Translations under genes and position numbers: made by a program | Origin: a virus | Lineage: Duplodnaviria > Heunggongvirae > Uroviricota > Caudoviricetes | IMG/VR virus record: IMGVR_UViG_3300047666_001531 | Length of the DNA stretch: 64,000 nt | Direction: 5' to 3' (one strand) | The notes under the pieces: model-generated | Seen by the model: the letters and a program-made list of their open reading frames with translations, nothing else | Told to the model about the DNA's origin: nothing | Databases searched by the model: none | Shown: positions 1 through 64,000 of the stretch, one piece after another | Position numbering within the stretch: position 1 is the first letter of the stretch | How the letters are laid out: every line of letters starts with the position of its first letter

Positions 1-141
1 TTAACAGATGCAATCGTAGACAATTACCTGTCGTAAAACTATCAATTTTGCCCTGTGAGTTATGTCTTGCGGGGCAAAAGATAAAAACCAAGCGAATCCA
101 ATCCTGTAATTACCCTTTATTAAACGCCCACAAACAAGAAT

Positions 142-177
142 AAATGATTGACAAACAGTGTTGGTTAGTGGATAATA
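142..177 (+). promoter_or_regulatory. class-A promoter: AAATGATTGACAAA, 17 nt spacer, GATAAT
   Basis: TTGACA at 148-153, 17 nt spacer, GATAAT at 171-176. ATG at 206 is preceded by cacaaggaa SD. Confidence 0.55.
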
Positions 178-205
178 TACCTATTGAAACACACAAGGAA
201 CACTT

Positions 206-616
206 ATGAAAAAGATTACTTATATCACTCTTTTGTACAAAACAGGCGCATCTACTGATAGTAAATTAGTGCCATTGTCTGGCGAATTTACAGAGTCTCT
301 TTTTGATCGTGCTAACAAAGCACTTCAAGAAGGTGATATGGATATGATGTTTGTTCCTTGTGAATTAGGTTTGGATAATCCAGCCGACAAAGTTATCTCT
401 GAATTTGGTTATGATGATGATGTGGATTTCGCTGGCGTTTATATCGAAGAGTTGTTTTACGCCGACTTTGATTTCGATGATTTCAAAAGCCGCATTGAGA
501 CCAGTGAAAATCAAAGCGTTGAACCAAAGTATACCGTAGAAGGGTTCGTTGAAGCACTTGAAGGCGCAATGTACTCAGAAGAAGTTGAAACCAACCGTTT
601 AAAGAGCTTAGGGTAA
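206..616 (+). CDS. hypothetical protein, 136 aa, highly acidic
   Basis: ATG with AAGGAA SD, downstream of class-A promoter. D/E-rich. No family recognised. Confidence 0.5.
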   Translation: MKKITYITLLYKTGASTDSKLVPLSGEFTESLFDRANKALQEGDMDMMFVPCELGLDNPADKVISEFGYDDDVDFAGVYIEELFYADFDFDDFKSRIETSENQSVEPKYTVEGFVEALEGAMYSEEVETNRLKSLG

Positions 617-620
617 TATC

Positions 621-893
621 ATGGAACATTTAGGACACGTTTTTAGTAGCGCCATGCCAGAAATAGAATCTGTTAATGGATTGCCGTTGGCAGACATTGC
701 TTTCGAGCAGATTGGCGATGGTAAAGATTTTAGTGATGAAGATTTCGCTGAGATATTTTATACTAAATTGCAGTCGGTAAAGGAATCGCAAATCATTGTA
801 AATACTGATTTGTCTCACATGTTCCCTGTAGGCGTTTCTACTAAGGAATACCTGATCAATTCTTTCGAGCAGTTTTTTGGTCAATACATCTAA
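621..893 (+). CDS. hypothetical protein, 90 aa
   Basis: ATG 4 nt after the upstream stop, operonic with 206..616. Confidence 0.45.
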   Translation: MEHLGHVFSSAMPEIESVNGLPLADIAFEQIGDGKDFSDEDFAEIFYTKLQSVKESQIIVNTDLSHMFPVGVSTKEYLINSFEQFFGQYI

Positions 894-905
894 GAGGTAA
901 CAGCA

Positions 906-1271
906 ATGGATAACACTGAAACAAAAACACCAGAGTTATCGGCCGACGCCTGGTTGTTTGTTGAAAATACCCCTAAAGGAAAAGATTTTGCATTCTCTGC
1001 TTCTCGCACGGGAAGTCATGGTGAAGATGGTGTTGTCGAATATAACCATGATGGGATAACCTTTTACCGATACCAGTCCATTGAGGACTTTGCAAGGCAT
1101 CAGTTAGATGGTGATAGTTCCGTAAAACACGAAGAGTCATACGTTGTTGGTGAAAGAGATGATAACGGACAGATAGTGTTTTTCGATAAAGTTTATTCTG
1201 AAGATGAACTAGATCTGGAAGACGATGGTGACGCGGTTTATACGCTTTACAGAAAAGCAAATAATGATTGA
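906..1271 (+). CDS. hypothetical acidic protein, 121 aa
   Basis: SD gaggtaa upstream of ATG. Its TGA stop (1269-1271) lies inside the TTGACA of the next promoter. Confidence 0.5.
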   Translation: MDNTETKTPELSADAWLFVENTPKGKDFAFSASRTGSHGEDGVVEYNHDGITFYRYQSIEDFARHQLDGDSSVKHEESYVVGERDDNGQIVFFDKVYSEDELDLEDDGDAVYTLYRKANND

Positions 1272-1296
1272 CAAAATAATTTAAAATGATAAACTG
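1262..1296 (+). promoter_or_regulatory. class-A promoter
   Basis: aataATGATTGACAAAa, then TG-a-TAAACT at 1287-1295 with a 16 nt spacer. Confidence 0.6.
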
Positions 1297-1332
1297 TATT
1301 TAATCAATAAGATATTAAATCTGGAGTTCCCA

Positions 1333-2643
1333 ATGACGGGCAAAATGAAATCTAAAAATTACATGGGTGTTTTGGTGGTTAACCATTATCTCGCCGAAAA
1401 GCCCGTCGATTGTGTTGGTTCACAACTTCCATCTCCATCTATTACTGAAGTTGCTATGTACAGCGCTTCGCGCAACACTGACACAGGTGAGGTTGTTCGT
1501 GGTGAACTTATTTCTAAGGTTCGCATGTCAGATTTACAGTTTGGTACCATGATCGGAAACCCTAACTCTGGTGAAGGACAATTGGTGACGATTGAATCTC
1601 TATCTCGTTTCAATGTACTCCCAATAGATAAAAATGAAGATCCCGCCGAAGATGAGCTTAAATTTGAAATGAGCAATCTATTAAAAGGTGGTGGCCATGG
1701 CCAAGTTTCCCGTTTCTTTGATGAAATGTTAGAACGCGGTGAAACAATAATTAATCGCGGTCGAATGACAAAGACTGATGAAACTGAGATCAACAAATAC
1801 TTGGGTATGTTGTCAACATACGTAAAAATTTCAGAAGATTATTCCTTGAACAGCATTAATAAAATTGCTGCTAAACGAGTTAATGAAGCAAAAAGCAGTA
1901 TCCATAACACGATCCGAAATGCTTATCGTATTGGCGGCGAACCGATTAAAGCAATTGAAAGTCATGTGGAAGGCTCAGACGCACTACCTTCACTTGGTGC
2001 CGCTGGATTTATGTCGGCAAACCTTGGTGGCAACACTAGTATGAAGCTTTTTGATGATATTAATATGACCCACAGCGTGGTATCTATTAGTTTAAGTAGC
2101 GCCGTTTTAAGACCTCCTTGCGACATTATTAACGAGCCGACTTACCGAAAGGAAATGTCTCTTGTTGATGTGCATATGTCACCAGAGCAATACGCTCGTT
2201 TTGTCAGAGCGGACAAAATGGAGGTGCCTTGCACCATCACACGCTTGTACGCCGACACAATAGATGATTTTGATAGCGAGGACTCTCGTGACGTTAAATT
2301 CGAAAGCTCGGTTGGTAAAGACGAATTGTACAGTATTTACTTGGATAAGGTTGCTGACATATCGAAACGTATGGATGCTGGTGACTTTAAAGGCAAGACC
2401 GGCATGCGAGAGTTCGTTAGCATGCTAAAAGCGGCTCAAACTGCTTATGAGGAGCATTTAGCTGGCAGTGGTGATAAAAAGACCCAAGCAGTAAGTGATG
2501 TGTTTGACTTTCACCAAAAGGAAGTCGTTTCATTTTTCCAAGAAGAAGTGAAGGCATTACCTGAAGGCTCTAGAAAGCAAATCATGAAGCCTTTAGAGGG
2601 AATAATTCCGAAGGTTAATCTGCTAAAAAATACCGAACAATAA
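1333..2643 (+). CDS. hypothetical protein, 436 aa
   Basis: Long ORF with tggag SD, followed by a hairpin plus T9 terminator. Confidence 0.55.
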   Translation: MTGKMKSKNYMGVLVVNHYLAEKPVDCVGSQLPSPSITEVAMYSASRNTDTGEVVRGELISKVRMSDLQFGTMIGNPNSGEGQLVTIESLSRFNVLPIDKNEDPAEDELKFEMSNLLKGGGHGQVSRFFDEMLERGETIINRGRMTKTDETEINKYLGMLSTYVKISEDYSLNSINKIAAKRVNEAKSSIHNTIRNAYRIGGEPIKAIESHVEGSDALPSLGAAGFMSANLGGNTSMKLFDDINMTHSVVSISLSSAVLRPPCDIINEPTYRKEMSLVDVHMSPEQYARFVRADKMEVPCTITRLYADTIDDFDSEDSRDVKFESSVGKDELYSIYLDKVADISKRMDAGDFKGKTGMREFVSMLKAAQTAYEEHLAGSGDKKTQAVSDVFDFHQKEVVSFFQEEVKALPEGSRKQIMKPLEGIIPKVNLLKNTEQ

Positions 2644-2666
2644 TTTAACGGCGCATTAAGCGCGAC

Positions 2667-2706
2667 AAAAAGGGGTTGAGCGTTTTGCTTAGCCCCTTTT
2701 TTTTTG
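2667..2706. terminator. rho-independent terminator-like hairpin (aaaaaggggttgagc..gcttagcccc, then T9)
   Basis: GC stem flanked by an A-run and a T-run directly after the 2643 stop. Confidence 0.6.
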
Positions 2707-2833
2707 TGCGAACAATTGGGGTTAGCATGATATCAAGCGCTTAATTTGTGATAAGTTTATTGCCAAATAGATAGCTTTGCTTAATGGATTAGCATAGATA
2801 GACTAAATAATGTAAAGGATTACAGCGTTTATT

Positions 2834-3157
2834 ATGATTGATAGAACCCCACCTTCATTGGTTTTTCCGCATGAGTCGAATTTAACTCGTCAGGAAAGGG
2901 CAATAGCAAATGCGATTAAAGCACGCCTTGATGCCTGCATGAAACACGTAGGTGAAAGGGTGACAATAAAGGGCGAACCATACCTGGTGTTTAAGATAGC
3001 AAGCGTTAAGGTTCCTAACTGCGGGATCCCAGCGTTTACGCTCATTGTTGATAAAGACGATCCGTATTACAGGAGAGGGAGGTTTCGCCTGTTAAAGATG
3101 AAGGCTAAGGGCATTCTTTCTGGGGTTGTTCATGAAGCTCAATTGAATTTCATTTAG
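2834..3157 (+). CDS. hypothetical protein, 107 aa
   Basis: ORF only, weak SD. Confidence 0.35.
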   Translation: MIDRTPPSLVFPHESNLTRQERAIANAIKARLDACMKHVGERVTIKGEPYLVFKIASVKVPNCGIPAFTLIVDKDDPYYRRGRFRLLKMKAKGILSGVVHEAQLNFI

Positions 3158-3375
3158 ACTTGATAATTAAATACCAATGGTTTAATGTAAGTGTCAAGGG
3201 GCGTGCTTCGTCCTTTGAGGTTCACAAAAATCTAATGAGAAAGCAAGCAAGAATTTGTGTTGGTAAGGTCAATGTGGGATTTGAACCGTCATAAAAAGCT
3301 TTACCTGTACCACTTAGTAATTGCGGAAGCGACTGTCGAAAGGCAGTCGCTTTTCTCTTTAATTTACCATTGAAA

Positions 3376-3900
3376 TTAATTTTTAGACTGCAATACCAAA
3401 TACATTTCTTCCACTTTAAGTCTATGCTCTTCAGTTTGAGGAGCACCACCAAAGTTTTTCTGCAAGAAATATTTGACCTTGTCTGCCTGAGTGACAGGTT
3501 TACTGTCGTTTGATAATAACTCGTTTGATGTTAATCGCGTTTTCTTGAAATTTCTTTGATCTGGCATTTCCATTTCACTAAAAAACAGTGGTTGGCCATT
3601 CTCAGGCTTGTAAGGGATTTTATCCTCGCAGAACATGATCAGTGTGGTTATCCGTTGTTTACCATCAACCATTTCACAGTATCGTTCAGGATCTTTTGGG
3701 TTTAATGCCACAGCAACACTGTCGATAGGTTGATTTTCGAATATAGATTTAAGTAGTGCTTGCTGATGTTCTTCTTCCCACACATAAGGTCGCTGGTACT
3801 CCGCATCTAAAAACAGCTCGCCGTCTTTATGTAGATTAAGGAAGTATCCGAGTGTCGTTGCTGTTGAACGAACGCGTAATCTTGATTCAAATAAACTCAT
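3376..3900 (-). CDS. DUF262 / ParB-like (GmrSD N-terminal type) domain protein, 174 aa
   Basis: Contains YQRPYVW and DGKQRITTL, the two signature blocks of the DUF262 ParB/Srx-fold NTP-binding domain. No HNH/DUF1524 half is present. Confidence 0.5.
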   Translation of the reverse strand: MSLFESRLRVRSTATTLGYFLNLHKDGELFLDAEYQRPYVWEEEHQQALLKSIFENQPIDSVAVALNPKDPERYCEMVDGKQRITTLIMFCEDKIPYKPENGQPLFFSEMEMPDQRNFKKTRLTSNELLSNDSKPVTQADKVKYFLQKNFGGAPQTEEHRLKVEEMYLVLQSKN

Positions 3901-3922
3901 ATGATGCTCTTTTTAAAAAATT

Positions 3923-3941
3923 ATGACTTACTGTAAGTCAT
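3923..3941. promoter_or_regulatory. 19-bp perfect palindrome ATGACTTAC-T-GTAAGTCAT in the 5' region of 3376..3900
   Basis: The sequence equals its own reverse complement except at the central base. It lies 23 nt upstream of the minus-strand ATG. Confidence 0.5.
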
Positions 3942-3959
3942 CCTTCGTCAAAAGTAAAT

Positions 3960-3994
3960 AAAAGATTGACAAATTTATCATAATGAATATAATT
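3960..3994 (+). promoter_or_regulatory. class-A promoter (TTGACA, 16 nt spacer, TATAAT)
   Basis: aaaaGATTGACAAAtttatcataatgaaTATAAT. Confidence 0.65.
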
Positions 3995-4029
3995 AATACT
4001 GTAAATCACACACACAAGGAATACACAAA

Positions 4030-4473
4030 ATGAATACAGCAACAGCAGAAATTAACACTATTACTCCATCTGGCACAAAACTTTTCAAAGTAAGTGATGA
4101 AAAGACTACGGAAGAGGCTTTGTTTATAGGGGTTCAACTTGAGTTCCCTAAGGTTTTCTCGACCACTTTAGAGGTTCACTTGGCGTTTGTGGATACTTAT
4201 TTCGATGAGATGGGTGCGAGTGGGCATTATTGGTTAATGGGTGAGAAGTTTAAAGATGTGGTTGTTCGCGAGCTTGGTTATTCGCAAATGAATATGTCGA
4301 AAGAAGCTATCAAGGCATCGACCCAGTTTCACTCAGACAAAACCGTTGTTCAAATGATATTAAGAATGACTAATCCAGAGAGTACAGAAGAAGAATGCGG
4401 TTATGTTGAGTCAGAGCTAAAAGAGTATATGACGGCTGGTTACATCTCGAACTTTCAGCAGTTCTGTTTATAG
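4030..4473 (+). CDS. hypothetical protein, 147 aa
   Basis: ATG with cacacacaAGGAAtacacaaa leader. Flanked by inverted class-A promoter copies. Confidence 0.5.
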   Translation: MNTATAEINTITPSGTKLFKVSDEKTTEEALFIGVQLEFPKVFSTTLEVHLAFVDTYFDEMGASGHYWLMGEKFKDVVVRELGYSQMNMSKEAIKASTQFHSDKTVVQMILRMTNPESTEEECGYVESELKEYMTAGYISNFQQFCL

Positions 4474-4540
4474 TTAACTGTTGGTAGGCGCTTTAAGCTA
4501 TTAGAGCAAGCTATGTGTTTATTGATTATGGCTGGCAGAT

Positions 4541-4568
4541 TATAATGATAAATTTGTCAATCTTTTTT
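4541..4568 (-). repeat. inverted, 6-bp-deleted copy of the 3960 class-A module
   Basis: Minus strand reads AAAAGATTGACAAATTTATCATTATAAT, which is the 3960 sequence minus AATGAA. The -35/-10 spacer is therefore only 10 nt. Confidence 0.5.
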
Positions 4569-4569
4569 G

Positions 4570-4598
4570 TTGACATGTAGCTTTTTTATATTTACTAT
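4570..4598 (+). promoter_or_regulatory. sigma70-like promoter (TTGACA, 17 nt spacer, TACTAT)
   Basis: Hexamers at 4570-4575 and 4593-4598, upstream of 4628. Confidence 0.45.
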
Positions 4599-4627
4599 AT
4601 TGTTATCTAAACTAAATAAGGAATAAC

Positions 4628-6025
4628 ATGAAAAGAACACTAAAAACCACTTTGCTTATTGTCGCTATGGCGTTCAGTTTCACATCAGCGTCGAAAGATT
4701 TTGAAGAAAAAATTCTGGGTCTGCCAGATGAGTTAAAATCACCACGATTAACCGCTGAGCACCATGGTGATTTTAAGTTATCGACTGTCGCTAAACGATT
4801 GCAGAATTCATCATCAAAAACTCTTATGACGAACAAGCTTAAGCCCTTGATTGAAATTGACACGTTTTTAAAATTAAAAACCGACCCTACCCCTACCGAC
4901 TCCAAGTTTATTAAATATATGAGTTTGGTTGAAAGATATGGTCAAGCTAATGGTTTTGAGAAAAAGCGTGTAATGAAAGAAATCGAAGCATTTGCCACTG
5001 AAATACCTGAGCAAGATGTGTCGCCTTTGGCGGGTAAGACATTTTTGGTTAAGGCGGGTGATGTTGAGTATTCAGCTCCGTTTGATTTTGACAATATGAG
5101 TAAAGCAGTTCAAATGTTGAATGCTTCGTGTCGTTCGCTTGGCCTATGGAGTGATTCAGGGCTAAATGGTAATGAACGCTTGCAAAAAATGATTAATCGA
5201 AATATTGCGCTAGTGCATGGTGAATATGGGCTGAAACAATCATATGGCGGAAAAAAACGTAATTGCTTTGTAGAGCTGGTGTTTGACAATGAAGGGCTTG
5301 CAGAAAAGGTTGAAGAGGTCACTCATAGTGGTAATTTAACGCTATTTATTGAATTTGAAGTAGCTGGTAGCGTGATCGACGAACATATGATTGCGGTGGC
5401 ACGAAATCTTATAGTGACCGAATCCGAGGTTATCAAGGGTAAAGGTAGAGGTAGTGTTCAATATAACTATCTGACACATTATGCAGAGCCTAAATCTGTT
5501 TCTGAAAAACTCAATGCTAATATGTTTGTGGAAAACAATGCACTTTCCACATTAAATGCTAGTGATGTGCCTGTTGACGAAAAAACAATTGGTGCTTGGA
5601 ATGCTGAGTGGAACAGTGATACGGCTGTATTTCCGTTGCACGGGAAAGACCTGAGTATTTTGGATGATTCAGATTTTTTTATTAGAAAAACTGATAACAC
5701 CAGTTTTATGATCATGTCTTATACTGGTGATTGGGAGCACGGCGCAATTGGTAAATACGAAATTGATAAGTCGGGTAAATTTGCCTTGTTAACCCAGCTA
5801 TATAGCACGGGATATAGCTTGCCTGAACGTTTACTTGTTTTTGCTAATTTTTATGACAACAAAGTGTCCGAAGCTTTATTGTACGGCTTTGATTCTCGGT
5901 TGCAGATAAGAGCAAACAAGCCTTATAAAATGGATTCGTGGGAAAACATCGCGGCAGAATTAGGGTACACCGAGGGAGCGTTAAAGCCATATGTTAACTC
6001 CCTTCCCACCGCAGCATTGAAGTAG
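4628..6025 (+). CDS. secreted hypothetical protein, 465 aa
   Basis: N-terminal signal peptide MKRTLKTTLLIVAMAFSFTSA. AAGGAATAAcATG start. Terminator follows. Confidence 0.6.
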   Translation: MKRTLKTTLLIVAMAFSFTSASKDFEEKILGLPDELKSPRLTAEHHGDFKLSTVAKRLQNSSSKTLMTNKLKPLIEIDTFLKLKTDPTPTDSKFIKYMSLVERYGQANGFEKKRVMKEIEAFATEIPEQDVSPLAGKTFLVKAGDVEYSAPFDFDNMSKAVQMLNASCRSLGLWSDSGLNGNERLQKMINRNIALVHGEYGLKQSYGGKKRNCFVELVFDNEGLAEKVEEVTHSGNLTLFIEFEVAGSVIDEHMIAVARNLIVTESEVIKGKGRGSVQYNYLTHYAEPKSVSEKLNANMFVENNALSTLNASDVPVDEKTIGAWNAEWNSDTAVFPLHGKDLSILDDSDFFIRKTDNTSFMIMSYTGDWEHGAIGKYEIDKSGKFALLTQLYSTGYSLPERLLVFANFYDNKVSEALLYGFDSRLQIRANKPYKMDSWENIAAELGYTEGALKPYVNSLPTAALK

Positions 6026-6040
6026 AAGCATACTTTAACA

Positions 6041-6068
6041 ACCCCACTGCAACGTGGGGGTGTTTTTT
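6041..6068 (+). terminator. rho-independent terminator (ccccac..gtgggg, then T6)
   Basis: Hairpin plus T-run after the 6025 stop. Confidence 0.6.
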
Positions 6069-6136
6069 ATATAGTTTTTTAATCTGCTCTGACTATGATT
6101 AGAGAGTTAGTGCGAGTTTAGCTTAAAGGAAATACA

Positions 6137-7318
6137 ATGAAATTTAATCCATACACCCCAAAAGGTGGAGACCTACCTGTTAAATACTATAGTGTTGATG
6201 TGCCTGATGTTTCGATTGGTAAAAAGAAAGGTGTAGGCTTGTGCGTCATTGCACCTGATGAGTTTACCGCAACCCGAGTTAACAAAGAGTTGCTTTCGCA
6301 TGGTATAGACTTAAGTGAGCTTTCGTTGACGGGACTCTTACCTATATTGTCAGGTGCGGGTTTGATTGAACGACCTACTCGCCACAGTAGAGGTTATAAT
6401 CCTCGCAGTTACCCCAATAAAGGTAGTAGAGGAGGGAGCTTTCGTGGTGGTTTTAGCGAGAACCTGATCCCTAAAACATCGAGTGATCTTATTGTGGAGG
6501 CGCAGTCGCTTGATATCAGCACAGCACCATTTAAGGTATCATCGCAAAAGAATTTAGCGGTGGTTGTTTCAAGTAACGAGCCGAATATTTTGGTAAACCT
6601 TTTGCGTCAAAGTAAACTGGTGCATGTAAATGCGGCGCACTTGGATGTGGCGGATATTGTGGTCACCAACATGAAAACGGGTGATACATTATTTATTGAA
6701 CGCAAAACAGTTCAAGACATGTACCAAAGCGTAATGAACGGCGCACATTCGCACGATCAGAGTGAAAGAATGTTTGACGCAGTGCAACAGCTTAAGTTGG
6801 AAGGCAAGCGAGCGCGTGCCATATGGATAGTAGAAGCCCAGCAAAATGGTAAGCATTTATTGGATAATGCGTTGCCGAAGATCCAGAATATGAGTGGGCT
6901 GGTAAATTACTTTGATATGGTGAATGAACAATCGGTTCATCAGTCTTATAGTGTGGAACATACTGCGTACTTAGTGTGTAAGTACGCACAGGGATTCATG
7001 GAGCAATGTTTACCTTATCGTGTTGAAACGAATAACCCGAAAGTGCATCGCTCAGGCAAGGAACGTATCGCTGCTAAAGTCGTTGACGGTGTGCGAGCTT
7101 CCGGTGAAGTGGGCGTTAAACGTCATACGGCAAGGGATATCACCAATATGCTGAGCTACGTCCCGTCTATTACGACGAAGGTAGCCAAAAACTTGGCCAA
7201 CACTGGCAAGACGTTCTCAGAAGTCACTTTAATGACTATCGAAGAGCTTGAAGCAATAGATGGTGTTGGTAAGAAGTCCGCCCAGAAAATATTTGACGAC
7301 TTTAACGCTAAACTCTAA
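6137..7318 (+). CDS. ERCC4/XPF-Mus81-type nuclease domain protein with C-terminal HhH, 393 aa
   Basis: GDTLFIERKTVQDMYQSVMNG matches the GDxn-ERKxxxD core of ERCC4 nucleases. C-terminus IEELEAIDGVGKKSAQKIF is a helix-hairpin-helix. N-terminus is RGG-rich. Confidence 0.5.
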   Translation: MKFNPYTPKGGDLPVKYYSVDVPDVSIGKKKGVGLCVIAPDEFTATRVNKELLSHGIDLSELSLTGLLPILSGAGLIERPTRHSRGYNPRSYPNKGSRGGSFRGGFSENLIPKTSSDLIVEAQSLDISTAPFKVSSQKNLAVVVSSNEPNILVNLLRQSKLVHVNAAHLDVADIVVTNMKTGDTLFIERKTVQDMYQSVMNGAHSHDQSERMFDAVQQLKLEGKRARAIWIVEAQQNGKHLLDNALPKIQNMSGLVNYFDMVNEQSVHQSYSVEHTAYLVCKYAQGFMEQCLPYRVETNNPKVHRSGKERIAAKVVDGVRASGEVGVKRHTARDITNMLSYVPSITTKVAKNLANTGKTFSEVTLMTIEELEAIDGVGKKSAQKIFDDFNAKL

Positions 7319-7343
7319 TTTTTCAATATAACGATAAAGACCA

Positions 7344-7376
7344 AATGCCTCGCATGTTTATGTGGGGCATTTTTGT
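7344..7376 (+). terminator. possible terminator hairpin plus T-run
   Basis: atgcc..ggcat stem followed by ttttgtttg. Confidence 0.35.
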
Positions 7377-7389
7377 TTGTAAAATTCAA

Positions 7390-7425
7390 AAAAAGCTTGC
7401 TTTAACTCTTCATTATGATAAAGTT
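7390..7425 (+). promoter_or_regulatory. degenerate class-A-like promoter (TTGCTT, 16 nt spacer, TG-a-TAAAGT)
   Basis: cttcattatgataaagt shares the class-A -10 half. It sits 185 nt upstream of 7610. Confidence 0.35.
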
Positions 7426-7609
7426 AACTTGTGTTGAGTACAACCTATGTTGATAAACCTTAACGAAGGACAGCAACCTACTTCGGTCACGCAATAATGC
7501 GACGGTAAACAGCTTAAGAAAACATTTCTTACTAACATCACTATTGCTAACGATTGGCGATAGAGGTAACGACCGAAACTTCTAACTAAAGCCGAATTGG
7601 AGCAGTATT

Positions 7610-8227
7610 ATGTTATACGTAAACTCAACAGAACAATTAAACGACCTTGCCGTTAAACTTAAAAAAAACCTCAAATCGCCGTTAACTCGTATCAAGTCAG
7701 CTATCGTTAAAGCTGAGGGTTTTTCGCATATAAGCGCCTTTAAAGCAGCTTTAGCCGCAGATACAAACACCGTATCTAACTTTACTGTTTCTGCCTCGGA
7801 TTTGTCTGTTATTGATGATGTCCGTTTGTGGCTAGAATCGAATGTAGATATGGGTACGGAGATATGCTTCGACAACGACGGCAAAGTAGATTCAACAGCG
7901 GCGCTCCCTGTATTCGAAAGATTGGTTGGTAACATCGAACCTTTAGGGTGCAAAAAGAAGGTTAAAGAGAATCAAGCGTGGATCGACGATATGATTGAAA
8001 ACTCAGCGCTACTTGCTGAGCGTAACAAGCATGAATATGGTTATGAAACGGATGATGCTTTTTTTGAAGCAACAGAAGATGCGGTGACTGATGGTGCACA
8101 AGCTATAGCGAAGCATTCGCAGCTTGCTGAAGCTCTAGCTTTGTTAGAGGCTTCTGGGTTGAGCGATATATCAGATAAGCTTAAATGCCTTACTGAAGAC
8201 GCAATCGTATTTTCAGAATTAATTTAA
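7610..8227 (+). CDS. hypothetical acidic protein, 205 aa
   Basis: ttggag SD, then ATG. Confidence 0.5.
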   Translation: MLYVNSTEQLNDLAVKLKKNLKSPLTRIKSAIVKAEGFSHISAFKAALAADTNTVSNFTVSASDLSVIDDVRLWLESNVDMGTEICFDNDGKVDSTAALPVFERLVGNIEPLGCKKKVKENQAWIDDMIENSALLAERNKHEYGYETDDAFFEATEDAVTDGAQAIAKHSQLAEALALLEASGLSDISDKLKCLTEDAIVFSELI

Positions 8228-8243
8228 TCAAATAAAAAATATA

Positions 8244-8268
8244 GGTGGGCATTACGCTCACCTTTTTG
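8244..8268 (+). terminator. hairpin plus T-run between 8227 and 8276
   Basis: ggtgggc attac gctcacc ttttt. Confidence 0.4.
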
Positions 8269-8275
8269 AGGTTTT

Positions 8276-8770
8276 ATGAAAACATCTAAACTTAAACTGC
8301 TTTTTCTAGACATTGACGGCGTATTAAACCAAGAAGGCTCAGATGCTCCTGAGGACACTTTAAGGCTTAAAGGTGGCTTGGTAAACAAACACTGCGTTAG
8401 TGCCCTTAATGAGCTGATTGATGCTACAGGTGCTAAAATTGTTATTTTCTCTACATGGAGAAGACAAGGAGTGCCATGCAATACTCTTTTAGAGGGTAGC
8501 GGTGTCATTGGTGAGGTGATAGGCGAAACACCTAGGCTTGGCCAATATTGCTTCAGAGGAAATGAGATTTGGGCTTATATTGACCAGAATCTAGATTTGT
8601 TAGGTGTCTCTAGTGCTCACGACTTCAATCAGTACCTTATACTGGATGACAGTGACGATATTTTGTATTGGCAGAGAAATAATTTTTATCGAACCGAGAG
8701 TAATACTGGCTTAACAAGTAATGGGGCGTACCGAGCAGCAAGGCAACTTAATGGCTTTATTAATATCTAA
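8276..8770 (+). CDS. HAD-superfamily phosphatase-like protein, 164 aa
   Basis: N-terminal LLFLDIDGVLN (HAD motif I, DxDG[VT]), FSTW (motif II) and LDDSDD (motif IV). Confidence 0.5.
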   Translation: MKTSKLKLLFLDIDGVLNQEGSDAPEDTLRLKGGLVNKHCVSALNELIDATGAKIVIFSTWRRQGVPCNTLLEGSGVIGEVIGETPRLGQYCFRGNEIWAYIDQNLDLLGVSSAHDFNQYLILDDSDDILYWQRNNFYRTESNTGLTSNGAYRAARQLNGFINI

Positions 8771-8837
8771 AGCACAAAAACACCGCTTTGAATAGCAATA
8801 AACGGCATATTTTGAAAATAAATCAAAAAAAGTTGTA

Positions 8838-8894
8838 AAAATGATTGACAACGCCTCAAAAATGATTAACAATAGAACTCAATATGATAATAAA
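8838..8894 (+). promoter_or_regulatory. class-A promoter with tandemly duplicated -35 module
   Basis: aaaATGATTGACAAcgcctcaaaaATGATTAACAAtagaactcaataTGaTAATAA. Only the second copy has correct 16 nt spacing. Confidence 0.5.
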
Positions 8895-9036
8895 AACAAA
8901 AAGAAAAATTATTAATGAAAAGTAAATGACGGTTTTAAAACACACACACATGATGAGATTTTTAAATAGAAGCAGGGTGCATATCGTACCTTCAGTGTGA
9001 AATTAAATGAGCGATGAATTCGCTTAAGGAAAACCG

Positions 9037-9681
9037 ATGAAAAACAAACGTACAGAATTTATTGAAGCAATGTTAATTACCAAAGGCAAAGTAACTGCCG
9101 AAGACATTGCAGAAAACTTTGCAATGAAGGCACCATCAGCGTTGGTGGATATCTTTGGATACTTAAAAAAGCACCCTACCTTAGTTGACAAAAGCCGTGG
9201 CGAAAACTTTTTAGTTCGAATCGGCGATAATGTCGGTGAGTTTGAAATGACTAAAAAGCGAGCAAAAGAGTTGCTTGCAGCCTTCGAAGTGGTTCGCAAT
9301 AACCAGGACAGCCATGATCGTTTAACTATCCGTTACGCTTACATTGAAGCTGTTTTAATCAAGTACAACAAGTTAGGTCGTGATGAAATTGCACGAGCAT
9401 TTGAGTTGGCTGGAGCTGCTGCGACCCGAACGATGCAAGGTTACGTAGAGTTGGCACCAGAAAATATTGATATGCATGGTCGTCGATACCATGTAAAAGG
9501 CGAAAAATTTAAGCCTAAGTATTTAAATGTTGAACGTAAAGACGAAGAAAAGTCTGCGCAAAAGCTAATCTCAGCGTTAGAAACTATTGTTGGTAAACAC
9601 ATTTTAGACCCAACACAGTCAAAGATGTGGAGAAAAGAACGTGGTAAAGAAGAGAAGCCTGGACGCACTTACCGTCGATAA
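9037..9681 (+). CDS. hypothetical basic protein, 214 aa
   Basis: aagga SD. Lys/Arg-rich C-terminus. Terminator follows. Confidence 0.5.
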   Translation: MKNKRTEFIEAMLITKGKVTAEDIAENFAMKAPSALVDIFGYLKKHPTLVDKSRGENFLVRIGDNVGEFEMTKKRAKELLAAFEVVRNNQDSHDRLTIRYAYIEAVLIKYNKLGRDEIARAFELAGAAATRTMQGYVELAPENIDMHGRRYHVKGEKFKPKYLNVERKDEEKSAQKLISALETIVGKHILDPTQSKMWRKERGKEEKPGRTYRR

Positions 9682-9702
9682 TCACAACTTAACCCACCCC
9701 AG

Positions 9703-9731
9703 AAGGCAGATATAAAATCTGCCTTTTTGTT
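9703..9731 (+). terminator. rho-independent terminator (aaggcagat..atctgcctt, then T5)
   Basis: Perfect 9-bp stem plus T-run. Confidence 0.6.
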
Positions 9732-9754
9732 TACGCTATACTGTGAGAGAAGTA

Positions 9755-10012
9755 ATGGTCAAATTCAAAGATAATTCAGAAGGGATTTTCTTGGTTATTT
9801 CTAAAAGCAAAAACTCAGAAAGTCCACCAAAACTTGCAAAAGCAATAGAGCAGATATTCTTCTGCCCTGAAGAGGCGTTTAAAGCGTGTGACAGTGTTAA
9901 TAATGAACTTGACCCTAGTGGAAAGGTTAAGTTCTTCAATGTATTTGAAGTGATGGCATCGATTAGGAACCAATGGGATTCATTAGAGGAGTATGAGAAA
10001 GCCTCCTCTTAG
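9755..10012 (+). CDS. hypothetical protein, 85 aa
   Basis: In-frame ATG with gagag SD. The ORF track's 9743 start is a GTG. Confidence 0.4.
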   Translation: MVKFKDNSEGIFLVISKSKNSESPPKLAKAIEQIFFCPEEAFKACDSVNNELDPSGKVKFFNVFEVMASIRNQWDSLEEYEKASS

Positions 10013-10114
10013 ACCCTTGGTTTTTTAACTCTCGTTTGTCGAGAAATAATCCCGAACAAGGCAAGAGCAAGTAATGCGAAGGTTTGTGGCTCAGGTACGG
10101 CAACAGGCGTGCAA

Positions 10115-10729
10115 TTAGATTGGCATTCTGATGTTGTTCCACCAAAAAAACGTGAGATGTGAAAGCCCCTTGTTGTTTGGTGTTACCCAAGAACCAGTAG
10201 TAACTGTCTTAGCTAAGTTAAGGCAGTCAAGTGTATATGTTTCTGGGCTACACGCCGCGTTTGCTTCGTCATTATCATCTACTATCCAAAATAGATTAAA
10301 TCCATTGCCAACCTTGGCAGTCCAAAACCGTATACCTGGGTAGCCTCCGGTGTATGACCAAGAACCCGATTTGTTGTCTTCACTTAGTTTAGTACCATCC
10401 CCGAAACCCCAGTCACTTGAGTCTATGTGTGCTGAGTATTTACTGCTTTCTGTATAATCTGGATTTGATGAGCTGTTAGTATCAAATTTTGCAATAACAT
10501 CGGCCAAGTACACCTTATCGACCCCGAACTCACCGATAGCCACTTTACAAGTATCAAAGCTTTTGTTGCCAGGGTCTTGGAAGTACGCGTTGTTACAATC
10601 ATTGTCGCCGTTAAAGTGATGGGTTATAACCCTTTCAGTTGACGTCATGGTAGCAAAACTGGGTGTCGCAGCAAAAAGAGCTAGTGTTGCTACAATGACT
10701 TTGATGTTTTTTGTGGTATTTGTTTTCAT
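10115..10729 (-). CDS. secreted hypothetical protein, 204 aa
   Basis: Start refined to MKTNTT... with gaggt SD. Signal peptide IVATLALFAATPSFA. Confidence 0.5.
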   Translation of the reverse strand: MKTNTTKNIKVIVATLALFAATPSFATMTSTERVITHHFNGDNDCNNAYFQDPGNKSFDTCKVAIGEFGVDKVYLADVIAKFDTNSSSNPDYTESSKYSAHIDSSDWGFGDGTKLSEDNKSGSWSYTGGYPGIRFWTAKVGNGFNLFWIVDDNDEANAACSPETYTLDCLNLAKTVTTGSWVTPNNKGLSHLTFFWWNNIRMPI

Positions 10730-10890
10730 GTTTACCTCACTTCTACAACTAAAGCGCATTAAAATAGGTGTGCGCAAGTGTTTTACTTGTTGCAGTCGTT
10801 ATGTTTATCTTCGATTTTATCATATTGTAATAAATATTGAGCATACAAAAAAAACCCTAACAATTAGAGGCTTTTGGATGTTCAATGTTT

Positions 10891-11880
10891 TTAGCGGGAC
10901 ATTCGCGGAGATTGTACCTCTTGTTCATTTTCCACTTTAGGTGCAGCGTGGATATCTAGCATTCTGGCGTAGCGCTCTTCGAAGTTTGGTTGAAAACTAG
11001 GTAGACGCTCTACAAGTCCATGTTCGTCACGTATTTCAACAAGGAATGCGTCATAAGGCTGAGGGGAAACTGTGATGTCGAATTTTTTGTCGAGGGTTTC
11101 CGTTAATTCTTGTTTAACGTTAGCCGCCGTTCGAACTACAGGTTCTTCAATTGCTATTTGCTCTGTTAACGACACATCTTTAGCGTCGAATTTCTGCCAG
11201 ACTTTAGGAAACTCTGCTTGGAACTGTTGAGCGGCTTCAAGCACATCATTAGTCAACACTGGGTAGTCTGCGTCCGCATCTTGTGTGATTTTGATTGTGA
11301 TTCTTTGCTCGTGTTGATTATGGCTAACTTCATCAACAGACAGTGTTTCGCTTGTGACATCAAGATTGATTGAGTCTATTGTTGCACGAGAGATGTCAAT
11401 TAGCTGATCTGTATCCATAACATTTCTCACCTTAAGCGAGAGATAAACTGCATCATTAAGTGCAGAAAGCATCTTGCCTTTAATGACTCCTAGCGTTTGG
11501 TGCTCAGGCGTATCGGACAGTGCGGTACCAGATATTTCGACCTGTTCCAAGTAACCGTGCTCTTTATTGTAACCCTCAGGTTTTACGGTGATTACTGGCG
11601 GGACATCTATGTCGTAAGAGAAAACATATTTTGGGTTTGCCACCGTATATTCCACTCCGTCATCAATGCCGCGACGAAACTGCTGGTATTCTTCAGCAAT
11701 GATAACACCGGTAACAACTCTTTTATCACCTTCGATCATTTCAAATTGAGGAAGTTCTTTTTCTTTGTCGTAACCGATAGGGTTGTCTCGGTCATAGCTA
11801 TGTATTACGACTTGGTTGTCTTTCATTTCATAAGCCATCGTCCATACTGAATCAATCAGTCTCTTAGTTGCATATTGCAT
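10891..11880 (-). CDS. hypothetical acidic protein, 329 aa
   Basis: Start refined to MQYATKRL with gagga SD. Confidence 0.5.
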   Translation of the reverse strand: MQYATKRLIDSVWTMAYEMKDNQVVIHSYDRDNPIGYDKEKELPQFEMIEGDKRVVTGVIIAEEYQQFRRGIDDGVEYTVANPKYVFSYDIDVPPVITVKPEGYNKEHGYLEQVEISGTALSDTPEHQTLGVIKGKMLSALNDAVYLSLKVRNVMDTDQLIDISRATIDSINLDVTSETLSVDEVSHNQHEQRITIKITQDADADYPVLTNDVLEAAQQFQAEFPKVWQKFDAKDVSLTEQIAIEEPVVRTAANVKQELTETLDKKFDITVSPQPYDAFLVEIRDEHGLVERLPSFQPNFEERYARMLDIHAAPKVENEQEVQSPRMSR

Positions 11881-12121
11881 TGTAGTTCCTCGGAAATTGA
11901 ATTTGTTGTCTAAACTTATTTTATCACAGCAACACCACAAAAAACATTTAAGATGTTCAAAATGATAAATTTAATTGATTTCAATTGCGCAATATTGTTT
12001 AGCTAAAATGGTGATGATTATTATTCACTATAGAGCAAAATGATAAAAGTGCTTAATAGACGGCCTGATATTGTTGCTTTGTGCTAGGTTTTGATGATAA
12101 AAAGCCCGAATTGGAAGAAGC

Positions 12122-13291
12122 ATGGAAGCCTCAGCATCAAAAGTATTGTTACTTTGTTTTATCGCCGCGTTATTTAGCCCGATAGGAGTAGATATTTACA
12201 TAGCGTTAATCCCCGAGATTTCTAATGTATACAAGGAAAATGCTGAGTATGGGTTAAGCACTTTCATTTTAGGTATGGGTTTTGGGACGTTATTGGCTGG
12301 TGCATTATACGATCACCTGGGTGGAAGAAAGACCCTAATAATCAGCACATCGATATTACTTGCTTTTATTTGTCTGATGATAGTGATTGATTCATTTGCG
12401 GCTTTGATGATTAATAGGTTTTTCCAAGGCGTAGCTGTTTCTGGTGTTTCATTGAGTGCAATGTCTATCATCAAAGATAACTTGCCTCAAGATCAGGTTG
12501 GTTCAACATATGGCAAGATAAATGGTGTAATGAACTTGATACCGGCTGTCTTCCCGCCTGTTAGCGTGCTTCTTTTAAGTGTTACGGGTGCATGGCAGTC
12601 TGTATTTGTGTTGTTTGCGGCAATTACGTTCTCACTGTTGCTTTTTACATATAGTGCTTTTACGCCCACATCGCTATCTTGGAAGCAGACTGATCACGAC
12701 GGGTTTAAAGATGCCTTTAAGTTGTCCGGTTTTAGCTCACACTTCAAAAACAGCATGTTCAGAAATCATTTCTCCTTACCGGTCACCTCATTGGCCATTA
12801 TCTTTATGATGTGCACGTTTTTACCAACACTATTGGTGGAAACATACGGCTGGTCTATCAATGAATTCTCAATGTACTTTGGTTTTAATGGTTTGCTTAT
12901 GTTTTTGACGGGGTCATTTTTAGGGAAGCTATTTGTTCGTTACGGCGCTGATTCCGTTTTGCGTCTTGGGTTATATTTAGCACTAATATCGGCATTCATA
13001 TTGGTTACGTGTAACCCGTCAAGCGCTTTTGGAGTGTTGGCGGGAATATCGATGTATTGTGTGTCTTTTATTTTTATCATCGCGTCATCTCACGCATTAG
13101 CACTTAGCGACACTGTTGAAGGGGTTGGTAAGGCCAATTCAATCATCAGTATGTCGCAAATGTTTTTAGGTGCTGCGTTGAGTGCGTTAAGCGTGATGTT
13201 TGTCGGCGCGTCTATGGTTTACATTTTTAGTTTTTTTGTTTTTTTATTGGTGTTGCAAGGTGTCTTGTTTACATGGAGGTTTTGGAAGTGA
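12122..13291 (+). CDS. MFS-type transporter, 389 aa, about 12 TM
   Basis: Repeated hydrophobic helices. GxLaDrxGrkxxl-like motif (LYDHLGGRKTLII) between TM2 and TM3, typical of the major facilitator superfamily. Confidence 0.65.
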   Translation: MEASASKVLLLCFIAALFSPIGVDIYIALIPEISNVYKENAEYGLSTFILGMGFGTLLAGALYDHLGGRKTLIISTSILLAFICLMIVIDSFAALMINRFFQGVAVSGVSLSAMSIIKDNLPQDQVGSTYGKINGVMNLIPAVFPPVSVLLLSVTGAWQSVFVLFAAITFSLLLFTYSAFTPTSLSWKQTDHDGFKDAFKLSGFSSHFKNSMFRNHFSLPVTSLAIIFMMCTFLPTLLVETYGWSINEFSMYFGFNGLLMFLTGSFLGKLFVRYGADSVLRLGLYLALISAFILVTCNPSSAFGVLAGISMYCVSFIFIIASSHALALSDTVEGVGKANSIISMSQMFLGAALSALSVMFVGASMVYIFSFFVFLLVLQGVLFTWRFWK

Positions 13292-13403
13292 TTTCTTTTG
13301 ATAGAGTGGCGGAAGTTTCCCATTTGGTGTTAAGACTTCTGAGGATAAATTACGATTAGTTGAAAGTTTATATAATCTTGGGGATATAGAGCCGTCCAAA
13401 GTA

Positions 13404-14033
13404 ATGACGGATATTTACCCAGAACGCCTGAGAAAAAGTGGTTACACAAATATTGGCAGAATAAATAAGGCACTTAACCTCCGGCATAAGGCTTTTGATG
13501 AAAACAATAGTCAAGAATACCATGTCGATGGGATATTTAGGCCAACAGGTGACTTGAATACTGTTGTGATGGCATGCGAACAACAAGCGATCAGTGGGGG
13601 AGAAACAAAGCTATTTAATTGTTCCGCCGCAGTGAAACAGGTAAGAGCTACTTGGCCAGAATTGGTTGAACTTCTTTATGACCCACGCTCTATGCGCAGA
13701 GTGTCAGATTACGAAGGCAACCAAAGAGAGAGCACTGCCCCTATCTTAATGTTTGATGAAACTTATAAAAGAGAGGTTGTTAATTTTTCAGTAGATACCA
13801 CAGTAGATTGGAAATACAGCTCAAATTTGATACCTGGTTTATCTAAGGTAACCGACATCCTCAGAAAAATGACATTGGGTGATAATGAGTATACGCTGTC
13901 ATTTTTACTGAAGACCGGTGACGTGTTAATGCTAGATAACGGGCTTCTCGCTCACGGCAGAAATGCTTTTGTTGATTCGATACCCCACCCAAGAACGATG
14001 GTCAGGGGTAAGTATAAAATGATGCCTTCTTGA
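13404..14033 (+). CDS. possible Fe(II)/2-oxoglutarate dioxygenase (TauD/TfdA-like), 209 aa
   Basis: EYHVDG (HxD) and a distal LAHGRNAF (His/Arg) resemble the metal and 2OG-binding residues. Weak. Confidence 0.35.
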   Translation: MTDIYPERLRKSGYTNIGRINKALNLRHKAFDENNSQEYHVDGIFRPTGDLNTVVMACEQQAISGGETKLFNCSAAVKQVRATWPELVELLYDPRSMRRVSDYEGNQRESTAPILMFDETYKREVVNFSVDTTVDWKYSSNLIPGLSKVTDILRKMTLGDNEYTLSFLLKTGDVLMLDNGLLAHGRNAFVDSIPHPRTMVRGKYKMMPS

Positions 14034-14046
14034 TTGGCGCTTCATC

Positions 14047-14643
14047 TTAAAATGCTTGGATTATCCCAAAGCTAATGCTCAAAACAGTTGCAGTTAGTGT
14101 AGTAGCGCTGACTGTGTAGGCTGTGAACGATCGTCTAATAGATTTAATGCAGAGGTACACTGCAATAGCATAGACAACTCCATAGAAAACCCAGTCTGAT
14201 GCTCTTGTAGGGGATATACCGTATTGTTCATGAATGAAGTAAAATCCACCCGCAACAGCCACAAAACACAAGGTGTAATAATGACCATATCTATGCCATT
14301 CACTTAACTCAGGAGTGCTCTGGTCTTCTTCTGAGTTTTCTAACAGGTTGTGCCGCACAAACGCTACCATGAAGCAAGAGATAGCATAGCCAGATGCGAT
14401 CATAGTGCCGTAAAAAGCCAGAGGTGATATTGCATATATTTTGAGGACGTCGTGGATTAAATAGGAAAAGGCTATTATTAACAAAGATGACACCAACATG
14501 AGAGGGAAGAACCAAAAAAGTCCACCCATAAATAGGTATACCGCCCAATCGTTGTTCCAGTTAGCCAAGAACAAAAAAATAGCAATAAATCCGACTACAG
14601 CTCCTAGGTCGGGGTCTCTTCGAATAATTATGGCTTCGAGCAT
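14047..14643 (-). CDS. integral membrane protein, 198 aa
   Basis: Five to six hydrophobic helices. ATG with aggtgag SD. Class-A promoter upstream. Confidence 0.5.
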   Translation of the reverse strand: MLEAIIIRRDPDLGAVVGFIAIFLFLANWNNDWAVYLFMGGLFWFFPLMLVSSLLIIAFSYLIHDVLKIYAISPLAFYGTMIASGYAISCFMVAFVRHNLLENSEEDQSTPELSEWHRYGHYYTLCFVAVAGGFYFIHEQYGISPTRASDWVFYGVVYAIAVYLCIKSIRRSFTAYTVSATTLTATVLSISFGIIQAF

Positions 14644-14678
14644 AAAACTCACCTGTTACAAATAGAAAACAATAGTTA

Positions 14679-14714
14679 AACTCTATCATAATGAAATGAA
14701 ATGTCAATCATTTT
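14679..14714 (-). promoter_or_regulatory. class-A promoter (minus strand)
   Basis: Reverse complement reads aaaaATGATTGACAtttcatttcattaTGaTAGAGT. Confidence 0.55.
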
Positions 14715-14728
14715 TGTTTGGTCTGATT

Positions 14729-14968
14729 TTATCTATAGTCAGATAAATTAATGATTTCTGCCTTTGTTGCTTTTACATAAAGCTCATTATCAATCAACCA
14801 ATCTTTACACGCCATTATTTCTATAATGCTTATCCGATTAACCAGTTTATTTGATAGTTTAAATCTGTAGTGGTGGAACAGAGGGTGTATAAGTTCACAA
14901 TCACCTAACTCGAACTTCCGAACCAACTCAATGGTGTTTTTGGTGGACTCTGATAGTTTCAATGTCAT
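14729..14968 (-). CDS. hypothetical protein, 79 aa
   Basis: agggg SD. Last gene of the minus-strand operon. Confidence 0.4.
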   Translation of the reverse strand: MTLKLSESTKNTIELVRKFELGDCELIHPLFHHYRFKLSNKLVNRISIIEIMACKDWLIDNELYVKATKAEIINLSDYR

Positions 14969-14993
14969 GATTTAATAGACCCCTTATAGGCAC

Positions 14994-16508
14994 TTATACT
15001 AGTCGAATTCTCTCATACCAGTAAGCCTTTTCAGATTTTGGTCTTTCCTCCGCAATAAACAACATTGACTTTTTATGTCCGAGTTCTGCCATTGCTAGGA
15101 TCACATGTGTGTTATCAACGCATCCTCCTGCGTCAACAGAGATGTTGAAAATGGTGTCAAAAAGAAAGTGGGTGTCAGAGTTTTCATTTACCATCATGTG
15201 GAGGTAATTAACAAAAAAACCTTTAAAGAGATTGTTGTTGTGATCATCTAATTCCCCACCCTCAAGAAAATCAAGAAGAATGCTTGAAAATTTTTCAAGA
15301 TCTTCTTCGTAGTATTTTGCTTTTAAAAATAAAGGCGCTAAACCACAATCTTTTGATTCATGAGCATCGAACACAAAAAAGTTCCATGCGTCGAACATTG
15401 ATATTAAATGTTTATCAGTAACTTCACCATCTGGGTGCTTCTCAACGAAGCTACTGAGCAAGTCAAAGTATTCTTGGGTAAAGCCTAGACCTTCTTGTTG
15501 TATCAATTCTATAGTGCTTAAGGAGAGTTTTTGCCCACCATCAAGTAACACCATATTGTCTTCGAGTATTTGGTTTATTAGATAGTAATCTTGATGGTTA
15601 TCTGCATCGTATTGCAGGCGTTGTTTCAGCAGGATCTCTAGAGAGAAAATCAATGTTTGGATATAAAGTCTTACGGTTTTATCTAATTCACTCTGCGCAT
15701 TACTTTTCTTTTGTTCTATAGCGGCAGAGAATAAGCTTAAAATATATTTTTTTGAACTGACGACTAGTTCAGGCACGCGCATTTCATCTTTGAAACCGAA
15801 ATGTATGGCATTACATAATGCACCGTCACGATGAAGCCACCCAGATGAACAACCAAAAATTTGGCTGTTCATAAAGCATGCTAACCAAATGGTGTTGCAC
15901 TCAAAACCGACAAGGTGGTTCATATAATAATTCCCAGCATTATAGAGCATTCGTTGTCGTTCGGTCACACCTGGCAATTCGTCTTGAGGTATTCTTTGGT
16001 TCGCTTCCATCTGCTCACTACATATCATATCGATAAACAGTGAATCCTCTCCACCTAAAAGAGCAGCCAATTCCTCTACGGTATCAACACAGCCAACAGG
16101 GTGATGTAAGCCAGTTATAGTTTTATTTAACACGTCTGCAATGAACGCTTGTTGTCGTTCATAGGTTACGTAATCTATAAGGTCGTTTAGGTGTTTAGGT
16201 GTGGTGTTAAGAATGTTTCGTGCTGAAAATATAGCTTTATGAATGTCATTGTCATTATAAGGCAGAATTCGTTGAGCAAGCTGGTGAAGTTCGGATGAGC
16301 TTACCGCCGGCTGAGTTTCTTGAAAGAGGAGGAAATCACCAGTTATATCACTTAAGTTTTCGATGTTAAGTAATTCACATAGATATTCAACGGCACCCTC
16401 TTTTTTGATTTGGGGGTGAATTTTCTGAATTCGGCTTAAGATAATATCAATATTACCAACGCTTAGAGCTGGGGCTTTGACCGTTATAGGTATAATGTTA
16501 GTTAACAA
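14994..16508 (-). CDS. hypothetical protein, 504 aa
   Basis: Long ORF with TTG start in the ORF track. No family recognised. Confidence 0.5.
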   Translation of the reverse strand: MLTNIIPITVKAPALSVGNIDIILSRIQKIHPQIKKEGAVEYLCELLNIENLSDITGDFLLFQETQPAVSSSELHQLAQRILPYNDNDIHKAIFSARNILNTTPKHLNDLIDYVTYERQQAFIADVLNKTITGLHHPVGCVDTVEELAALLGGEDSLFIDMICSEQMEANQRIPQDELPGVTERQRMLYNAGNYYMNHLVGFECNTIWLACFMNSQIFGCSSGWLHRDGALCNAIHFGFKDEMRVPELVVSSKKYILSLFSAAIEQKKSNAQSELDKTVRLYIQTLIFSLEILLKQRLQYDADNHQDYYLINQILEDNMVLLDGGQKLSLSTIELIQQEGLGFTQEYFDLLSSFVEKHPDGEVTDKHLISMFDAWNFFVFDAHESKDCGLAPLFLKAKYYEEDLEKFSSILLDFLEGGELDDHNNNLFKGFFVNYLHMMVNENSDTHFLFDTIFNISVDAGGCVDNTHVILAMAELGHKKSMLFIAEERPKSEKAYWYERIRLV

Positions 16509-16643
16509 TGCACTGTCTCTTTAATTGCTATGAAGCTTTGTGTATAAACACCACCACTAGATAGCTGAAATCCTGAATAAACATATTGCTTGTTTTTAGC
16601 TTTGATTGCAAACCCTTGGTTTGTTTTCGTGCTTTTGGCATGT

Positions 16644-16892
16644 TTATTCCGTTAGTGTAATATCTTTGTCGTTTGACACTTTAAGCATATTTTTGATGGT
16701 AATTTTCAATTCTGAATTTTCTTTTGCAATCGCAGATGCGTTAATTGCCTCAGAAAGAACAGTTAAACCATGAGATCTAACACCATATCTTGTGTTGCAT
16801 TCAGCACAAAAAGCATCTTCTCTTGTGTTATCTCTATCAGTGCACAATCCGCGTATCCTAAAAAGCTCTACGCTGCATTGTGGGCAGTCCAT
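16644..16892 (-). CDS. small zinc-ribbon protein, 82 aa
   Basis: CPQC...CAEC pair of CxxC motifs. aaggaattgat-ATG start. Confidence 0.45.
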   Translation of the reverse strand: MDCPQCSVELFRIRGLCTDRDNTREDAFCAECNTRYGVRSHGLTVLSEAINASAIAKENSELKITIKNMLKVSNDKDITLTE

Positions 16893-16920
16893 ATCAATTC
16901 CTTAACTAAAATTTAGTGCT

Positions 16921-17274
16921 TTATTGCTGCGGCAAAATTATATACGTGCCAACAGGGTAGTAGTCGTTTGCGCTCATTTCGGGGAACTTTAACGAGTTTA
17001 ATCGGGCAATTTCAAGCCAAAGGGTTTCGTCACCTAGTTCTCTTAATGCTATTCCGGCTAATGACTCTGCTGGCGATGTTTGATACTTTCTGTAGGCACC
17101 GGAGTTTTCTAAAACAGAAATTCTGGCATGTGCTTGAACAAGTTCATTATACACAGAATTGATTGAGCGTTTAATGGAGTTTAAGAAGTCAGGCGAGTAG
17201 ATGTCACCGTCACTCTCTGGGGCGCTAACTCCTAATTTACACGCGATTCTTCTAATAATTTCAAAGTTAGACAT
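16921..17274 (-). CDS. hypothetical protein, 117 aa
   Basis: caaggta SD. First gene after the minus-strand class-A promoter. Confidence 0.45.
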   Translation of the reverse strand: MSNFEIIRRIACKLGVSAPESDGDIYSPDFLNSIKRSINSVYNELVQAHARISVLENSGAYRKYQTSPAESLAGIALRELGDETLWLEIARLNSLKFPEMSANDYYPVGTYIILPQQ

Positions 17275-17318
17275 TGAGAGTATACCTTGTTGGGTTTATT
17301 GTGATTGATTCTGAGTAA

Positions 17319-17354
17319 CATATTATCATATTGAAATGTCTTGTCAATCGTTTA
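17319..17354 (-). promoter_or_regulatory. class-A promoter (minus strand)
   Basis: Reverse complement reads aaacGATTGACAAgacatttcaataTGaTAATAT. Confidence 0.55.
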
Positions 17355-17440
17355 ATACTATAATTTGCTGTTGTAAAAACGAATGCCGTGGCAGTGGTTG
17401 TGGCGTGTTTTATGGTGGTGATCAAAAGGACGTTCAAGCA

Positions 17441-17477
17441 AAAATGATTGACAAAATAGCGTATTTGCATTACAATT
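17441..17477 (+). promoter_or_regulatory. class-A promoter (TTGACA, 17 nt spacer, TACAAT)
   Basis: caaaaATGATTGACAAAatagcgtatttgcatTACAAT. Divergent from the 17319 copy. Confidence 0.55.
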
Positions 17478-17507
17478 GTTTTATTGAAAGTTGAAGAGAA
17501 TTATTAC

Positions 17508-17984
17508 ATGCACTTACTTACAAAATCAATCGCAGTAAAGAACAAGCACAATGAAACGGTTAGTCTTGACTTGGCGACAATGAAAACATTAGGGATGCGA
17601 ACCTTTAAGATTGGGGAGGCATCACCTACGTTTTTGGTGGCACCTAAGTTTCGTTATACAGTTAACGCGGGAACTCCTTCTGAATTTTACATTGACGAAA
17701 ACCAGTTAGCGAAAGCATTTACAGAATTGCCTAAGGCAAAGGTAGGTGAGCGTTACCGTGTACTACAAGATACTAAGAAGTTTTTCAAGATGGTTAACAG
17801 TAGCCCTGGTGTAGAGCCACTTAAAAAGGGTGAAGTTATTGTATGTGTGGATAACTTTATGTTTGTGGTAGATGGTAAAGAAGATAGTTTTACACATAAG
17901 TTTTCAGTTGATGAAACTGTTGATGGCTGTTATTACGGCTCACAGGTGTATTATAACCCTATGTATTACGCTTTGGTTGAGTAG
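17508..17984 (+). CDS. hypothetical protein, 158 aa
   Basis: First in-frame ATG with gaagaga SD. Confidence 0.45.
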   Translation: MHLLTKSIAVKNKHNETVSLDLATMKTLGMRTFKIGEASPTFLVAPKFRYTVNAGTPSEFYIDENQLAKAFTELPKAKVGERYRVLQDTKKFFKMVNSSPGVEPLKKGEVIVCVDNFMFVVDGKEDSFTHKFSVDETVDGCYYGSQVYYNPMYYALVE

Positions 17985-18053
17985 TTTTCTTAGTTTTGTA
18001 GTTTTGGTTTGAACTGTCTATTTGTCTAGGATGTTAAAACGCCTAAAAATCAG

Positions 18054-18091
18054 TAAAAATGATTGATAAAAAACCTCAATATGATACAGTG
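18054..18091 (+). promoter_or_regulatory. class-A promoter variant (TTGATA, 16 nt spacer, TG-a-TACAGT)
   Basis: aaaaATGATTGATAAAaaacctcaataTGaTACAGT. Confidence 0.5.
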
Positions 18092-18133
18092 GTGTTATAG
18101 CTACAAATCACCCATACACGCATAGGAATTATT

Positions 18134-18547
18134 ATGAAAAAAGTAAAAGAACAACATGAAAAGCTAATCAAGCAAGCCCCCTCTGCGACTAAAGGATCTG
18201 GCGGTGTTGACAGACCGTATATGACGGATGAAGAAATAAAGGTCTCTGTTGCCGATGGCGCTTATCAATGCGTTGTTGAAGCGCAGTCTGACGGCACAAT
18301 ATGTTGGGATATTACTGATTCGCGAGAGCGAGAGCCTATCCACAATGTAAAAAAAGGTGACCGTTTCTGGTGCTGGAACTTCAAAGCGCTAGACTGCGGG
18401 AGCTACACTCACGATTACGCAAATATGGCACCAACAAACGTCAAAATCAACACAGATGTGAAATTGAAATTAGTGTACGTTGCCGAGGACTGTCAAGACC
18501 CTGTTTTGTTTGAAGTAGAACTTGAAAAAAGTCCTAACGTGACGTGA
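18134..18547 (+). CDS. hypothetical protein, 137 aa
   Basis: ataggaattattATG start. Confidence 0.45.
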   Translation: MKKVKEQHEKLIKQAPSATKGSGGVDRPYMTDEEIKVSVADGAYQCVVEAQSDGTICWDITDSREREPIHNVKKGDRFWCWNFKALDCGSYTHDYANMAPTNVKINTDVKLKLVYVAEDCQDPVLFEVELEKSPNVT

Positions 18548-18554
18548 CCCAAAG

Positions 18555-18956
18555 ATGATCTATTACGAAAAGCCGGCAACCGGTTATAAAAGCCTATCTA
18601 AAAAGCAAGTAGGAGAGTTACAGGAAGTATTCTCCTGCGGTTGCTGTTGGATTTTAGCGATTACACTCCACAGAATGTTCGGCTATCCGATTTCTGCTGT
18701 GATTGATGAAGATGGTTGCCTGGAACACGCATGGGTTGTTAGAGCAGATGATGGTATGGAAATAGACATAATGGGTGCCAACAAAGTTTGTTGGGGAAAA
18801 CCAACGCACACTGGCATGTTAGAATCGGTATTTTTAAAGAGCTTTGGTTCTTCACCTAAACAAAGACTTTCTTTGAGTGACGAACAGTTCGAACACTGCA
18901 AACAAGTTGTGGTAGAGCACCTGATCCCAACCTACAACCTATTACATACAAGCTAA
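18555..18956 (+). CDS. hypothetical protein, 133 aa
   Basis: Starts 8 nt after the previous stop. Confidence 0.4.
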   Translation: MIYYEKPATGYKSLSKKQVGELQEVFSCGCCWILAITLHRMFGYPISAVIDEDGCLEHAWVVRADDGMEIDIMGANKVCWGKPTHTGMLESVFLKSFGSSPKQRLSLSDEQFEHCKQVVVEHLIPTYNLLHTS

Positions 18957-19014
18957 ATACTGAATGTTTGGCTAACGGGTGTGTCTTGATGTTTTTATTC
19001 ACCAATAGCGAAAA

Positions 19015-19050
19015 CAAATGATTGACAAGAATTATCATTATGATAAACTA
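19015..19050 (+). promoter_or_regulatory. class-A promoter
   Basis: acaaATGATTGACAAgaattatcattaTGaTAAACT. Confidence 0.6.
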
Positions 19051-19079
19051 TCATCATTAAAATAAAACACATACTCCAC

Positions 19080-19718
19080 ATGGGAACCATTAAGATGAAT
19101 GACTTAAAAAACCAACCGATATTAACCGCGTTTAATGTGCCTTTGTCTATGGTTGCAGCATCACTTATCCAAGAGGGTATGTTTCGTTGTGTTGATGGTG
19201 AGTATAGTGGTTTGCTCTCAAAATATAAGAGTGCATTGTCAGGCAAGGATTGTAATGCCACTTACGTGATGTACCCTAAAATAGGTATTGCCATTCATAC
19301 AGAAGGCAACTTTAATATTTATGTTCATAACGAACATAGAATGAAGGGTTTCGCCACTAAACTTGTGGAAGATTTTTACTTGCGATTTCCTGAAGTGATT
19401 GACCGAGAAATTTTTGTGGTTCAGGAGCCAACAGGCTCTATTGTGAATAAAGTTGTGAAAAAACACAGCAAATCCCAATCTTCCGATATGATGGATTTAA
19501 AAGCAAAAAAAAATGAATTACTTAAGCTGCTAAAAAATAAAAACATCAAAATGGACAGGTTTAGTTATCAGTACCTAGAAGACTCTACTGGTGAGTCTGT
19601 GGACTACTTGTTTAACTTTATTCAGTCTGGAAACTATACATCTTCAGCATGTGTAGAAGGAGATGTTAAGGATATTTTAGTTGGAAATGTGGGTGAACTC
19701 ACGACCAAAATTAACTAG
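19080..19718 (+). CDS. hypothetical protein, 212 aa (possible GNAT-like fold)
   Basis: HRMKGFATKLVEDF resembles the acetyl-CoA-binding R/Q-x-x-G-x-G/A loop. Weak. Confidence 0.35.
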   Translation: MGTIKMNDLKNQPILTAFNVPLSMVAASLIQEGMFRCVDGEYSGLLSKYKSALSGKDCNATYVMYPKIGIAIHTEGNFNIYVHNEHRMKGFATKLVEDFYLRFPEVIDREIFVVQEPTGSIVNKVVKKHSKSQSSDMMDLKAKKNELLKLLKNKNIKMDRFSYQYLEDSTGESVDYLFNFIQSGNYTSSACVEGDVKDILVGNVGELTTKIN

Positions 19719-19734
19719 ATAAGGAATAAAGGCA

Positions 19735-20058
19735 ATGATCTTCCAAGTAAAGAATTACCTAACCCCTGAATATTGGAATACTCTTTCACGAGAAGGTAAT
19801 GAATTTTATGTTGAGTTAGCAAAAAAATACATTGATCAGAAAAACTCTGACAAGCCAAAAGTTCTTATTCGTGGATTTATTCAGGAAAATGTTGATTTTG
19901 TAAACACAGAAAAAGGGATGGATGCTGAAGCTAGCGCAAAAGAAACTCAAAATTTCGTTTTAGAATTTCTTGCGGATTTATTTTCAGAGCAAGGCGTTAC
20001 TAAGGAAGAAATTGTCGATGTTTGGCATGATATTTTCTGGAGTGGCATTGACCATTAA
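19735..20058 (+). CDS. hypothetical protein, 107 aa
   Basis: taaggaataaaggcaATG start. Confidence 0.45.
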   Translation: MIFQVKNYLTPEYWNTLSREGNEFYVELAKKYIDQKNSDKPKVLIRGFIQENVDFVNTEKGMDAEASAKETQNFVLEFLADLFSEQGVTKEEIVDVWHDIFWSGIDH

Positions 20059-20118
20059 CTTGATGTGATTTAACCGGTAAAGGTGGCAGATAAACGAGTC
20101 TAATTAGGCGAAAAACTC

Positions 20119-20148
20119 TTGCTTTTAATCGTGTACACGAGTATAATA
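20119..20148 (+). promoter_or_regulatory. class-B promoter: TTGCTT, 17 nt spacer containing palindrome TCGTGTACACGA, TATAAT
   Basis: Perfect 12-bp palindrome at 20129-20140 between the hexamers. Confidence 0.55.
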
Positions 20149-20180
20149 AGTACATATTAAATAATCAAGAGAAACAGTTT

Positions 20181-20831
20181 ATGAACAACTCATTGCTAAA
20201 TTATATTGGTCGAATTTATATAGAGTTAAGTCGTGAAATCGAGCATAAAGAAGAGTACATAGATTTAGGTGGCATATATCTTGAGCACGATGGGAGAACT
20301 TTTTATCTTGATGTCGATAATTACACCATCTTAGGTACAGTAATAGAGTGCCGAATGGTGTATGACATAGCCGAACTAAAAGAAACATTTGAAGATTCAA
20401 AGTTTGATTTAACAAAAGAAGATTTACTGAGCAAAGACCTAAAGGCTGAAATATACATCACAGGTGAAAACTATCTCGGGAAAGAACTGGTACGTGTAAA
20501 TTCCATTAAATTATCGATAGAAAACATGGATAGACCTCAGCACATTGACTTGTGTTTAGATGGAACGGTAGAGGAATACCGTTTGCATAAGCATCTTCAT
20601 GATTTTGGTTTTGAAATTGAAGAAGATGAGGGTGTTGCACAGGTCTTTACCGATCTTGATTGTGAAGAAGATGCAGTTAAATTTGAAGAGTCATATGAAG
20701 ATAAGGAGTTGGTGCATTGTGATATAGCATTAGATGAACACGACATAACAGCCAAGGTCTATATGGAGTTGTCTGAACTTATAAAGTTAGATGAAAGTGA
20801 AGCATTACGTATAATACGAAAAGCTGCTTAA
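20181..20831 (+). CDS. hypothetical highly acidic protein, 216 aa
   Basis: D/E-rich throughout. Confidence 0.5.
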   Translation: MNNSLLNYIGRIYIELSREIEHKEEYIDLGGIYLEHDGRTFYLDVDNYTILGTVIECRMVYDIAELKETFEDSKFDLTKEDLLSKDLKAEIYITGENYLGKELVRVNSIKLSIENMDRPQHIDLCLDGTVEEYRLHKHLHDFGFEIEEDEGVAQVFTDLDCEEDAVKFEESYEDKELVHCDIALDEHDITAKVYMELSELIKLDESEALRIIRKAA

Positions 20832-20886
20832 ATAAAAATTTAAATTATTGAAAAAGCACCTCAACCTACAGAGGGGCAAGTAAGTC

Positions 20887-21198
20887 ATGGATGATCATTT
20901 TCAAATAGTAAAAGAGTCATTCCATGAGAATGACGGGCATCATTTCTTTGTTGATAACAAAGGAAAGCTAGTTGTTGCTGATCACAGTATTAACACCGAC
21001 TCCCCTTTGTCGCCTAAAAACGCCAATGATGGGGTTTTGTATGTTGATTTTAATCGTCCGTTGGAGAAGTCAGAGTACGGTTGTTATATGCCGCTAATAG
21101 ACAGCAAAGGCACTCTAACACGCACTATCGCATCTGTTGAAGATGCTCTTTTTGCGCAAGACCATATGCAAACAGTATTTACAGTGTCTAAAGATTAA
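20887..21198 (+). CDS. hypothetical protein, 103 aa
   Basis: gaggggcaagtaagtcATG start. Confidence 0.45.
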   Translation: MDDHFQIVKESFHENDGHHFFVDNKGKLVVADHSINTDSPLSPKNANDGVLYVDFNRPLEKSEYGCYMPLIDSKGTLTRTIASVEDALFAQDHMQTVFTVSKD

Positions 21199-21312
21199 TT
21201 AAGCACCTGGTGACTAAGTAGCGGCAACTAAGCACCTAATTAAAAGAATGCCCCTCTGAATTTGAGTGGTGTTCTTTTGCCATTTTTCTGATTAGATAGA
21301 TGGTAGTATATA

Positions 21313-21348
21313 AAAATGATTGACAAAATAGTTTATTGTGATAAAGTG
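21313..21348 (+). promoter_or_regulatory. class-A promoter
   Basis: aaaaATGATTGACAAAatagtttattgTGaTAAAGT. Confidence 0.6.
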
Positions 21349-21392
21349 TGTGTATTGAAGTTAATTGTACATTTTACATAGGAAAATTCTGT

Positions 21393-21827
21393 ATGACTGC
21401 CTCTTATCCATATGACATTGCAGCTCATCAAAGCCGAGTTGAAGACTTGCCAAAGCTACTATTAACTGCTATTCGCGAGGTAATGGAAGACACTTCATAC
21501 GGTAATGATGAAAGTGCTAAATTTGAAGCGTTATCGCCCAAGAAGGAAGGTATAGCCCTACGGTTGTGGGTAGATAACAAAGATAAGTCACTACGATGCG
21601 AAGAAGACGAATTTAGGTTTCACCTTTCCTACGTTAATGTTGACATAAAAAACCCATCATACACCCCTGAAGATTTTTCATGTTTTATCAATGATTCTAG
21701 CCAATCTTTTTTTGTGTCAAATGACTTTGATGAACTAGCGAAAGAGCTAAGTGATTGTCTTCCGGTGTTCGACAAGAAGTACAAAGCGTTAAGTGGATTA
21801 AAATCGACAGCTAAAGGTACTCCGTAA
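21393..21827 (+). CDS. hypothetical protein, 144 aa
   Basis: Refined to the ATG with aggaaa SD. Confidence 0.45.
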   Translation: MTASYPYDIAAHQSRVEDLPKLLLTAIREVMEDTSYGNDESAKFEALSPKKEGIALRLWVDNKDKSLRCEEDEFRFHLSYVNVDIKNPSYTPEDFSCFINDSSQSFFVSNDFDELAKELSDCLPVFDKKYKALSGLKSTAKGTP

Positions 21828-22072
21828 TGAAAGAGCTATTATCCAACCATTTTTTAACCGTTACACTTGAAGATAAGAGTGGTAAAAAAATTGATGTAGA
21901 TTTGCCACTTGAGCTTTTTGAAGATCGAATTAATGAACTTGTTGAAAGTGAAATTGATTGTAATGATCAAGTGTCAGACAAGGAAAGCAATAAACCTGTC
22001 GCATTAAAATTAACTGGTGGGATTGGTCGTGAAGTGCTGATTAACACAAAAGAAGGGGTTGTAGTGCAATGA
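21827..22072 (+). CDS. hypothetical protein, 81 aa
   Basis: TAATG start/stop overlap with the upstream gene. Confidence 0.4.
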   Translation: MKELLSNHFLTVTLEDKSGKKIDVDLPLELFEDRINELVESEIDCNDQVSDKESNKPVALKLTGGIGREVLINTKEGVVVQ

Positions 22073-22155
22073 GCATTACCAAGCCAAATACCACCAGCCC
22101 ACAAACATGAGAATTATTAAGTTTTGTTTCTTGCATTTTCGTCGGCATTTTAAAA

Positions 22156-22191
22156 TAAAAGATTGACAAAGTGGTTCATTGTGATAAAATT
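22156..22191 (+). promoter_or_regulatory. class-A promoter
   Basis: aaaaGATTGACAAAgtggttcattgTGaTAAAAT. Confidence 0.6.
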
Positions 22192-22232
22192 TGTATATTG
22201 GATCTAACGCACAATTTACAAAGGAAAGCACT

Positions 22233-22370
22233 ATGGCGACATTATTATGCAGAGAATGCGGTAACGAAATTCAAATTGATGACAACGGTATTTCAAACCA
22301 TCTTGATGATGGATTTATAGACCACGAGCAAGATGCTGATCATGTAGCCATTGCCGACGAATCTGAATAA
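22233..22370 (+). CDS. small protein, 45 aa, with CRECGN motif
   Basis: aaggaaagcactATG start. Absent from the ORF track, which has a 60 aa floor. Confidence 0.35.
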   Translation: MATLLCRECGNEIQIDDNGISNHLDDGFIDHEQDADHVAIADESE

Positions 22371-22632
22371 GGAAAACACTGTAATTTAATCCTCAATCAG
22401 TCAGCTGTATTATCACTCTGCAAATGAGACAGTAAGCATGTTTGACTTATCAGTAAAAACTATTACCATAAAGAACAGGAATGATGGTTCGCCCACATTG
22501 GATTTTCAACATCTTAGCGCACACTACCTGTTGAATACTGAAATACAAGAACATCACTCAACCTTAAACATGAATTGCTGGGACTGTTGATGTGTAAAGT
22601 GCGGATATGACAGTTTAATAGAAGGCGATATC

Positions 22633-24129
22633 ATGATCATATATACCAAGTCACACCTCAAAGAGGTGTGTTTGCATTTTACACCTAAATTACAAGAAAT
22701 TTTTGCACGTAACTTTAGTGCTCCCAATGTCAGAGAGTTAGTTGCAAGCCTTACTAGTTGCAATAGTTACGCACATCTCTGCGATTTGTTAAAGCGACAT
22801 CCAGTATCTATCGAGCATAATGAACGAAACAACAAACCGTTTGAATTGCTGTCAGCCAAGCATAAATTATCTGCAACAGACGAACAAAAAAGAAGCTTGC
22901 TATATCTTTGCTACTCACAACCTTTAGCGCTTCTTTACACGCCAAAGTGTGACTTCCCCGTGTCAGAGTATAGCAATAGCTATATGCCCCAATCACAGAG
23001 TCCTATTACTCAACTCAAAGAAAACGCCATTGAGTTTGTCAATTTATCTAAACCGCAAGAAAGCCCTAAGAATGAATATCCTGAGATGTACTTAGATTAT
23101 GATTGCGATATTGATGAAGCAATATCTGAATATATTTACGAGAACATAGATTTTGGTTTTTCATGGGAAGATGCTGAAAAGAAAGGGCTTAGTGAGGATG
23201 AGTGTGATGCTCTTTATAATAAGTGCGTCGAAAAATGGCATGTTGATAATAAAGACAAACTCGATGACATGAAGGTTTATGCTTTACAAAACACCGCATC
23301 TGATCGTTATTCTAGTCTTCTTTCTGAAGGTGGGATCGTTGAAAACTATGCTTTTAAACTTGCAGAACTCAATGGAAGTGAAGCCCTGAAAACAAAGTTG
23401 TTTGAACACTTCTCTAAGGACTGCGCTATTGTCTATTGGCGCACAATTCAACCTGATACTGAGTTTTTGAGTGAAGGGCGACACTTACAAGGTGCGTTTG
23501 TCGGCACGCAAATACTTTACCTTGGGATTTTAGATGACGCTAAATTCACCCCTATAGGCTCTGCAAGCGCATTGACGTTAAACTTTCAATATTCTGATGA
23601 AAACTCTCTATTTCATATATGCGATGCACATTCTGCTTGCATGAATGATGTATACAAGGAAATCCAAAAGCACATAACCGAACAAGGAAGCTCATGGTCT
23701 GAATTCATAGATGAAAAGTCAGAAAACTATGAGTCATGCATTACCCGACTTTGGAGCAAAAAGAACATTTTTGATGATGATCATGTTGATGCATTTATGG
23801 CACAACTATTTGTGACAAGTATTAGCCCTATGAAAGATGAGTTTATTGATGACTTTGAATTTATAGAAGCAACGGGCGCACCGGAGATCCATGAATCTTG
23901 CGTTGTGTTTACGGAGGTTTGTGGAGCAAGTCCTACGGGCGACTTTGTTAACATCATGAATTCGTACAATTTTGAAGAGCTTAGTGAAGAGGATCGCCCT
24001 ACCATGTCCGATGAAGAGTCGCTAGCACAGCAGAAACAACTACAATTCGCTGATTGTCTTGAAAAGGCTTTTAAGGATACCACGGTAGAAGTTGTTTCTT
24101 ATGATCCTTGGTCGCATCCCGTAAGCTAA
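22633..24129 (+). CDS. hypothetical acidic protein, 498 aa
   Basis: gaagg SD. No family recognised. Confidence 0.5.
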   Translation: MIIYTKSHLKEVCLHFTPKLQEIFARNFSAPNVRELVASLTSCNSYAHLCDLLKRHPVSIEHNERNNKPFELLSAKHKLSATDEQKRSLLYLCYSQPLALLYTPKCDFPVSEYSNSYMPQSQSPITQLKENAIEFVNLSKPQESPKNEYPEMYLDYDCDIDEAISEYIYENIDFGFSWEDAEKKGLSEDECDALYNKCVEKWHVDNKDKLDDMKVYALQNTASDRYSSLLSEGGIVENYAFKLAELNGSEALKTKLFEHFSKDCAIVYWRTIQPDTEFLSEGRHLQGAFVGTQILYLGILDDAKFTPIGSASALTLNFQYSDENSLFHICDAHSACMNDVYKEIQKHITEQGSSWSEFIDEKSENYESCITRLWSKKNIFDDDHVDAFMAQLFVTSISPMKDEFIDDFEFIEATGAPEIHESCVVFTEVCGASPTGDFVNIMNSYNFEELSEEDRPTMSDEESLAQQKQLQFADCLEKAFKDTTVEVVSYDPWSHPVS

Positions 24130-24290
24130 TCACTATAGAAAAAGTTGAATTAAGTAGTTCAGCTTTTTCTATCTGAAATTCACTCAGTATCACTAGAGAA
24201 CATTCCTCTGTCGTGAGGTTTTATGCGGTGTTGCTAATTTGTAGTATAAAATATATACTACATGGGAATAAGGCAACATTTGGGATTGAT

Positions 24291-25031
24291 ATGCGAGGAT
24301 ATAGACCGATAAAACGGCTGATCAGAGCGCAAAAAAAGGGCGAAGGTAAAGCCGAGGTTGCAACAAAGAAACAGTTTAAAAACATTCTTTGGCAATCTTC
24401 TCGTGGTTCGCTTGGCAGGAGAAATGTAGCGATAGTTTGGATGTTGTTCGGTAGTGGTTGCAGGATTAACGAAGTGGCAAAATTCAAGGTTTCTGATCTA
24501 ATCAGAGAAACCAATGAATTAAGAACTACTTTTGTTATCAAGGGTGGTTACACCAAAACAGGCAAGCCAAGAGCCGCTTATATTCTCTATAAGAGCCACC
24601 GCAGAGCGATTGAGGCGTGGATTGATGAACTTATAGAAGAAGGTGTAGGTCAATCTGGTGAAGAGTCTTATAGAGGCTTACGAAAAGATTATCCTTTATT
24701 TGCCATTACTAAAAAAGGTCGATATTGGCGCAAGATGGCATTTAGGGACAAAAAGTACAAAGATGCTGAAGGGAACATTAAAACCACAAAGGTTTGTGGC
24801 TCGTTACAAAATCTGATTAGTGAGCTATTTAAGAACGCTGGTTTACATGGCGGCTCATCACATTCAGGGCGAAGAACGCTTGCTACTTGGCTTGACCAAA
24901 AAGGGATTGAGCTTAAAACGATACAACTTATTTTGGGGCATGAAGATGCCAACATGACACTTGAATATATTGATCCCAATTTTGAACGTATACAAGCTGC
25001 TTTTGATAAAACATTAATCAATATTGATTAG
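24291..25031 (+). CDS. tyrosine recombinase, catalytic domain only, about 247 aa
   Basis: GCRINEV (Arg I), HSGRRTLAT (HxxR) and LGHEDANMTLEYI (His-II plus nucleophile Tyr). No N-terminal core-binding domain. Confidence 0.65.
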   Translation: MRGYRPIKRLIRAQKKGEGKAEVATKKQFKNILWQSSRGSLGRRNVAIVWMLFGSGCRINEVAKFKVSDLIRETNELRTTFVIKGGYTKTGKPRAAYILYKSHRRAIEAWIDELIEEGVGQSGEESYRGLRKDYPLFAITKKGRYWRKMAFRDKKYKDAEGNIKTTKVCGSLQNLISELFKNAGLHGGSSHSGRRTLATWLDQKGIELKTIQLILGHEDANMTLEYIDPNFERIQAAFDKTLINID

Positions 25032-25043
25032 AGGTAAATTAAA

Positions 25044-25259
25044 ATGACTGAGAAAAAAGAGAAACCTAACAAAGATCTTGAGTACAACAAGAAACGCATA
25101 CCTATCTTACGTGTTGAGGCTACAACGGCTGATAGCGAAGATGAAATTGAAGAAATGTTTCAGATGAAAGACCATGTTATTGAAAAATCAGGTTCGGCAA
25201 AACAAGGCATTATTGACATGTATAGGTTTGCCAAAAAGAACGGTTATTTTAATAAATAA
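25044..25259 (+). CDS. hypothetical protein, 71 aa
   Basis: gaggtaaattaaaATG start. Confidence 0.4.
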   Translation: MTEKKEKPNKDLEYNKKRIPILRVEATTADSEDEIEEMFQMKDHVIEKSGSAKQGIIDMYRFAKKNGYFNK

Positions 25260-25262
25260 TAA

Positions 25263-25291
25263 TTGACTTTCTCGTGTACACGAGTATAATG
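25263..25291 (+). promoter_or_regulatory. class-B promoter: TTGACT, 16 nt spacer containing palindrome CTCGTGTACACGAG, TATAAT
   Basis: 14-bp perfect palindrome at 25271-25284. Confidence 0.6.
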
Positions 25292-25337
25292 TTTGGTATA
25301 GAAATTAAACAAATTTAGTTAAACAAGGAATAAACAC

Positions 25338-25583
25338 ATGTCAGAAATAAACGATAAAGCGATTGAGTTTATTGCTAATAACTTATCGAACAAAGCAGCG
25401 CAAGAAGAAGGTTATGTAGGTGCTCCTAGATGGGGTTGCCTAAGAGAAGATCTAAAAGAGAAGTTTTTAGGTGAGGCAAAGTTGCTTGTTGCCGAATGGT
25501 ATAATGACGAAATGAAAGCTTTGTCAGCTAGAAAGCCCACCAGCGACTTACTAAAGAATGCGACTATTTTAACAAGGGAATAA
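25338..25583 (+). CDS. hypothetical protein, 81 aa
   Basis: caaggaataaacacATG start. Confidence 0.45.
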   Translation: MSEINDKAIEFIANNLSNKAAQEEGYVGAPRWGCLREDLKEKFLGEAKLLVAEWYNDEMKALSARKPTSDLLKNATILTRE

Positions 25584-25588
25584 ATATA

Positions 25589-25840
25589 ATGAAAAGAAAG
25601 ACAATATACGCAGTGTTAATTAGCACCCTTTTCCTATCCGCACTCCATTTCTTTTTGTCTTGCATATACCACTATGCAACATCGTCAAGCGATGTATCAG
25701 GGGTTTTCGATCTATTAACTTGGTCTTACCCATATCGAAGAGATGTAGCTATTGTTAACTTAATGATAGTTTTTTCTGGCATATCTGCCTCTGTGATTGG
25801 TTATATAGTCAGACTGCATGAAATGGCGACAGGTGAATAA
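25589..25840 (+). CDS. small membrane protein, 83 aa
   Basis: Two hydrophobic helices. aagggaataaatataATG start. Confidence 0.4.
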   Translation: MKRKTIYAVLISTLFLSALHFFLSCIYHYATSSSDVSGVFDLLTWSYPYRRDVAIVNLMIVFSGISASVIGYIVRLHEMATGE

Positions 25841-25844
25841 AAAG

Positions 25845-26042
25845 ATGGAAATTAAGAGCAATGAAATTCAACTTATAATGTCTAGTTTGCTTTTGCAAAA
25901 ACAAGCCCTGACCGAAGCTGGCGGAGCTGCACTCTCAAAAACAAAACTGTGCGATACTTTATTTGCAAAACTTGAAACTTTTTTGGGTGAGAGTAACGTC
26001 AAAATAACATCGGACTCTACCAATATTGCGACAAGGGAATAA
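25845..26042 (+). CDS. hypothetical protein, 65 aa
   Basis: Refined to the ATG with aggtgaataaaaag SD. Confidence 0.4.
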   Translation: MEIKSNEIQLIMSSLLLQKQALTEAGGAALSKTKLCDTLFAKLETFLGESNVKITSDSTNIATRE

Positions 26043-26046
26043 AGAA

Positions 26047-26427
26047 ATGTTAGCAGACGATCTAAGGAAAGCAATTTTCACCAACCTGAATCTTGTCAAA
26101 GAACTTTTACTTACTCATGGTGATTTGAAGGTAATTTCGTTTGTATCAGAAAAGATTAACGCTACCCCTTGTGATGTAGCAAAATTCAAAGAAGTTAACG
26201 TTAATAATGCCTCAACGAAGTTAAAGAAATTATTTGAACAAGGGTACTTAACTCGAAGTGAAAGTAAGTCATCTAGCGGTGGCATTGAGTTTATCTATTC
26301 GGTAGCCCATGTAATCAAGCCCAAATTGAATAAACCTTGCCCTATTTGCGAAAACGAAGAGTGCTTACCACGAGAAGATTGGTGCGGCTCATGCTGTACT
26401 GATTTTTATGAAAACGTACAAGGTTAA
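26047..26427 (+). CDS. hypothetical protein, 126 aa, with C-terminal Cys cluster
   Basis: CPICENEEC...CGSCC. acaagggaataaagaaATG start. Confidence 0.45.
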   Translation: MLADDLRKAIFTNLNLVKELLLTHGDLKVISFVSEKINATPCDVAKFKEVNVNNASTKLKKLFEQGYLTRSESKSSSGGIEFIYSVAHVIKPKLNKPCPICENEECLPREDWCGSCCTDFYENVQG

Positions 26428-26447
26428 TAAGAAAGGAATAAATAGCA

Positions 26448-26744
26448 ATGAACGACTTTATATTGAAGCACAAAATAACATTCGACAAACAATTCGCATA
26501 TTTGTATTTTTACTATCTGATAAGTTTCTTTTGCGCCGCTGCTATGCCTAAGACATTTTTCGGCTTTTTGGTTGTGGTGGCTTTGGTGTCTGTTCCTTTT
26601 TCTCTAATGCCCAAAGTTGTGAAAAATGCCGTCTTTGGAATTGGTGGTGGTACGCAAGAGGAATCTAAAAACGCAGCATTTAAAATGAAATGTTGCTGTC
26701 TATTCATGGGTGTATTAATAATTACTATGAAGGTAATGCTGTAG
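26448..26744 (+). CDS. small membrane protein, 98 aa
   Basis: aggaataaatagcaATG start. Hydrophobic. Confidence 0.4.
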   Translation: MNDFILKHKITFDKQFAYLYFYYLISFFCAAAMPKTFFGFLVVVALVSVPFSLMPKVVKNAVFGIGGGTQEESKNAAFKMKCCCLFMGVLIITMKVML

Positions 26745-26953
26745 TAGGGGATTGTGGATATAAAGGTGTTTTATTAAGTTTTTAGGACAGTAAGACATAA
26801 CTTGTAAACCTTCTGGCTGCGTATTTTGCTTTAAAACTATTGATAAAAGATTTCATCGTCTGGTTGATGGTTAACATCATTTAAAGCCAGCTAATTTAAA
26901 ACAAACGGCTCTGCCTAGTTAGGCTAATGAGCAGTAAATAGGTATAAGATATT

Positions 26954-27139
26954 ATGGCTGATTCAGTAAAAATATTAACTGGTGGTGCAGACGCAAAAGA
27001 GGTGTTAGGGTTGATTACTAATGATGTGCAATCCAACTATTACACTGACAAGACGGATTTGTTGCATAACGAAGAAGACGTTAAAGAGTGTGATGTTAGA
27101 CAGTTTAAAGTCACGGTGATTGTCGAGGAAATATTGTAA
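26954..27139 (+). CDS. hypothetical protein, 61 aa
   Basis: ORF with weak SD. Confidence 0.3.
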   Translation: MADSVKILTGGADAKEVLGLITNDVQSNYYTDKTDLLHNEEDVKECDVRQFKVTVIVEEIL

Positions 27140-27440
27140 TTTTTCATGAAAATCAGTCGTAATTTGTTTTTTAACCCCTCAAACATGAAACAATAAAACA
27201 TATATTTCGTTGACGATAGTTATCATTTTAACTATATTATCTGCGCTTTCTGCGCGTAAAACAAAAGCCAACAATGAACGTTATCATTTTAACACACGAA
27301 AACTTAGGGGTTTTATTTAGTAAAATATAATTACTGATAAAACATGAAAAATAAGATATTCAAATAATGTTCAGCAAATTAGATAACCCCTTGGTTTATT
27401 TTCTACTTTTTGTTGCGTAAGACTGTGTTGATTTAGAACA

Positions 27441-28013
27441 TTAATCAGCAGTAATAACTTTTTTAAATCTGTTCGGGAATGTAGGACCGTTTTCACTGCC
27501 TTTCAAGCAAATCATCGGTGATAAAAGGTTTTCATCATCGTATATGTCATCAATAACGTACTTTGAGTTAAGCTTGATATCCCAGCCTTCAGAACTTGAG
27601 TCTCCACCTTCCATATCATCAATACAAAGCACTTTATCACCAACTTGCAAAGCGTTGTCACTTGCGTCTAAAGCCTGTCTAGGTAAGTCTTTAGTGTTAA
27701 TGGTAGGTGGGGGTCTGTGAACGATTTTAGGTGTAGTGACCACTTCTTCATCGCCTTTAGCCCAATATTCGGTAATGTAAGCTTGTCCAGCGTTTTCGAC
27801 AAAGTCTTGATACACATCAGGTAGATTGTGTCCAAATTTTTTATCGTTTTCGTTGACCCATGTGAAGAATGCCCATGCAAAGGTAGCCTCTTCCATTGTT
27901 AGTGACTCTTCAAAGTACATGAGGTTGTCTTCGGGTGCGTAAGATCCGCTTGTTTTTACTGCGTCTCGAAACAATGTGATTAGCTTTTCTGATATTTTTT
28001 TTGGTAACGTCAT
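27441..28013 (-). CDS. hypothetical protein, 190 aa
   Basis: aaaggaaaagtcATG start. Class-A promoter upstream. Confidence 0.5.
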   Translation of the reverse strand: MTLPKKISEKLITLFRDAVKTSGSYAPEDNLMYFEESLTMEEATFAWAFFTWVNENDKKFGHNLPDVYQDFVENAGQAYITEYWAKGDEEVVTTPKIVHRPPPTINTKDLPRQALDASDNALQVGDKVLCIDDMEGGDSSSEGWDIKLNSKYVIDDIYDDENLLSPMICLKGSENGPTFPNRFKKVITAD

Positions 28014-28080
28014 GACTTTTCCTTTAAATAGGCTTTATTTTAAATTAGGTGGTCGTTAACTGCTCCACTAAACATAGATC

Positions 28081-28116
28081 TATTATAGCGAAATACCGCT
28101 ATTTGTCAATCATTTT
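28081..28116 (-). promoter_or_regulatory. class-A promoter (minus strand)
   Basis: Reverse complement reads aaaATGATTGACAAAtagcggtatttcgcTATAAT. Confidence 0.55.
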
Positions 28117-28172
28117 GCTGTAAGGAAGGTGTTTTAAAGGGGCAGTGTTCCCCTTCAACTTTCATAGCTGAT

Positions 28173-28664
28173 TTAAACAGATCCGTTGGTGACATGCTTT
28201 TCGAATACATCAACAGCAGTATCTGGCTTGGCATCACATATGAAGTTAGATTCTTTGAGTACGCTTCGGCCTGTTGGAGAGTAATAAAGCTTAAGCGTTC
28301 GATACCCTGTAATGAAATACTTTCCGGCTGGGTGTTTTTTGGCTAATGCCCCACCGATCCAGTAAGCATACTCAAGTGTACCGGCATTTATTTCGCTGTG
28401 CTTAACAATCTCTGATAGTCGTTGTCGAACGGTTGCCGCGAACTGCTCTTTCAAGAGGTTGTCAGCCTCCTTATCGCTAACGTGAGTGAACGAACCACTA
28501 AAACCCATGCCGTCACGCATTAACTCAAGTCTTTGCCTTAGTATGGTGACTTTTGCCCAAAAGCGCGTGTTGGGTTCCGGTTTGCCCATTTCAAGCAGTG
28601 AATTTATAGCATCCTCTAGCTTGGATATGTCTTTTGTTAAATTCAGTGGTGATGATTGATTCAT
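28173..28664 (-). CDS. hypothetical protein, 163 aa
   Basis: Refined to the ATG (MNQSS...) with aaagag SD. Confidence 0.45.
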   Translation of the reverse strand: MNQSSPLNLTKDISKLEDAINSLLEMGKPEPNTRFWAKVTILRQRLELMRDGMGFSGSFTHVSDKEADNLLKEQFAATVRQRLSEIVKHSEINAGTLEYAYWIGGALAKKHPAGKYFITGYRTLKLYYSPTGRSVLKESNFICDAKPDTAVDVFEKHVTNGSV

Positions 28665-28756
28665 GCTCAACTCTTTAAATTTACTGGTTTGTAGTAAAGT
28701 AATACATGTAAAATGTCAGTGTTGAAATTTTACATGCATAGCCGATGATTTTTAAT

Positions 28757-29401
28757 TTAAACGTACTGTGCGCTCATTTCTTGATGTCGATTGGCCATTG
28801 GATCAATCTTAACTGTAGTGAAACCTTCGGCACTTTCGGATGAGATGGTTTTGTCTTTAACTTCAGTTGTTAGCATTTGCAATAGACGTGTTTCGTTTGC
28901 GCCAAGTGTTGCGGTGTAATGAGCACGAAAACCACGACCAGAGCACACCATCCGTATTTCGCCTGTGCCTTCATTAATTTCAACAGGTGTAAGTGTTGTG
29001 AAATTTTTGTCACCGATGCGGATTTTTCCTTTTATCTTTTTACCAATCGCAATTTTATTGTCGCGCATAAGCGCTTTAAGAGATTGGCGGTTTACAGAGT
29101 ACTCAAGAATAGTCTCAACAGCATTTCGGCACCGGTAAATATCCATCCCGAACGGACCACCTTCAGAAGTCATGCCTTTCTTAAGGTATTCGGGTGTAAT
29201 AAAGTTGTCTTTAGGGAGTACGTCTTTCATTTCACCAATAATATATGCACTCATATCAGAGGTGTAAAAAATACCTTTTTGAAGCGCTTCAAAAACATGT
29301 TGCATTAGTCGAGCCTGGTCACGCGTTGGTGCTCCGTGGAAGTCTGTCATTGCAAATTGTGAGAATGGGTTGGTTTTGTGGCTAGATTGTAGTTGATACA
29401 T
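28757..29401 (-). CDS. hypothetical protein, 214 aa
   Basis: aaagaggcacactcATG start. Class-A promoter upstream. Confidence 0.5.
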   Translation of the reverse strand: MYQLQSSHKTNPFSQFAMTDFHGAPTRDQARLMQHVFEALQKGIFYTSDMSAYIIGEMKDVLPKDNFITPEYLKKGMTSEGGPFGMDIYRCRNAVETILEYSVNRQSLKALMRDNKIAIGKKIKGKIRIGDKNFTTLTPVEINEGTGEIRMVCSGRGFRAHYTATLGANETRLLQMLTTEVKDKTISSESAEGFTTVKIDPMANRHQEMSAQYV

Positions 29402-29430
29402 GAGTGTGCCTCTTTATTAAATATACAACA

Positions 29431-29466
29431 ACTTTATCATAATGAACTAAAATGTCAATCATTAAT
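29431..29466 (-). promoter_or_regulatory. class-A promoter (minus strand)
   Basis: Reverse complement reads ttaATGATTGACAttttagttcattaTGaTAAAGT. Confidence 0.55.
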
Positions 29467-29512
29467 TTCTTTATATGCAAAAACAAACATCGTGAAATGA
29501 TGAACAAAGGTG

Positions 29513-29542
29513 TTGCGAATATTATCATTTTGAAGTATATTA
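29513..29542 (+). promoter_or_regulatory. sigma70-like promoter (TTGCGA, 17 nt spacer, TATATT)
   Basis: Hexamers with ideal spacing upstream of 29626. Confidence 0.4.
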
Positions 29543-29625
29543 GGTTAATCAAATAAAAGCTTCAAGAGCCGGAACAATATTATCTGCGTGATAATATGTG
29601 TTCAAACTTAATCTTAAGGATAATT

Positions 29626-30318
29626 ATGTACATTAATTCAAAAAGCACCGCATTACCTATCATTTTGGCAATGACATCGTTTCAAGCGAAAGCTAACGAT
29701 GCATTAAAACCGGATTGGTTGACTAACCCCCCACCTTATTTACGAGCGGCTTTTGTCGAGAGTGGGGAAAATCTGGACTGGCTAAATTTCAAGTGGTGGA
29801 GGGGCGGAGAGGTTAACATGCCTGAAGCAATCACTGAGATGATTGATATATTGCACTTCTATCTATCTCATGAAATTATTGCACACGACGGTGAAGCAGA
29901 ATCAGCTACTCAGTATATTGCAAACCAATTCCATGATGTGTCGCCTGATGGCGGTTTCAGTTTTGATGGCAATTTTTATTCATATAAATCCTTAGATCTT
30001 CTTACTAAAGTTGAGTTGCTAGGTGGCCTTGCAACGGTACGTCGAACTGAGTGGGGCTTGTTTGCCTCGATCATGATGGATATGGGTGTTTCTTTTGACG
30101 CTCTATATCGTCTATACATTGGTAAGAACGCACTGGTTATGCTTCGCTCTAAGCACGGCTATAAGCAGGGCACTTACCTGAAGATTTGGGATGATGGGGA
30201 AGAGGATAACGCTCATCTTAATCGTTATATGGAGTCGCTTGAGCTTGACGCAAATTTGTTTGATAATATTTTTGGTTTAATGGAAGGTCATTACTTGAGC
30301 AAAGTGAAATTTGTTTAA
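29626..30318 (+). CDS. secreted hypothetical protein, 230 aa
   Basis: Refined start MYINSKSTALPIILAMTSFQAKA (signal peptide). aaggataattATG. Confidence 0.5.
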   Translation: MYINSKSTALPIILAMTSFQAKANDALKPDWLTNPPPYLRAAFVESGENLDWLNFKWWRGGEVNMPEAITEMIDILHFYLSHEIIAHDGEAESATQYIANQFHDVSPDGGFSFDGNFYSYKSLDLLTKVELLGGLATVRRTEWGLFASIMMDMGVSFDALYRLYIGKNALVMLRSKHGYKQGTYLKIWDDGEEDNAHLNRYMESLELDANLFDNIFGLMEGHYLSKVKFV

Positions 30319-30378
30319 TAACATTTCCTTCAAAGGGCAAGTTTGTCCTTGTCTTTTGAGTTGGATTTGATTTAAGCT

Positions 30379-30409
30379 ACGTAATATCGCCACGATGGTG
30401 ATATTACGT
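30379..30409. promoter_or_regulatory. inverted repeat ACGTAATATC, 11 nt spacer, GATATTACGT upstream of yqiJ
   Basis: 10-bp perfect inverted repeat 25 nt upstream of the yqiJ ATG. Confidence 0.45.
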
Positions 30410-30433
30410 GGCAAAGAAGCTAGGAAAACCTAT

Positions 30434-31054
30434 ATGTTCATTGAATTTTTAACCCACGAGGCGAATGCCCCGTATTTTTTCGCGCTATGCTTTTTAGTAC
30501 TGCTTTTCGCTTTTGAAATACTAGGTATGCTTATTGGTATGAGTGTAAGTCATGCGTGTGACAGTATCATTGATTTTGATGTTGATACCGACATGGGTGG
30601 TCATTTATCACTATTGGGGCTTGGTAAAGTGCCGTTGATTGTGTGGTTGACGTTTTTGATGGGCTTGTTTGTTATTTTTGGTTATGGCTTTAATGCGGTC
30701 ACCAATTCGATTGTTGGCTATACACCAATATGGATATCGATAGTGCCTGTTTCTATTGCCGCTTTTGTTTTTAATGGTGTTTTATGCCGTGCTTTTGCAA
30801 AGGTGTTCCCTAAGCTTGAGACAACGGCGGTAAGTACGGACACATTTAAGGGTAGAGTGGCTAGGTTAACGCTTGGTGATGCTACGTACACAGATTTTGC
30901 TATGGGTGTTGTGCAAGATGAACATGATCATACTCATAACATAAGAGTTCAAGCGATGGATGATGGCGTTGTCATCGAACAAGGTAATGAAGTCATTCTC
31001 GTTGAAAAAGTAAAGGATAGCACTATTTGGTTAGCTATCCCTTATGAAATATAA
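30434..31054 (+). CDS. yqiJ: YqiJ-like inner-membrane protein (NfeD-like partner of flotillin), 206 aa
   Basis: Refined start MFIEFLTHEANAPYFFALCFLVLL. Four TM N-terminal half plus soluble C-terminal beta domain. Immediately upstream of the flotillin gene, as in E. coli yqiJK. Confidence 0.5.
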   Translation: MFIEFLTHEANAPYFFALCFLVLLFAFEILGMLIGMSVSHACDSIIDFDVDTDMGGHLSLLGLGKVPLIVWLTFLMGLFVIFGYGFNAVTNSIVGYTPIWISIVPVSIAAFVFNGVLCRAFAKVFPKLETTAVSTDTFKGRVARLTLGDATYTDFAMGVVQDEHDHTHNIRVQAMDDGVVIEQGNEVILVEKVKDSTIWLAIPYEI

Positions 31055-31114
31055 GTCGCATTTTGCGCATATTTTTTTTAAATATTTAAACTATCTATTT
31101 TGGAGTAAGAGTTA

Positions 31115-32896
31115 ATGGAATTAAGTAATATTGTTGGTTATGCGGTCGCCGCAGGTGTCGTTTTAATTGTGCTTTTTATTGTTGGATTTTCTTTATCGAG
31201 AATGTATCGAAAATCGACCAAAGATACAGCGTTGGTTAAGACAGGTTTAGGTGGTGAAAAAGTCATCACAACTGGCGGATTTTTGCTGATACCTGGGTTT
31301 CAAGAATTAATGAAGGTCAACATGCGTACCTTGCGCATCCGTGTTGAGCGTAAAGAAAATGAGGGTCTGATCACGTTGGACTGTATGCGTGTGGACATAG
31401 CAAGTGATTTCTTTGTACGCGTAGCGTCAGATGATGAATCAATTAAAAAGGCCGCACAAGCACTAGGCGATCGTTTATCAGATCCAGATAAAGTAAAAGA
31501 GTTGATGGAGTCAAAGTTCGTTGGTGCCCTTCGTTCAGCAGCCGCATCAATGTCAATGGATGAGTTGCATAAAAACCGCCCTGAATTTGTTTTAGCGGTG
31601 CAAAAAGCAATCGCTGAAGAACTTGCCCAAAATGGTCTTGAGCTTGAGTCAGTTTCACTAACCAGCTTCGACCAAACTAAGCTAGATTTCTTTGATCCTG
31701 ACAATGCATTTGACGCCCAAGGTCGAGCGAAGCTTGCTGAAACTATTGAAGGTCGCAAGAAGCGCACTAACGAAGTTGAACAAGAAAACCGTATTGCCAT
31801 CGAGCAGCGCAATCTTGAAGCTGAAAAAGAGTCACTAGCGATCAAGCAGCAAAAACGTGAAGCTGAAATTTTGCAAGAGCAAGAAATTCAAGTTAAAGAA
31901 GCTGAGCAAAAAGCGTTAATTGCTGGCAAACGTGAAGAGCAAGAACAAAAAGAGCGTCAAGCTGAAATTTCGAAAAACCGAGCTATCGAATCGTCTGAAA
32001 TCGAAAAGAAATTGGCGTTAGATAAAATGAAAATTGAGCAAAATCGTGATTTGGAAGTTGCAGAGCAAGATCGCCAAATCATAATTGCACAAAAATCTGA
32101 GGCGGAAAGTGCCGCTCGTGCAAAAGCCGCAGAAGCGGAAAAAGATCGGGTTGAAAAAGAAGAGGCGGTAATCACTGCCGGAAAAGTAGCCGGCGCAGAA
32201 CGTCAGAAACAGATAGATGTTATCGATGCTCGCCGTAAAGCTGAACGTGAAGCTGTTGCCATTACTGTTGCTGCTGAAGCCTCGAAACAAGCGGCGCAAG
32301 ATGATGCTGAATCTAAGTTAATCGTTGCCAAAGCTGATGCTGATGCAATTCTGATGCGTGCAGACGCTGATGAGAAGAAATATGACGTTGATGCAGCTGG
32401 TCGTCGTAAGTTAAATGAAGCGGATAACGCCCTGAGTGCTGAACAAGTAGAGCTACGTCGTGCATTAGCTACGTTAGAAGCATTGCCACAAGTTATTGCG
32501 CAAGCGGTTGAGCCTCTTAAGAACATCGATGGTATCAAAATCTTGCAAGGTTATAACGGCACCAGCAATGTTGGTTCGGGTAATGATGGTAGTGGTGCTT
32601 CTGGCAACCCTATGTCACAGTTAACGAACGCTGCATTAGCATACAAAGCACAATCACCTGTAGTTACCGCCTTGCTTAGTGAGTTAGGTCTTGGTGGTTC
32701 GCTTGAAGAGCTTGTAGATGGCAAATCAATTGCAAGTTTGATGTCTAACGCGACCAATAGTGTTAAGTCAATCGCTGACAGCACACCAAAGGCTGATAAT
32801 GGTTCAGCTGATGTGAGTGACAATCCTGATTTTACGTCGGTTGAAAATTTCACAACAGCAGAAGCTGACGTTTCAGAACGAAACGCCGACAGCTAA
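31115..32896 (+). CDS. yqiK: flotillin-family SPFH/band-7 protein (YqiK-like), 593 aa
   Basis: N-terminal TM, SPFH domain (LVKTGLGGEKVITTGG...), then a long coiled-coil of EA/EQ/KR repeats typical of flotillins. Confidence 0.7.
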   Translation: MELSNIVGYAVAAGVVLIVLFIVGFSLSRMYRKSTKDTALVKTGLGGEKVITTGGFLLIPGFQELMKVNMRTLRIRVERKENEGLITLDCMRVDIASDFFVRVASDDESIKKAAQALGDRLSDPDKVKELMESKFVGALRSAAASMSMDELHKNRPEFVLAVQKAIAEELAQNGLELESVSLTSFDQTKLDFFDPDNAFDAQGRAKLAETIEGRKKRTNEVEQENRIAIEQRNLEAEKESLAIKQQKREAEILQEQEIQVKEAEQKALIAGKREEQEQKERQAEISKNRAIESSEIEKKLALDKMKIEQNRDLEVAEQDRQIIIAQKSEAESAARAKAAEAEKDRVEKEEAVITAGKVAGAERQKQIDVIDARRKAEREAVAITVAAEASKQAAQDDAESKLIVAKADADAILMRADADEKKYDVDAAGRRKLNEADNALSAEQVELRRALATLEALPQVIAQAVEPLKNIDGIKILQGYNGTSNVGSGNDGSGASGNPMSQLTNAALAYKAQSPVVTALLSELGLGGSLEELVDGKSIASLMSNATNSVKSIADSTPKADNGSADVSDNPDFTSVENFTTAEADVSERNADS

Positions 32897-32918
32897 GTGT
32901 TAGTGTAAACGTGATTAA

Positions 32919-32948
32919 GGGTGTTCATTGCGAACACCCTTTTTTTTG
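32919..32948 (+). terminator. rho-independent terminator (gggtgttc..gaacaccc, then T8)
   Basis: Perfect 8-bp stem plus T-run after the 32896 stop. Confidence 0.65.
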
Positions 32949-33011
32949 CTCTTTTTTTTTTGAGTTTTGGTTTGTGTTGGTGGTAGAAGATGTTTATTGG
33001 CAAAAGACAAC

Positions 33012-33047
33012 AAAACGATTGACAAAATTCTTTATTTTGATAAAGTG
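33012..33047 (+). promoter_or_regulatory. class-A promoter
   Basis: aaaacGATTGACAAAattctttatttTGaTAAAGT. Confidence 0.6.
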
Positions 33048-33070
33048 GTCTTATTGAAAGAGAGAAACTT

Positions 33071-33445
33071 ATGTCTGAAGAAAAACAGCAGTTAATTAAT
33101 AAAATTTTAAGTTTGGGTGGCAATAGTGTGACAATGCCATCGATTGAAGAAGATTTAGATGAGTTGCTTGTAAGAGGTCGTCTTAGTCAGTTTGACAGTA
33201 TTCGTATGATGGTCGGTAGGCCTTCTCAGTGTCATGAGAACTCGGCTTTGCTTTGGGACAAAAATCGCAATGCTGTTACTATAGTTACAGGTTATGCCTT
33301 GCATGGTGGTATGTGGTATCAACATACATGGTGTGAGAGAAAAGATGGTGTTTTGGTGGAAACAACCGCCGAAAGAGAAGCATACTTTGGTTTTGAATTA
33401 ACGCCCGAAGAATGTGAGAAGTTTTATTTTGATAATGCGTGGTAA
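33071..33445 (+). CDS. hypothetical protein, 124 aa
   Basis: gagagaaacttATG start. Confidence 0.45.
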   Translation: MSEEKQQLINKILSLGGNSVTMPSIEEDLDELLVRGRLSQFDSIRMMVGRPSQCHENSALLWDKNRNAVTIVTGYALHGGMWYQHTWCERKDGVLVETTAEREAYFGFELTPEECEKFYFDNAW

Positions 33446-33450
33446 AAAAT

Positions 33451-33963
33451 ATGAAAGTAGTTGCATTTAGTGATGCGTCTTATGATCGAAAAACTGGTGC
33501 TGGTGGCGTTGGTCTTTATTTTCAAAACAAAGAAGAAGATGATGCGTCTGTATCAATTCCGGTAACTGGAATGCTTGACTGTAACCATGGCGAGTTATTT
33601 GCGATCAGCGTGCTAATGACATCGCTTAGCAAAAACATGTCTCCTGAAGACCTAATTAGTGTGCATTTGACAGCTTACGTTGACAGTGATCATGCTGTGG
33701 ATTTGATCCAGGGTCGCCGTAAAGTGAAAGATGGTCGAGATCTAGAGTCCGTTACTCTTAAAAATGTGTTGTCTTTGATGGAGTCCTTTCAGTGTGTAGA
33801 GCTTGTTTGTCTAAAAGCGCATCGAGGTTTTAGTCCGCTTGGTATGGCGAATGAGCATTGTGATCGTTTGGCTAAAAAGGCTATGCGTAACCTTCGGGAT
33901 AACAATGTTAAAGCAGTTTCAGTTGCAGATTTTTTTGAAAAAGCTCATCCTAAGGCCGCTTAG
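33451..33963 (+). CDS. RNase H-fold protein (RNase HI-like), 170 aa
   Basis: AFSDASYD..GAGG (first Asp), NHGELFAI (Glu), YVDSDHAV (Asp) and HRGFSPLGMANEHCDRLAKKA, which parallels the RNase HI H-x-G...NE-x-AD-x-LA block. Confidence 0.5.
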   Translation: MKVVAFSDASYDRKTGAGGVGLYFQNKEEDDASVSIPVTGMLDCNHGELFAISVLMTSLSKNMSPEDLISVHLTAYVDSDHAVDLIQGRRKVKDGRDLESVTLKNVLSLMESFQCVELVCLKAHRGFSPLGMANEHCDRLAKKAMRNLRDNNVKAVSVADFFEKAHPKAA

Positions 33964-34068
33964 CTCAGTAAGATAAAACCGCATAAAACCGGCTTTAACC
34001 TATAAAAGTTAGTTTTATGTTGGCTTTAACCGATTTAAAGTGGTATTATTTCGTCGAGAGGTGAAATT

Positions 34069-34392
34069 ATGTCATTAGAGTTAATGTCAGATGAACAAGT
34101 GCTAGAGGCGCTTGGTGAAAAGTTTGAAGCGTTTAGATTAAGCAAAGGGCTTCGCGATCAGGATGTACGTGAAACTGGTGGTGTAAGTAAAGACGCTCTA
34201 CATAAATTTAAAAATCAGGGTGGTAATATCACGTTGATTAATTTTGTTAAAATTCTTCGGGGTTCTGGCGAGCTTTCTGCGCTTGAGCGATTGTTCAATG
34301 TCCCCCCTAGTCTCCCTAAAAAAGACAGTAAGAAGCCTGTAGCAAGGATCCGCAAGAAGAAGGTTAATAAGCCGATACGTTGGAAGGAGTAG
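34069..34392 (+). CDS. hipB: HipB-like XRE-family HTH antitoxin, 107 aa
   Basis: Small HTH protein immediately upstream of, and 6 nt from, hipA. ggctttaacc direct repeats in its promoter region. Confidence 0.55.
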   Translation: MSLELMSDEQVLEALGEKFEAFRLSKGLRDQDVRETGGVSKDALHKFKNQGGNITLINFVKILRGSGELSALERLFNVPPSLPKKDSKKPVARIRKKKVNKPIRWKE

Positions 34393-34398
34393 CAATAA

Positions 34399-35772
34399 AT
34401 GTCTCAAGTTATAGAAGTTAAATTGTGGGGTGTCACCGTTGGCCGCATGGGTTATGTGGATGACACTGGTGTTGCGTTATTTGAATACGACGAAGCATTT
34501 TTAGGCTCAGATGTATGTATTTCGCCAATCCACATGCCAACAAGCCAAGAACGTTTTCAATTCCCTGACATAAGTGAAAAAACCTTCCACGGTCTACCAG
34601 GTGTGTTTGCAGATTCTTTGCCTGATACATTTGGTAACCAGCTGATTGACTTGTACATGGCTGAAAAGGGCATTGCATCGAATGAAATCACCGCCCTTGA
34701 TCGACTGCTTTATATCGGCAATAGAGGCATGGGTGCTTTGGAGTACTCACCTTCAACAAAATTTGGTGAAGAAACGCCAACAGTAGCGTTAGATATCCAG
34801 ATGCTTTCAGAGTTAGCTTCTATGGTGGCATCTAAATCGAAAGAAAAAAGCGATAAAATTCTGCATTCAAAAGATGCGGCTACCGCGATCAAGTTACTAC
34901 GTATTGGTAGTAGTGCCGGCGGTGCACGTTCAAAAGCGTTGGTAAGTACGTCACCAAATGGTGAATTTCTTGATGGTACTTACGACCACGGTACGGATCA
35001 CAAGTACTGGTTGATGAAATTCGACAGTGAGGGTAATCGTGATCGTGATGGTTTCGATCCTAAAGGTATGACGAAGGTTGAGTATATCTACGGTGAGATT
35101 GCAAAAAACTTGGGGCTTGATGTGCCTAATTTTGATTATCACGAAGAAAACGGTGATTTTCATTTCATGATTGAACGTTTTGACCGGTTGAAAGGTGAAA
35201 ATAAGATGGACAAGGTGCATTATGCGTCTTGGTCTGGCCTTGAGCATGCTCACAGGGACACTACGGGTGCATATTCTTATGAACAGCTAATCTTGCTAGC
35301 AAGAAAGTTAAAATTGCCTCAGACGTCGATTGAGGAGCTTTATCGTCGAGCTGTTTTCAATGTAATTGGTCGCAATCAAGATGATCACACTAAGAACTTT
35401 GGCTTTTTAATGAATAAGTCTGGTGAGTGGAGTTTATCAAAAGCGTTTGACTTAACGTATTCTTATGATCCTCAAGGTCGTTGGACACGTGTTCATCAGA
35501 TAAAACTTAATGGCAAGCAAGATGATTTCACTTATGATGATTTGGCGAAGCTTGGGCGTCACTGTAACCTGTCTTTGCCTGCAATTAGAGAGATAGTTGC
35601 AAGAACGGTAGATGGCTTTAATGCTTTTGATGATCTGGCCAAAAAATTGGAAGTGACACCAGAGTTAAGAACGACAGTTATTCAAAATATGAGAACGAGC
35701 AGTATTGTTGTGCCTCAGCCTCAAAAACCTAGCAAAACTGTGGATGCACCCAGCTTTAAAAAAGGGCGTTGA
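34399..35772 (+). CDS. hipA: HipA-family serine/threonine kinase toxin, 457 aa
   Basis: N-terminal LWGVTVG...ALFEY module and catalytic block QDDHTKNFGFLM...AFDLTYS. Confidence 0.8.
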   Translation: MSQVIEVKLWGVTVGRMGYVDDTGVALFEYDEAFLGSDVCISPIHMPTSQERFQFPDISEKTFHGLPGVFADSLPDTFGNQLIDLYMAEKGIASNEITALDRLLYIGNRGMGALEYSPSTKFGEETPTVALDIQMLSELASMVASKSKEKSDKILHSKDAATAIKLLRIGSSAGGARSKALVSTSPNGEFLDGTYDHGTDHKYWLMKFDSEGNRDRDGFDPKGMTKVEYIYGEIAKNLGLDVPNFDYHEENGDFHFMIERFDRLKGENKMDKVHYASWSGLEHAHRDTTGAYSYEQLILLARKLKLPQTSIEELYRRAVFNVIGRNQDDHTKNFGFLMNKSGEWSLSKAFDLTYSYDPQGRWTRVHQIKLNGKQDDFTYDDLAKLGRHCNLSLPAIREIVARTVDGFNAFDDLAKKLEVTPELRTTVIQNMRTSSIVVPQPQKPSKTVDAPSFKKGR

Positions 35773-35784
35773 AATAATTTCTAG

Positions 35785-35798
35785 TCTGGTAAGACCAG
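35785..35798 (+). terminator. weak terminator hairpin (tctggt-aag-accaga) after hipA
   Basis: 6-bp stem followed by ttaattatt. Confidence 0.3.
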
Positions 35799-35852
35799 AT
35801 TAATTATTGTGCTAAAATGCGACATCATTTAATAAGGGAGTATAGAAGTGAT

Positions 35853-35978
35853 GTTGGTAAGTGTATTGTTATTTTTAGCGATGGGTTTGGTTGTTGGTTT
35901 TGTTTTTTTGCATAAATATCTAAAGGATGTTTTTTCTCAAATTGATATCCCGATGCACGGTGAAGATATTTTTTAATG
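35853..35978 (+). CDS. possible small TM peptide, 41 aa
   Basis: aagggagtatagaagtgATG start. MLVSVLLFLAMGLVVGFVFL hydrophobic helix. Confidence 0.25.
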
Positions 35979-36046
35979 GCATGTGCTATATTTCATTTTG
36001 ATAATATCGTTTAATTGAGCTAAACGACTAAATAACATTAAAAGGA

Positions 36047-36802
36047 ATGGGGTGTGGTATGTTTTTGTCTATAATGAAGTTTTTTTTCGACGTTAAAATA
36101 AAGCCTATGAATACTAAAGAAAGAAAAGTTTTGATAGAGCAGTTTTTCGAAGAGCAGGCTGAGTCACTTGGAGATAAGTGGCGATATCAGTCGGAAAAAT
36201 ATTATGTGGCGATTGACAGTTTAAGGGGTGATAATCCAATTGCGGATTACCCGACAGCTGAAGATTTTTTATTGTTGGTAAAAAACTCAAACCAAGATCA
36301 CCCAATGGTCAAGCTAGCATGGGAAGTTCTGAGTTATTTGCAGATAGATGCGGACTGCGAAATTAGTGACATTAAGCGAGTTTCTAAAGAGAGCTACCAG
36401 TATTTGTTTATGCAAAGAAAGCAAGTTGAGGAATACGTTGACAGCATGTTGATTGGAGGTTTTTGTGGACTTGTGACGGGTGCCAACAGTAAGGTTTCTA
36501 AAGTGGAGGTTGACAGTGTTTATGAAAAATCAAAAGCCCTTGAAACTCTGATATGTCATTTTCTTCGGGGCGGCATTGATACATCAACAATGAACGCATC
36601 AGAGCTGCAAAGCTATATGCATCAGGTTGGTGTTGCTCTGCACAATATCCCTCACAATATTGACAGTGGTGAGCCATTGAATTTAGAGCAGCTACAAAGT
36701 ATTGATGGTCTTGATCCTACATCTTCCTCAAAAGAGTGGGGAATGTTAGTTGAAAATGTAGCAAGTAAATTTGGCGATATACCACCTAAGGAACAAATGT
36801 GA
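36047..36802 (+). CDS. hypothetical protein, 251 aa
   Basis: aaaggaatggggtgtggtATG start. AT-rich block. Confidence 0.45.
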   Translation: MGCGMFLSIMKFFFDVKIKPMNTKERKVLIEQFFEEQAESLGDKWRYQSEKYYVAIDSLRGDNPIADYPTAEDFLLLVKNSNQDHPMVKLAWEVLSYLQIDADCEISDIKRVSKESYQYLFMQRKQVEEYVDSMLIGGFCGLVTGANSKVSKVEVDSVYEKSKALETLICHFLRGGIDTSTMNASELQSYMHQVGVALHNIPHNIDSGEPLNLEQLQSIDGLDPTSSSKEWGMLVENVASKFGDIPPKEQM

Positions 36803-37059
36803 TTAAAGATGAGAAGCCATACATAAGCCATAAAGGTGAAAGTTTTAGATGTTACTTGGCGGGATACTTAAACCCTGTTCAGCATAAATGGTCATTCGTA
36901 ATTGATGGTGTCGATAGTGACATAAAGCACAACGAAAAAATCGATTTTATGGGCATGACCCTAACGGTCTGTTTTTCTTTGAGAAGAGATGCAGTAACCA
37001 CAAAACCTTTTAATAATGTTACCGGCAAAGAAACTTACATTGAAGCTTGGTTGGTATAG
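36799..37059 (+). CDS. hypothetical protein, 86 aa
   Basis: ATGA overlap with the upstream gene. Confidence 0.4.
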   Translation: MIKDEKPYISHKGESFRCYLAGYLNPVQHKWSFVIDGVDSDIKHNEKIDFMGMTLTVCFSLRRDAVTTKPFNNVTGKETYIEAWLV

Positions 37060-37071
37060 AGGAGTATAAGC

Positions 37072-37608
37072 ATGTCAGACCGAATAAGTTCCATTCACCT
37101 TAAGCAATTCATTGGTAGGTTGATTGAGGATGAATCAACTAAGGCAGAAGTACTTAGCCTGGTTGATAAGTATATAGGTACTGTTCAATCAGACAAACGC
37201 GATCTGGTTGACGGTATTGAACAGCTTCTCAATTCACCTGAAGATGGAAGAGTAAATGCCAAAGACCTAGTTAATAGGTTTGGTAAAATGCCGGATATTG
37301 TTTTTTCTAACGCTAAAATTCTTAAGCAAGAAATGAATGCGATTGTAATAACAAATTTGGCGGACTTGAATTTACACCTCGGTATTCCGATACTCATGAA
37401 GGTATACAACAAAGGTGGGTATAGTGACAAGGGTACGAAAGCAATCGGTGAGTATCACGGCACCCTTGAAGTGATAGGAACAAAAATTTGCCTTAGAGAA
37501 AACACAGGAGAAGTTCGGTGGTTTGTTGATTCAAGTGTTTCAAGGTATAGTAAATATATAGAGCGCATTCAAATATATCCACAACAAGAAAATCCGAGTG
37601 ACGAATAA
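37072..37608 (+). CDS. hypothetical protein, 178 aa
   Basis: gaggagtataagcATG start. Confidence 0.45.
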   Translation: MSDRISSIHLKQFIGRLIEDESTKAEVLSLVDKYIGTVQSDKRDLVDGIEQLLNSPEDGRVNAKDLVNRFGKMPDIVFSNAKILKQEMNAIVITNLADLNLHLGIPILMKVYNKGGYSDKGTKAIGEYHGTLEVIGTKICLRENTGEVRWFVDSSVSRYSKYIERIQIYPQQENPSDE

Positions 37609-37698
37609 AGAGCCAGATTATTTGTGTAAGTGAACTTTCGCGTTGAGTTATCGACTTTTTCACTCTAAAGAAATCAATATAGAAAGGTTGAATTTTAT

Positions 37699-39738
37699 AT
37701 GAAGCTAATCATAGAAAAAAACAAATCAAGCTTAATAGAACTAGTCAGAAAAATAAAAAGTTACTGTAAAAACCTGTCTAAAGGTCAGGTGGAAGTGCTT
37801 CTCGCTAAAGAATGTAACTTTAGCTCATACGCTGAAATGGCTGATGCACACAGGGCTGATAACCGATCTTTTCTATTGCACAAAGACAGACATGCATTTA
37901 ATTTGGAATATAAAAATGATAATTCGGGTTTTGTTGCACGCTTTGTCACCAAACATGGGGATGTTATCAGTCAAATAATCATAGAGTCCATTGCTCGTGA
38001 TAAACCTATATCAATTATTGAACTTTTCGCCGAGTTCAAGCACCCATTAGATATAAGCGAACTTGAAAGCGATAAAGTTCTTTCTTATATACTTAATGAG
38101 TTTGTATATATCCCCTTTGATTCGCTACCTAAGCTTAAAGTTTCTGGAGAGCGCTATTTAAGAGGGGGTATTGAGGAGTCAATTAAAACATCTATCATAA
38201 CTTCTGAGATAACGAATGAAAATTTTGAGCTTTTTGTTTATACGGCAAGGGAAATTCTGAATAGAGATTATCATATTGATAAAAGAGTGCATGCACGTCT
38301 CATTTCTGTAGTGAAAAGCTTGGACGTCAGCGCCATTAAAGATATTATCAAAAACAGTAGCTTGAACTCTATGATCGCAGACATTGCGATCATCATAGAA
38401 GCTAAATCACATAGAGGTGCCTATTTTACCTCTGACTATACGACGATATACGACGAGGAAAACGCGCAAGCAACTACGCGTCAATTTATAGCGAATATTC
38501 ACCCTGTATTTTCATCCAATAATCGTGAAGATGTTATTAGCGCAATCAAGGCTGGGTTACAAGAGAGGTCACCTGACGTTGAACGCATAACCAATGATTT
38601 ATTGCGGTTGGGGGATGAAATCAGAAGTGAAAATACAACAACTGAAGATGTTGAGGAAGTATACAAAATTGCGTTCGACATAGGAAAAGCAATTGGGTTT
38701 AAGCACTTGTTGGACTTCCATCAGAAATATAAAAATTACAACAACTTCCCTCTTCAACCCCCTTACCAAAATAGGGTGCATGAGCTTATATCTCTAGAGG
38801 TCTTAGGTAACACGATATATCAAGGAGCAGACAAGTTTCTACATGAACACTTCTTTCATAACACCAACATATATAAAAACAGTATTTCAATTCCATTGTT
38901 GCAGTTAAAATCAACAGCGAAACAAGGGTTGTGGGACACGTATTTTAAGTTAATGTCCACGTTTAACATTTCGCCTGTAGATTTTTATTATTCACCTCAA
39001 AAAGAAAGAGAGATCACAACAAACAATATTACTAAGGTCATTGAAAATATTTCAGGTGAAACGTCTCAAAGTGCTATAAATAACCTAGTTTTGGTTTTAG
39101 CATCATATAACAACCAAGTGTCTCTAAAATCATTGGTGGAAAAGAAGTACATTAATTACTATCCATCTAATCTTAGCTACAACAAAGAAAGACTTGCTCC
39201 AAAGGCGCTAATGGATAAATACGATTATTTGAATGAAATAACCATGCCTACACTATATTTTCATAACTATTCACCCGCACTTAATAACTCACTCGATAAC
39301 TGTGCAATGTTAGAGATTGGTGTTATAACACATGATATTAAGAAAATTGATAAATCTAAGTTGGTAGAAGATTGTGGTTCGTCCATACACCCCCCCGAGC
39401 ACCTTAACAACCATGTTAAATACCTTCTTGGAGCACCAGGTCAAGACTCTAACTTTAATAGAATAGAGGTGTTCCTTGCGTTACATGAAGATAGCAGATT
39501 CAATGATGCAGTGCCTGGATGTGATGGCAACTATTTTTATTTATACTCAGCTAAAAATGAGACTATATTCGTTACCACTCATACCAGTATAGAGCGAATG
39601 TTTAGTATCGCAAAGAGTCATGAGTGTAAATCAGTTACATTTATCACTGAAAGCGATGATGAAAAATGGACATTGTGCTCCGTTGCCAGAGAAAAAGAGT
39701 ACAACTATTTTAAGCGCCAACATCAATTTGAGTATTAA
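37699..39738 (+). CDS. hypothetical protein, 679 aa
   Basis: Long AT-rich ORF with aaagg SD. No family recognised. Confidence 0.5.
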   Translation: MKLIIEKNKSSLIELVRKIKSYCKNLSKGQVEVLLAKECNFSSYAEMADAHRADNRSFLLHKDRHAFNLEYKNDNSGFVARFVTKHGDVISQIIIESIARDKPISIIELFAEFKHPLDISELESDKVLSYILNEFVYIPFDSLPKLKVSGERYLRGGIEESIKTSIITSEITNENFELFVYTAREILNRDYHIDKRVHARLISVVKSLDVSAIKDIIKNSSLNSMIADIAIIIEAKSHRGAYFTSDYTTIYDEENAQATTRQFIANIHPVFSSNNREDVISAIKAGLQERSPDVERITNDLLRLGDEIRSENTTTEDVEEVYKIAFDIGKAIGFKHLLDFHQKYKNYNNFPLQPPYQNRVHELISLEVLGNTIYQGADKFLHEHFFHNTNIYKNSISIPLLQLKSTAKQGLWDTYFKLMSTFNISPVDFYYSPQKEREITTNNITKVIENISGETSQSAINNLVLVLASYNNQVSLKSLVEKKYINYYPSNLSYNKERLAPKALMDKYDYLNEITMPTLYFHNYSPALNNSLDNCAMLEIGVITHDIKKIDKSKLVEDCGSSIHPPEHLNNHVKYLLGAPGQDSNFNRIEVFLALHEDSRFNDAVPGCDGNYFYLYSAKNETIFVTTHTSIERMFSIAKSHECKSVTFITESDDEKWTLCSVAREKEYNYFKRQHQFEY

Positions 39739-39876
39739 TGAGCATAATTCAATATTGGAGTAAATCCACAACCATTTGGGTTGTCTTGAGCCGTTGCAGA
39801 AGGAGAAAGGAAGATATTGGGTTATAATAAAAGCATCATCTATTCCCTGTGTATATAATGATTGTAGGAGGTTAAA

Positions 39877-40083
39877 GTGCCGTCAGAAGATAAAGAAGCG
39901 CTCGCTGAAAGGCTTGCGAAATTAATGGCTAAGATGGATTCGGTTAGAGAAACTTCTTTAGAAGCAGAATTAATGGTTCAGCGTGTATCGGGCGATTTGA
40001 TGCGCATGATGAACTCAGCGTTGCTCAATCTTTCTGATATTGAAAGTATAACAAACAAAATTAAGTCCCAAAGCAGTGACTAG
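39877..40083 (+). CDS. hypothetical protein, 68 aa (GTG start)
   Basis: Strong aggagg SD 7 nt upstream of GTG. TGtgTATATAAT promoter at about 39850. Confidence 0.4.
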   Translation: MPSEDKEALAERLAKLMAKMDSVRETSLEAELMVQRVSGDLMRMMNSALLNLSDIESITNKIKSQSSD

Positions 40084-40117
40084 TGTTCTTGCTATTATTT
40101 TCTATGTAGGTTGAATT

Positions 40118-40315
40118 ATGCAGCATCAATTCCAAGACAAAAGTTTTAAGCACAAGCCATCGAAGTGGTGGCAGATGGTTAACGTGGTAAGCTGTTTAGA
40201 TTTTACCGGTGGTTTAAGCGGCGGTGGAACTCTATACAAAGTGTATAGTTTAAGGCTGTGGAATTTTGAAGTTAAAAGATGGCCAATTGTGCAACATGGG
40301 TGTGATTTGGTTTAG
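40118..40315 (+). CDS. hypothetical protein, 65 aa
   Basis: ORF only, weak SD. Confidence 0.2.
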   Translation: MQHQFQDKSFKHKPSKWWQMVNVVSCLDFTGGLSGGGTLYKVYSLRLWNFEVKRWPIVQHGCDLV

Positions 40316-40344
40316 CGTTAAAATGAGGTTAGGATAAGTTTTGT

Positions 40345-40587
40345 ATGGATATAATATTAACCCTACTGTTTTTTATATGTATTTTTGTTGTTGGTTATCT
40401 TGTTAAATCTGGTTCGCCTAAAACTATTCACACGCTCAACAGTGCCAATAAAGCCATTAGAAGCCTAAAGGCTAGCTATCTTGCTTTCTTCGTTCGACCT
40501 TTAAGCCACAAGAGGGGTAAGTGGTTTTTGATTGGTCTGATGGGGATCTGTTACGTCAGCATAATAATCTACGTTTTCTCAAAATAA
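40345..40587 (+). CDS. small membrane protein, 80 aa
   Basis: Two hydrophobic helices. Confidence 0.35.
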   Translation: MDIILTLLFFICIFVVGYLVKSGSPKTIHTLNSANKAIRSLKASYLAFFVRPLSHKRGKWFLIGLMGICYVSIIIYVFSK

Positions 40588-40637
40588 TGATTGATTGAGA
40601 TTATCGTATTTCAATATAGAGAAGGCGTTTAATTATC

Positions 40638-40934
40638 ATGATGGACTTAAATTACTTGTTGATTAACAATAGCAATCAGCTATTGGGGTTTGATACAGTG
40701 CTAAAGGCTCAAGAGTATCTTGATGCTAACACCCACGAGTTCGAGCACAAAAAGGTGTTTCACCCTTGCTTGTTTGAAGATCTATATAGTGGTGTTTTAG
40801 CTGGTTGTGCCATGGCGGTAATGTTTAAAAATAAAAAATTCAAATTAAGGGCAGTTGGTAGTGTCGATTGGATAATAGAAGATCACTCAAATACTGACTT
40901 GTACTTTCAAAACAAAAAAACGATTGACAAATAA
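40638..40934 (+). CDS. hypothetical protein, 98 aa
   Basis: gagaaggcgtttaattatcATG start. Stop lies 3 nt after the TTGACA of the next promoter. Confidence 0.4.
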   Translation: MMDLNYLLINNSNQLLGFDTVLKAQEYLDANTHEFEHKKVFHPCLFEDLYSGVLAGCAMAVMFKNKKFKLRAVGSVDWIIEDHSNTDLYFQNKKTIDK

Positions 40935-40952
40935 TTTTAAAATGATAAAATA
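40917..40952 (+). promoter_or_regulatory. class-A promoter
   Basis: aaaacGATTGACAAAtaattttaaaaTGaTAAAAT. Confidence 0.6.
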
Positions 40953-41028
40953 GTTTCATGATGTGAGTTGCTTAGCACGATGCTTAGTGTGACCACGAAA
41001 AGATGTAAAACTACTTGGATGTTAGATC

Positions 41029-41808
41029 ATGAAAAAAATAATCACTGCGGCAGCTGTCGCGATCCTATCTTTAAGCTTTACCGCTAACGCATACCAAGCA
41101 GAATTTGAGTGTGCAGAGCTTACCATTGACAATATCAAGAGCATTTATGATGCTCGAACAGACATTTTAATAAAAAACCCATATATGGATGGTGTCTGTG
41201 CAGGAATAACCTTTTCAGATGATGATAAGGGCAAGTTCAATGAATATTACAAATCAATAGGTGTCCCTGATAAGTTTTTTACGGGGGTACAAGGTGATTT
41301 TCAACGTGCAGTGCATGCTAAAACTAAATCAGGCAGTGTATTTCAAAAGATAATTTACGTTGTCGATGGTGAACGCGCTGAAAAAGTAGCTGGTGGATTT
41401 GGGGAACGTAACGCTGGTAGAAAAAAGCGTGAAGAAATAATGTTCTACCACGAAGTGTCTCACCTGATCAAAGATTCGTTGGATAAAATGGATGTAGACA
41501 GCCGAGAGCTTGAAACGATGGCAGATATTAGCGCTTTGTATATTTACGCCCACGTGAACGGTTTAACGCAAGAGCAGTTCGAACGTGAGGTTTATCATCT
41601 TTTTAGAGATAGACAGAGCAGTGGTGAGAGAAAAGGCTATGGTTGGTATCACAAAGGCATTTGGTTGGCGTTTTTAAATGACGACAATAACTTTAAAAAT
41701 GTAGACATGAAAAGTCTGAGCGGCGTTTATGATTATATTTATGGATTAAGAAAGTTGGCTAATGATAAGCCTAAAGATATTGTTGGTATATTAGGTTCGT
41801 TTTTCTAA
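41029..41808 (+). CDS. secreted protein with HExxH motif (putative zincin), 259 aa
   Basis: Signal peptide MKKIITAAAVAILSLSFTANA. FYHEVSHL zinc-binding-like motif. Confidence 0.45.
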   Translation: MKKIITAAAVAILSLSFTANAYQAEFECAELTIDNIKSIYDARTDILIKNPYMDGVCAGITFSDDDKGKFNEYYKSIGVPDKFFTGVQGDFQRAVHAKTKSGSVFQKIIYVVDGERAEKVAGGFGERNAGRKKREEIMFYHEVSHLIKDSLDKMDVDSRELETMADISALYIYAHVNGLTQEQFEREVYHLFRDRQSSGERKGYGWYHKGIWLAFLNDDNNFKNVDMKSLSGVYDYIYGLRKLANDKPKDIVGILGSFF

Positions 41809-41895
41809 CAAGAAAATTGCTGCAAGTGTAAAAGCTAAATCTATTAAACCTGATCATACAGTCTTTGGTGGTCTGGACTAATTAATTTTGAATAT

Positions 41896-41928
41896 AAAAA
41901 AGGTGGCAATTAGCCACCTTTTTTGCTT
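41896..41928. terminator. bidirectional rho-independent terminator (A6-ggtggc-aatta-gccacc-T6)
   Basis: Lies between convergent genes 41029..41808 and 41942..42406. Confidence 0.65.
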
Positions 41929-41941
41929 TTTTTAAGTCGCG

Positions 41942-42406
41942 TTAGAAGTTAAAACGCGCACCAAGAGTAACGACATCTGTTGAGTCGAAATTTTCATACA
42001 TCACTTCAAGCTCCCAATCATTACTTAACTGGAAACTTGAGCCAACGCCCATACCAAATTCCCACTCGTTATGTCCATCAGATTTGATGTTAGCGTAAGC
42101 GGGTTGCACGAAAAATGATGCAACGTCGTTTGCTTGATAATCAACGCGAGTTGCGACAACCATATAACGGTCAATTTCAAATCCGCGATAATTTTTAACG
42201 CCAGTGCCGACACGAAGTTCTGGCATAACGCTCCAATTGCTGTGGTTATCGTCAAAGGTGTAGCCGGCATTGACTGTTACTGCGGCAAGTGACGGGTCTC
42301 CGTTTGATAAATGAGAGTAGCTAGTGCCCAGGTTCCAATCTGCCATTGCGCTTGTTGAAGCTAATGCAAGTGCAGTTACGGCAAGAGTACGTTTTAAAAA
42401 TTTCAT
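41942..42406 (-). CDS. small outer-membrane beta-barrel protein (OmpW/OmpX-like), 154 aa
   Basis: Signal peptide MKFLKRTLAVTALALASTSAMA. Alternating amphipathic strands. C-terminal ...GARFNF with terminal Phe. Confidence 0.6.
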   Translation of the reverse strand: MKFLKRTLAVTALALASTSAMADWNLGTSYSHLSNGDPSLAAVTVNAGYTFDDNHSNWSVMPELRVGTGVKNYRGFEIDRYMVVATRVDYQANDVASFFVQPAYANIKSDGHNEWEFGMGVGSSFQLSNDWELEVMYENFDSTDVVTLGARFNF

Positions 42407-42546
42407 GATATTCCCTTTTTTATAAAAGTGGCTTAATGCCTAGAAGATACTTGAGTTCCCTCAAGTTTTTTGAATGGTTAATATAGCATATAAAGCGGTA
42501 ACTTCAACAAAGCAAAGGTTTGTTTTGACAACTTTTGTTATTGAGG

Positions 42547-42762
42547 TTAAGCCGCTATTTTTAGTTCTGTAACATTGCTTATGCGTTCGACATTGATACA
42601 GCCTTTGTAGGCACTTGTGATCTTAACGGATTCGCCAGCAATGATATCGCTGTCAGTGTTTAAAAACCAAATACGATCAGCAATGACAATAGAATTGCCA
42701 AGCCCTGAATGCTTAGGCTTTGTGGTAATATCTTCTTTTATTTTAATGACCATACCGGCCAT
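42547..42762 (-). CDS. hypothetical protein, 71 aa
   Basis: ORF only. Confidence 0.25.
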   Translation of the reverse strand: MAGMVIKIKEDITTKPKHSGLGNSIVIADRIWFLNTDSDIIAGESVKITSAYKGCINVERISNVTELKIAA

Positions 42763-42932
42763 AGATTTGAAAAGCTCTTTTCTTCAATTTCTTTGTTTTT
42801 TGTTTTATATGCCGTTAATCCAATCAACGTAAATAATGCTACTAGTCCAATGTAAATCATATATAACTCCAAATTAATGTAGAGTTATTTTAGTCGAATT
42901 GCCTTTAAATTCAACTAAATCCACCTTATAGA

Positions 42933-42969
42933 TAAAAGATTGACAAAATTATCAAATTGAAATATTATG
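42933..42969 (+). promoter_or_regulatory. class-A promoter (TTGACA, 17 nt spacer, TATTAT)
   Basis: aaaaGATTGACAAAattatcaaattgaaaTATTAT. Confidence 0.55.
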
Positions 42970-42997
42970 AATGTATGAGTAAACAAGGCTTAAAAAG

Positions 42998-43732
42998 ATG
43001 AAACAAGAAGCAGATATAGTCGCAGCAATGATTGCAGCAAGTTATGAAGTTGTTAAAGAAAAATACCGTAGTTACGTGGATGAAAACTTCACAAGCTATG
43101 TTCACTCGCTTGACTTTGTTGCTGGCAGAGGACGTAGAACATCGCACAAAAAGCGCGGTACTAAGCATATAATCACCTATGGCGTAAAGGCAGTTGTCAG
43201 TAAGATGCAGAGTAAGCAAATTGCTTCCAGATGGTTGTCTGGCCGAGAGATTGTTGATATGGGCTTCTTTGGTGGTGAGTTGACGTTAAAGAACAGCTTG
43301 ATCCACACTATCATTCATGAGTATGCACATTACTTGCAAGTTCTGGAGGGTGGAAGAACCAAAAACAGCATTCATAATTGTTACTTTTATTCTGTCCTTC
43401 GTCGCCTTTACGATGATGGTTTGGCTGTAGAGTTATCGGCATATTTTGATAATGATCCGGTGTTAAAGGAATTGTGCTTTAAAGATGTTGTTAATAGTGA
43501 TATCGCCCCTAATGACAATACAGATATTTATAGTCCGCAGACTGTGAATAAGGGCGATGTAGTGATATTCGATGCTACGTTTAAAATGTTAGGTGTTGTT
43601 GAAGTCGAAGGGGCAGTTAAAAGGGCAAACACTAAAACTGTTTCGGTCAGTATAAAAAACCCTTTAGATAAATTTATGGCGCTTGATTATAGAGTGCCGT
43701 ATCACCTGATTAAAAACAAAAGTAAGAGATAA
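42998..43732 (+). CDS. SprT-like zinc metallopeptidase domain protein, 244 aa
   Basis: LIHTIIHEYAHYLQ HExxH block after a basic region, the SprT/WLM pattern. Confidence 0.5.
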   Translation: MKQEADIVAAMIAASYEVVKEKYRSYVDENFTSYVHSLDFVAGRGRRTSHKKRGTKHIITYGVKAVVSKMQSKQIASRWLSGREIVDMGFFGGELTLKNSLIHTIIHEYAHYLQVLEGGRTKNSIHNCYFYSVLRRLYDDGLAVELSAYFDNDPVLKELCFKDVVNSDIAPNDNTDIYSPQTVNKGDVVIFDATFKMLGVVEVEGAVKRANTKTVSVSIKNPLDKFMALDYRVPYHLIKNKSKR

Positions 43733-43765
43733 ATGATTGACAATAAGTATCATTATGATAATATG
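43730..43765 (+). promoter_or_regulatory. class-A promoter
   Basis: agaTAAATGATTGACAAtaagtatcattaTGaTAATAT. The upstream gene's TAA stop lies at its 5' edge. Confidence 0.6.
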
Positions 43766-43812
43766 TGTATGTATTATAAATTAACTCATAAACTACACAC
43801 ACAGGACTCATT

Positions 43813-45597
43813 ATGCCAAATACTAAAAACGCCGTTAAAGTTACTCAGGACGACTTTAAGGTAGATAAATCTATCATCCGACACTTGATATTCTCCCAAG
43901 CCGGAACACTCTCTAAAGCCTTACTCGAATTAATTATGAACTCGTTGGATGCCCATTGTGAAAGCATTAGCGTTGATTTTTCTGATGATATGCGTCGTGT
44001 TGTTGTAAAAGATAACGGCACAGGCTTTGAAAGTGTCGAATCTATCCAAAATTTGTTTGGTGTGTTTGGCTTTGATCACACTACTCAAGCCGAAATTGCT
44101 CGTGGCAGAAGCTACGGAAGATTTGGTCTTGGTCGAGCGCAATGTTTAGCATTTGGTTCGACTGTGTGGACGACTAATCAGTTTACGATGGAAGTCGATT
44201 TAAAAGGCAACAAGACTAATGATCTGCCTTACATCATCAAAGAACACGGCAAGAGCCTACACAAAGGTTGTATGATTGAGATCAATTTATACGATCACAT
44301 GTCTATTCACGATAAGCGTAGTTTAGGTTCAGAATTAAAACGCATGGCTAAATATGTTAAAGAAGATTTACGTATTGATGGCACTCGTGTAAATGAATCG
44401 ATTGACGAAGTAAAGTGGAGCGCCACTAACGATGATTTTCTGTTTTTGAAAGCGCAAAGTGAACGTGGCCTCGCGATTTACAACAAAGGCGTATTAGTCT
44501 GCACCTATGGCCATAGTAAATTTGGCGTATCAGGTGATTTAGTCTCAAGAGATAAAAACTTTGCAGTTAATATGGCGCGAAATGATGTGTTGGTTGCAGA
44601 ATGTGAGCTTTGGAAATCAATTCCTGCGTTTCTTAAACCTTTTTCTGAAAAAAAGGAAAGAAAAACACTTACCAATCAAGATCGCATTTACCTTATATCT
44701 CAAGTAATGCAAGGTGATTTAAGTTATGAAGCCATAAAAACAAAACGAATTTTCCAAAATGCAGATGGTAAATATTTTACATTAAAGCAGGTCTTTAACC
44801 ATGCAAATGGTAATATTACTATTGCTCCTGATCGCATGGTTCAATATAAAGGGATGGGTTTGCATCGCCGAAAAATTGCTTTTTGTTTCAGTTACGATTT
44901 TGCTGACAGTCATGGCTTTAAAAATATCGAAGAAATGTTTGACGAATTAAAAAAAGTGATTTCGATAACGGACTACAGTTTCGATTTTGCAAGATTCAAG
45001 GCAATAGATTTCGAAGAAGCCTCAAAAATGGTGGTCGATACGCATGATATTATTCCAGACTCCGAGTTGGGTGCGCTTGATAAAACTCGACTTAAAGCAA
45101 CTAAGTCAATGTATGAACTATTAAAGAAAAATTTTATTTCGGTTGAGTGTAACGCTGGAAGATTCGATATGAGCGCTTTTAAGGGCTATATGGAACGTGA
45201 GAGCGCTTTAAATGACAAGTATCATCGAAATATTTGTTTAGGTCGTTCAGAAGTTGCTAAAGCATGGACAGATGGTAGCCGTTATATTGCGATTGATATT
45301 GATGTTGTTAGAAAGTCGTTTGAATCAGGTTTGAATGGGTTGCTTAACCTTGTATCAATATTGGTGCATGAAATGTGTCATGATTCGCCTACAACGGGAA
45401 GTCATGACCATGATGCTGATTTTTATGAACGATATCATGATGTGATGATAGATGGTGATTTAAATGTGTTTTCTGTCGCCACACGTGGTTTAGAGTCTTA
45501 CATGGTAGAAAACAAAAAGAACAATCGTCCTCTTTCAAGTAGAGAAGTGCGAAATTTCTTTCCTGTGTTTGAGAAGATGATTAAGCAAGCCGTTTAA
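43813..45597 (+). CDS. GHKL-family ATPase fused to a C-terminal HExxH zincin-like region, 594 aa
   Basis: ELIMNSLDA (N-box), VKDNGTGF (G1) and GRFGLGRAQ (G2) define a Bergerat ATP-binding fold. C-terminus carries ILVHEMCHD plus HDHDADF. Confidence 0.55.
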   Translation: MPNTKNAVKVTQDDFKVDKSIIRHLIFSQAGTLSKALLELIMNSLDAHCESISVDFSDDMRRVVVKDNGTGFESVESIQNLFGVFGFDHTTQAEIARGRSYGRFGLGRAQCLAFGSTVWTTNQFTMEVDLKGNKTNDLPYIIKEHGKSLHKGCMIEINLYDHMSIHDKRSLGSELKRMAKYVKEDLRIDGTRVNESIDEVKWSATNDDFLFLKAQSERGLAIYNKGVLVCTYGHSKFGVSGDLVSRDKNFAVNMARNDVLVAECELWKSIPAFLKPFSEKKERKTLTNQDRIYLISQVMQGDLSYEAIKTKRIFQNADGKYFTLKQVFNHANGNITIAPDRMVQYKGMGLHRRKIAFCFSYDFADSHGFKNIEEMFDELKKVISITDYSFDFARFKAIDFEEASKMVVDTHDIIPDSELGALDKTRLKATKSMYELLKKNFISVECNAGRFDMSAFKGYMERESALNDKYHRNICLGRSEVAKAWTDGSRYIAIDIDVVRKSFESGLNGLLNLVSILVHEMCHDSPTTGSHDHDADFYERYHDVMIDGDLNVFSVATRGLESYMVENKKNNRPLSSREVRNFFPVFEKMIKQAV

Positions 45598-45614
45598 GTT
45601 AAAGTGGTAATCAA

Positions 45615-45639
45615 AGGTCAGTTTGTCTGGCCTTTTTTA
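45615..45639 (+). terminator. terminator hairpin plus T6 after 45597
   Basis: ggtcag..ctggcc stem then tttttt. Confidence 0.5.
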
Positions 45640-45643
45640 TGCA

Positions 45644-45670
45644 AAAAAAAAGCCGGTGAAAACACCGGCG
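45644..45670 (-). terminator. terminator for minus-strand 45764..46261 (gccggtg-aaaa-caccggc, then T9 on minus)
   Basis: Perfect 7-bp stem with an A9 run on the plus strand, equal to T9 on the minus strand. Confidence 0.6.
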
Positions 45671-45763
45671 AAAAGTAATCAGTAAACACACGTTACATTC
45701 TCATGTAGCACTAATATAATATCTCAAAATCATAATTATCCAACACCACCAGATAAAAATGTG

Positions 45764-46261
45764 TTATTTGCTAAATTTCATATGGGTGTTGTGAAAGGCA
45801 CCGTGATAACCGCGTTCAAAATGGATTGCGGCCATTGGAAAACCTAAGTCAAAACCTATATCTCGTCCAGAGCCTAATATCAGCTGTTCTCTAACGCCGG
45901 CAATATCTTTTTCAAGCTTCATTCGAGGGATGGAGCTGTATAATTTTGATAACGGGATCAGTAGCACTGTGTTCTGCGCAACAGAAAACGCCTTTTCCAT
46001 GACTTTGGTCAAATCTGACCAAGTAGGATTAGTAACAATCCAATCAACCTGTTCATTGAATTCGTAAAAATCACGTCCATCTTCAATTTCGCACCACAGT
46101 GTGCCTTTTGGCAATTCATTGTAAAACACACCAGAGCCTCGAAACGGTTCAAGTATCTTACCGGTAGGCTGAAAGTGCTTTATGATGGCTCGCGCTATTT
46201 CAGGCTTGGTATAGTGTACATCAGAGTAGTCAGTCATTGCAGAGGCAGTGGTCATAACCAT
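45764..46261 (-). CDS. putative SAM-dependent N6-adenine DNA methyltransferase-like protein, about 165 aa
   Basis: LEPFRGSGVF resembles the SAM-binding motif I. IVTNPTW resembles catalytic motif IV (D/N/S)PP(Y/F/W). Unusually short. Confidence 0.4.
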   Translation of the reverse strand: MVMTTASAMTDYSDVHYTKPEIARAIIKHFQPTGKILEPFRGSGVFYNELPKGTLWCEIEDGRDFYEFNEQVDWIVTNPTWSDLTKVMEKAFSVAQNTVLLIPLSKLYSSIPRMKLEKDIAGVREQLILGSGRDIGFDLGFPMAAIHFERGYHGAFHNTHMKFSK

Positions 46262-46262
46262 G

Positions 46263-46640
46263 TTATGTTGCCCCTGCAATACAAAGTGAATCGGTATTTA
46301 CCTGAGCGATATACTCAAGTTCCATTGTGGTGCCAGTATTGATTGTTTTTTGCTTTTGCAATTCACTAAACAGAATTTGACCGTTACAAAAAAAAGCTTG
46401 TAAGCCTGGTAGATGCATCAGTTCATTGGAATACCACTCAAACGGTGGCTGTCCACTCAAGTAGCGAGCAATTTGCTTAGGATCGTTACGCATTTGCTTT
46501 ATACGCAACATTTCATGTGCGTTGTCAAAAATTTCTATTGCTAAACGGTAAATTCCGGTGGCAGTGACATAGGCAAACTGCATATGTTCGTTTTGAAACT
46601 TGCACGCGAACAGTGCGCCAGAGGTTGTTTTTACACTCAT
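46263..46640 (-). CDS. hypothetical protein, 125 aa
   Basis: Overlaps the start of the downstream MTase-like gene, so operonic. Confidence 0.4.
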   Translation of the reverse strand: MSVKTTSGALFACKFQNEHMQFAYVTATGIYRLAIEIFDNAHEMLRIKQMRNDPKQIARYLSGQPPFEWYSNELMHLPGLQAFFCNGQILFSELQKQKTINTGTTMELEYIAQVNTDSLCIAGAT

Positions 46641-46719
46641 GGGTATAATCCTTTATATTTAAATTCCACAAGTTTATTTTAGCATGGTAGAGTGAGAATC
46701 CATCTAGCGAAAACCTAAA

Positions 46720-46756
46720 TAAAAGATTGACAAATTATCATAATGATGTCAATATG
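46720..46756 (+). promoter_or_regulatory. class-A promoter (-35 conserved, -10 uncertain)
   Basis: aaaaGATTGACAAAttatcataatgatgtcaatat. Contains an internal inverted repeat ATTGACA..TGTCAAT. Confidence 0.4.
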
Positions 46757-46816
46757 CATTTAATGATATGCAATATTAATGCATTAACAACTTTATATAA
46801 AATTAGGAAGTCGAAT

Positions 46817-48283
46817 ATGTTGAAATTAACAACCATTCTTGCAGTTACTTTATTAAGCGTTTCAGCTCTTGCTGAAAACGTGAGTATGTTTAACATTCAC
46901 TATAACGACTCATCCGGCACAGGAGTTCGCAGCACTGAACCCTTTACAACAAGTGAAGGTCGTGTGACCACTGTTGGAGAATACAGAAAAGAACTTATTG
47001 AACACACTACGCGTGCTGTTTCATTGCAGTTCAATCATGTTGTCCCTCATAAGCTTGTTCTTGATTTTAAAGCACCTAGCGGTTATGCAGCTTTGACTTC
47101 GGGACCCTCTTTTACTGAGTTTAGTGAATACGACCGTAAAGATAAATTCGGGTTTCTTGAAGTAGGGCGTTCTTATCCAAGCACGCTTGTTAGTGCGCTT
47201 AAATCGATTAAAAACTCTCACGATGAAGATGCGGTTGTTTCGTTTGCTGATAATGTCGATGATTTGCGTACCAATCGAGAACACGTATATCCTCCTATAG
47301 TTTATTCTGCCTACCACGAAATGATGCATGTACTAGGTTTTGTTGGTACAGACTGTTTGGGTAAGTGCATACCTGAGCCGACCAGTAAAAAAGGTCACAT
47401 TTCACCTTATCTTTATTATAATGATAATGGCACTGTAAAGGCTTTTGAGTCGCTTTCAATGACCAAGAAAACTCATGCTTACATGTCAACTGACAAACTG
47501 TGGTTTGGTGGTAGTGAGACGTCAAGAAACGCTGCTATGAAAGAGCTTTCAGCAGGTCATACTAATGGCTTTGTTTATATGTTTGCCACTCCTAGCGTTG
47601 AAACGGGTAGTGTAGATCCACAAGCGGGCAATCATTTTTCGTTTGAAGTTCAGCCGGCGCAGTTGATGCGTTCTTCACGTGCTAGCACTGTTGATATCGG
47701 CATGGCGGCTTATTTACTTTGTGATGCGGGTTGGTGTCAAAGAGGTGGTAAAGTTATTGAGCAGTCGGTAAAGGCTGTATTGAATGAAAATGCGAGCAGC
47801 GACACAGAATCGGTTATTGATATTACGGTAAGCGAAAACCTGAATGTTGGTGTAAAAGAGTTTGAGTTAACAATTATCCCTGATGCGGGGATGAATGTGA
47901 TAGAATTTCAAGATCCAGATGGTGTTTGCTCGGAGAGAAATGGTGGTTATTACTGTTTAGGTGGTCTGAACCCTTACGAGAAAATGAATGCAAGACTTAT
48001 TGTAACGCCATCAAATGAATATACTTTAAAGGGTGATTTGCGTTCTACCGGTTTTGATGTTGATCGTAACGGTTTTAATAACATTTTGGATGTTACATTG
48101 TCTAAAGCGGCAGCCCCACTACCTGTACAAACAGCACCTGTAACCAGTGCTCCTGCGAAAACTGAAAATGGTGGCGGCGGTAGCGGCGGTGGTTCGATGT
48201 CGTTTGTAATGTTGCCTTTATTGCTAGTTGCCTTAATAAGACGTAAGCACGTTGTTGGTAAAGCAGCTGCGGGATCTAAATAA
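46817..48283 (+). CDS. secreted zinc metalloprotease with GlyGly-CTERM sorting signal, 488 aa
   Basis: Signal peptide MLKLTTILAVTLLSVSALA. AYHEMMHVLGF HExxH motif. C-terminus GGGGSGGGSMSFVMLPLLLVALIRRK matches Gly-Gly, TM helix, basic tail of rhombosortase substrates. Confidence 0.6.
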   Translation: MLKLTTILAVTLLSVSALAENVSMFNIHYNDSSGTGVRSTEPFTTSEGRVTTVGEYRKELIEHTTRAVSLQFNHVVPHKLVLDFKAPSGYAALTSGPSFTEFSEYDRKDKFGFLEVGRSYPSTLVSALKSIKNSHDEDAVVSFADNVDDLRTNREHVYPPIVYSAYHEMMHVLGFVGTDCLGKCIPEPTSKKGHISPYLYYNDNGTVKAFESLSMTKKTHAYMSTDKLWFGGSETSRNAAMKELSAGHTNGFVYMFATPSVETGSVDPQAGNHFSFEVQPAQLMRSSRASTVDIGMAAYLLCDAGWCQRGGKVIEQSVKAVLNENASSDTESVIDITVSENLNVGVKEFELTIIPDAGMNVIEFQDPDGVCSERNGGYYCLGGLNPYEKMNARLIVTPSNEYTLKGDLRSTGFDVDRNGFNNILDVTLSKAAAPLPVQTAPVTSAPAKTENGGGGSGGGSMSFVMLPLLLVALIRRKHVVGKAAAGSK

Positions 48284-48284
48284 T

Positions 48285-48536
48285 ATGGCCACGAGAACGC
48301 TGAAAATAATGCATGTAGCAAAAACCAAGGATGAATGCCAAGAGCTTGTTGATAAAACAACAGAAGCGCTAAAGGCGCTTCACCAAGGTATAGTCGTAAA
48401 TCCTTTTGAAATGAGAGCAACAAGCGTCCCTGATTATCGATGTGATATTCATATTAGCAAGGTGAATGGTGTAGCTTGGAACAGTTACTACAAAGCGATA
48501 AATTCGGTTAAGGCTGTACCTTACGATTTTATATAG
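48285..48536 (+). CDS. hypothetical protein, 83 aa
   Basis: ATG directly after the upstream TAA. Confidence 0.35.
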   Translation: MATRTLKIMHVAKTKDECQELVDKTTEALKALHQGIVVNPFEMRATSVPDYRCDIHISKVNGVAWNSYYKAINSVKAVPYDFI

Positions 48537-48634
48537 ATTTTTTTTTGGAGTAGATGATGAAAGATGAAAAGGTCAAACTTAGCGGAAAATGCACAATCCA
48601 GGTTGATACTGGTAAGGGCACCGTTTAAATAATT

Positions 48635-48669
48635 CCAATATTATATCGTGTACATGAATATAATATTGG
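48635..48669 (+). promoter_or_regulatory. class-B-like promoter inside a 35-bp near-perfect palindrome CCAATATTATA-tcgtgtacatga-ATATAATATTGG
   Basis: -10 TATAAT at 48659-48664. Core TCGTGTACATGA is related to the class-B operator. Confidence 0.5.
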
Positions 48670-48705
48670 GTATATAAATCAAACAATATTAAGCAAGGAA
48701 TAAAT

Positions 48706-48891
48706 ATGCCAATACTCATTGCCTCATTATTTTCGGCAATAACAAGCCCATTTTTAATTGGATACTTGCTTTTGCTTAAATTTGATAATATCGGTAGCGA
48801 AACGCTTCTGTCAGGAGTTCCGTTTTTATTTCTGGCGTTGTTGGGATGGCTGAAAATTGTATCAATTTTGCCAAAGCGATTACGAAGATAG
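48706..48891 (+). CDS. small membrane protein, 61 aa
   Basis: agcaaggaataaatATG start. Confidence 0.4.
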   Translation: MPILIASLFSAITSPFLIGYLLLLKFDNIGSETLLSGVPFLFLALLGWLKIVSILPKRLRR

Positions 48892-48936
48892 CTGGCAAGC
48901 TATTGTGAAACATTAACGAGCAAGGAATAAATAAGC

Positions 48937-49809
48937 ATGTTTAATCGAGAGTGGATAATAAAGTATGCAGAGAAAGACTTTAATCCTGAAATTGTAAGTA
49001 TCAACAATATAGCGATAGATAATTTAATATTGCCAAAACTAAATATGGTAATAGATGATTTCACTTATGCTGCTCCTGATTGGGATATTTACAGTATTTC
49101 TAAACTTTGGTTCGTTTTCTGTTCGCAAGCCTTTCAATTTAAACATCTAGAAAATGATGGTGCCAAATCTAAAACGCATTATATGGGGATGACAGGATCA
49201 AACGCTGTCCTTTGCATGATTAAGGATTGCTGGCCGTTAGAAGATAAAATAAACAGAGAAAAATTGGACTTTATTTTAAAAACACTCCCTCTCTACGAGC
49301 AACGCTCATGTATATTGAGCGAGATTTTTAAAGACACTCTAAAGTTAGATGGATTTGTAAGTGAAATTATTGAGTCAGCCCGAAGCGGAATCGTAACTTG
49401 TCAATTAGCCAATAAACTAGCAAGTGAGTTTCCTTTATCTTTTGAAGATCCTTACTTAAAAAAAGCTCAATTAGCTATATCAACGATTGCTGGTTGTGTT
49501 CAGCATAAAGAAGGAGTATCCATAAAAGATGATTTAACGGCATTTGCAGATTACGAAGTACCACGAGTATTGCGTTCGCTAGGTGTTATTGAATATTCAG
49601 AAAACTTGATTTGTAAGTTGCGAAACGGTACACCTATTTTGAAAGACTCTACCGAAGAGTTAGCCATACGTGCAGCGACCATATTGGCTGTTGAGAAAAT
49701 GTCTAACAGTTCTGGTTACAGTGCCTCTCAGCTAGATAATTACTTATGGCAATATCAGAGAAACATTGGTCAAACTGAAGTTCATGTAACTGACACGACC
49801 TTCTATTAA
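48937..49809 (+). CDS. hypothetical protein, 290 aa
   Basis: gagcaaggaataaataagcATG start. Confidence 0.5.
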   Translation: MFNREWIIKYAEKDFNPEIVSINNIAIDNLILPKLNMVIDDFTYAAPDWDIYSISKLWFVFCSQAFQFKHLENDGAKSKTHYMGMTGSNAVLCMIKDCWPLEDKINREKLDFILKTLPLYEQRSCILSEIFKDTLKLDGFVSEIIESARSGIVTCQLANKLASEFPLSFEDPYLKKAQLAISTIAGCVQHKEGVSIKDDLTAFADYEVPRVLRSLGVIEYSENLICKLRNGTPILKDSTEELAIRAATILAVEKMSNSSGYSASQLDNYLWQYQRNIGQTEVHVTDTTFY

Positions 49810-49827
49810 TTTAACAGAGGTATAAAT

Positions 49828-50000
49828 ATGCGCAAGGCGAAGTGTCTTTCGAGTTTAAAAAAATAGTAAAAGCAAAATTTAGAGCAGCAAAATCAGAGCA
49901 AGACTTAGATAAGCTTTTAAACGATCTTCATGACGCAGTTTTGGAGGCAAAAAATAACCCAGACGGTCTTCGTGCCGCAGTTAAGATTCTTAAAAACTAA
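49828..50000 (+). pseudogene. small gene interrupted at an A7 tract (frameshift, or programmed -1 slip)
   Basis: Conserved cassette SD aacagaggtataaatATG. TAG after 12 codons at ttt-aaaaaaa-tag. The -1 frame then stays open for 45 codons to 50000. Confidence 0.3.
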
Positions 50001-50016
50001 TAAGGGAAGTAATAGA

Positions 50017-50592
50017 ATGTTAAGTGAAAACTACAAAAATGCTTTGAATGGTCTTAAAGCCCAAGCTAATGGTAATGTAACAGATTTATTCAAAGAATGT
50101 GAGACTGAAACTCAGCACATATATCGCATTATCATGACAGAAAACGTACCAGTTAATGTAATTGATGAAGCGATGCTTGAAAAGTTTCTTGCTGAAGAAG
50201 CGGAAGGGAAAGTTGACTATTCGAAACCTGTTGATCGTGATGGGTTGAAATACGTTGATTTGGAACAGGATGTTGAAATCTACCCTTGCGTCACACTAGG
50301 TGCAACTACTTTCCCGATTGAAGGACAAAAACATCTGTTATCTTCAATTGATGCAAAAGCTATGCTTGCTCAACTAAGTGGTATGGGGCGTTTAACTCTT
50401 ATTACAAATACAATGCAATCGTTGGCTGAGAGGTTAGATGGTACTCAGTTACAGACGGCATTTCCAAGTCTGAATGAAGTAAAAGCTTGTATTGATGACG
50501 GACTTATATTGCCTCCAGAATTTATTGTAAAAATAGAAGAGTGGAAATCGCTAAACTGCTCAGAAATAAATTTTGATTTTGTCGAGAAGTAA
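50017..50592 (+). CDS. hypothetical protein, 191 aa
   Basis: Refined to the ATG with taagggaagtaatagaATG. Confidence 0.5.
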   Translation: MLSENYKNALNGLKAQANGNVTDLFKECETETQHIYRIIMTENVPVNVIDEAMLEKFLAEEAEGKVDYSKPVDRDGLKYVDLEQDVEIYPCVTLGATTFPIEGQKHLLSSIDAKAMLAQLSGMGRLTLITNTMQSLAERLDGTQLQTAFPSLNEVKACIDDGLILPPEFIVKIEEWKSLNCSEINFDFVEK

Positions 50593-50620
50593 GCTTTGGA
50601 TGTGACGGAGGAATAAATTC

Positions 50621-50773
50621 ATGGATAATTTAAGATTGCGCATTAGCTGTAAAATAATTAGTTTTGGTATTAGATTGATGCCTAAAGATTGGCGAACCAA
50701 AAAACCTATTATCAATCTTATTGCTACCAACATGATTGATAATACACAAAAAGATGTGTCAGATAACAAGTAA
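50621..50773 (+). CDS. small protein, 50 aa
   Basis: gacggaggaataaattcATG start. Not in the ORF track. Confidence 0.3.
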   Translation: MDNLRLRISCKIISFGIRLMPKDWRTKKPIINLIATNMIDNTQKDVSDNK

Positions 50774-50782
50774 GGAATGAAT

Positions 50783-51373
50783 ATGCCTGAATTAAGAATC
50801 GAGCATTTATCGGATTTAGAGTCAGAATTAGAAAAATATATAGACCCCAAAAATATCTTTGGTTTTCGTAAATCATTTATAGAGTGGGTTGCGATTGCTT
50901 GGTCAAATGCTGGCTTTTACGATACGGAAATAAGAGATACCGGGTTTGACAGATCATCATTTCCTGTTGCTGGGAATGTAAAACTAAAAGAAAAAACGAA
51001 AAATTATTGCGATTTTATTAATGCTAACACTGGCAACTCCATGCCTACATTCAATAGCGGCTCAGGAATGAGGTGTGAAACATTTGAAGAAAAACTACAT
51101 GAGTTTTTTGGTGAGAAATGTTCACTGTTTGTAGACAAATACATAGACCGACTTTCGCTTACAGTTCCTAAAACGGGAGAGTTCTCACATTGTGATTCTG
51201 TAGCTGAAATAATTTGGGGTGATGAGATGGATGGGTGTGATGATATTATTATGCGGTTTGGCTGTTTAGGTCATGAAGTTTCTCCATATCTGTGTGAAAT
51301 GAATGGTTTTGATTCATATGCAATGGGCTTGTTTGGTAATTGTAAAATTGCAGATTTTAAAGCAAAAGAATAA
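50783..51373 (+). CDS. hypothetical Cys-rich protein, 196 aa
   Basis: aaggaatgaatATG start. Confidence 0.5.
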   Translation: MPELRIEHLSDLESELEKYIDPKNIFGFRKSFIEWVAIAWSNAGFYDTEIRDTGFDRSSFPVAGNVKLKEKTKNYCDFINANTGNSMPTFNSGSGMRCETFEEKLHEFFGEKCSLFVDKYIDRLSLTVPKTGEFSHCDSVAEIIWGDEMDGCDDIIMRFGCLGHEVSPYLCEMNGFDSYAMGLFGNCKIADFKAKE

Positions 51374-51389
51374 CAAGGGAATAAACACA

Positions 51390-51609
51390 ATGGCATTTGC
51401 AGACGTATTTAAGGGTTTTTGAAGGCAGCTATATTTCCACTCCATGCCCTAAGTGTAGTAAGCCTATGAGCGCCGAAGAAGCTTTCCATTATGATACTTG
51501 CGAACAATGCACCAACGAAGACTGGCATGAATTAAAAGCGTGGAAGTCAGGTGCAGAAAACAAAGATCTAGATGAAAAGTTCTCACCACCAAAGAAAGCC
51601 ATACACTAA
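51390..51609 (+). pseudogene. small Cys-rich gene with probable frameshift at a GGGTTTTT tract
   Basis: Canonical aacaagggaataaacacaATG start stops after 10 codons. The +1 frame, which the ORF track starts at TTG 51397, encodes a 70-aa CPKC..CEQC protein. Confidence 0.3.
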
Positions 51610-51625
51610 CAGAGGAATGGATATA

Positions 51626-52222
51626 ATGTCAGGGCACAAACAAAGATCTCAATTTGAATTAAAGAATAAGCAAACTATAGAGCGGTTTGGGCGAGACAAA
51701 TGCCTTGAAGTTTACGAGATGCCTGGTAAACACATTCCGTTAAAACCTGGGCAAATGTACGCTACTTGGCAGGAAAAGGTTTCAGCAGAACATGGTATTA
51801 GCGAAGACGAAGCAATGGACTTGTGGGCTGCGGGAAATAGCATTATTCAGGAAAAACAATTTGCTAGCAGTGAAGGTATCATCTCAAAAGTTGGAGAGGA
51901 TAAATGCAAGGAGATTTTTGCAGAGATGTTAAAAATAATGACCTCCGACTCTGATTGGCAGAAAACTATATCTGAAAAGTACAACATCGAACAATCTAAT
52001 GTCATCGATGTATTTTTGGCAGGCTCAAGTATTAGTATGAAAGAATCTGCTCCAAGTATTAATGAAACAATGAAGGAATATCACCAGAATAAACATAAAC
52101 TCCCTTCTTGCCCTAAAAAAGAGTGTAATGGAAAACTTCACATTACAGTTTCATTGTCTGAAGAGAACGATGGACTTTACCTCTGTGATAATTGTAGCTC
52201 TACCTTTCGGAAAAAGAAGTAG
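51626..52222 (+). CDS. hypothetical protein with C-terminal zinc ribbon, 198 aa
   Basis: aacagaggaatggatataATG start. CPKKEC...CDNC at the C-terminus. Confidence 0.5.
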   Translation: MSGHKQRSQFELKNKQTIERFGRDKCLEVYEMPGKHIPLKPGQMYATWQEKVSAEHGISEDEAMDLWAAGNSIIQEKQFASSEGIISKVGEDKCKEIFAEMLKIMTSDSDWQKTISEKYNIEQSNVIDVFLAGSSISMKESAPSINETMKEYHQNKHKLPSCPKKECNGKLHITVSLSEENDGLYLCDNCSSTFRKKK

Positions 52223-52249
52223 TTGTTGATAAAACTAACAGAGGAATGT

Positions 52250-52402
52250 ATGAAGCAGATTTTAGTTTGTATTGCAGGGCTTTTACTTTTTTGTGCATTG
52301 ATAGCCGTTGCAAATAATTCAATATGGGCAAGTAAGATATCTTGTATTGGATTTATCATAGCAATAAGCTCTATACTTCTTAAAAGACAACCAAGGAATT
52401 AA
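52250..52402 (+). CDS. small membrane protein, 50 aa
   Basis: aacagaggaatgtATG start. Two hydrophobic helices. TAATG overlap with the next gene. Confidence 0.3.
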   Translation: MKQILVCIAGLLLFCALIAVANNSIWASKISCIGFIIAISSILLKRQPRN

Positions 52403-53001
52403 TGGAAATGAAAAAAAAATTTACAATGAATCTTGGTACATCAGGCTTCTTTCTTGATGTATCTCTTGACGAGGTTGAGGAGAAGTTTATTTCGTCATTT
52501 CATGGGCAGTTCAGAAAAGAAGGCATAAACACAGTATATCCAAAATTGTACTGGCAGATCGTAAATGTGCCTGTTGGTATTAAACGAATTGGCAATATTG
52601 CTTTTGCCCTTGATGTAGACGGTTCAACAGAACCATTTACATCACTATATGATATTTCAAGAGGTGTTTATCGTGAACAAGTAGCCAAGGCTATGAAAGT
52701 AAGACCTAATGATACAAGTCACAACTTATTGGTATTAAATGGTCTAAATAGCGACAATGCTGAACCAATTGATGACAACGTTATTGCGCTAGCAATAAAG
52801 GAAATCGAAAGTGTTCAAAAATTAGATTCTGGTCTAACAGGGTATTTTACCGACACTGATGACCAAGAGAGCCAAAACTTTATTTCATGTTTAATCAAAG
52901 ATGGTTTTCAGAAGTTGAACTATGACGGTTTTGTTAGCCAAGAAGCTACTATGGTTTTTCGTCCGCAGGCTGCATTGCATGAATCAGTCATATGCAAATA
53001 A
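52402..53001 (+). CDS. hypothetical protein, 199 aa
   Basis: caaggaattaATG start. Confidence 0.5.
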   Translation: MEMKKKFTMNLGTSGFFLDVSLDEVEEKFISSFHGQFRKEGINTVYPKLYWQIVNVPVGIKRIGNIAFALDVDGSTEPFTSLYDISRGVYREQVAKAMKVRPNDTSHNLLVLNGLNSDNAEPIDDNVIALAIKEIESVQKLDSGLTGYFTDTDDQESQNFISCLIKDGFQKLNYDGFVSQEATMVFRPQAALHESVICK

Positions 53002-53262
53002 TGTAAATATAACAGCCAGCCCACGTCAAGATGGTGATGTTGAACCTGTTGTTAAAATTGAGTGCTCTCATTTGTCTCCTGCTCAAGCATCGGCAATTTT
53101 AAAAGTTATATACAACAAGTAAGAACGAAATAAAATATGAGCACATCAAAGAATTTTACGTCAAGCATTAAGCGGTTGGTTGAATACAAAAATTATGCCG
53201 TTGGCCATCCCCAGGTTGTTTGGGGGATTTAAGTAGCCTCTAGTGTATAAGTCCGATAGTTA

Positions 53263-53298
53263 TAAAAGATTGATATAATGTTTCATTGTGATAATATA
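53263..53298 (+). promoter_or_regulatory. class-A promoter variant (TTGATA)
   Basis: aaaaGATTGATAtaatgtttcattgTGaTAATAT. Confidence 0.5.
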
Positions 53299-53315
53299 AA
53301 ATAGGAATAGATATT

Positions 53316-53657
53316 GTGCCTGAAAAGTCTCCATTCTCAACTATGGATATAGTTAACGCGTATGAGTATACAAAGAGTGTATCGACTAAGTTTTTTAACG
53401 CCCTTAGAGAAAGTAGGCGGTTTGGATTTAGAATGTGTCAATACAAGATTGACGACCCTCTTGCTAAGGAAGTAAATGCGGTTATTTTTTGTTTGTCACT
53501 TTGTCATCGTGAAAACATTTTATTGAAAGTCAGTGTGGATAATGCTGAGTTCAGAAAGTCATTACAAGAAGCAATTTCAAAATCACAAACATTAAAAAAT
53601 GATGTCGAATTTTTACTATCGTACTCGCCCAATATTGATTGGAATGGTGGCGGTTAA
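53316..53657 (+). CDS. hypothetical protein, 113 aa (GTG start)
   Basis: aggaat SD 9 nt before GTG. Confidence 0.4.
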   Translation: MPEKSPFSTMDIVNAYEYTKSVSTKFFNALRESRRFGFRMCQYKIDDPLAKEVNAVIFCLSLCHRENILLKVSVDNAEFRKSLQEAISKSQTLKNDVEFLLSYSPNIDWNGGG

Positions 53658-53674
53658 GCAACAGAGGAATGGGT

Positions 53675-53878
53675 ATGAGTTACGCGAGAATTAGAACCAA
53701 TTTTATTAACATTAGCAGCACTAACAAGAGACATATATATTCTTATCAAAAATGGTCTCTTTTTAACGTTGCTGTTTCTGCGATCCTTTATTTTGTGGTT
53801 ATTCACTCTAGAGATGGCATAAATGCTATTCCTTACGAAAGTACCTTGCAGGAGATTGTAGGTTTACTATTTTTATAG
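53675..53878 (+). CDS. small membrane protein, 67 aa
   Basis: aacagaggaatgggtATG start. Confidence 0.35.
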   Translation: MSYARIRTNFINISSTNKRHIYSYQKWSLFNVAVSAILYFVVIHSRDGINAIPYESTLQEIVGLLFL

Positions 53879-53886
53879 GTACTGCG

Positions 53887-54222
53887 TTGTTTGTGGGTGG
53901 TCTTTTTCTACATGCACCCAAACAGATTTACTTACTGTCTGAATTTGGAAAGAAAACGTTCTTAGTGAACCCTACAGTATCCAATAATATTGCGAATTTC
54001 CTAGCTTGGTTTCTTCCTGTATCGGTTTTCGCAAGCAACACAAGTGTTTTCCTAAATATGACTTTTGCATACAAATTGTCGATGTTCGCTGTAGTGGCAA
54101 TTGTCGTGTTTGCAAGGGTACGGTCTAATTTTCATAGGTATGCTGCTTTTGAGCAATTTAAAATAGAGTACCCATACGGGTATTTCGAAAGACTTGATGA
54201 ACGCGAGCCTGTATTTAGGTAA
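53887..54222 (+). CDS. membrane protein, 111 aa (start uncertain, TTG or GTG)
   Basis: Three hydrophobic helices. No ATG or SD at the 5' end. Confidence 0.3.
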   Translation: MFVGGLFLHAPKQIYLLSEFGKKTFLVNPTVSNNIANFLAWFLPVSVFASNTSVFLNMTFAYKLSMFAVVAIVVFARVRSNFHRYAAFEQFKIEYPYGYFERLDEREPVFR

Positions 54223-54241
54223 CTTTTAGATAGGAATAAGT

Positions 54242-54460
54242 ATGGAATATACAATGTTGGAAATTATCTTAATGTCTACATCTACTAGCGTTTTGTTTTT
54301 ATGGGTTTTGATGGGTGTATGGACACGGAATGAGTATGAAAAGCTTTCATACAAAGATGGGAAATTAATCAGAGAGCTACCATCTGTCCCCTTCTTCTTG
54401 TTGATGGGTATGGTTGGACTTTACAAATTACAGAAAAACCCTGAAATTCAATTTAAATAG
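54242..54460 (+). CDS. small membrane protein, 72 aa
   Basis: gataggaataagtATG start. Confidence 0.4.
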   Translation: MEYTMLEIILMSTSTSVLFLWVLMGVWTRNEYEKLSYKDGKLIRELPSVPFFLLMGMVGLYKLQKNPEIQFK

Positions 54461-54571
54461 GATTGACAATGAAGGGTTCATTGTTGAGTTTAACAACAAT
54501 TATTAATATTGTTGTTTTTACTTATGGAATAGCTACTGCTTAATTTGTGGTTAACTAAAGGATAAAGTTAA

Positions 54572-54850
54572 ATGGACGCATCGCTCAATCTTCAAGAACA
54601 ATTAAAAAGAGATCCAATATTAATTGTTGTAGGCAAAGCAAACCCTTGCAATCGAAAGCTAATAAAAAAATATCAAGGTGGCCAAGTCACCGTTGTAAAT
54701 AGCTACACGAAGGGTGCTTTGGCTTTAAAGAAAATATGCAGTATTAGAAACATCAAACCTGTAATGAAACAATACTGTCTTGGTTTGATTAAGAAGGATT
54801 CGAACAACACTCTCCCAAGAAAAACGGAGTCGCTTTTAAGGACTGCTTGA
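54572..54850 (+). CDS. hypothetical protein, 92 aa
   Basis: ctaaaggataaagttaaATG start. Confidence 0.4.
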   Translation: MDASLNLQEQLKRDPILIVVGKANPCNRKLIKKYQGGQVTVVNSYTKGALALKKICSIRNIKPVMKQYCLGLIKKDSNNTLPRKTESLLRTA

Positions 54851-54888
54851 TTTCGGTTTGCTTAGGTGTGAATCACCACAAAAAAATA

Positions 54889-54924
54889 TGAAAGATTGAT
54901 TTAATCTTTCATTATGATAAAATG
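54889..54924 (+). promoter_or_regulatory. class-A promoter variant (TTGATT)
   Basis: aaaGATTGATTtaatctttcattaTGaTAAAAT. Confidence 0.5.
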
Positions 54925-55004
54925 GTTCCATTAAAATCAGTCCGCACCAGAATAACTAAGATAAATGTAAAAAAGAAGCCGTGATCACCGGAGGAGAAAG
55001 TTTC

Positions 55005-55409
55005 ATGAGTCCAGAATACGTAAAAAATTTCCCTAAAGGGGTGTTGAAAAAAATAAGAGAATGCCAGCCTAAATTAGATAGTTTTGTGCCTCTTGTTGTT
55101 GCTGAATATTCGACGTCAAATGAACATTCAATTGCCGACTGCAATGTGGCAGGGTGGTATAATGAATTTTTGCAAGAATCACTTTTAAAAAGCAGTGAGT
55201 CCGCTGTTATGGTTAAATTTTCCAATGAGTTGATGTTTAATCAGTTAAGATTAGGTGTTAAAAAAGGGGAGATTAAAAATTTAGGGCTAATGGTAAATGG
55301 TGAGATTTTTTACGTTGTGTTGCCGAATGGGAAGTCAATAGGGGGTGCGTTGCCCTGTAGTGATAAAATTTTGGGTGTATGGGATGAACAGCTGGTGGAA
55401 CTGATTTAG
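55005..55409 (+). CDS. hypothetical protein, 134 aa
   Basis: Refined to the ATG with ggaggag SD. Confidence 0.45.
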   Translation: MSPEYVKNFPKGVLKKIRECQPKLDSFVPLVVAEYSTSNEHSIADCNVAGWYNEFLQESLLKSSESAVMVKFSNELMFNQLRLGVKKGEIKNLGLMVNGEIFYVVLPNGKSIGGALPCSDKILGVWDEQLVELI

Positions 55410-55510
55410 TTAGCTTAAGCCTCAAGAAATAAAGTGTTAGTGATGTTTTTGGGGTGAATGTGTTGCTGCCCCTCAATTTTGATTGGATTTTGCACTTAGT
55501 AAGGAACAAG

Positions 55511-63844: not shown

Positions 63845-64000
63845 ATGTTGGTAAAAAAACTATCATTTAATAAAGATGTGCGCGTATTTTTTGTTGGTGA
63901 CATTCATGCTAGATACACGCTGCTAGTGCAGCAGCTTAAAGCAATAGGTTTTAGCCCAGAGAACGGTGACATACTAGTCTCTGTTGGCGATATTATTGAT
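63845..64000 (+). CDS. calcineurin-like metallophosphoesterase (Ser/Thr phosphatase or ApaH-like), N-terminal fragment, truncated by the window end
   Basis: VFFVGDIHARYT (GDxHG-type) and VSVGDIID (GDxxDRG-type) motifs. gaggtga SD. Confidence 0.5.
   Translation, partial: MLVKKLSFNKDVRVFFVGDIHARYTLLVQQLKAIGFSPENGDILVSVGDIID

What the first reader, a model, noticed from the sequence alone, without database searches (positions are those of the whole stretch)
3958..4575. ORF 4030..4473 is flanked by inverted copies of the class-A module, the distal one carrying a 6-bp deletion
Plus strand 3960-3987 reads AAAAGATTGACAAATTTATCATAATGAA-TATAAT. The minus strand at 4568-4541 reads AAAAGATTGACAAATTTATCAT-TATAAT, identical except for loss of AATGAA. 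That loss collapses the spacer to 10 nt, so the distal copy is probably non-functional. About 24 bp of near-perfect inverted repeat thus bracket a single 147-aa gene across about 615 bp. This could be a remnant of cassette inversion or duplication, or the ends of a miniature mobile unit. Either way the promoter module would be behaving as a recombination end rather than only a promoter. A short tyrosine recombinase is encoded at 24291.
Basis: seen in the sequence. Interest (0 to 1): 0.5.

Follow-up and report, generated by a model that had tools for sequence, protein, structure and literature searches.

The report
Orphan inverted promoter fragment beside a gene
The inverted repeat around this small gene is real, but it consists of two members of a promoter family repeated about 40 times in the window, one working and one broken copy facing backwards, and nothing indicates that it flips or moves the gene.

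Summary
AAAAGATTGACAAATTTATCAT occurs exactly at 3960-3981 (+) and 4566-4545 (-), followed by AATGAA-TATAAT proximally and TATAAT distally.

The proximal copy is the conserved sigma-70 promoter of the 147-aa gene (TTGACA-16-TATAAT). The distal copy has a 10-nt spacer, unique in the window, so it cannot fire leftwards. It lies back to back with the promoter of the next gene (TTGACA 4570-17-TACTAT).

The repeat is not special within its context. The window holds about 40 copies of one promoter family. The 22-nt identity tops a continuum: 21 nt with a copy 42 kb away, then 20 and 18.

The bracketed gene keeps the same position and orientation in every relative found:
- 24 contigs carrying the identical protein.
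- A 97-99% identical strain, L013.
- Two lineages at 58-62% protein identity, which lack the repeat.

The only nearby presence/absence polymorphism is loss of the neighbouring 465-aa ORFan in L013. Its endpoints lie inside that ORF and the inverted fragment is left in place.

Best reading: a vestigial, truncated family promoter at the edge of a variable cargo slot. It is not an inverton or a mini mobile unit. Interest is low.

The parts
3960..3993 (+). Proximal 'class-A' promoter of the 147-aa gene. A-tract AAAAGA, -35 TTGACA (3966-3971), 16-nt spacer, -10 TATAAT (3988-3993).
   Evidence: 12/12 consensus match. Conserved upstream of the orthologous gene in L003, L004, L009 and L013, and identical in L008.
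3977..4005 (-). Candidate overlapping leftward promoter (TTTACA-17-TATGAT) for the divergent GmrSD_N gene. It would make the proximal module bidirectional.
   Evidence: 10/12 consensus match on the minus strand. The minus-strand gene starts at 3900. Function is inferred, not shown.
3376..3900 (-). GmrSD_N (DUF262) domain gene, 174 aa, divergent from the 147-aa gene.
   Evidence: PF03235, E = 1.7e-19. Syntenic in all relatives.
4030..4473 (+). 147-aa ORF bracketed by the repeat. It is conserved but of unknown function.
   Evidence: No Pfam or PHROG hit. Only 3 protein clusters among 5.8 billion proteins. AlphaFold2 pLDDT 59.8 and no significant fold match.
4539..4566 (-). Distal inverted promoter fragment: AAAAGA, TTGACA (4560->4555), 10-nt spacer, TATAAT (4544->4539). 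No usable -10 and no gene to serve.
   Evidence: The 10-nt spacer is unique. Retained with 1 substitution in L013. Absent from L004. Only a 16-nt partial match in L003.
4518..4554 (+). Weak imperfect hairpin (TTTATTGATTAT / ATAATGATAAA) whose 3' arm is the inner end of the inverted fragment. Read rightwards it also gives TTTATT-17-TATAAT and an extended -10-like TGATAAATT.
   Evidence: Fold z-score is only -1.75. L003 has a perfect 14-bp hairpin at the equivalent place (z -4.9), and its 3' arm matches window 4539-4554 at 15 of 16 positions.
4570..4598 (+). Promoter of the 465-aa gene (TTGACA-17-TACTAT). Its -35 lies 9 nt from the inverted -35, back to back.
   Evidence: 10/12 consensus match. 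Retained in L013. Borderline similarity to L003 6590-6628, where a different ORF follows (2 of 300 shuffles score as high).
4628..6025 (+). 465-aa ORFan with a signal-peptide-like N-terminus. It is lineage-specific cargo in the slot between the 147-aa and ERCC4 genes.
   Evidence: No homologue other than itself. Absent in L004, replaced by an unrelated 115-aa ORF in L003, and reduced to a remnant of about 45 nt in L013.
6042..6067 (+). Intrinsic terminator after the 465-aa gene.
   Evidence: Retained in L013 with an expanded C-tract.
42934..42967 (+). Another class-A copy (AAAAGATTGACAAAATTATCAAATTGAAATATTAT) in a divergent intergenic region.
46718..46750 (+). Another class-A copy (AAATAAAAGATTGACAAAT-TATCATAATGA). 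It shares a 21-nt exact run with the proximal copy and also sits in a divergent intergenic region.

Best explanation
The two arms are two members of one highly repeated sigma-70 promoter family. The family consensus is aaaWGATTGACA, a 16-nt spacer ending in ..ATTATGA, then TAAAnT, which gives an extended -10. This family precedes almost every gene or small operon of this giant metagenomic element.

The proximal arm is the working, conserved promoter of the 147-aa gene. It probably overlaps a leftward promoter for the divergent GmrSD_N gene.

The distal arm is an orphan. It keeps the A-tract, the -35 and the first part of the spacer, but homology to the family stops where the real -10 should be, so RNA polymerase cannot start leftwards from it. 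It sits back to back, 9 nt away, with the promoter of the next gene, at the left edge of a slot whose cargo differs between lineages.

I read it as the vestige of a once divergent promoter pair, or of a partial promoter copy, left by an old rearrangement at this slot. Today it contributes at most AT-rich upstream DNA to the rightward promoter.

Shown: the sequences, the spacings, the family, the synteny and the polymorphism endpoints. Inferred: the promoter activities, the vestige history and any residual upstream role.
For: - Family: 21 exact GATTGACA sites and about 40 sites allowing one mismatch, nearly all intergenic and pointing at a gene. The family is also present at orthologous positions in L002-L005.
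- The 22-nt identity is the top of a continuum of 22, 21, 20, 18 and 18 nt.
- The distal copy is no closer to the proximal one outside the 22-mer than to other members.
- The 10-nt spacer is unique, while the family peaks at 16-17 nt.
- The proximal promoter is conserved in all lineages. The repeat is absent from L003 and L004.
- The cargo slot is variable: a 465-aa ORFan in the window, a 115-aa ORF in L003, and a 41-nt gap in L004.
- Between the window and L013 the distal intergenic region is the least conserved part of the locus (92.2%, against 96.1% for the proximal intergenic region and 96.8-98.9% for the genes). The two arms now differ (21/22), so there is neither special constraint nor homogenisation.
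Against: - No transcription data exist, so 'dead leftwards' rests on spacing rules alone. A weak alternative, TCAACA-17-TATCAT (9/12), exists on the minus strand.
- A 16-nt stretch of the fragment (ATTAYAATGATAAATT) matches 15 of 16 positions in the 3' arm of a strong hairpin at the same relative position in L003. This could mean that part of the fragment is old and functional.
- In L013 one substitution turns the site into a perfect 14-bp palindrome, TGACAAATTTGTCA, which looks like an operator.
- The event that created the fragment was not reconstructed.
Confidence: 0.55

Rival explanations
1. PeSL-like recombination substrate. The repeated promoter modules serve as short homologies for cassette shuffling, as in T4-type phages, and the orphan inverted fragment is the footprint of one such exchange that brought in or replaced the cargo gene.
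For: - A dense family of near-identical strong promoters with AT-rich upstream tracts precedes ORFans.
- The fragment lies at the edge of a slot whose cargo differs in three lineages.
- The rightward promoter region is similar in the window and L003 although the downstream ORFs are unrelated.
- The PeSL precedent is described in PMC2839356 and PMC4122927.
Against: - The only polymorphism resolved at nucleotide level (L013) has its endpoints inside the 465-aa ORF with only 2-4 nt of microhomology, not at the modules.
- Recombination between inverted copies inverts a segment; it does not excise or insert one, and no inverted arrangement was seen.
- The similarity to L003 is borderline (2 of 300 shuffles).
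- The window's modules lack an integral stem-loop.
Confidence: 0.17
2. Paired regulatory sites. The shared 16-bp quasi-palindrome TTGACAA-NN-TTRTCAT is an operator for a dimeric regulator, or an RNA-polymerase decoy. It would overlap the -35 of the 147-aa gene promoter and sit just upstream of the next promoter, co-regulating or insulating the two, possibly through a loop of about 585 bp.
For: - The quasi-palindrome is present in both arms, and the distal one becomes a perfect 14-bp palindrome in L013.
- There is no terminator between the 147-aa and 465-aa genes, so some insulation could be useful.
- The class-A spacer is conserved in the orthologous promoters.
Against: - The palindrome is not enriched in the window (4 matches against 3.3 expected).
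- The spacing between its half-sites varies among class-A copies (N1 at 46725, N2 at 3964 and 42938).
- The pseudo-symmetry is explained by a -35 overlapping the extended -10 of the opposite strand.
- The distal site is absent in L004 and degenerate in L003.
- The distal region evolves faster than its surroundings.
Confidence: 0.13
3. Rightward-acting composite element. Read on the plus strand, the distal fragment with the upstream hairpin forms a second, weaker promoter (TTTATT-17-TATAAT, or extended -10 TGATAAATT) and/or an attenuating stem-loop for the cargo gene. The leftward TTGACA would then be incidental.
For: - A perfect TATAAT at 4541-4546 and TGATAAATT at 4546-4554 lie on the plus strand.
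- L003 has a strong hairpin with promoter-like arms at the same place (z -4.9).
- PeSL subclasses with stem-loops overlapping the -10 are known.
Against: - The -35 is poor (3/6) and the window's hairpin is not significant (z -1.75).
- A good promoter already follows 25 nt downstream.
- In L013 the T of TAAATT is mutated.
Confidence: 0.1
4. Inverton or miniature mobile unit. The repeat arms are recombination ends that invert or mobilise the 147-aa gene, perhaps through the tyrosine recombinase at 24.2 kb.
For: - Inverted repeats of 22 nt about 560 nt apart fit the geometry used to nominate invertons (definitions in PMC11892184 and PMC11602134).
- A tyrosine recombinase gene exists in the window.
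Against: - Orientation and position are the same in 24 contigs, in L013 and in two diverged lineages.
- The repeat is absent in L003 and L004.
- There is no target-site duplication.
- The unit is single copy: only 3 protein clusters in the whole database, all at this locus.
- The recombinase lies 20 kb away and has no copy of the repeat near it.
- Inversion would not change expression of the gene.
Confidence: 0.04

Closest known systems
PeSL (promoter-early stem-loop) regulatory cassettes of T4-type phages (Arbiol et al. 2010, PMC2839356; Comeau et al. 2014, PMC4122927)
   Same: Both have many near-identical strong sigma-70-type promoters with AT-rich upstream tracts. These sit in front of ORFans in plastic regions, each gene carries its own promoter, and variable cargo lies next to the repeats.
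   Different: - PeSLs are defined as composite promoter plus stem-loop terminator motifs. Here the stem-loop is weak or absent, and terminators are separate elements.
- PeSL-mediated events have endpoints in directly repeated PeSLs and yield mini-circles. Here the copies are inverted, and the one resolved indel (L013) ends inside the ORF.
- The host element is a 0.34-0.58 Mb metagenomic replicon with no T4-like markers in the window.
Invertons (invertible DNA segments flanked by inverted repeats and flipped by site-specific recombinases; PMC11892184, PMC11602134)
   Same: A short inverted repeat (22 nt) flanks a segment of a few hundred bp that contains a promoter.
   Different: No second orientation was seen in any assembly, there is no adjacent recombinase, and the repeat is not conserved in the L003 and L004 lineages. 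The functional -10 lies inside the segment, so flipping would not switch expression.
Divergent (back-to-back) and overlapping bidirectional sigma-70 promoters in compact bacterial and phage intergenic regions (general knowledge)
   Same: The distal fragment and the 4570 promoter have the geometry of a back-to-back pair. The proximal module appears to carry overlapping promoters for both strands, as do the class-A copies at 42938 and 46725, which also sit between divergent genes.
   Different: The leftward partner of the distal pair has lost its -10 and points into the 3' end of a codirectional gene, so it is an orphan.

Membership tests
Sigma-70 promoter (distal copy, leftward) | -35 and -10 hexamers separated by about 16-18 nt | tested here: not met
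   TTGACA-10 nt-TATAAT. At spacings of 16-18 nt the hexamers are CTGCCA, TGCCAG and GCCAGC. The proximal copy meets the feature at 12/12.
Inverton | Inverted repeats flanking the segment | tested here: met
   22-nt exact arms, or 25 nt at 96%, with 557 nt between them.
Inverton | Both orientations present in the population | tested here: not met
   A single orientation in 24 contigs carrying the identical protein, in L013, L002/3/5 and L004/9. Read-level data cannot be tested with these tools.
Inverton | Cognate site-specific recombinase nearby, or sites matching it | tested here: not met
   The nearest recombinase ORF is at 24213-25031, 20 kb away. No copy of the 22-mer lies near it.
Miniature mobile unit (MITE/IS-like) | Target-site duplication outside the terminal inverted repeats | tested here: not met
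   The flanks AAGTAAAT (3952-3959) and TTGTTGAC (4567-4574) are unrelated.
Miniature mobile unit (MITE/IS-like) | Multiple copies, or presence/absence polymorphism of the unit | tested here: not met
   The 147-aa protein family has 3 clusters, all at the syntenic locus. No empty site was found. L010, which carries a distant GmrSD_N homologue, has a different context and no homologue of the gene.
PeSL cassette | Strong sigma-70-like promoter with an AT-rich upstream region, repeated many times | tested here: met
PeSL cassette | Integral stem-loop acting as terminator or attenuator | tested here: inconclusive
   Window 4510-4562 folds with z -1.75, and the proximal module with z +0.7. L003 has a strong hairpin (z -4.9) without a U-tract.
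PeSL cassette | Indel or replacement endpoints between close relatives fall in the repeats | tested here: not met
   The L013 deletion of the 465-aa gene ends inside the ORF, at about 4651 and about 5999. The comparison with L003 is only suggestive.
PeSL cassette | Resident in the hyperplastic regions of a T4-type phage genome | tested here: not met
   No match in the phage, plasmid or IMG/VR collections. The window encodes flotillin, HipA, DsbD, an MFS transporter, a queuosine salvage protein and similar functions, with no T4 markers.

The most novel reading that the evidence does not exclude
In this uncultured 0.34-0.58 Mb element, the promoter family of about 40 copies per 64 kb, including bidirectional 'class-A' modules, might act as portable regulatory and recombination cassettes. 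That would be a PeSL-like system outside T4-type phages. The orphan inverted fragment at 4539-4566 would then be a footprint of a module-mediated exchange that installed the cargo slot downstream of the 147-aa gene.
Probability: 0.15. Interest if true: 0.45.

Novelty: new member of a known kind. Interest (0 to 1): 0.2.

Why it matters
On its own it matters little. It is an orphaned, truncated copy of a repeated promoter, and the repeat it forms is not a switch or a transposon end.

Its value is as a caution. In genomes saturated with a single promoter family, short inverted or direct repeats around genes are expected and should be judged against the family, not against random sequence.

The wider context may deserve study of its own. 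This is a giant metagenomic replicon in which nearly every accessory gene carries the same strong extended -10 promoter, and it has a cargo slot that differs in every lineage. Whether promoter repeats drive gene shuffling outside T4-like phages could be tested there.

Tried and rejected
**Searches that found nothing**
- Identifying the window by DNA similarity to phage records (near and distant modes) and plasmid records.
- IMG/VR scans with the 22-mer, the 465-aa protein and a family-level promoter pattern.
- A GTDB genome scan with the family pattern.
- The JGI metagenome scan with the 147-aa alignment, which returned only the L003-type contig.
- tRNA and Rfam scans of the window.
- Look-up of the Tara GmrSD_N homologue P0007, which is not on record.

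**Function of the 147-aa protein**
- No Pfam or PHROG hit.
- The AlphaFold2 model has low confidence (pLDDT 59.8), and Foldseek against PDB and BFVD gave nothing with E <= 0.001.

**Ideas tested and dropped**
- Similarity between the arms extending over the whole module of about 55 nt. The local score of 48 is carried by the 22-mer; the downstream part is at chance and other family members score higher.
- TTATCAWAWTGAA as an operator motif (24 matches against 1.5 expected). Most of the 24 matches (17) turn out to be the reverse complement of the family's spacer and extended -10, followed by the inverted -35 TGTCAAT.
- A palindromic operator TTGAYAANNTTRTCAA, which is not enriched.
- A recurring short-spacer promoter class. 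The peaks at 8 and 11 nt are by-products of the family spacer, and the 10-nt spacing is unique.
- A long-range RNA duplex between the arms. The proximal arm lies upstream of its own transcription start, so it is not in the mRNA (inference).
- A terminator role for the distal region. No terminator-like site was found, and folding is not significant.

Full report
**1. The observation**

Reading 3700-4900 confirms the finding. The plus strand at 3960-3993 is AAAAGATTGACAAATTTATCATAATGAATATAAT. The minus strand at 4566->4539 is AAAAGATTGACAAATTTATCATTATAAT.

- The first 22 nt are identical. The repeat finder gives 25-nt arms at 96% complementarity with 557 nt between them.
- The proximal copy is a perfect TTGACA-16-TATAAT promoter, 37 nt upstream of the ATG of ORF 4030-4473.
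- The distal copy has TTGACA-10-TATAAT. No -10-like hexamer sits at 16-18 nt.
- Among all 60 TTGACA sites in the window, the TTGACA..TAnnnT spacer peaks at 16 nt (12 sites) and 17 nt (4 sites). The 10-nt spacing occurs only here.

**2. The right null model**

Shuffles predict 0.01 matches, but the arms are not independent sequences. The window is saturated with one promoter family.

- There are 21 exact GATTGACA sites, and about 40 allowing one mismatch with an A-rich upstream tract. They lie on both strands, are nearly all intergenic, and point at a gene.
- The consensus is aaaWGATTGACA, then 16 nt ending in tTcATTaTGA, then TAAAnT. This is a sigma-70 promoter with an extended -10.
- The motif TTATCAWAWTGAA looked like an operator at first (24 matches against 1.5 expected). 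In 17 of the 24 matches it is the reverse complement of this spacer and -10 region, followed by the inverted -35 TGTCAAT.
- Among the 780 pairs of family members, the longest in-register exact runs are 22 nt (the two arms), 21 nt (the proximal arm and the copy at 46725, 42 kb away), then 20, 18 and 18 nt.
- Beyond the 22-mer plus TATAAT the two arms are no more alike than chance: local score 15, with 253 of 500 shuffles as good, and other members score higher.
- The '6-bp deletion' is one of three possible alignments. The others are a 9-nt insertion plus one gap, and a standard family member whose homology stops at the start of its -10 (compare 19020 and 43735).

All three alignments agree that the distal copy lacks a usable -10. 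The identity therefore needs no local duplication or inversion. What is unusual is only that a family member points leftwards into the 3' end of a rightward gene and has no -10.

**3. Anatomy of the locus**

- The proximal module lies between divergent genes: GmrSD_N (3376-3900, minus strand; PF03235) and the 147-aa ORF.
- On its minus strand it carries TTTACA-17-TATGAT (4005..3977, 10/12), a plausible promoter for GmrSD_N. The module is therefore probably bidirectional.
- The other close 'class-A' copies, at 42938 and 46725, also sit between divergent genes.
- The distal fragment is followed 9 nt later by the -35 of TTGACA-17-TACTAT (4570-4598). That promoter serves the 465-aa gene (4628-6025), which ends with a terminator at 6042-6067.
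- No terminator-like site lies between the 147-aa gene and the 465-aa gene, and the region does not fold significantly.

**4. Relatives**

The window matches nothing in the phage, plasmid or IMG/VR collections. Its proteins occur on metagenomic contigs of up to 337-583 kb. The window encodes flotillin, HipA, DsbD, an MFS transporter, queuosine salvage, dUTPase, RNase H and a tyrosine recombinase. It is the accessory region of a giant element whose nature (phage or plasmid) I could not settle.

Four levels of comparison were available.

a. **Identical strain.** The 24 contigs read for each of the exact 147-aa, 465-aa and GmrSD_N proteins all show the same gene order and orientation. The two checked are 100% identical over 2.9 kb.

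b. **L013, a strain with genes 96.8-98.9% identical**.
- Order and orientation are the same, and the inverted fragment is present with one substitution (ATGATA becomes ATGACA, so the arms are now 21/22).
- The 465-aa gene is reduced to a remnant of about 45 nt: the ATG plus about 23 nt, joined to the last 24 nt or so and the terminator.
- The deletion endpoints (about window 4651 and 5999) lie inside the ORF with only 2-4 nt of microhomology. The inverted fragment and the 4570 promoter are untouched.
- The distal intergenic region is the least conserved part of the locus (92.2%, against 96.1% for the proximal one). There is thus neither special constraint nor homogenisation between the arms.

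c. **L004/L009 (147-aa protein 62% identical).** The proximal promoter is conserved, but the ERCC4 gene follows the 147-aa gene after 41 nt. There is no distal fragment and no cargo.

d. **L002/L003/L005 (58% identical).**
- The proximal promoter is conserved, and GmrSD_N has its own separate family promoter.
- The slot holds an unrelated 115-aa ORF, followed by a 99-aa N-terminal remnant of ERCC4.
- No inverted repeat brackets the gene.
- About 25 nt after the stop codon there is a perfect 14-bp hairpin (z -4.9). Its 3' arm, ATTACAATGATAAATT, matches window 4539-4554 at 15 of 16 positions.
- A stretch resembling the 4570 promoter lies upstream of the 115-aa ORF (2 of 300 shuffles score as high).

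Overall, the bracketed gene is the stable part of the locus. What varies is the slot to the right of the distal fragment.

**5. Mechanism**

Best explanation (about 0.55): the distal arm is a vestigial family promoter. It is either the leftward half of a former back-to-back pair with the 4570 promoter or a partial promoter copy. It was truncated at its -10 by an old rearrangement at the edge of the cargo slot, and it now contributes at most AT-rich upstream DNA to the rightward promoter.

The sequences, spacings, family statistics, synteny and deletion endpoints are shown. Promoter activity and the history of the fragment are inferred.

Rivals:
- **PeSL-like module-mediated shuffling (0.17).** The context is attractive, but the one resolved indel does not use the modules, and inverted copies cannot excise a segment.
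- **Paired operator or decoy sites (0.13).** The quasi-palindrome TTGACAA-NN-TTRTCAT becomes perfect in L013. However, it is not enriched, its half-site spacing varies, and it is absent or degenerate in other lineages.
- **A rightward promoter/hairpin composite (0.10).**
- **An inverton or mini mobile unit (0.04).** There is no second orientation, no target-site duplication, no nearby recombinase and no empty site. Inversion would also carry the functional -10 with the gene, so nothing would switch.

**6. Comparison with known systems**

The closest described system is the PeSL cassette of T4-type phages (PMC2839356, PMC4122927).

- Shared features: repeated strong early-type promoters with AT-rich upstream tracts in front of ORFans in plastic regions.
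- Features not met here: an integral stem-loop, indel endpoints in the repeats, and a T4-type genome.

The locus shares the inverted-repeat geometry of invertons (PMC11892184, PMC11602134) but fails the other criteria. It is best filed as an ordinary by-product of a promoter-rich genome: an orphan promoter relic.

**7. Verdict**

The reading as a recombination end is not supported, while the 'non-functional remnant' part is. Novelty is low: a new member of a known kind. Interest is 0.2.

The most novel reading still open is a PeSL-like promoter-cassette system in a giant non-T4 element, at about 0.15 probability. It could be tested by a genome-wide comparison of breakpoints against promoter positions between the window-type and L003-type elements.

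Noticed in passing
window 1-64000 (e.g. 1266, 14709-, 19020, 21318, 22161, 29460-, 33017, 40922, 43735, 58995): About 40 copies of one strong promoter family (aaaWGATTGACA, N16 ending in ATTATGA, TAAAnT, giving an extended -10) precede almost every gene. The same family occurs at orthologous sites in the L003 and L004 lineages, whose 147-aa proteins are 58-62% identical.
   Followed up: partly
window 46718-46760: This class-A copy forms ATTGACA-N13-TGTCAAT, two -35-like hexamers facing each other, with no evident -10 for either strand. The real promoter of the gene starting at 46838 is unclear.
   Followed up: no
window 3923-3941: A perfect 9-1-9 palindrome, ATGACTTACTGTAAGTCAT, lies in the presumed 5' leader of the GmrSD_N gene. 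One arm is mutated in L013, and the palindrome is not conserved in L004.
   Followed up: no
window 4006-4023; L013 3823-3842: A CA-repeat tract followed by AAGGA lies upstream of the 147-aa start codon. It is conserved in L003 and L004 and also seen before other genes (146; L002 2470). It is 2 nt longer in L013. It might be a translational enhancer.
   Followed up: no
L013 4448-4545 versus window 4628-6067: The 465-aa ORFan is reduced to a remnant of about 45 nt in a strain that is 97-99% identical. Its ribosome-binding site has decayed there (AAGGAATAAC to AAGAAACAAC), and the terminator C-tract has expanded from ACCCC to ten C.
   Followed up: yes
L003 7027-7326; L004 2851-3237: Other backbone differences exist. 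ERCC4 is truncated to a 99-aa N-terminal fragment followed by two unrelated ORFs in L003. The HAD_SAK_2 gene is missing in L004.
   Followed up: partly
L008 position 1 (equivalent to window 4029): A contig from a strain whose GmrSD_N protein is 98% identical ends exactly at the base before the ATG of the 147-aa gene, with the promoter identical to the window. This could be an assembly break caused by strain variation at this point.
   Followed up: no
window 42547-42872 (-): Two overlapping minus-strand ORFs of 44 aa and 71 aa look like a single membrane plus OB-fold (NfeD-like) gene split by a frameshift. This was not checked against Pfam.
   Followed up: no
window 25001-25044: A 28-nt imperfect palindrome overlaps the 3' end of the tyrosine recombinase ORF (24213-25031). 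It might be the recombinase's own site. It is unrelated in sequence to the 22-mer.
   Followed up: no
L001 1-1007 (upstream of the window's start in the 336,851-bp contig): A TnpB/Cas12f-like ORF and a DarA_C-domain ORF lie just upstream. Contigs carrying this locus reach 583 kb, and whether the element is a megaphage or a megaplasmid remains open.
   Followed up: no

Follow-up and report, generated by a model that had tools for sequence, protein, structure and literature searches.

A 12-bp promoter-spacer palindrome as the probable operator of a plasmid-encoded 71-aa RHH-like repressor

The 64,000-nt stretch of DNA analysed here, referred to below as the window, raises the question of what role a perfect palindrome may play when it lies between the −35 and −10 hexamers of promoters heading runs of small genes, and which protein might bind it. 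A phage origin of the element was rejected: no DNA or protein match was found in 50,697 phage records, and matches to PHROGs were limited to two families of unknown function. Contigs related to the window carry F-type transfer genes, ParA, KfrA, toxin-antitoxin pairs and type IV CRISPR. The lack of matches to phage records and the plasmid genes on related contigs together indicate that the element is a plasmid.

The coordinates and palindrome sequences given for three sites in the initial annotation were reproduced. Promoter 1 (20119..20147, plus strand) consists of the −35 hexamer TTGCTT (20119-20124), the candidate operator TCGTGTACACGA (20129-20140), a single G and the −10 hexamer TATAAT (20142-20147), with a 17-nt spacer and an ATG downstream at 20181; its architecture is that of 98 sites in related DNA described below. 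Promoter 2 (25263..25290, plus strand) has TTGACT (25263-25268), the same TCGTGTACACGA (25272-25283), G and TATAAT (25285-25290), with a 16-nt spacer and an ATG at 25338, and its palindrome extends to CTCGTGTACACGAG (25271-25284). The atypical site 3 (48635..48669, plus strand) carries the variant TCGTGTACATGA (48646-48657), followed by A, TATAAT (48659-48664) and an ATG at 48706. In all three, the palindrome is followed by one base and then TATAAT. A sigma-70 promoter with the dyad wholly inside a 16-18-nt spacer is seen at sites 1 and 2, for which the original description holds. A clear promoter was not supported at site 3, where the palindrome has one asymmetric mismatch, no acceptable −35 was found (best candidates CCAATA/CAATAT) and the consensus scanner called no promoter. 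The C-to-T variant is confined to site 3 among all sites of the family. What had been taken for a 35-bp near-perfect palindrome at 48635-48669 resolves into perfect 12-nt inverted arms, CCAATATTATAT (48635-48646) and ATATAATATTGG (48658-48669), with 11 nt between them and an axis offset by half a base from that of the core palindrome, and is not one coherent palindrome. Exact matches to TCGTGTACAYGA number three in the window against 0.02 expected from dinucleotide-preserving shuffles, a count reached in none of 100 shuffles, and no further site with 0-1 mismatches in promoter-like context was found in the window.

Promoter 2 is followed by a conserved leader, GTTTGGTATAGAAATTAAACAAATTTAGTTAAACAAGGAATAAACAC (25291..25337, plus strand), with the ribosome-binding site AAGGA, which recurs behind many promoters of the family and in which no stable RNA fold was found (z 0.7 to −0.04). 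A terminator or RNA hairpin was considered and rejected: although a scanner picks out a weak stem at CTCGTGTACACGAG, the stem is not followed by a T-run, and the leader has no stable fold.

The unit behind promoter 1 (20181..21198, plus strand) contains two ORFs, 20181-20831 (216 aa, acidic, with no Pfam match) and 20887-21198 (103 aa); the next promoter after it, at 21320, belongs to the window's other class. Behind promoter 2 lies a unit of five ORFs (25338..26744, plus strand) of 81, 83 (membrane), 74, 133 and 98 (membrane) aa, the 133-aa product showing a weak winged-helix signal and a Cys-rich tail. The array behind site 3 (48706..53122, plus strand) encodes products of 61 (membrane), 290 (Q_salvage), 220, 198, 70 (Cys-rich), 216, 59, 199 and 66 aa; at 53270 comes a promoter belonging to the other class, which breaks the array as originally drawn (48706-54460). 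The term small-gene operons is apt in part, but fits poorly with the length of the first gene after site 1, with the ORFs of 290, 220, 216 and 199 aa behind site 3 and with the promoter at 53270; the further characterisation of the three units as specifically runs of tiny membrane and Cys-rich ORFs was not supported as written.

In ~603 kb of related DNA, taken from marine metagenomes and isolates of Alteromonas, Paraglaciecola, Psychromonas and Shewanella, 104 distinct sites differ from the palindrome by no more than one base, and all 104 lie in a promoter spacer; many of these loci were fetched with a 19-mer containing the palindrome, and conservation at those sites is by construction. A −10-like hexamer lies exactly 1 nt downstream in 98 of the sites, the other six still having a TTG −35 ahead; TTG occurs in the −35 zone in 86, and the distance from the −35 is about 4 nt. 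On related contigs, 10-11 such promoters are found in ~20 kb. Promoters of the family have a −35 like TTGCAA, a 16-17-nt spacer, the −10 TATAAT and an A-rich AAATAA box upstream, and these near-consensus elements with optimal spacing fit repression rather than activation. When 12 orthologous promoters were aligned, the 12-mer was the sole unbroken invariant block, with both hexamers varying, and there are no conserved inverted arms outside it. With the operator-independent anchor AAATAA-N2-4-TTG, 45 spacers contained the 12-mer exactly, three with one mismatch, none with two or three, and the remaining 60 with at least four. The spacer-embedded repressor operator suggested in the initial annotation thus gains comparative support, from the promoter association of every site and from a palindrome that stays invariant where hexamers vary, repression itself being our reading of the sequence. 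A known operator was considered too, but a literature search for the 12-mer, 10-mer and 19-mer returned nothing relevant. Furthermore, the search of 185,579 species genomes with the 19-mer yielded only one plausibly related contig, and this essential absence from chromosomes argues against a host regulon.

A search for a nearby regulator led to a 71-aa protein encoded directly upstream of the promoter at 25263, which co-occurs with the motif across genera and has divergent relatives beside different palindromes. The gene of this candidate cognate repressor (25044..25259, plus strand) ends with a stop codon 12 nt before the operator of promoter 2, and its product has a Lys-rich N-terminal tail, an extended segment and two helices (RHH-like). 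Among loci fetched by DNA motif alone, its family was the most widely shared protein family, present on 13 contigs versus 4-5 for the next. In a set of 72,556 plasmids, one carried the promoter and one a homologue of the 71-aa protein, and this was the same plasmid, with both on the same strand 1.2 kb apart. In 13 of 20 loci the gene of the family stops 0-12 nt short of the palindrome; an operator-promoter upstream of the gene was found in 14 loci, 159-4903 nt ahead. The same pairing is seen in Psychromonas and Shewanella inventionis isolates. Gene and promoter are physical neighbours and so travel together, and a shared mobile module, not a functional link, could account for their co-occurrence. 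Spacer palindromes of other sequence follow the divergent homologues P0029 (TCGCGGTGCGCGA) and P0025 (TCGCGCCCCGCGA), and P0033 precedes 13-nt TCG..CGA elements that are less clearly palindromic; P0018 (locus L069), a subfamily-A-like homologue, has no such palindrome downstream. This co-variation of regulator and operator rests on three regulator subfamilies.

The AlphaFold model of the 71-aa protein (75-sequence alignment, pLDDT 88) shows an extended segment at residues 18-31 and helices at 32-49 and 52-65, that is, the RHH topology of an N-terminal beta-strand and two helices with a tight turn, the strand appearing as an extended segment in the monomer model; no HTH is present in it. None of the RHH profiles (Pfam RHH_1, Arc, Omega_Repress, ParG and others) matched, 12 family members giving only chance-level E-values of at least 0.015. 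The PDB profile search produced no sequence match at E up to 10, PHROGs and Foldseek searches were negative, and an exhaustive HMM search of 1.84 billion representatives recovered 16 relatives only, none of which linked it to a known family. A single 12-bp palindrome is an unusual target for RHH proteins, which as a rule form higher oligomers on repeated sites. The 133-aa winged-helix-like protein (26026-26427) was rejected as the regulator, with sub-threshold Pfam hits only and one homologue in the fetched loci, a much weaker case than that of the 71-aa family.

Sequence, positional invariance, promoter association, co-occurrence, co-variation and fold-level resemblance are what the comparisons show. 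Given these, we consider it somewhat better than an even prospect that a dimeric repressor encoded on the plasmid, most likely the 71-aa RHH-like protein, uses TCGTGTACACGA as its operator and controls many small-gene operons on conjugative (mega)plasmids. The palindrome occupies a fixed place in the spacer of strong sigma-70-type promoters, from about −25 to −14, with one base left between it and the −10 hexamer, and protein sitting on it would block RNA polymerase. On related plasmids, where the 71-aa gene lies downstream of another such promoter, negative autoregulation would result; in the window the nearest operator upstream of the gene is 4.9 kb away with other promoters between, and direct autoregulation is therefore not evident there. 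The regulon would comprise numerous short operons on Alteromonadales conjugative (mega)plasmids, their genes small and for the most part unknown, and entry of such a plasmid into a repressor-free cell would lead to a burst of expression followed by shut-down. What we infer from these patterns is that the protein binds, does so as a dimer, represses, regulates its own gene and allows a burst when the plasmid enters a cell.

The palindrome might instead serve another plasmid regulator, for example an HTH protein, or a host factor, with the 71-aa protein acting as a recombinase accessory, partition adaptor or relaxosome-type RHH; we regard this as possible, though unlikely. Directly upstream of the 71-aa gene, in the window and in six other fetched loci, lies a gene for a tyrosine recombinase of the Phage_integrase family (24213..25031, plus strand), the homologues of which begin MRGYRP, so that its true start is probably 24291. 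An accessory role is at odds with loci L065, L066, L067, L074 and L075, where the recombinase is missing beside the 71-aa gene. Against another binder speak the lack of any other protein family in more than five contigs among the motif-fetched loci and the change of operator sequence with the 71-aa subfamily, and against a host factor the near-absence of the 19-mer from chromosomes noted above.

It is quite improbable that the 12-mer has no dedicated binder and is kept either as part of a recently duplicated, spreading promoter cassette (a mobile promoter) or as a spacer that tunes RNA polymerase. Promoter copies carry an apparent fossil of the end of the regulator gene: TTTGATAAATAA stands ahead of the −35 even in copies that have no regulator gene in front of them, and in L066 an inserted ORF is flanked by a duplicated gene end and a degenerate promoter copy; module duplication therefore does occur. 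A binder is nonetheless suggested by a 12-mer that is exact across genera while flanking positions, −35, −10 and leaders have diverged freely, by the perfect dyad symmetry of the conserved block, suggestive of a symmetric binder, and by different yet dyad-symmetric spacer elements in the same place beside related regulator subfamilies.

The L066 insertion with its duplicated junction can also be read in favour of the palindrome being a crossover site at which the adjacent tyrosine recombinase shuffles small-gene cassettes, with promoter association secondary. The recombinase gene adjoins in several loci, genes behind orthologous promoters differ completely among relatives (for example the window versus L003 and L062), and the 12-nt inverted arms and 11-nt centre of site 3 loosely resemble a recombinase core site. 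Integron and tyrosine-recombinase core sites have inverted arms around an asymmetric 6-8-bp crossover region and are independent of promoter geometry. The family sites, by contrast, are locked to the promoter hexamers on both sides, lack conserved inverted arms outside the 12-mer, are perfectly symmetric without the asymmetric central spacer, and abound in many loci from which the recombinase is missing, all of which makes this explanation very unlikely. An activator of MerR type is barely credible: members of that family do bind dyads in the −35/−10 spacer, but their spacers are over-long (19-20 nt against 16-17 nt here), the near-consensus hexamers and A-rich upstream box need no activation, and no MerR-like protein co-occurs in the motif-fetched loci.

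Returning to the repressor-operator reading, it is conceivable, if doubtful, that the promoter-operator module (~50 bp, often with the fossil of the regulator's last codons) doubles as a portable junction at which plasmids acquire, lose and swap small-gene cassettes, by homologous recombination between repeated modules or by the neighbouring tyrosine recombinase. Captured cassettes would automatically come under the same repressor, in an integron-like gene-capture array whose repressible promoters are built in and common to the whole plasmid.

If the main reading is true, the conjugative megaplasmids of marine Alteromonadales (Alteromonas, Paraglaciecola, Psychromonas, Shewanella, Pseudoalteromonas, Colwellia) would have a new repressor-operator pair that appears to govern much of their complement of small genes without known function. 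The regulon would be recognisable by one 12-bp word and should be switched by one 71-aa protein, and burst expression of gene arrays on plasmid entry becomes a testable idea. The repressor, operator and strong promoter would form a compact, apparently orthogonal set, with natural specificity variants (TCGTGTACACGA versus TCGCG-N3-CGCGA) of use for studying how RHH proteins read DNA. Global plasmid repressors acting on repeated palindromic operators are already well known as a regulatory logic; the candidate 71-aa repressor is previously undescribed and the plasmid group little known.

Among known systems, KorA of IncP-1 plasmids (RK2/RP4) is a small dimeric repressor with a 12-bp perfectly symmetric operator, OA, at several promoters including that of its own operon, and perfect (class I) and one-mismatch, lower-affinity (class II) operators coexist (PMC2665229, PMC4889941). 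These classes parallel the two perfect sites and the one-mismatch site of the window. KorA, however, is a 101-aa HTH protein with the operator GTTTAGCTAAAC rather than TCGTGTACACGA, no similarity of the 71-aa family to it was found in the PDB-chain profile search, KorA structures included, and no KorB-like partner is evident; relatives of the window plasmid also have many more sites, 10-11 in ~20 kb, at one fixed spacer position. A KorA-like core, TTTAGCTAAA, occurring once in the window at 11998, has no promoter context and was dismissed as a chance AT-rich palindrome.

Omega of pSM19035 (inc18) is a 71-aa RHH protein whose N-terminal tail is unstructured; acting as a global repressor, it shuts down its own gene along with several promoters of the plasmid. 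The 71-aa RHH-like candidate, with its N-terminal tail, has omega's length and appears from the model to share its layout. Omega differs in binding arrays of 7-bp heptads (WATCACW), direct or inverted, and in being a centromere-binding protein as well, whereas here each promoter has one 12-bp palindrome and no repeat arrays; the omega system is reviewed in PMC9499535. Arc of phage P22 (immI region) acts at one divergent promoter pair, not at a plasmid-wide set, with two dimers on a 21-bp operator, and no sequence similarity of the 71-aa protein to Arc was detectable. Conjugative plasmids such as IncW R388 (ArdK, StbA, KorA) use several repressors with negative feedback and show a transient burst on entering a new host. 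In the window, too, promoters fall into two classes with a separate dyad for each, although proteins and operators are unrelated to those of R388 and the burst is here only predicted. By analogy, the best reading is that the putative 71-aa repressor would work like KorA, omega and Arc.

The three palindromic promoter regions reported in the initial annotation were confirmed in sequence and position, all on the plus strand of the window. Site 1 consists of TTGCTT (20119-20124), TTAA, TCGTGTACACGA (20129-20140), G and TATAAT (20142-20147), and site 2 of TTGACT (25263-25268), TTC, TCGTGTACACGA (25272-25283), G and TATAAT (25285-25290). The placement of the palindrome between -35 and -10 hexamers therefore stands for these two, but not for site 3, where TCGTGTACATGA (48646-48657), A and TATAAT (48659-48664) are preceded by no acceptable -35 and the consensus promoter scanner makes no call. 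Unlike sites 1 and 2, the palindrome of site 3 has one asymmetric mismatch, and the 35-bp palindrome described around it (48635-48669) is actually formed by two perfect inverted arms of 12 nt each, 11 nt apart, with an axis half a base off that of the core dyad. At all three sites a ribosome-binding site and an ATG follow within 33-47 nt. TCGTGTACAYGA had exact matches at these three sites only (0.02 expected from shuffles), and looser searches of the window revealed no further site in promoter context.

Scanning of 185,579 species genomes with TCGTGTACAYGARTATAAT returned 8 loci, of which only one, a Paraglaciecola contig orthologous to the 25263 locus, was plausibly related. The same scan of marine metagenomes yielded 51 loci, often with several sites per contig (e.g. 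at least 8 on 325 kb, 4 on 25 kb and 3 on 93 kb). The consensus of 48 non-redundant sites reads AAATAA-nn-C-TTGCAA-tta-TCGTGTACACGA-G-TATAAT, downstream of which come a short leader, AAGGAAT and ATG. The 48 sites were picked by the search pattern itself, and the informative evidence comes from unselected sites, loci fetched by protein homology and an independent anchor. A literature search for the operator sequence retrieved nothing relevant.

The initial annotation suggested searching for a nearby regulator, and a candidate gene adjoins site 2. When the ORFs from every locus fetched by the motif were clustered, the protein family shared by most contigs (13) was one of approximately 71 aa, whose window member is 25044-25259 (+); second among real genes came a tyrosine recombinase (approximately 250 aa), on 4 contigs. 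In 13 of the 20 loci with the 71-aa gene its stop codon lies 0-12 nt upstream of the palindrome, which makes the -35 overlap the gene's 3' end. A second operator-promoter was found in 14 loci, 159-4903 nt upstream in the same orientation, and would put the gene under its own operator; the minimal unit, in Shewanella inventionis, comprises the operator-promoter, an 81-aa ORF and then the regulator gene. Among the 72,556 plasmids of PLSDB, promoter and homologue were each present on exactly one, the same Alteromonas mediterranea plasmid MRG65-300, where they share a strand at a distance of 1.2 kb.

The family is small (16 representatives at 50% identity among 1.84 billion proteins; 132 clusters at 90%), unannotated and devoid of Pfam domains, with source names that indicate Shewanella, Pseudoalteromonas, Psychromonas, Colwellia and Endozoicomonadaceae. 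Pfam, PHROGs, a PDB profile search and Foldseek returned no match for it. The AlphaFold model, built on a 75-sequence alignment, was confident (pLDDT 88), with a Lys-rich tail, an extended segment (18-31) and helices at 32-49 and 52-65, the predicted topology being that of a ribbon-helix-helix (RHH) monomer; only this topology and weak structural hits support membership of the RHH superfamily. Several plasmids (loci L062, L067, L072 and others) carry two 71-aa paralogues per contig (P0015 + P0024, P0010 + P0102, P0029 + P0109, P0056 + P0122), which may differ in specificity. A 133-aa protein from the operon after promoter 2 (26026-26427) gave sub-threshold winged-helix signals (DnaD_N, MarR); it has a Cys-rich C-terminal tail, CPICENEECLPREDWCGSCC, and a single homologue, in locus L015.

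Divergent 71-aa homologues have a promoter at the same place downstream with an altered spacer element: cttgctttgg-TCGCGGTGCGCGA-C-TATAAT for P0029 (L072), cttgctatag-TCGCGCCCCGCGA-C-TATAGT for P0025 (L073) and, for P0033 (L071), three 13-nt TCG..CGA elements, less clearly palindromic, before TATATAAT or TATACAGT. Across subfamilies the outer TCG/CGA is constant and the inner bases differ, while the putative strand changes in parallel, from PILRVE to QVLKVE to VVMRVQ, with a constant YN-KR arm. Such a pattern, sampled in three subfamilies, would be expected of a cognate protein-operator pair. Counting against co-variation, P0018 (locus L069), a homologue similar to subfamily A, has no such site downstream; the promoter after P0018 (L069 300-420) reads TTGACA-TCAAATTGATAAC-GATAAT, its spacer holding an 11-bp dyad, ATCAAATTGAT, in place of TCGTGTACACGA, and may reflect gene relocation or a further type of operator. 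It is possible that a different protein binds the palindrome, given that the large contigs were seen only in part; the 71-aa protein encoded beside site 2 is a plausible cognate regulator.

Extra sites in the same loci, outside pattern selection, retained the exact 12-mer with -10 hexamers such as TATAGT, TACAAT, TATACT and CATGAT, and the 12-mer was present again in protein-fetched loci (L062, L065-L068, L074, L075), with 10-11 sites in approximately 20 kb in L067 and L068. Spacers collected with an operator-independent anchor (AAATAA-N2-4-TTG) were bimodal: 45 exact, 3 with one mismatch, none with two or three and 60 with at least four. In 12 aligned orthologous promoters the palindrome was the sole unbroken invariant block, the -35 (TTGACT, TTGCAA, TTGATT, TTGCGC, TTGTTT and others) and the -10 both varying. 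Conservation of a promoter cassette through recent duplication is one explanation; the module does get duplicated, as in L066, but all parts other than the dyad have diverged, which speaks against it. An inserted ORF separates regulator gene and promoter in L066, with a duplicated terminus of the gene and a degenerate copy of the promoter on its flanks, and promoter copies retain the regulator's terminal codons as a fossil, TTTGATAAATAA (L066 10200-10600; L068 5745-5770 and 7330-7355). Together these features suggest cassette turnover at the promoter modules. Some of the promoters share a long conserved leader, GGTATAGAAATTAAACAAATTTAGTTAAACAAGGAATAAA, even where they precede different genes (window 25291-25337 and 48665-48705; L003, L048, L058, L059, L062, L067, L068); its RNA showed no stable fold, and it might act as a translation signal or as a second site for a protein.

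Across 603 kb of family DNA, a census counted 104 distinct sites that match the palindrome with no more than one mismatch. A -10-like hexamer lay exactly one base downstream in 98 of them, 86 of which had TTG in the -35 zone, and the remaining 6 stood behind a TTG -35; none was outside promoter context, extending the promoter association beyond the window. This strict geometry and the absence of conserved arms argue against a recombinase site. Immediately before the regulator gene, the window (24213-25031; start probably at 24291), L012, L035, L059, L062, L064 and L068 encode the tyrosine recombinase, which is absent from that position in L065-L067, L074 and L075; it may resolve plasmid multimers or exchange cassettes.

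The reading of a spacer-embedded repressor operator was supported and extended by these comparisons. Spacer-palindrome promoters combine hexamers close to consensus with a spacing of 16-17 nt, which is optimal, and an A-rich box upstream, and should be strong by themselves. An activator site is disfavoured by this spacing, since MerR-type activation needs spacers of 19-20 nt; a dimer bound around -25 to -14 would block access of RNA polymerase, making repression far more likely. Site 3, with its mismatch and missing -35, would combine a weak promoter with a lower-affinity operator. First genes after these promoters had no Pfam match in 63 of 66 cases, the other three including a C5 DNA methylase and a protein with a GmrSD_N domain. 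By analogy with IncP and IncW plasmids, we infer negative feedback, with a burst of expression when the plasmid enters a recipient that lacks the repressor. The motif marks a putative regulon spread over Alteromonadales conjugative megaplasmids.

More numerous in the window is another promoter class, (a/t)GA-TTGACA-...-TTATCATTATGATAAAGT, with an extended -10 (TGnTAAAnT), at 1268, 18063, 19022, 21320, 22163, 33019, 40924, 43737, 53270, 58997 and 61584 (+) and 29458, 17347 and 14707 (-). A separate dyad lies within its spacer and -10 (perfect over 15 bp at 19022, TTATCAT-T-ATGATAA), so the plasmid seems to carry two or more classes of operator. Both promoter classes co-occur in relatives, such as L044 with 10 class-1 and 2 class-2 sites.

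The window had no DNA or protein match in 50,697 phage records and matched only two PHROG families, both of unknown function, and phage identity was rejected on these grounds. Its DNA relatives in PLSDB are A. mediterranea megaplasmids only. Among contigs encoding candidate-regulator homologues, L073 has ParA and F-type transfer genes (TraL, TraE, TraK, TraB, TraV, TraC), L072 has KfrA, ParE/Phd and an LPD7 giant protein, and L071, like MRG65-300, has type IV CRISPR. With these plasmid hallmarks, the megaplasmid relatives and the lack of phage matches, the window is part of a conjugative (mega)plasmid from a marine gammaproteobacterium. Besides an MFS transporter, a dUTPase and the recombinase, it carries accessory cargo: a pair of YqiJ-like and flotillin/SPFH proteins (30395-32896), HipA preceded by a 107-aa ORF without Pfam match, possibly HipB (34069-35772), a queuosine-salvage (Q_salvage) protein, second gene after site 3 (48937-49809), and full-length DsbD (55992-57818). 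In translation, a 171-aa ORF (45764-46279, -) contains TNPTW, resembling the catalytic NPPY/W of small N6-adenine DNA methyltransferases.

The proposed system resembles Arc of P22, an RHH repressor with its operator between -35 and -10, and omega of pSM19035, a 71-aa RHH global plasmid repressor. It is also similar to KorA/OA of IncP-1, with a 12-bp symmetric operator at seven promoters, perfect and imperfect operator classes and an autoregulated repressor gene; site 3, of putative low affinity, has a parallel in the class II KorA operators of RP4 (PMC2665229). Membership of the KorA and omega families was rejected, as protein and operator differ in both cases and similarity tests failed. Global repressor-operator systems are a known type, of which the candidate protein-operator pair would be a new member.

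What the first reader, a model, noticed from the sequence alone, without database searches (positions are those of the whole stretch)
24291..25031. Catalytic-domain-only tyrosine recombinase embedded in the cassette region
The protein has the full R..HxxR..(H)..Y catalytic set: GCRINEV, HSGRRTLAT, LGHEDANMTLEYI. Even from the longest possible start it is only about 247-272 aa and begins directly in the catalytic domain. No N-terminal core-binding arm is present. That length matches FimB/FimE-type invertases or small cassette resolvases, not phage or ICE integrases and not IntI. It sits between an unknown 498-aa gene and a palindrome-controlled small-gene operon, not at an obvious island edge or beside a tRNA. 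It could be the enzyme that shuffles or inverts the promoter-bearing cassettes.
Basis: partly seen in the sequence, partly recalled or inferred. Interest (0 to 1): 0.55.

Follow-up and report, generated by a model that had tools for sequence, protein, structure and literature searches.

The report
Small recombinase with its own site
This is a real, unusually short DNA-cutting-and-rejoining enzyme gene that travels with its own recognition site on marine conjugative plasmids and related elements. Related copies are always joined to unrelated DNA at exactly that site, so it probably helps build mosaic plasmids rather than flip promoters.

Summary
ORF 24291-25031 (+) encodes a 246-aa tyrosine recombinase made of the catalytic domain only, with R58, K89, H191, R194, H217 and Y226. 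More than 130 homologues share its length and start.

It belongs to a narrow, uncharacterised family found on marine gammaproteobacterial conjugative plasmids and ICE-like elements.

New here: the gene carries a conserved cis site. Two inverted 9-12-bp boxes (ATTCCTCTG 24202-24210; CATGGGAAT 24261-24269) sit 62-63 bp apart in 62 of 83 homologous loci and bracket the gene's promoter.

Near-identical modules (90-99.7%) are joined to unrelated upstream DNA 0-5 nt outside the left box. That box therefore behaves as a recombination junction.

The box motif also recurs, strand-specifically, in front of downstream genes but not upstream ones.

I found no inverted variants.

Best reading (about 0.45): an autoregulated site-specific recombination module that works like F ResD/rfsF or TnpI/irs, forming and resolving cointegrates and so producing mosaics.

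Rivals are a tyrosine-recombinase-like MOB_M relaxase with its oriT, an integrase or integron-like cassette system, and a FimB/E-type invertase, which is unlikely.

Novelty: a new variant of a known kind.

The parts
24291..25031 (+). Recombinase CDS, 246 aa plus stop. It consists of the tyrosine-recombinase catalytic domain only, preceded by a conserved 24-residue N-terminal peptide (RPVKRL...GEGKAEV).
   Evidence: ORF. PF00589 only. Start and catalytic residues R58, K89, H191, R194, H217 and Y226 from the 32-sequence alignment. AF2 model pLDDT 88.9. Foldseek matches to IntI4, XerA and Cre.
24198..24210 (-). Box L: GAAC-ATTCCTCTG, the reverse complement of the box motif CAGAGGAAT. Its outer (left) edge is the junction where related modules meet unrelated DNA.
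   Evidence: Conserved in 62 of 83 unique homologous upstream regions at a fixed offset. In 126 of 226 related pairs, homology begins 1-10 nt left of ATTCC. Eight independent pairs that are 90-99.7% identical diverge 0-5 nt left of ATTCC.
24231..24259 (+). Sigma-70-like promoter TTGCTA-17-TATACT lying between the two boxes. The predicted transcription start falls in or next to Box R.
   Evidence: Consensus scan, 9 of 12 matches. TTG and -10-like elements recur at the same place in homologues. Function is inferred, not shown.
24240..24262 (.). Palindrome TGTAGTATA-AAATA-TATACTACA overlapping the -10 element. It is restricted to the closest relatives.
   Evidence: It is only partly kept in L003, L005, L083 and L084 and is absent in distant homologues. 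It is therefore not the family's conserved site.
24258..24275 (+). Box R: CTA-CATGGGAAT-AAGGCA, with the core CATGGGAAT at 24261-24269. It is inverted relative to Box L. The offset from ATTCC (24202) to TGGGAAT (24263) is 62 nt by the offset definition used.
   Evidence: Offset is 62-63 nt in 61 of 62 loci. The logo is gCtAcATtGGAATTTGGCAC. Complementarity to Box L spans about 9-10 positions with partial covariation.
25044..25259 (+). 71-aa ORF starting 12 nt after the recombinase stop. It is co-conserved with the recombinase only in the Alteromonas-like subgroup. It may be a small DNA-binding repressor; a beta-alpha-alpha (RHH-like) pattern is a guess.
   Evidence: tblastn hit in L003 at 52% identity. 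It lies inside the 1.15-kb shared block. No Pfam or PADLOC family. The single-sequence AF2 model has pLDDT 61, so it is inconclusive.
25263..25290 (+). Outward promoter TTGACT-16-TATAAT enclosing the operator-like palindrome TCGTGTACACGA (25272-25283). It drives the next genes and belongs to the conserved block.
   Evidence: Promoter scan, 11 of 12 matches. The palindrome occurs 3 times in the window against 0.12 expected. It is conserved in L003 and L083-L088.
25323..25337 (+). Box-like leader motif ACAAGGAAT-AAACAC just before the ATG at 25338. Homology with close relatives ends here, marking the right end of the shared 1.15-kb block (about 24162/24198 to 25336).
   Evidence: blastn block limits and alignment. 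Motif list.
25573..25581 (+). Box-like motif CAAGGGAAT in the leader of the 83-aa gene. Further copies are at 26032-26040 and 51374-51382. CAGAGGAAT, the reverse complement of Box L, occurs at 51610, 52239 and 53662.
   Evidence: Contigs L167 and L168 (same element, 99.99-100% identical to the window over the aligned stretches) carry an extra 82-aa gene plus a 469-bp duplicate, and the junctions fall inside GGAATAAA at 25577 and 26045.

Best explanation
The gene and the roughly 100 bp in front of it form a self-contained site-specific recombination module carried by conjugative plasmids and ICE-like elements of marine Gammaproteobacteria.

Proposed mechanism:
1. The 246-aa catalytic-domain-only tyrosine recombinase recognises a 9-12-bp motif, CA(T/A)(T/G)GGAAT.
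2. That motif is present twice in inverted orientation, 62-63 bp (about six helical turns) apart. One copy lies just upstream of the -35 element (Box L). The other lies at the predicted transcription start (Box R).
3. Binding to both boxes is inferred to autoregulate the gene.
4. Strand exchange is inferred to take place in the few base pairs at the outer edge of Box L. This box has one conserved arm and a variable outer arm.
5. Recombination between such sites on different replicons or copies forms and resolves cointegrates and multimers. Over evolutionary time this leaves the module joined to unrelated DNA exactly at Box L.

In function it works like F-plasmid ResD/rfsF, IncA/C RecHS or Tn4430/Tn5401 TnpI/irs. 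These are small recombinases with the site and promoter directly upstream, and often a toxin-antitoxin pair alongside.

Shown: domain content, catalytic residues, conserved boxes and spacing, the junction at Box L, and the neighbouring TA modules.

Inferred: that this protein binds the boxes, where it cuts, autoregulation, and the resolution role.
For: Protein:
- PF00589 only, full catalytic set, single-domain model.

Cis site:
- Box L and Box R occur in 62 of 83 unique loci at an offset of 62-63 nt, down to 35-50% protein identity.
- The boxes are inverted copies over about 9-10 positions and change together in part. Examples are CAAGGGAAT/ATTCCCTTG and TATTGGAAT/ATTCCAATA.
- A promoter lies between them.

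Junction:
- In 126 of 226 related pairs, homology starts 1-10 nt left of ATTCC. Only 2 pairs extend more than 200 nt upstream.
- Eight independent pairs with 90-99.7% identical modules have unrelated left flanks.
- L126, L131, L133 and L141 share one left flank but carry four different modules.
- Window relatives share only a 1.15-kb block.

Context:
- The closest annotated homologues lie on MOBH conjugative or mobilizable plasmids.
- RelE/ParE-HTH or PIN-antitoxin pairs lie directly downstream in 7 loci.

Precedents:
- F ResD is likewise PF00589-only (residues 51-240 of 268) and follows ccdAB.
- Homology breaks at rfsF in IncR plasmids (PMC9412624).
- RecHS forms and resolves cointegrates in IncA/C plasmids (PMC5587640). 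That paper also cites Lane et al. [quoted passage not shown]
- The irs site holds promoters and TnpI modulates expression, and TA pairs sit next to resolvase genes (PMC7157771).
Against: - No canonical core site was found. A canonical core would be two 10-14-bp inverted arms around a 6-8-bp spacer. The two boxes are about 53 bp apart.
- A resolution system does not explain why the box motif recurs in the leaders of downstream genes only.
- The shared block is often only 0.85-1.5 kb, with non-homologous DNA on both sides. This looks more like a small mobile unit than a backbone resolution locus.
- Some members sit in chromosomal contigs, for example Ningiella at 4.7 Mb. Some elements carry two paralogues.
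- Several copies are frameshifted or truncated: L001, L021, L024 and L143.
- Sequence relation to ResD is only generic, with hhalign probability 11%.
- No biochemical data exist for any family member that I could find.
Confidence: 0.45

Rival explanations
1. It is a tyrosine-recombinase-like conjugative relaxase (MOB_M type, like MobK, TcpM and MpsA). The Box L-promoter-Box R region is its oriT. The protein nicks one strand near Box L, and the gene array downstream is the leading region that enters the recipient first.
For: - Known TR-like relaxases lack the arm- and core-binding domains. MobK is about 28 kDa, and its oriT lies in the intergenic region preceding mobK, with inverted repeats and the mobK promoter (PMC8152469).
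- MOB_M relaxases are reported as often mis-annotated as integrases and as associated with MPF_G ICEs (bioRxiv 10.64898/2026.01.13.699239).
- The closest annotated homologue sits next to ICE-type (TIGR03751, TIGR03756) transfer genes.
- The module heads a unidirectional array of small genes, and the motif asymmetry is polar.
- 89 of 259 plasmids carrying distant homologues are typed 'non-mobilizable'.
- A sharp junction at one site is also what relaxase-mediated oriT recombination would leave (inference).
Against: - hhalign against TcpM gives only 9.9% probability over 32 columns.
- No MobM or TcpM-type model appears in the NCBIfam scan.
- Carriers L001 and L002 already have MOBH relaxases.
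- In L002 the module lies between transfer genes together with a TA pair, far from where SXT/IncC-type oriT is expected (placement from my own knowledge).
- The MOB_M profile of the preprint could not be run.
Confidence: 0.17
2. It is the integrase of a small integrative unit, or of an integron-like array. Box L is the left attachment junction. The directly oriented box-like motifs in front of downstream genes are secondary sites at which genes or gene groups are inserted, excised or exchanged.
For: - Cognate box 9-mers are enriched on the + strand downstream: 53 observed against 24.1 +/- 5.5 under permutation, with 0 of 2000 permutations reaching the observed value. They are not enriched on the - strand (8 against 7.7) or upstream (2 against 2.1).
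- ATTGGAAT occurs at 0.28 per kb downstream on the + strand, against 0.01-0.03 per kb elsewhere.
- The motif precedes 10.8% of downstream ORFs and 1.0% of upstream + strand ORFs, p = 1.3e-11.
- The motif variant tracks the locus's own boxes: CAAGGGAAT in L090, CAGAGGAAT in L098 and L101, TATGGGAAT in L142, TGTGGGAAT in L136.
- 9 of 84 downstream homology endpoints lie within 12 nt of such a motif, against 1.1 expected.
- The right end of the L093/L094 block falls exactly after AGAGGGAAT.
- The window block ends at ACAAGGAAT-AAACAC.
- The extra gene in L167 and L168 is bounded by GGAATAAA.
- In L002 a box-like site directly follows the TA pair.
- One full palindrome, CATTGGAAT-9-ATTCCCATG, occurs at L127:1175.
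Against: - Most right-hand junctions (75 of 84) are not at the motif.
- In the window's AT-rich element the motif (AAGGAAT) cannot be separated from a Shine-Dalgarno context, and overall enrichment there is weak: 12 observed against 7.8 expected.
- No direct repeat of an overlap sequence was seen at Box L and downstream sites (manual comparison).
- No empty site or circular junction was recovered.
- Related loci are not phylogenetically independent, so the permutation test overstates significance.
- The motif could be an RNA-level leader element shared by all genes of the array.
Confidence: 0.2
3. It is a FimB/FimE-like DNA invertase that flips the roughly 60-bp promoter segment between Box L and Box R, or other promoter-bearing segments such as 3960-4570, giving phase-variable expression.
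For: - The protein is catalytic-domain-only, like FimB and FimE.
- Inverted repeats bracket a promoter.
- There are weak partial hits to the invertase models NF007370 and NF007371.
- An inverted pair of promoter modules flanks 3960-4566.
Against: - None of 62 loci has the inter-box segment in the opposite orientation. The mean best forward score is 26.5 against -0.1 for reverse.
- About 53 bp between the sites is too short for synapsis of two tyrosine-recombinase sites (established knowledge).
- The invertase models score 18-24 bits against cutoffs of 221-222.
- The strict promoter module has 11 copies in the window but occurs only once among the 82 loci held at that point, in L035, which is not a family member. 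The box motif is absent from those modules.
Confidence: 0.03

Closest known systems
F-plasmid ResD (D protein) with rfsF, and the related Rsd/crs and IncR rfsF-ResD systems
   Same: - Small plasmid-borne tyrosine recombinase with only the PF00589 domain and a short N-terminal extension. ResD is 268 aa with the domain at 51-240.
- It sits next to a toxin-antitoxin pair.
- The recombinase doubles as a transcriptional repressor (title of Lane et al. 1986, cited in PMC5587640 and PMC7157771).
- Plasmid homology breaks at the site (PMC9412624).
   Different: - There is no specific sequence relationship; hhalign probability is 11% over 39 columns.
- rfsF is described as a short inverted repeat with a 6-8-bp spacer (PMC5587640). 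Here two boxes lie 62-63 bp apart and bracket the promoter.
- In this window no TA pair is adjacent.
- Box-like motifs in downstream gene leaders have no ResD counterpart.
TnpI / irs of Tn4430 and Tn5401 (Tn3-family tyrosine resolvase)
   Same: [quoted passage not shown]
- The site is made of several copies of one short motif in inverted and direct orientation.
- Promoters lie inside the site, and the recombinase modulates expression.
- Extra single binding motifs occur elsewhere in the element.
- TA pairs sit beside the resolvase (PMC7157771).
   Different: - No Tn3-type transposase or terminal repeats are nearby.
- The spacing and sequence of subsites differ.
- Hosts are marine Gammaproteobacteria, not Bacillus.
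MOB_M tyrosine-recombinase-like relaxases (MobK of pIGRK, TcpM of pCW3, MpsA of SGI1)
   Same: - Proteins of about 240-270 aa (TcpM 266 aa; MobK about 28 kDa, PMC8152469) that keep the recombinase catalytic residues but lack the core- and arm-binding domains.
- The cis site, with inverted repeats and the gene's promoter, lies directly upstream.
- They are carried by mobile elements linked to conjugation (PMC8152469, PMC6414798, bioRxiv 10.64898/2026.01.13.699239).
   Different: - There is no detectable specific similarity to TcpM.
- The carriers already encode MOBH relaxases.
- A 71-aa partner follows the gene, but nothing shows that it is MpsB-like.
FimB / FimE type 1 fimbrial switch recombinases
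   Same: - Catalytic-domain-only tyrosine recombinases.
- They act with short inverted repeats that bracket a promoter.
   Different: - Model scores are far below cutoff.
- The inter-repeat segment is about 53 bp, against about 300 bp for fimS (my own knowledge).
- No inverted alleles occur in 62 loci.
- This gene lies on plasmids and ICE-like elements, not next to a fimbrial operon.
Integron integrase IntI with attI and attC
   Same: - IntI4 is the best structural match.
- The recombinase is transcribed away from an adjacent primary site where variable DNA begins.
- There is an array of small co-oriented genes with a short recurring junction motif.
   Different: - TIGR02249 scores 34 bits against a cutoff of 265.
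- There is no N-terminal domain.
- No attC-like folded repeats were found; folding of the inter-box region is inconsistent.
- The variable junction is on the opposite side from the motif-bearing array.

Membership tests
Tyrosine recombinase superfamily (PF00589 catalytic domain) | Pfam PF00589 above the gathering score | tested here: met
   62.1 bits against a cutoff of 27.1, E 7e-17.
Tyrosine recombinase superfamily (PF00589 catalytic domain) | Catalytic R-K-H-R-H/W plus the Tyr nucleophile at aligned positions | tested here: met
   R58, K89, H191, R194 and Y226 are invariant, and H217 is at least 90% conserved, in 32 homologues. They align to XerA, XerD and IntI4.
Tyrosine recombinase superfamily (PF00589 catalytic domain) | Catalytic-domain fold | tested here: met
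   AF2 pLDDT 88.9. Foldseek E 3e-8 to IntI4, XerA, XerH, Cre and lambda Int.
Canonical 'simple' recombinases (Xer/Cre-like, core-binding plus catalytic domains) | N-terminal core-binding domain of about 90-110 aa | tested here: not met
   Only about 24 residues precede the catalytic domain. XerC, XerD and XerA models score 42-56 bits against cutoffs of 220-335.
FimB/FimE-type DNA invertases | Score above the NCBIfam invertase model cutoffs (NF007370, NF007371) | tested here: not met
   23.6 and 17.8 bits against cutoffs of 221 and 222, with partial matches only.
FimB/FimE-type DNA invertases | Invertible segment found in both orientations between the inverted repeats | tested here: not met
   0 of 62 loci are inverted.
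ResD/rfsF-type plasmid multimer resolution systems | Small catalytic-domain recombinase on a plasmid, adjacent to stability (TA) genes | tested here: met
   The architecture is the same as F ResD. The family lies on plasmids. TA pairs lie directly downstream in 7 homologous loci, though not in this window.
ResD/rfsF-type plasmid multimer resolution systems | Specific sequence homology to ResD or Rsd | tested here: not met
   hhalign probability 11%, covering only the generic HxxR..LGH stretch.
ResD/rfsF-type plasmid multimer resolution systems | Core site of two 10-14-bp inverted arms around a 6-8-bp spacer | tested here: inconclusive
   Conserved boxes are 62-63 bp apart. Box L is partly palindromic (GGGAAT-ATTCCC) in some loci. 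The 24240-24262 palindrome is lineage-specific.
ResD/rfsF-type plasmid multimer resolution systems | Resolves dimers and forms cointegrates in vivo | not testable with these tools
   There is indirect support only: homology junctions at Box L.
MOB_M tyrosine-recombinase-like relaxases | Sequence or profile membership (TcpM, MobK or MpsA profile) | tested here: inconclusive
   hhalign against TcpM gives 9.9% probability. MobK and MpsA sequences and the published profile were not available.
MOB_M tyrosine-recombinase-like relaxases | Strand-specific nicking at an adjacent oriT and helper-dependent transfer | not testable with these tools
   The cis region upstream resembles the pIGRK arrangement described in PMC8152469, but no assay was possible.
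Integron integrase (IntI) | IntI model score, and attC-bearing cassettes | tested here: not met
   TIGR02249 scores 34.3 against 265, and NF011946 scores 19.8 against 435. No attC-like structured repeats were found.
Phage/ICE arm-type integrases | Arm-binding and core-binding N-terminal domains; position at an element edge next to a tRNA or att repeat | tested here: not met
   The protein has a single domain. There are no tRNA genes in 64 kb. There are no phage homologues.

The most novel reading that the evidence does not exclude
The recombinase heads a new kind of gene-array system on conjugative elements. A catalytic-domain-only tyrosine recombinase would use a one-armed 9-12-bp site that doubles as the 5' leader of each downstream gene. 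Genes could then be inserted, lost or exchanged at those leaders, as in an integron but without attC hairpins. Box L would be the fixed outer junction.

Equally unexcluded is a variant of this reading. The protein could be a dual recombinase and repressor that binds every leader motif and shuts the array down after the element has established itself in a new host.
Probability: 0.15. Interest if true: 0.85.

Novelty: new variant of a known kind. Interest (0 to 1): 0.6.

Why it matters
Small catalytic-domain-only tyrosine recombinases are routinely annotated 'site-specific integrase' and then ignored. A published classification of tyrosine recombinases is built on enzymes that have a core-binding domain (PMC8138268).

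This family now has three things that make it testable:
- a defined cis site with strikingly fixed geometry;
- comparative evidence that recombination really happens at one edge of that site;
- a polar relationship to the array of small, mostly unknown genes that fills large marine plasmids and ICE-like elements.

If the module is a resolution and cointegration system, it explains how these elements become mosaics. If it is a relaxase, many plasmids typed 'non-mobilizable' may in fact be mobilizable. If it is an array-building system, it would be a second, integron-independent route to assembling gene cassettes.

All three options can be separated with simple plasmid assays.

Tried and rejected
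1. Longer upstream start or missing domain. Rejected: the aligned homologues start at the same Met, and Pfam and the AF2 model show one domain.

2. Phage origin. No nucleotide or protein hits in the phage collection.

3. A close relative of the window in PLSDB. There is only a 296-bp hit to an Alteromonas mediterranea plasmid.

4. Conserved neighbouring genes. None beyond the 71-aa ORF in close relatives and TA pairs in some loci. The last upstream ORFs (by sequence listing) showed no obvious shared gene.

5. The repeated promoter modules as recombination targets. The strict module occurs only once among the 82 loci held at that point, in a non-family locus. My first pattern had the wrong spacing and found nothing.

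6. Box motif scattered through the window as sites. The exact motif is not enriched there.

7. The inter-box region as an attC-like or RNA hairpin. The boxes often pair in folds, but the interior is not consistently structured. 24 of 62 loci have a mismatch at position 5, which fits protein recognition better than base pairing.

8. A sigma-54 promoter at TGGCAC in Box R. By eye, the spacing and the -12 element do not fit.

9. Promoter inversion. No inverted alleles.

10. Defence-system membership. No PADLOC hits for the gene or its neighbours.

11. Direct-repeat 'overlap' sequences at Box L and downstream motifs. None were seen by manual comparison.

12. Retrieving MobK (pIGRK) and Lane et al. 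1986. Neither is held.

13. Fold of the 71-aa protein. The single-sequence model is too weak to use.
Full report
**1. The observation**

The ORF exists as described. It runs 24213..25031 on the + strand from a GTG (272 aa). The ATG at 24291 gives 246 aa.

Pfam finds only the Phage_integrase catalytic domain PF00589 (E 7e-17). It covers residues 51-258 of the long version, that is, from about residue 25 of the 246-aa protein. No NCBIfam model comes near its cutoff. Xer models score 42-56 bits against 220-335, IntI scores 34 against 265, and the FimB/E-type invertase models score 18-24 against 221-222.

A database search returned 138 homologues. The 120 best listed are 229-293 aa, mostly 245-265 aa, and carry PF00589 only.

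In an alignment of 32 homologues all begin at the same M..RPVKRL..GEGKAEV peptide. R58, K89, H191, R194 and Y226 are invariant, and H217 is conserved in at least 90%. The start is therefore 24291, and there is no hidden N-terminal domain.

An AlphaFold model built on that alignment (pLDDT 88.9) is a single catalytic-fold domain. It has a low-confidence N-terminal peptide and a four-strand, basic beta insertion at about 139-168. Foldseek matches IntI4, XerA, XerH, the Tn1549 integrase, Cre and lambda Int at E 3e-8 to 1e-4.

An exhaustive search of 1.8 billion cluster representatives shows that the family proper is narrow. There are 13 clusters at E <= 1e-30 and 146 at E <= 1e-10.

**2. Where it lives**

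- The window is 36-42% G+C. It is mostly + strand small ORFs of unknown function, mixed with accessory genes: MFS, HipA, flotillin/YqiJ, DsbD, ERCC4, GmrSD_N, RNase H and cpYpsA.
- It has no tRNA.
- It has no phage relatives and no close PLSDB relative.
- The identical protein occurs on 22 contigs. Of the 22 collection blocks, 10 have a longest carrying contig of 0.2-1 Mb.
- The best annotated homologues lie on a Microbulbifer MOBH conjugative plasmid. There the gene comes just after ICE-type transfer genes and before a long array of small + strand genes. Another lies on a Pseudoalteromonas MOBH plasmid, between transfer genes and next to a RelE/ParE-HTH pair.
- More distant homologues (about 30% identity, 223-231 aa) sit in similar arrays on Pseudomonas, Vibrio and Aeromonas plasmids.
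- Genome and metagenome scans gave about 100 further loci in Alteromonas, Glaciecola, Marinobacter, Thiodiazotropha and others.

**3. A conserved cis site**

Upstream regions of loci with only about 50% protein identity still share two boxes. Box L is (G)AAnATTCCCATG. Box R is CATTGGAATTTGGCAC. The cores are reverse complements of each other.

In 62 of 83 unique upstream regions a strict pattern finds both boxes. The offset is 62 nt in 27 loci, 63 nt in 34 and 64 nt in 1. Information content peaks on AA-ATTCC-ATG and CAT-GGAATTTGGCA.

The boxes partly co-vary. Examples are CAAGGGAAT with ATTCCCTTG and TATTGGAAT with ATTCCAATA. However, 24 of 62 loci carry a mismatch at one position, and predicted folds of the interior are inconsistent. 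This fits two binding sites for one protein better than a base-paired stem.

In the window, Box L is 24202-24210 (ATTCCTCTG) and Box R is 24261-24269 (CATGGGAAT). A TTGCTA-17-TATACT promoter lies between them at 24231-24259. Box L therefore lies just upstream of the -35 element, and Box R lies at the predicted transcription start.

A few loci carry a second, direct Box R copy over the start codon.

That the recombinase binds these boxes and autoregulates is an inference. It rests on the geometry and on precedent (TnpI/irs, PMC7157771; the miniF D protein, cited in PMC5587640).

**4. Box L is a recombination junction**

Close relatives of the window (78-89% nucleotide identity) share only a 1.15-kb block, about 24162/24198 to 25336. 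The block contains:
- the site;
- the recombinase;
- a 71-aa ORF;
- an outward promoter with the palindrome TCGTGTACACGA;
- a leader that ends at the next ATG.

The flanks are unrelated.

Across all family loci there are 226 ordered pairs whose homology covers the recombinase. In 126 of them the left end of homology lies 1-10 nt left of ATTCC, and in 29 more it lies 11-20 nt left. Only 2 pairs extend more than 200 nt upstream.

Eight independent pairs with 90-99.7% identical modules have completely different DNA from 0-5 nt left of ATTCC. These are L083/89, L093/94, L096/97, L099/101, L107/111, L123/143, L126/128 and L157/159.

Conversely, L126, L131, L133 and L141 share one left flank but carry four different modules.

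Right-hand ends are not at one site.

This is the pattern left by site-specific exchange at a site with one conserved arm. It parallels the homology breaks at rfsF in IncR plasmids (PMC9412624) and the cointegration and resolution at RecHS in IncA/C plasmids (PMC5587640).

**5. What it is not**

- Not a promoter switch. None of 62 loci has the inter-box segment inverted, and about 53 bp is too short for synapsis.
- Not acting on the repeated promoter modules. GATTGACAA-N9-ATTRTGATAA has 11 strict copies in the window and more than 20 by the repeat finder. The strict module occurs only once in the 82 loci held at that point, in L035, which is not a family member.
- Not a known defence component.

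**6. An unexpected polarity**

The locus-specific box 9-mer recurs on the + strand downstream of the recombinase. It sits right after stop codons and before the start of successive genes.
- L138 has 7 copies of YATTGGAATAAT in 6.7 kb.
- L017 and L015 have 3-4 copies of CATTGGAATAAA.
- L090 has CAAGGGAAT.
- L098 and L101 have CAGAGGAAT, which is the reverse complement of their Box L.
- L142 has TATGGGAAT and L136 has TGTGGGAAT.

Permuting box assignments among 59 loci gives 53 observed against 24.1 +/- 5.5 for the downstream + strand (0 of 2000 permutations). The - strand gives 8 against 7.7, and upstream gives 2 against 2.1.

ATTGGAAT occurs at 0.28 per kb downstream on the + strand in loci whose own box is TTGGAAT. 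Elsewhere it occurs at 0.01-0.03 per kb.

The motif precedes 10.8% of downstream + strand ORFs and 1.0% of upstream ones (p = 1.3e-11).

Some mosaic junctions fall on it. Nine of 84 downstream homology endpoints lie within 12 nt of it, against 1.1 expected. The L093/L094 block ends exactly after AGAGGGAAT. The window's shared block ends at ACAAGGAAT-AAACAC. Contigs of the same element, L167 and L168, carry an extra 82-aa gene plus a 469-bp duplicate, and the junctions lie inside GGAATAAA.

Caveats:
- In this AT-rich window the motif overlaps a Shine-Dalgarno context and is only weakly enriched.
- Most junctions are not at the motif.
- The loci are phylogenetically related.
- An RNA-level leader function is not excluded.

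**7. Mechanism and rivals**

I rank four readings.

a. Autoregulated site-specific recombination module, about 0.45. It would form and resolve cointegrates and multimers at Box L and work like ResD/rfsF, RecHS or TnpI/irs. Supporting points:
- F ResD is likewise PF00589-only and follows ccdAB.
- TA pairs follow the gene in 7 loci.
- The site contains the promoter.
- There is a junction at the site.

b. Integrase or integron-like array system using the leader motifs, about 0.20. It is supported by section 6 and by a single full palindrome, CATTGGAAT-9-ATTCCCATG, at L127:1175.

c. MOB_M tyrosine-recombinase-like relaxase with oriT upstream, about 0.17. MobK, TcpM and MpsA lack the DNA-binding domains, and MobK's oriT with its inverted repeats and promoter precedes the gene (PMC8152469, PMC6414798). 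MOB_M is reported as common in MPF_G ICEs (bioRxiv 10.64898/2026.01.13.699239). However, hhalign to TcpM gives only 9.9% probability, and the carriers already have MOBH relaxases.

d. FimB/E-like invertase, about 0.03.

Sequence alone cannot separate recombinase from relaxase, because both keep the same catalytic residues.

**8. Novelty**

The protein class is known: short catalytic-domain-only tyrosine recombinases with an adjacent site. This family, its fixed two-box geometry around the promoter, the sharp one-sided junction and the polar leader motif are not described in any paper I could find.

I rate it a new variant of a known kind, with moderate to high interest because the alternatives are directly testable.

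Noticed in passing
window 1261-1307, 3955-3987, 4542-4566, 8858-8889, 14679-14712, 17319-17352, 17441-17487, 18056-18102, 19015-19061, 21313-21359, 22156-22202, 29430-29463, 33012-33058, 40917-40963, 42929-42961, 43730-43776, 46711-46736, 53262-53297, 54889-54935: A strongly conserved promoter module, AAAATGATTGACAAA-N-TTCATTATGATAAAAT (TTGACA, extended -10), often containing an internal dyad (AATGAT..ATCATT or TGAAAGATT..AATCTTTCA). It heads operons on both strands. The strict form has 11 copies against 0.06 expected. It looks like a regulon of one element-encoded repressor. The strict form occurs only once among the 82 other loci held at that point, in L035, which is not a family member.
   Followed up: partly
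window 20129-20140, 25272-25283, 48646-48657: The palindrome TCGTGTACACGA (one copy with a single mismatch) lies between the -35 and -10 of outward promoters. There are 3 copies against 0.12 expected. It is conserved after the 71-aa ORF in relatives L003 and L083-L088, and L084 has a second copy. It is probably the operator of a small repressor, possibly the 71-aa protein.
   Followed up: partly
window 25577-26045; L167 11287-12465: Contigs carrying the same element (99.99-100% identical to the window over the aligned stretches) have an additional 82-aa membrane-protein gene followed by a second copy of the 469-bp segment 25577-26045. The window looks like the deletion product of recombination between the two copies. 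The junctions fall in the GGAATAAA leader motif.
   Followed up: yes
recombinase residues 1-24 and about 139-168 (window 24291-24362 and about 24705-24794): The family has an invariant basic N-terminal peptide (R5, P6, R9, L10, G17, G19, A21). It also has a lysine- and arginine-rich four-strand beta insertion (W146, R147, K154, Y156, V168, C169). Either could replace the missing core-binding domain in DNA recognition.
   Followed up: no
L127 1175-1201: A full palindromic site, ATCATTGGAAT-agagcatct-ATTCCCATGAT, built from that locus's own box motif. It lies 4.8 kb upstream of the recombinase in an intergenic gap at the start of a + strand gene run. It is the only such site in 2.1 Mb of fetched loci.
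   Followed up: partly
L013 and L021 (same 93-kb Thiodiazotropha contig); L006 4866-5480; L019 about 5986-6651: Some elements carry two diverged paralogues of this recombinase a few kb to 27 kb apart. A subgroup (L001, L012, L016, L018, L021, L125) keeps Box L but replaces Box R with a TATCACA..TGTGATA dyad.
   Followed up: no
L001 11824-12557, L021, L024, L143: Several family members are frameshifted or truncated pseudogenes. In one case (L143) homology stops inside the gene. The function is therefore dispensable or frequently lost.
   Followed up: no
window 34069-35772, 30395-32896, 55992-57818, 6137-7318, 43813-45597: Accessory cargo in the same window:
- a HipA-family kinase (34399-35772) preceded by a small upstream ORF (34069-34392);
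- a YqiJ/flotillin pair;
- DsbD;
- an ERCC4-HhH nuclease;
- a GHKL ATPase.

Elsewhere in the window there are matches to cpYpsA, HAD_SAK_2, GmrSD_N and RNase H. This mix is typical of anti-defence and stability regions of conjugative elements.
   Followed up: partly
window 24135-24172: A 15-bp-arm AT-rich hairpin, ATAGAAAAAGTTGAA-ttaagtag-TTCAGCTTTTTCTAT, lies just after the 498-aa gene. Close relatives carry unrelated terminator-like hairpins at the same place. It marks the end of the upstream unit, immediately before the Box L junction.
   Followed up: no

What the first reader, a model, noticed from the sequence alone, without database searches (positions are those of the whole stretch)
42998..46640. 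SprT-like zincin plus GHKL-ATPase/zincin fusion, convergent with a mini N6-MTase-like pair: candidate nucleic-acid-targeting or defence module
42998..43732 carries an SprT/WLM-type HEYAH motif. The next gene, 43813..45597, has its own class-A promoter and combines a bona fide Bergerat ATPase fold (N-box ELIMNSLDA, G1 DNGTGF, G2 GRFGLG, as in MutL/Hsp90/MORC) with a C-terminal HEMCH...HDHD region. I do not recognise this fusion from any named system. Converging on it are 46263..46640 and a 165-aa protein with SAM motif I (LEPFRGSGVF) and an NPTW motif IV. That is the size of a minimal DNA adenine methylase. ATPase, protease/nuclease-like effector and a methylase nearby is the grammar of restriction-like or abortive-infection systems.
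Basis: partly seen in the sequence, partly recalled or inferred. Interest (0 to 1): 0.6.

Follow-up and report, generated by a model that had tools for sequence, protein, structure and literature searches.

The report
Plasmid ATPase fused to a zinc protease
The central gene encodes a MutL/MORC-like ATP-driven clamp fused to a Wss1/SprT-type zinc protease, an uncharacterised stand-alone protein found on about 190 large plasmids, and its three neighbours are independent genes rather than parts of one restriction-like defence module.

Summary
All four ORFs and every quoted motif are present at the stated coordinates.

**The central gene (43813-45597)**
- The ATPase motifs and HExxH...H-x3-F are kept in all 25 aligned homologues and 16 further plasmid and metagenome homologues.
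- The family occurs on 191 sequenced plasmids, annotated only as "ATP-binding protein". It has no conserved neighbour there. It sits among plasmid DNA-processing and establishment genes (topoisomerase III, ssb, ParB-N, LPD7, orphan methylases).

**The neighbours**
- The upstream ORF is a diverged SprT-like zincin with a Tudor/KOW-like barrel, from its own family of about 230 clusters.
- The convergent pair is an operon: a 125-aa unknown protein plus a mini amino-methyltransferase-like protein. The latter occurs as a lone gene in 386 phage genomes.
- The four genes are syntenic only within one lineage of giant (170-580 kb) marine elements, together with unrelated flanking genes.

**Verdict**
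The domain calls are right. The multi-gene restriction or abortive-infection module is not supported. The most likely function is an ATP-gated protease acting on DNA-bound proteins for the plasmid. A single-gene defence role remains a live rival.

The parts
42939..42968 (+). Promoter-like site (ATTGACAA-N-TATTAT, 11 of 12 consensus matches) upstream of the SprT-like ORF
   Evidence: It is one of 9 copies of ATTGACAA-N14-18-TANNAT in the window (0.23 expected).
42998..43732 (+). SprT/WLM-like zincin (HEYAH at residues 107-111; third His at H126 in H-N-x2-F-Y) with a C-terminal Tudor/KOW/SH3-like beta-barrel (about residues 186-242). An independent gene, not a conserved partner of the ATPase.
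43736..43764 (+). Promoter-like site with a TG-extended -10 (ATTGACAA...TGATAATAT) upstream of the ATPase-protease gene
43813..45597 (+). The core gene: a GHKL ATPase + S5-type transducer + helical middle region + Wss1/SprT-type zincin in one 594-aa protein
43813..44652 (+). GHKL ATPase (residues about 1-130: E39/N43/D46, D67-G69-G71, G102-G107-R108) plus S5-like transducer (about 131-280, with the invariant N253-x-A-R-N-D258 motif)
44653..45222 (+). Middle region, mostly helical (residues about 281-470). It is poorly conserved in sequence and no family was assigned.
   Evidence: Secondary structure. No Pfam, NCBIfam or PDB sequence hit.
45223..45597 (+). Small zincin domain (residues about 471-594): a three-stranded sheet with the AWTDG motif, the active-site helix HEMCH (519-523; nt 45367-45381), then H531-x-H533-x3-F537 and H542
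45616..45638 (+). Terminator-like hairpin (GGTCAG-loop-CTGGCC, then T6) after the ATPase-protease gene
   Evidence: Read by eye in the sequence. The scan tool did not list it because of one wobble pair.
45652..45669 (-). Terminator-like hairpin (GCCGGTG-TTTT-CACCGGC, then T9) that ends the convergent minus-strand operon
45764..46261 (-). Mini amino-methyltransferase-like protein (165 aa). Motif X-like YTKPEIA, motif I LEPFRGSGVF, motif IV NPTW. No target-recognition domain.
   Evidence: phrog_799 E 2.4e-24. 386 phage records by tblastn. Family alignment. Profile against PDB DpnA E 4.6e-4. Members hit N6_Mtase, Eco57I and EcoRI_methylase only weakly.
46263..46640 (-). 125-aa protein of unknown function. 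Its stop codon lies 1 nt before the methyltransferase-like start codon, so the two are co-transcribed.
   Evidence: Junction sequence. Conserved at 37-57% identity in the sister elements. No Pfam, PHROG, PADLOC, NCBIfam or phage tblastn hit.

Best explanation
The object of interest is one self-contained gene, 43813-45597. It encodes a MutL/MORC/Hsp90-type GHKL+S5 ATPase joined by a helical region to a Wss1/SprT-type zinc metalloprotease. The family is carried as a stand-alone gene by large plasmids and conjugative elements, mostly of Proteobacteria.

**Shown**
- The architecture.
- Conservation of the ATP-binding and zinc-site residues.
- The distribution on plasmids.
- The absence of a conserved partner gene.

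**Inferred**
- As in other GHKL+S5 engines, ATP binding closes a dimeric clamp around DNA or a DNA-bound client.
- This positions or licenses the protease. Like Wss1, Spartan and the ArdC C-terminal domain, the protease would cut proteins sitting on or covalently stuck to DNA.
- Candidate substrates are restriction or nucleoid proteins, relaxase adducts and topoisomerase adducts.
- The effect would help the plasmid establish or maintain itself.

**The neighbours are independent accessory genes**
- A SprT-like zincin with a Tudor/KOW-like barrel.
- An operon of a 125-aa unknown protein plus an orphan mini amino-methyltransferase-like protein of a kind common in phages.

For: **Active-site conservation.** E39, N43, D46, D67, G69, G71, G107, R108, the N-x-A-R-N-D motif, H519, E520, H523 and H533 are conserved. 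HExxH...H-x3-F is kept in 16 of 16 further homologues.

**Distribution.** 191 plasmids carry a homologue, 99 of them near full length: Acinetobacter 89, Pseudomonas 50, Xanthomonas 22. By mobility, 91 are conjugative and 41 mobilizable.

**Context.**
- Topoisomerase III lies directly upstream in pBVIE04 and one gene away in pFPPDNB1-1, which also carries ssb, thermonuclease and LPD7.
- T4 coupling protein, LPD7, an N6_N4 methylase and ParB_N lie nearby in L014.
- ParB-N, PAPS reductase and DinG flank it in Xanthomonas plasmids.
- RepB is adjacent in a P. toruni plasmid.
- Orphan methylases and ssb are documented leading-region content (PMC11541004).
- ArdC is a precedent for a plasmid protein that joins DNA binding to a zincin and overcomes restriction (PMC7213743).

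**No conserved partner.**

**Own promoter and terminator.**
Against: - There are no experimental data for any member.
- No DNA-binding domain was identified by sequence. DNA dependence is inferred only from relatives.
- pTM is 0.48, so the relative domain arrangement is uncertain.
- The contexts are heterogeneous, and 59 of the 191 plasmids are typed non-mobilizable.
- No transfer genes were found among the window ORFs scanned against Pfam. About 28 of the 66 ORFs of at least 120 aa were scanned.
- Position relative to oriT was not measured.
- A GHKL + clamp + C-terminal effector protein, VcSduA, is a proven single-gene anti-phage system (PMC12137116). This favours the defence rival.
Confidence: 0.45

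Rival explanations
1. It is a single-gene defence protein. The GHKL clamp senses invading DNA or a phage protein, and the zincin is the effector that cuts a phage or host protein, possibly causing abortive infection. This would be a protease-armed counterpart of the paraMORC3 / Shedu type I-D protein VcSduA.
For: - VcSduA has the same overall plan (N-terminal GHKL, clamp-like middle domain, C-terminal effector). It acts alone and needs both ATPase and effector residues (PMC12137116, read).
- paraMORC families with varied C-terminal effectors, including one with an unexplained HxH motif, were linked to restriction systems (PMC2292703).
- The gene stands alone with its own promoter.
- The N-terminus weakly resembles the GHKL restriction enzyme family BbrUII/HgiDII and MzaB.
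- Defence genes are common on plasmids.
Against: - No PADLOC model matches.
- Neighbours in other replicons are DNA-processing, partition and transfer genes rather than defence islands.
- Apart from a partial match (45% of the query) in two contig records of one Acinetobacter phage, hits came only from plasmids, and from metagenome contigs some of which carry plasmid-type genes. Two pattern scans of 185,579 species genomes found none, but these scans are insensitive.
Confidence: 0.27
2. The SprT-like zincin, the ATPase-zincin fusion, the 125-aa protein and the mini methylase together form one restriction-like or abortive-infection module, with methylation marking self.
For: - The four genes are adjacent and are retained in that order in four sister lineages at 54-69% ATPase identity.
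- In the one lineage that lacks the SprT-like gene, the ATPase gene carries a frameshift inside the N-box helix, seen in three assemblies. This could be read as co-decay.
- The two zincin domains are related (hhalign E 8.5e-6).
Against: - Synteny extends equally to unrelated flanking genes, so it reflects a shared backbone.
- Each unit has its own promoter-like site, and the convergent units have separate terminators.
- None of the partners accompanies the ATPase in 16 distant homologues (and the context calls).
- The SprT-like family and the methylase-like family occur alone in other contexts.
- The methylase-like protein has no target-recognition domain and a Pro-to-Thr change in motif IV.
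Confidence: 0.06
3. It is an Hsp90-like chaperone-protease that works on protein clients independently of DNA, for example in quality control or processing of plasmid-encoded or secreted proteins.
For: - Minigluzincin zymogens and HtpX score as well as Spartan for the C-terminal domain.
- No DNA-binding domain was detected.
Against: - MORC3, MutL, SMCHD1 and topoisomerase ATPase modules score almost as well and with far lower rmsd (3.5-4.3 A against 11.3 A).
- The zincin's closest sequence families are WLM and SprT-like. From knowledge of those families, not tested here, they are DNA-dependent proteases.
- The recurring neighbours are DNA enzymes.
Confidence: 0.1

Closest known systems
MutL / MORC / paraMORC GHKL+S5 ATPases (Iyer et al. 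2008, PMC2292703)
   Different: The effector here is a zincin protease, not an endonuclease, TIR or PD-(D/E)xK domain. There is no linked helicase, methylase or nuclease. The protein scores far below the MutL equivalog cut-offs (24 bits against 180). paraMORC5 is described only as having an unknown C-terminal domain with an HxH motif. That fits this family, but I could not check identity because no sequences are available.
VcSduA / Shedu type I-D (paraMORC3) single-gene anti-phage protein (PMC12137116)
   Same: A single polypeptide with a GHKL ATPase, a clamp-like middle region and a C-terminal catalytic effector. A stand-alone gene.
   Different: The effector is DUF4263, a PD-(D/E)xK nuclease, which is absent here. 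No PADLOC hit. A defence role is shown for VcSduA and untested here.
Wss1 / Spartan / SprT (WLM and SprT-like zincins), the DNA-protein crosslink proteases
   Different: The window protein itself does not reach any Pfam threshold for this domain. It is fused to a GHKL ATPase, whereas the eukaryotic proteases work with a separate ATPase, p97/Cdc48 (recalled from the literature, not checked here). It lacks the ubiquitin, SUMO and PCNA-binding modules.
ArdC (plasmid R388 anti-restriction protein; PMC7213743)
   Same: A plasmid-borne protein that joins a DNA-directed module to a C-terminal zincin. Encoded among establishment genes.
Phage T4 rIIA family
   Same: An N-terminal GHKL module with a variable C-terminal part, encoded by mobile elements. 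Many rIIA proteins are among the best BFVD hits (E 1e-9 to 1e-11).
   Different: TM-scores are only about 0.33, so only the N-terminal module matches. No zincin has been reported for rIIA.
Orphan phage and plasmid DNA amino-methyltransferases (phrog_799; DpnA-type N6-adenine methylases)
   Same: The 165-aa protein has motif I (FxGxG) and a motif IV of NPP[FYW] type, in gamma-class order. Hits: phrog_799 E 2e-24 and DpnA profile E 4.6e-4.
   Different: It is only about 160 aa, with no target-recognition domain. The window lineage has NPTW instead of NPPW. It fails all Pfam thresholds. Activity and substrate are unknown.

Membership tests
GHKL (Bergerat-fold) ATPase superfamily | Motif I (E-x3-N-x2-D), motif II (D-x-G-x-G) and motif III (G-x2-G-x-G) in order | tested here: met
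   E39/N43/D46, D67/G69/G71 and G102/G105/G107 are invariant or nearly invariant in 25 homologues. HATPase_c_3 scores 48.6 bits against a cut-off of 25.
GHKL (Bergerat-fold) ATPase superfamily | Bergerat alpha/beta sandwich fold | tested here: met
MutL/MORC-type GHKL+S5 module | An S5-fold transducer directly after the GHKL domain, carrying a basic residue that reaches the gamma-phosphate | tested here: inconclusive
   236-246 residues align to the two-domain MutL and MORC3 ATPase modules, so the second domain is present. The invariant R256 in N-x-A-R-N-D is a candidate for the sensor residue. Its equivalence to MutL K307 is my inference and was not tested.
MutL (mismatch repair) proper | Scores above the MutL equivalog model; C-terminal dimerisation/endonuclease domain | tested here: not met
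   TIGR00585 scores 24.1 bits against a cut-off of 180, and only residues 36-74 match. The C-terminus is a zincin.
paraMORC5 (Iyer 2008) | GHKL+S5 with a family-specific C-terminal domain containing a conserved HxH motif | tested here: inconclusive
   H531-x-H533 is invariant in alignment A1. The first His is lost in the pBVIE04 and Clostridium homologues. The paper gives no sequences in the held text or supplement, so identity cannot be checked.
WLM / SprT-like zincins | HExxH plus a downstream third His on a small zincin fold | tested here: met
WLM / SprT-like zincins | Match to the Pfam WLM or SprT-like model above the gathering score | tested here: not met
   The window 594-aa protein has no hit for its C-terminus. 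Only 3 of 25 homologues hit WLM (best E 2.5e-5) and 3 of 25 hit SprT-like. The 244-aa ORF scores 15.7 bits against a cut-off of 25.6, although 29 of 37 of its relatives hit the model.
WLM / SprT-like zincins | DNA-dependent proteolysis of DNA-bound proteins | not testable with these tools
   Needs biochemistry.
Shedu (incl. type I-D / VcSduA) | DUF4263 PD-(D/E)xK nuclease domain | tested here: not met
   No Pfam or PADLOC hit. The C-terminal fold is a zincin.
ArdC anti-restriction proteins | N-terminal ArdC-type ssDNA-binding domain plus C-terminal zincin | tested here: not met
   The N-terminus is GHKL. There is no ArdC-type Pfam hit.
Restriction-modification-like or abortive-infection multi-gene module | Conserved co-occurrence of the ATPase, effector and methylase genes across unrelated replicons | tested here: not met
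   Co-occurrence is confined to one syntenic lineage. It is absent in 16 distant homologue loci.
Known defence systems (Paris, RADAR, MORC-RM and others in PADLOC 2.0) | Match to a PADLOC protein model | tested here: not met
   No hit at E up to 0.1 for the ATPase-zincin or the SprT-like ORF. The methylase-like protein gives only noise-level hits.
N6-adenine / N4-cytosine DNA amino-methyltransferases | Motif I FxGxG and motif IV (D/N/S)PP(Y/F/W) | tested here: inconclusive
   Motif I is present. Motif IV is NPTW in the window lineage and NPP[FYW] in 13 of 17 relatives.
N6-adenine / N4-cytosine DNA amino-methyltransferases | A target-recognition domain, or a partner that supplies one | tested here: not met
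   The protein is 165 aa, which covers only the catalytic core. The 125-aa operon partner has no detectable similarity to anything and is absent next to homologues elsewhere.
N6-adenine / N4-cytosine DNA amino-methyltransferases | Methyl transfer to DNA | not testable with these tools
   Needs methylome or enzyme data.

The most novel reading that the evidence does not exclude
The family is an ATP-gated DNA-clamp protease of mobile elements. It would be a one-chain bacterial counterpart of the eukaryotic pairing of an ATPase (p97/Cdc48) with a Wss1/Spartan protease. It would strip covalently or tightly DNA-bound proteins from plasmid DNA during or after transfer: relaxase or topoisomerase III adducts, restriction complexes, or nucleoid silencers. 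That would define a new class of plasmid establishment or anti-defence factor.
Probability: 0.25. Interest if true: 0.75.

Novelty: new variant of a known kind. Interest (0 to 1): 0.45.

Why it matters
- GHKL+S5 ATPases fused to nucleases are established actors in mismatch repair, chromatin compaction and phage defence.
- SprT/Wss1 proteases are the dedicated DNA-protein crosslink proteases of eukaryotes, and their bacterial relatives are barely studied.
- A conserved fusion of the two, carried by about 190 sequenced plasmids of Acinetobacter, Pseudomonas, Xanthomonas and marine bacteria and annotated only as "ATP-binding protein", is a concrete and testable candidate. It could be a new plasmid establishment or anti-defence activity, or a new protease-armed single-gene defence.
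- Either outcome would add a mechanism to plasmid-host conflict. It would also give a simple bacterial model for ATP-controlled proteolysis on DNA.
- It also shows that the attractive "ATPase + effector + methylase" gene grammar here comes from backbone synteny, not from a functional unit.

Tried and rejected
- **DNA similarity.** Megablast of 42000-47000 against the phage and plasmid collections found nothing.
- **tRNAs.** The window has none.
- **Sequenced genomes.** The two counted scans then found no relative, so the host could not be named from a sequenced genome. These pattern-based scans are insensitive and do not prove absence from chromosomes. An IMG/VR scan also found nothing.
- **PDB by sequence.** The ATPase gave only noise, plus PMS2 at E 0.34. 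The SprT-like family profile gave nothing.
- **PADLOC.** No usable hit.
- **AFDB Foldseek.** The library was not available, so I could not see how database proteins with the same full-length fold are annotated.
- **Search for a conserved small partner.** All-against-all BLASTP of the ORFs flanking the ATPase gene in distant homologues found none.
- **Apparent frameshift of the SprT-like gene in L007/L018.** I considered it evidence of dispensability and rejected it. It is a 1-nt difference in a poly-A run against an otherwise identical intact copy in L008, so it is probably an assembly error.
- **Literature.** Searches for GHKL with SprT, WLM, metallopeptidase or plasmid found no description of this fusion. 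The library lacks most subscription journals, so this does not prove novelty.

Full report

Yes. The four ORFs are at the stated coordinates: 42998-43732 (+, 244 aa), 43813-45597 (+, 594 aa), 45764-46261 (-, 165 aa) and 46263-46640 (-, 125 aa). Metagenome gene callers made the same calls on identical contigs. Every quoted motif can be read in the translations.

- The 125-aa stop codon lies 1 nt before the 165-aa start codon, so those two form an operon.
- Promoter-like sites lie just upstream of each plus-strand gene, at 42939-42968 and 43736-43764.
- These sites belong to a recurrent motif, ATTGACAA-N14-18-TANNAT, found 9 times in the window against 0.23 expected.
- Two back-to-back terminator-like hairpins separate the convergent units.

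**2. The central gene**

*Sequence and structure*
- Pfam places residues 33-122 in HATPase_c_3 (E 1.1e-12, above the cut-off).
- A search of 5.8 billion proteins returned 45 clusters, most 550-700 aa long and full-length matches.
- In an alignment of 25 of them (24-69% identity), several residues are invariant: N43, D46, G69, G71, G107, R108, the N253-x-A-R-N-D258 motif, T486, D487, H519, E520, H523, H531, H533 and F537. E39, D67 and H542 are nearly invariant.
- An AlphaFold2 model built on this alignment has mean pLDDT 83.9 and pTM 0.48, so the individual domains are reliable but their mutual arrangement is not.
- Three of the 25 homologues reach Pfam WLM (best E 2.5e-5), and three reach SprT-like weakly.
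The fusion is real.
- The region between residues about 281 and 470 is helical, poorly conserved and unassigned.

*Where the family lives*
- tblastn finds it in 191 of 72,556 plasmid records, near full length in 99. The main hosts are Acinetobacter (89), Pseudomonas (50) and Xanthomonas (22), with some Photobacterium, Variovorax, Burkholderia and others. By mobility typing, 91 are conjugative, 41 mobilizable and 59 non-mobilizable. The annotation is always 'ATP-binding protein' or hypothetical.
- Only two phage records match, and only over the N-terminal half.
- I checked 16 plasmid and metagenome homologues directly. All keep HExxH followed by H-x3-F, and all but two match the strict N-box pattern used. 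Two homologues lack the first His of HxH, which points to H533 as the third zinc ligand.

**3. Are the four genes a module?**

No.

- I searched eleven window proteins against every fetched locus. The order small ORF - SprT-like - ATPase - (methylase-like, 125 aa) - secreted protein recurs only in sister elements from marine metagenomes. These are contigs of 167-565 kb with 54-69% ATPase identity. Unrelated flanking genes (a beta-barrel OMP, HipA) recur with it. This is backbone synteny.
- In the distant homologues none of the partners is present. The immediately flanking small ORFs share no similarity with each other.
- The contexts do share a theme of plasmid DNA processing and establishment:
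  - topoisomerase III directly upstream in pBVIE04, and one gene away in pFPPDNB1-1, which also carries ssb, thermonuclease, LPD7, StbB and VirB5;
  - T4 coupling protein, LPD7, an N6_N4 methylase and a large ParB_N protein;
  - ParB-N, PAPS reductase and DinG in Xanthomonas plasmids;
  - RepB and dnaN;
  - ERCC4 and SPFH proteins in pTK9001, families that also occur in this window;
  - LPD1, DUF262, a 5'-3' exonuclease and a nucleoid-associated protein.
- One observation mildly favours linkage. In the sister lineage that has lost the SprT-like gene, the ATPase gene carries a frameshift inside the N-box helix, seen in three independent assemblies. With a single lineage this is anecdotal.

**4. 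The neighbours**

*The 244-aa ORF*
- The word-indexed search found only three close clusters. An exhaustive profile search found 227 representative clusters, 192 of them at E up to 1e-10.
- In 37 aligned members G45, T48, G62, E84, H107, E108, H111, H126, F130 and Y131 are invariant.
- 29 of 37 members hit Pfam SprT-like and 8 hit WLM.
- Its zincin core aligns to the ATPase protein's C-terminal domain (hhalign E 8.5e-6 and 2.9e-5; H126 aligns with H533). The two adjacent genes therefore carry related zincins of the HExxH...H-[ND]-x2-F-Y type.
- The family occurs without a GHKL neighbour on giant Vibrio, Photobacterium and Pseudomonas plasmids, and in a chromosomal-looking context.

*The 165-aa protein*
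- It matches phrog_799 'DNA methyltransferase' (E 2.4e-24) and 386 phage genomes. In the one phage genome inspected, Vibrio phage F88, it is a lone gene of about 175 aa.
- Its relatives also stand alone next to Dot/Icm or RecA/SMC genes.
- The family has motif I and NPP[FYW]. The window lineage has NPTW.
- A family profile reaches DpnA-type N6-adenine methylases at E 4.6e-4. No member passes a Pfam threshold convincingly.
- It has no target-recognition domain.

*The 125-aa protein*
- It has no detectable relatives outside the sister elements.

**5. Mechanism**

*Shown.* This is a conserved single polypeptide with an intact ATP site, an S5-type second domain and an intact zincin site. It is plasmid-borne and stands alone.

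*Inferred.*
- GHKL+S5 modules are ATP-driven dimerising clamps that move or hold DNA or clients (PMC2292703).
- WLM/SprT zincins cut DNA-bound proteins. This is established knowledge for Wss1 and Spartan and was not tested here.
- My best reading is an ATP-gated protease that acts on proteins bound or crosslinked to plasmid DNA, serving establishment, anti-defence or maintenance. ArdC is the nearest functional precedent (PMC7213743), and leading-region biology is the setting (PMC11541004).
- The adjacency to topoisomerase III in two plasmids makes topoisomerase or relaxase adducts attractive substrates, but that is speculation.

*Main rival.* A single-gene defence on the VcSduA / Shedu type I-D plan, in which the same GHKL-clamp-effector layout gives phage resistance (PMC12137116). 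An Hsp90-like chaperone-protease is a minor alternative.

**6. Comparison and novelty**

- The protein is a member of the GHKL superfamily and of the GHKL+S5 group.
- It is not MutL, not Shedu (no DUF4263) and not ArdC (no ArdC-N domain). It is in no PADLOC family.
- It could be the 'paraMORC5' family, noted in 2008 for an unexplained C-terminal HxH motif. That cannot be verified.
- I found no paper describing a GHKL-WLM/SprT fusion, within a library that omits much of the literature.
- I rate it a new variant of a known kind: a GHKL-effector fusion with a protease as the effector.
- Interest is moderate. The architecture and its plasmid distribution are worth an experiment, but the multi-gene system that made the finding look exotic is not there.

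**7. The replicon**

- The exact ATPase protein occurs on at least 24 metagenome contigs, the longest 583 kb.
- The window has no tRNAs and is about 38% GC with a strong plus-strand gene bias.
- It carries HipA, flotillin/SPFH, ERCC4-HhH, a tyrosine recombinase, dUTPase, DsbD, a queuosine-salvage protein and a GlyGly-CTERM protein.
- The GlyGly-CTERM signal is one I associate, from memory, with rhombosortase-bearing marine Gammaproteobacteria.
- Together this suggests a giant plasmid-like element of a marine gammaproteobacterium. The host was not identified.

Noticed in passing
window 147, 3965, 17320(-), 17447, 22162, 28082(-), 40923, 42939, 43736: A recurrent strong promoter-like motif, ATTGACAA-N14-18-TANNAT, often with a TG-extended -10 (TGATAATAT or TGATAAAAT). 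It occurs 9 times against 0.23 expected from shuffles, so many genes of this element seem to be separately and strongly promoted.
   Followed up: partly
L009 5876-6004 / 6001-7659; L010; L019 8001-8240: In one sister lineage (three assemblies, including TARA) the ATPase-zincin gene is frameshifted inside the N-box helix (...KALLELV | MNALDAKG...), and the SprT-like gene is missing between the small upstream ORF and the ATPase gene. This may be co-decay of the two genes, or just local erosion.
   Followed up: partly
window 46727-48283 (likely true start ATG at 46817): A secreted protein with a C-terminal GlyGly-CTERM (rhombosortase) sorting signal (TIGR03501 E 7e-4, above its cut-off). This hints at a Vibrio/Shewanella-type host. 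The listed TTG start is probably too early. The signal peptide begins at residue 31, and the orthologues are 487-496 aa.
   Followed up: partly
window 46726-46753: An inverted repeat, ATTGACA-N14-TGTCAAT, lies in the short divergent region between the 125-aa operon and the secreted-protein gene. It overlaps a copy of the ATTGACAA promoter box and could be an operator.
   Followed up: no
window 42547-42762 (-): A 71-aa ORF divergent from the SprT-like gene is conserved at 30-46% identity in all sister elements, including the one that lost the SprT-like gene. It is therefore a real small gene of unknown function.
   Followed up: no
window 6137-7318, 31115-32896, 34399-35772, 24213-25031, 29596-30318, 48937-49809, 55992-57818: Other recognisable genes: an ERCC4-HhH nuclease, a flotillin/SPFH protein, a HipA kinase, a tyrosine recombinase, a dimeric dUTPase, a queuosine-salvage protein and DsbD. 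ERCC4 and SPFH genes also lie near the ATPase-zincin homologue on Thioalkalivibrio plasmid pTK9001.
   Followed up: partly
window 45764-46261 (-) and relatives (alignment A4): A family of about 160-aa minimal amino-methyltransferase-like proteins without a recognition domain is very widespread in phages: 386 genomes, of which 220 are Escherichia phages, plus Klebsiella, Campylobacter, Vibrio and cyanophages. It is annotated inconsistently as methyltransferase or hypothetical. Its substrate appears to be unknown.
   Followed up: partly
L026 (V. parahaemolyticus pVP-19-VB00998, 882 kb) 7986-8951; also V. vulnificus and P. damselae giant plasmids: Relatives of the SprT-like ORF lie on 600-940 kb Vibrionaceae 'plasmids' full of hypothetical genes. 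These may be the nearest sequenced analogues of the element that carries the window.
   Followed up: no
L022 (pBVIE04) 3526-8439; L003 (pFPPDNB1-1) 5255-10292: In two unrelated plasmids, longer (about 770-810 aa) ATPase-zincin homologues lie directly after, or one gene after, a plasmid topoisomerase III gene on the same strand. This may be a functional pairing worth a systematic count.
   Followed up: partly
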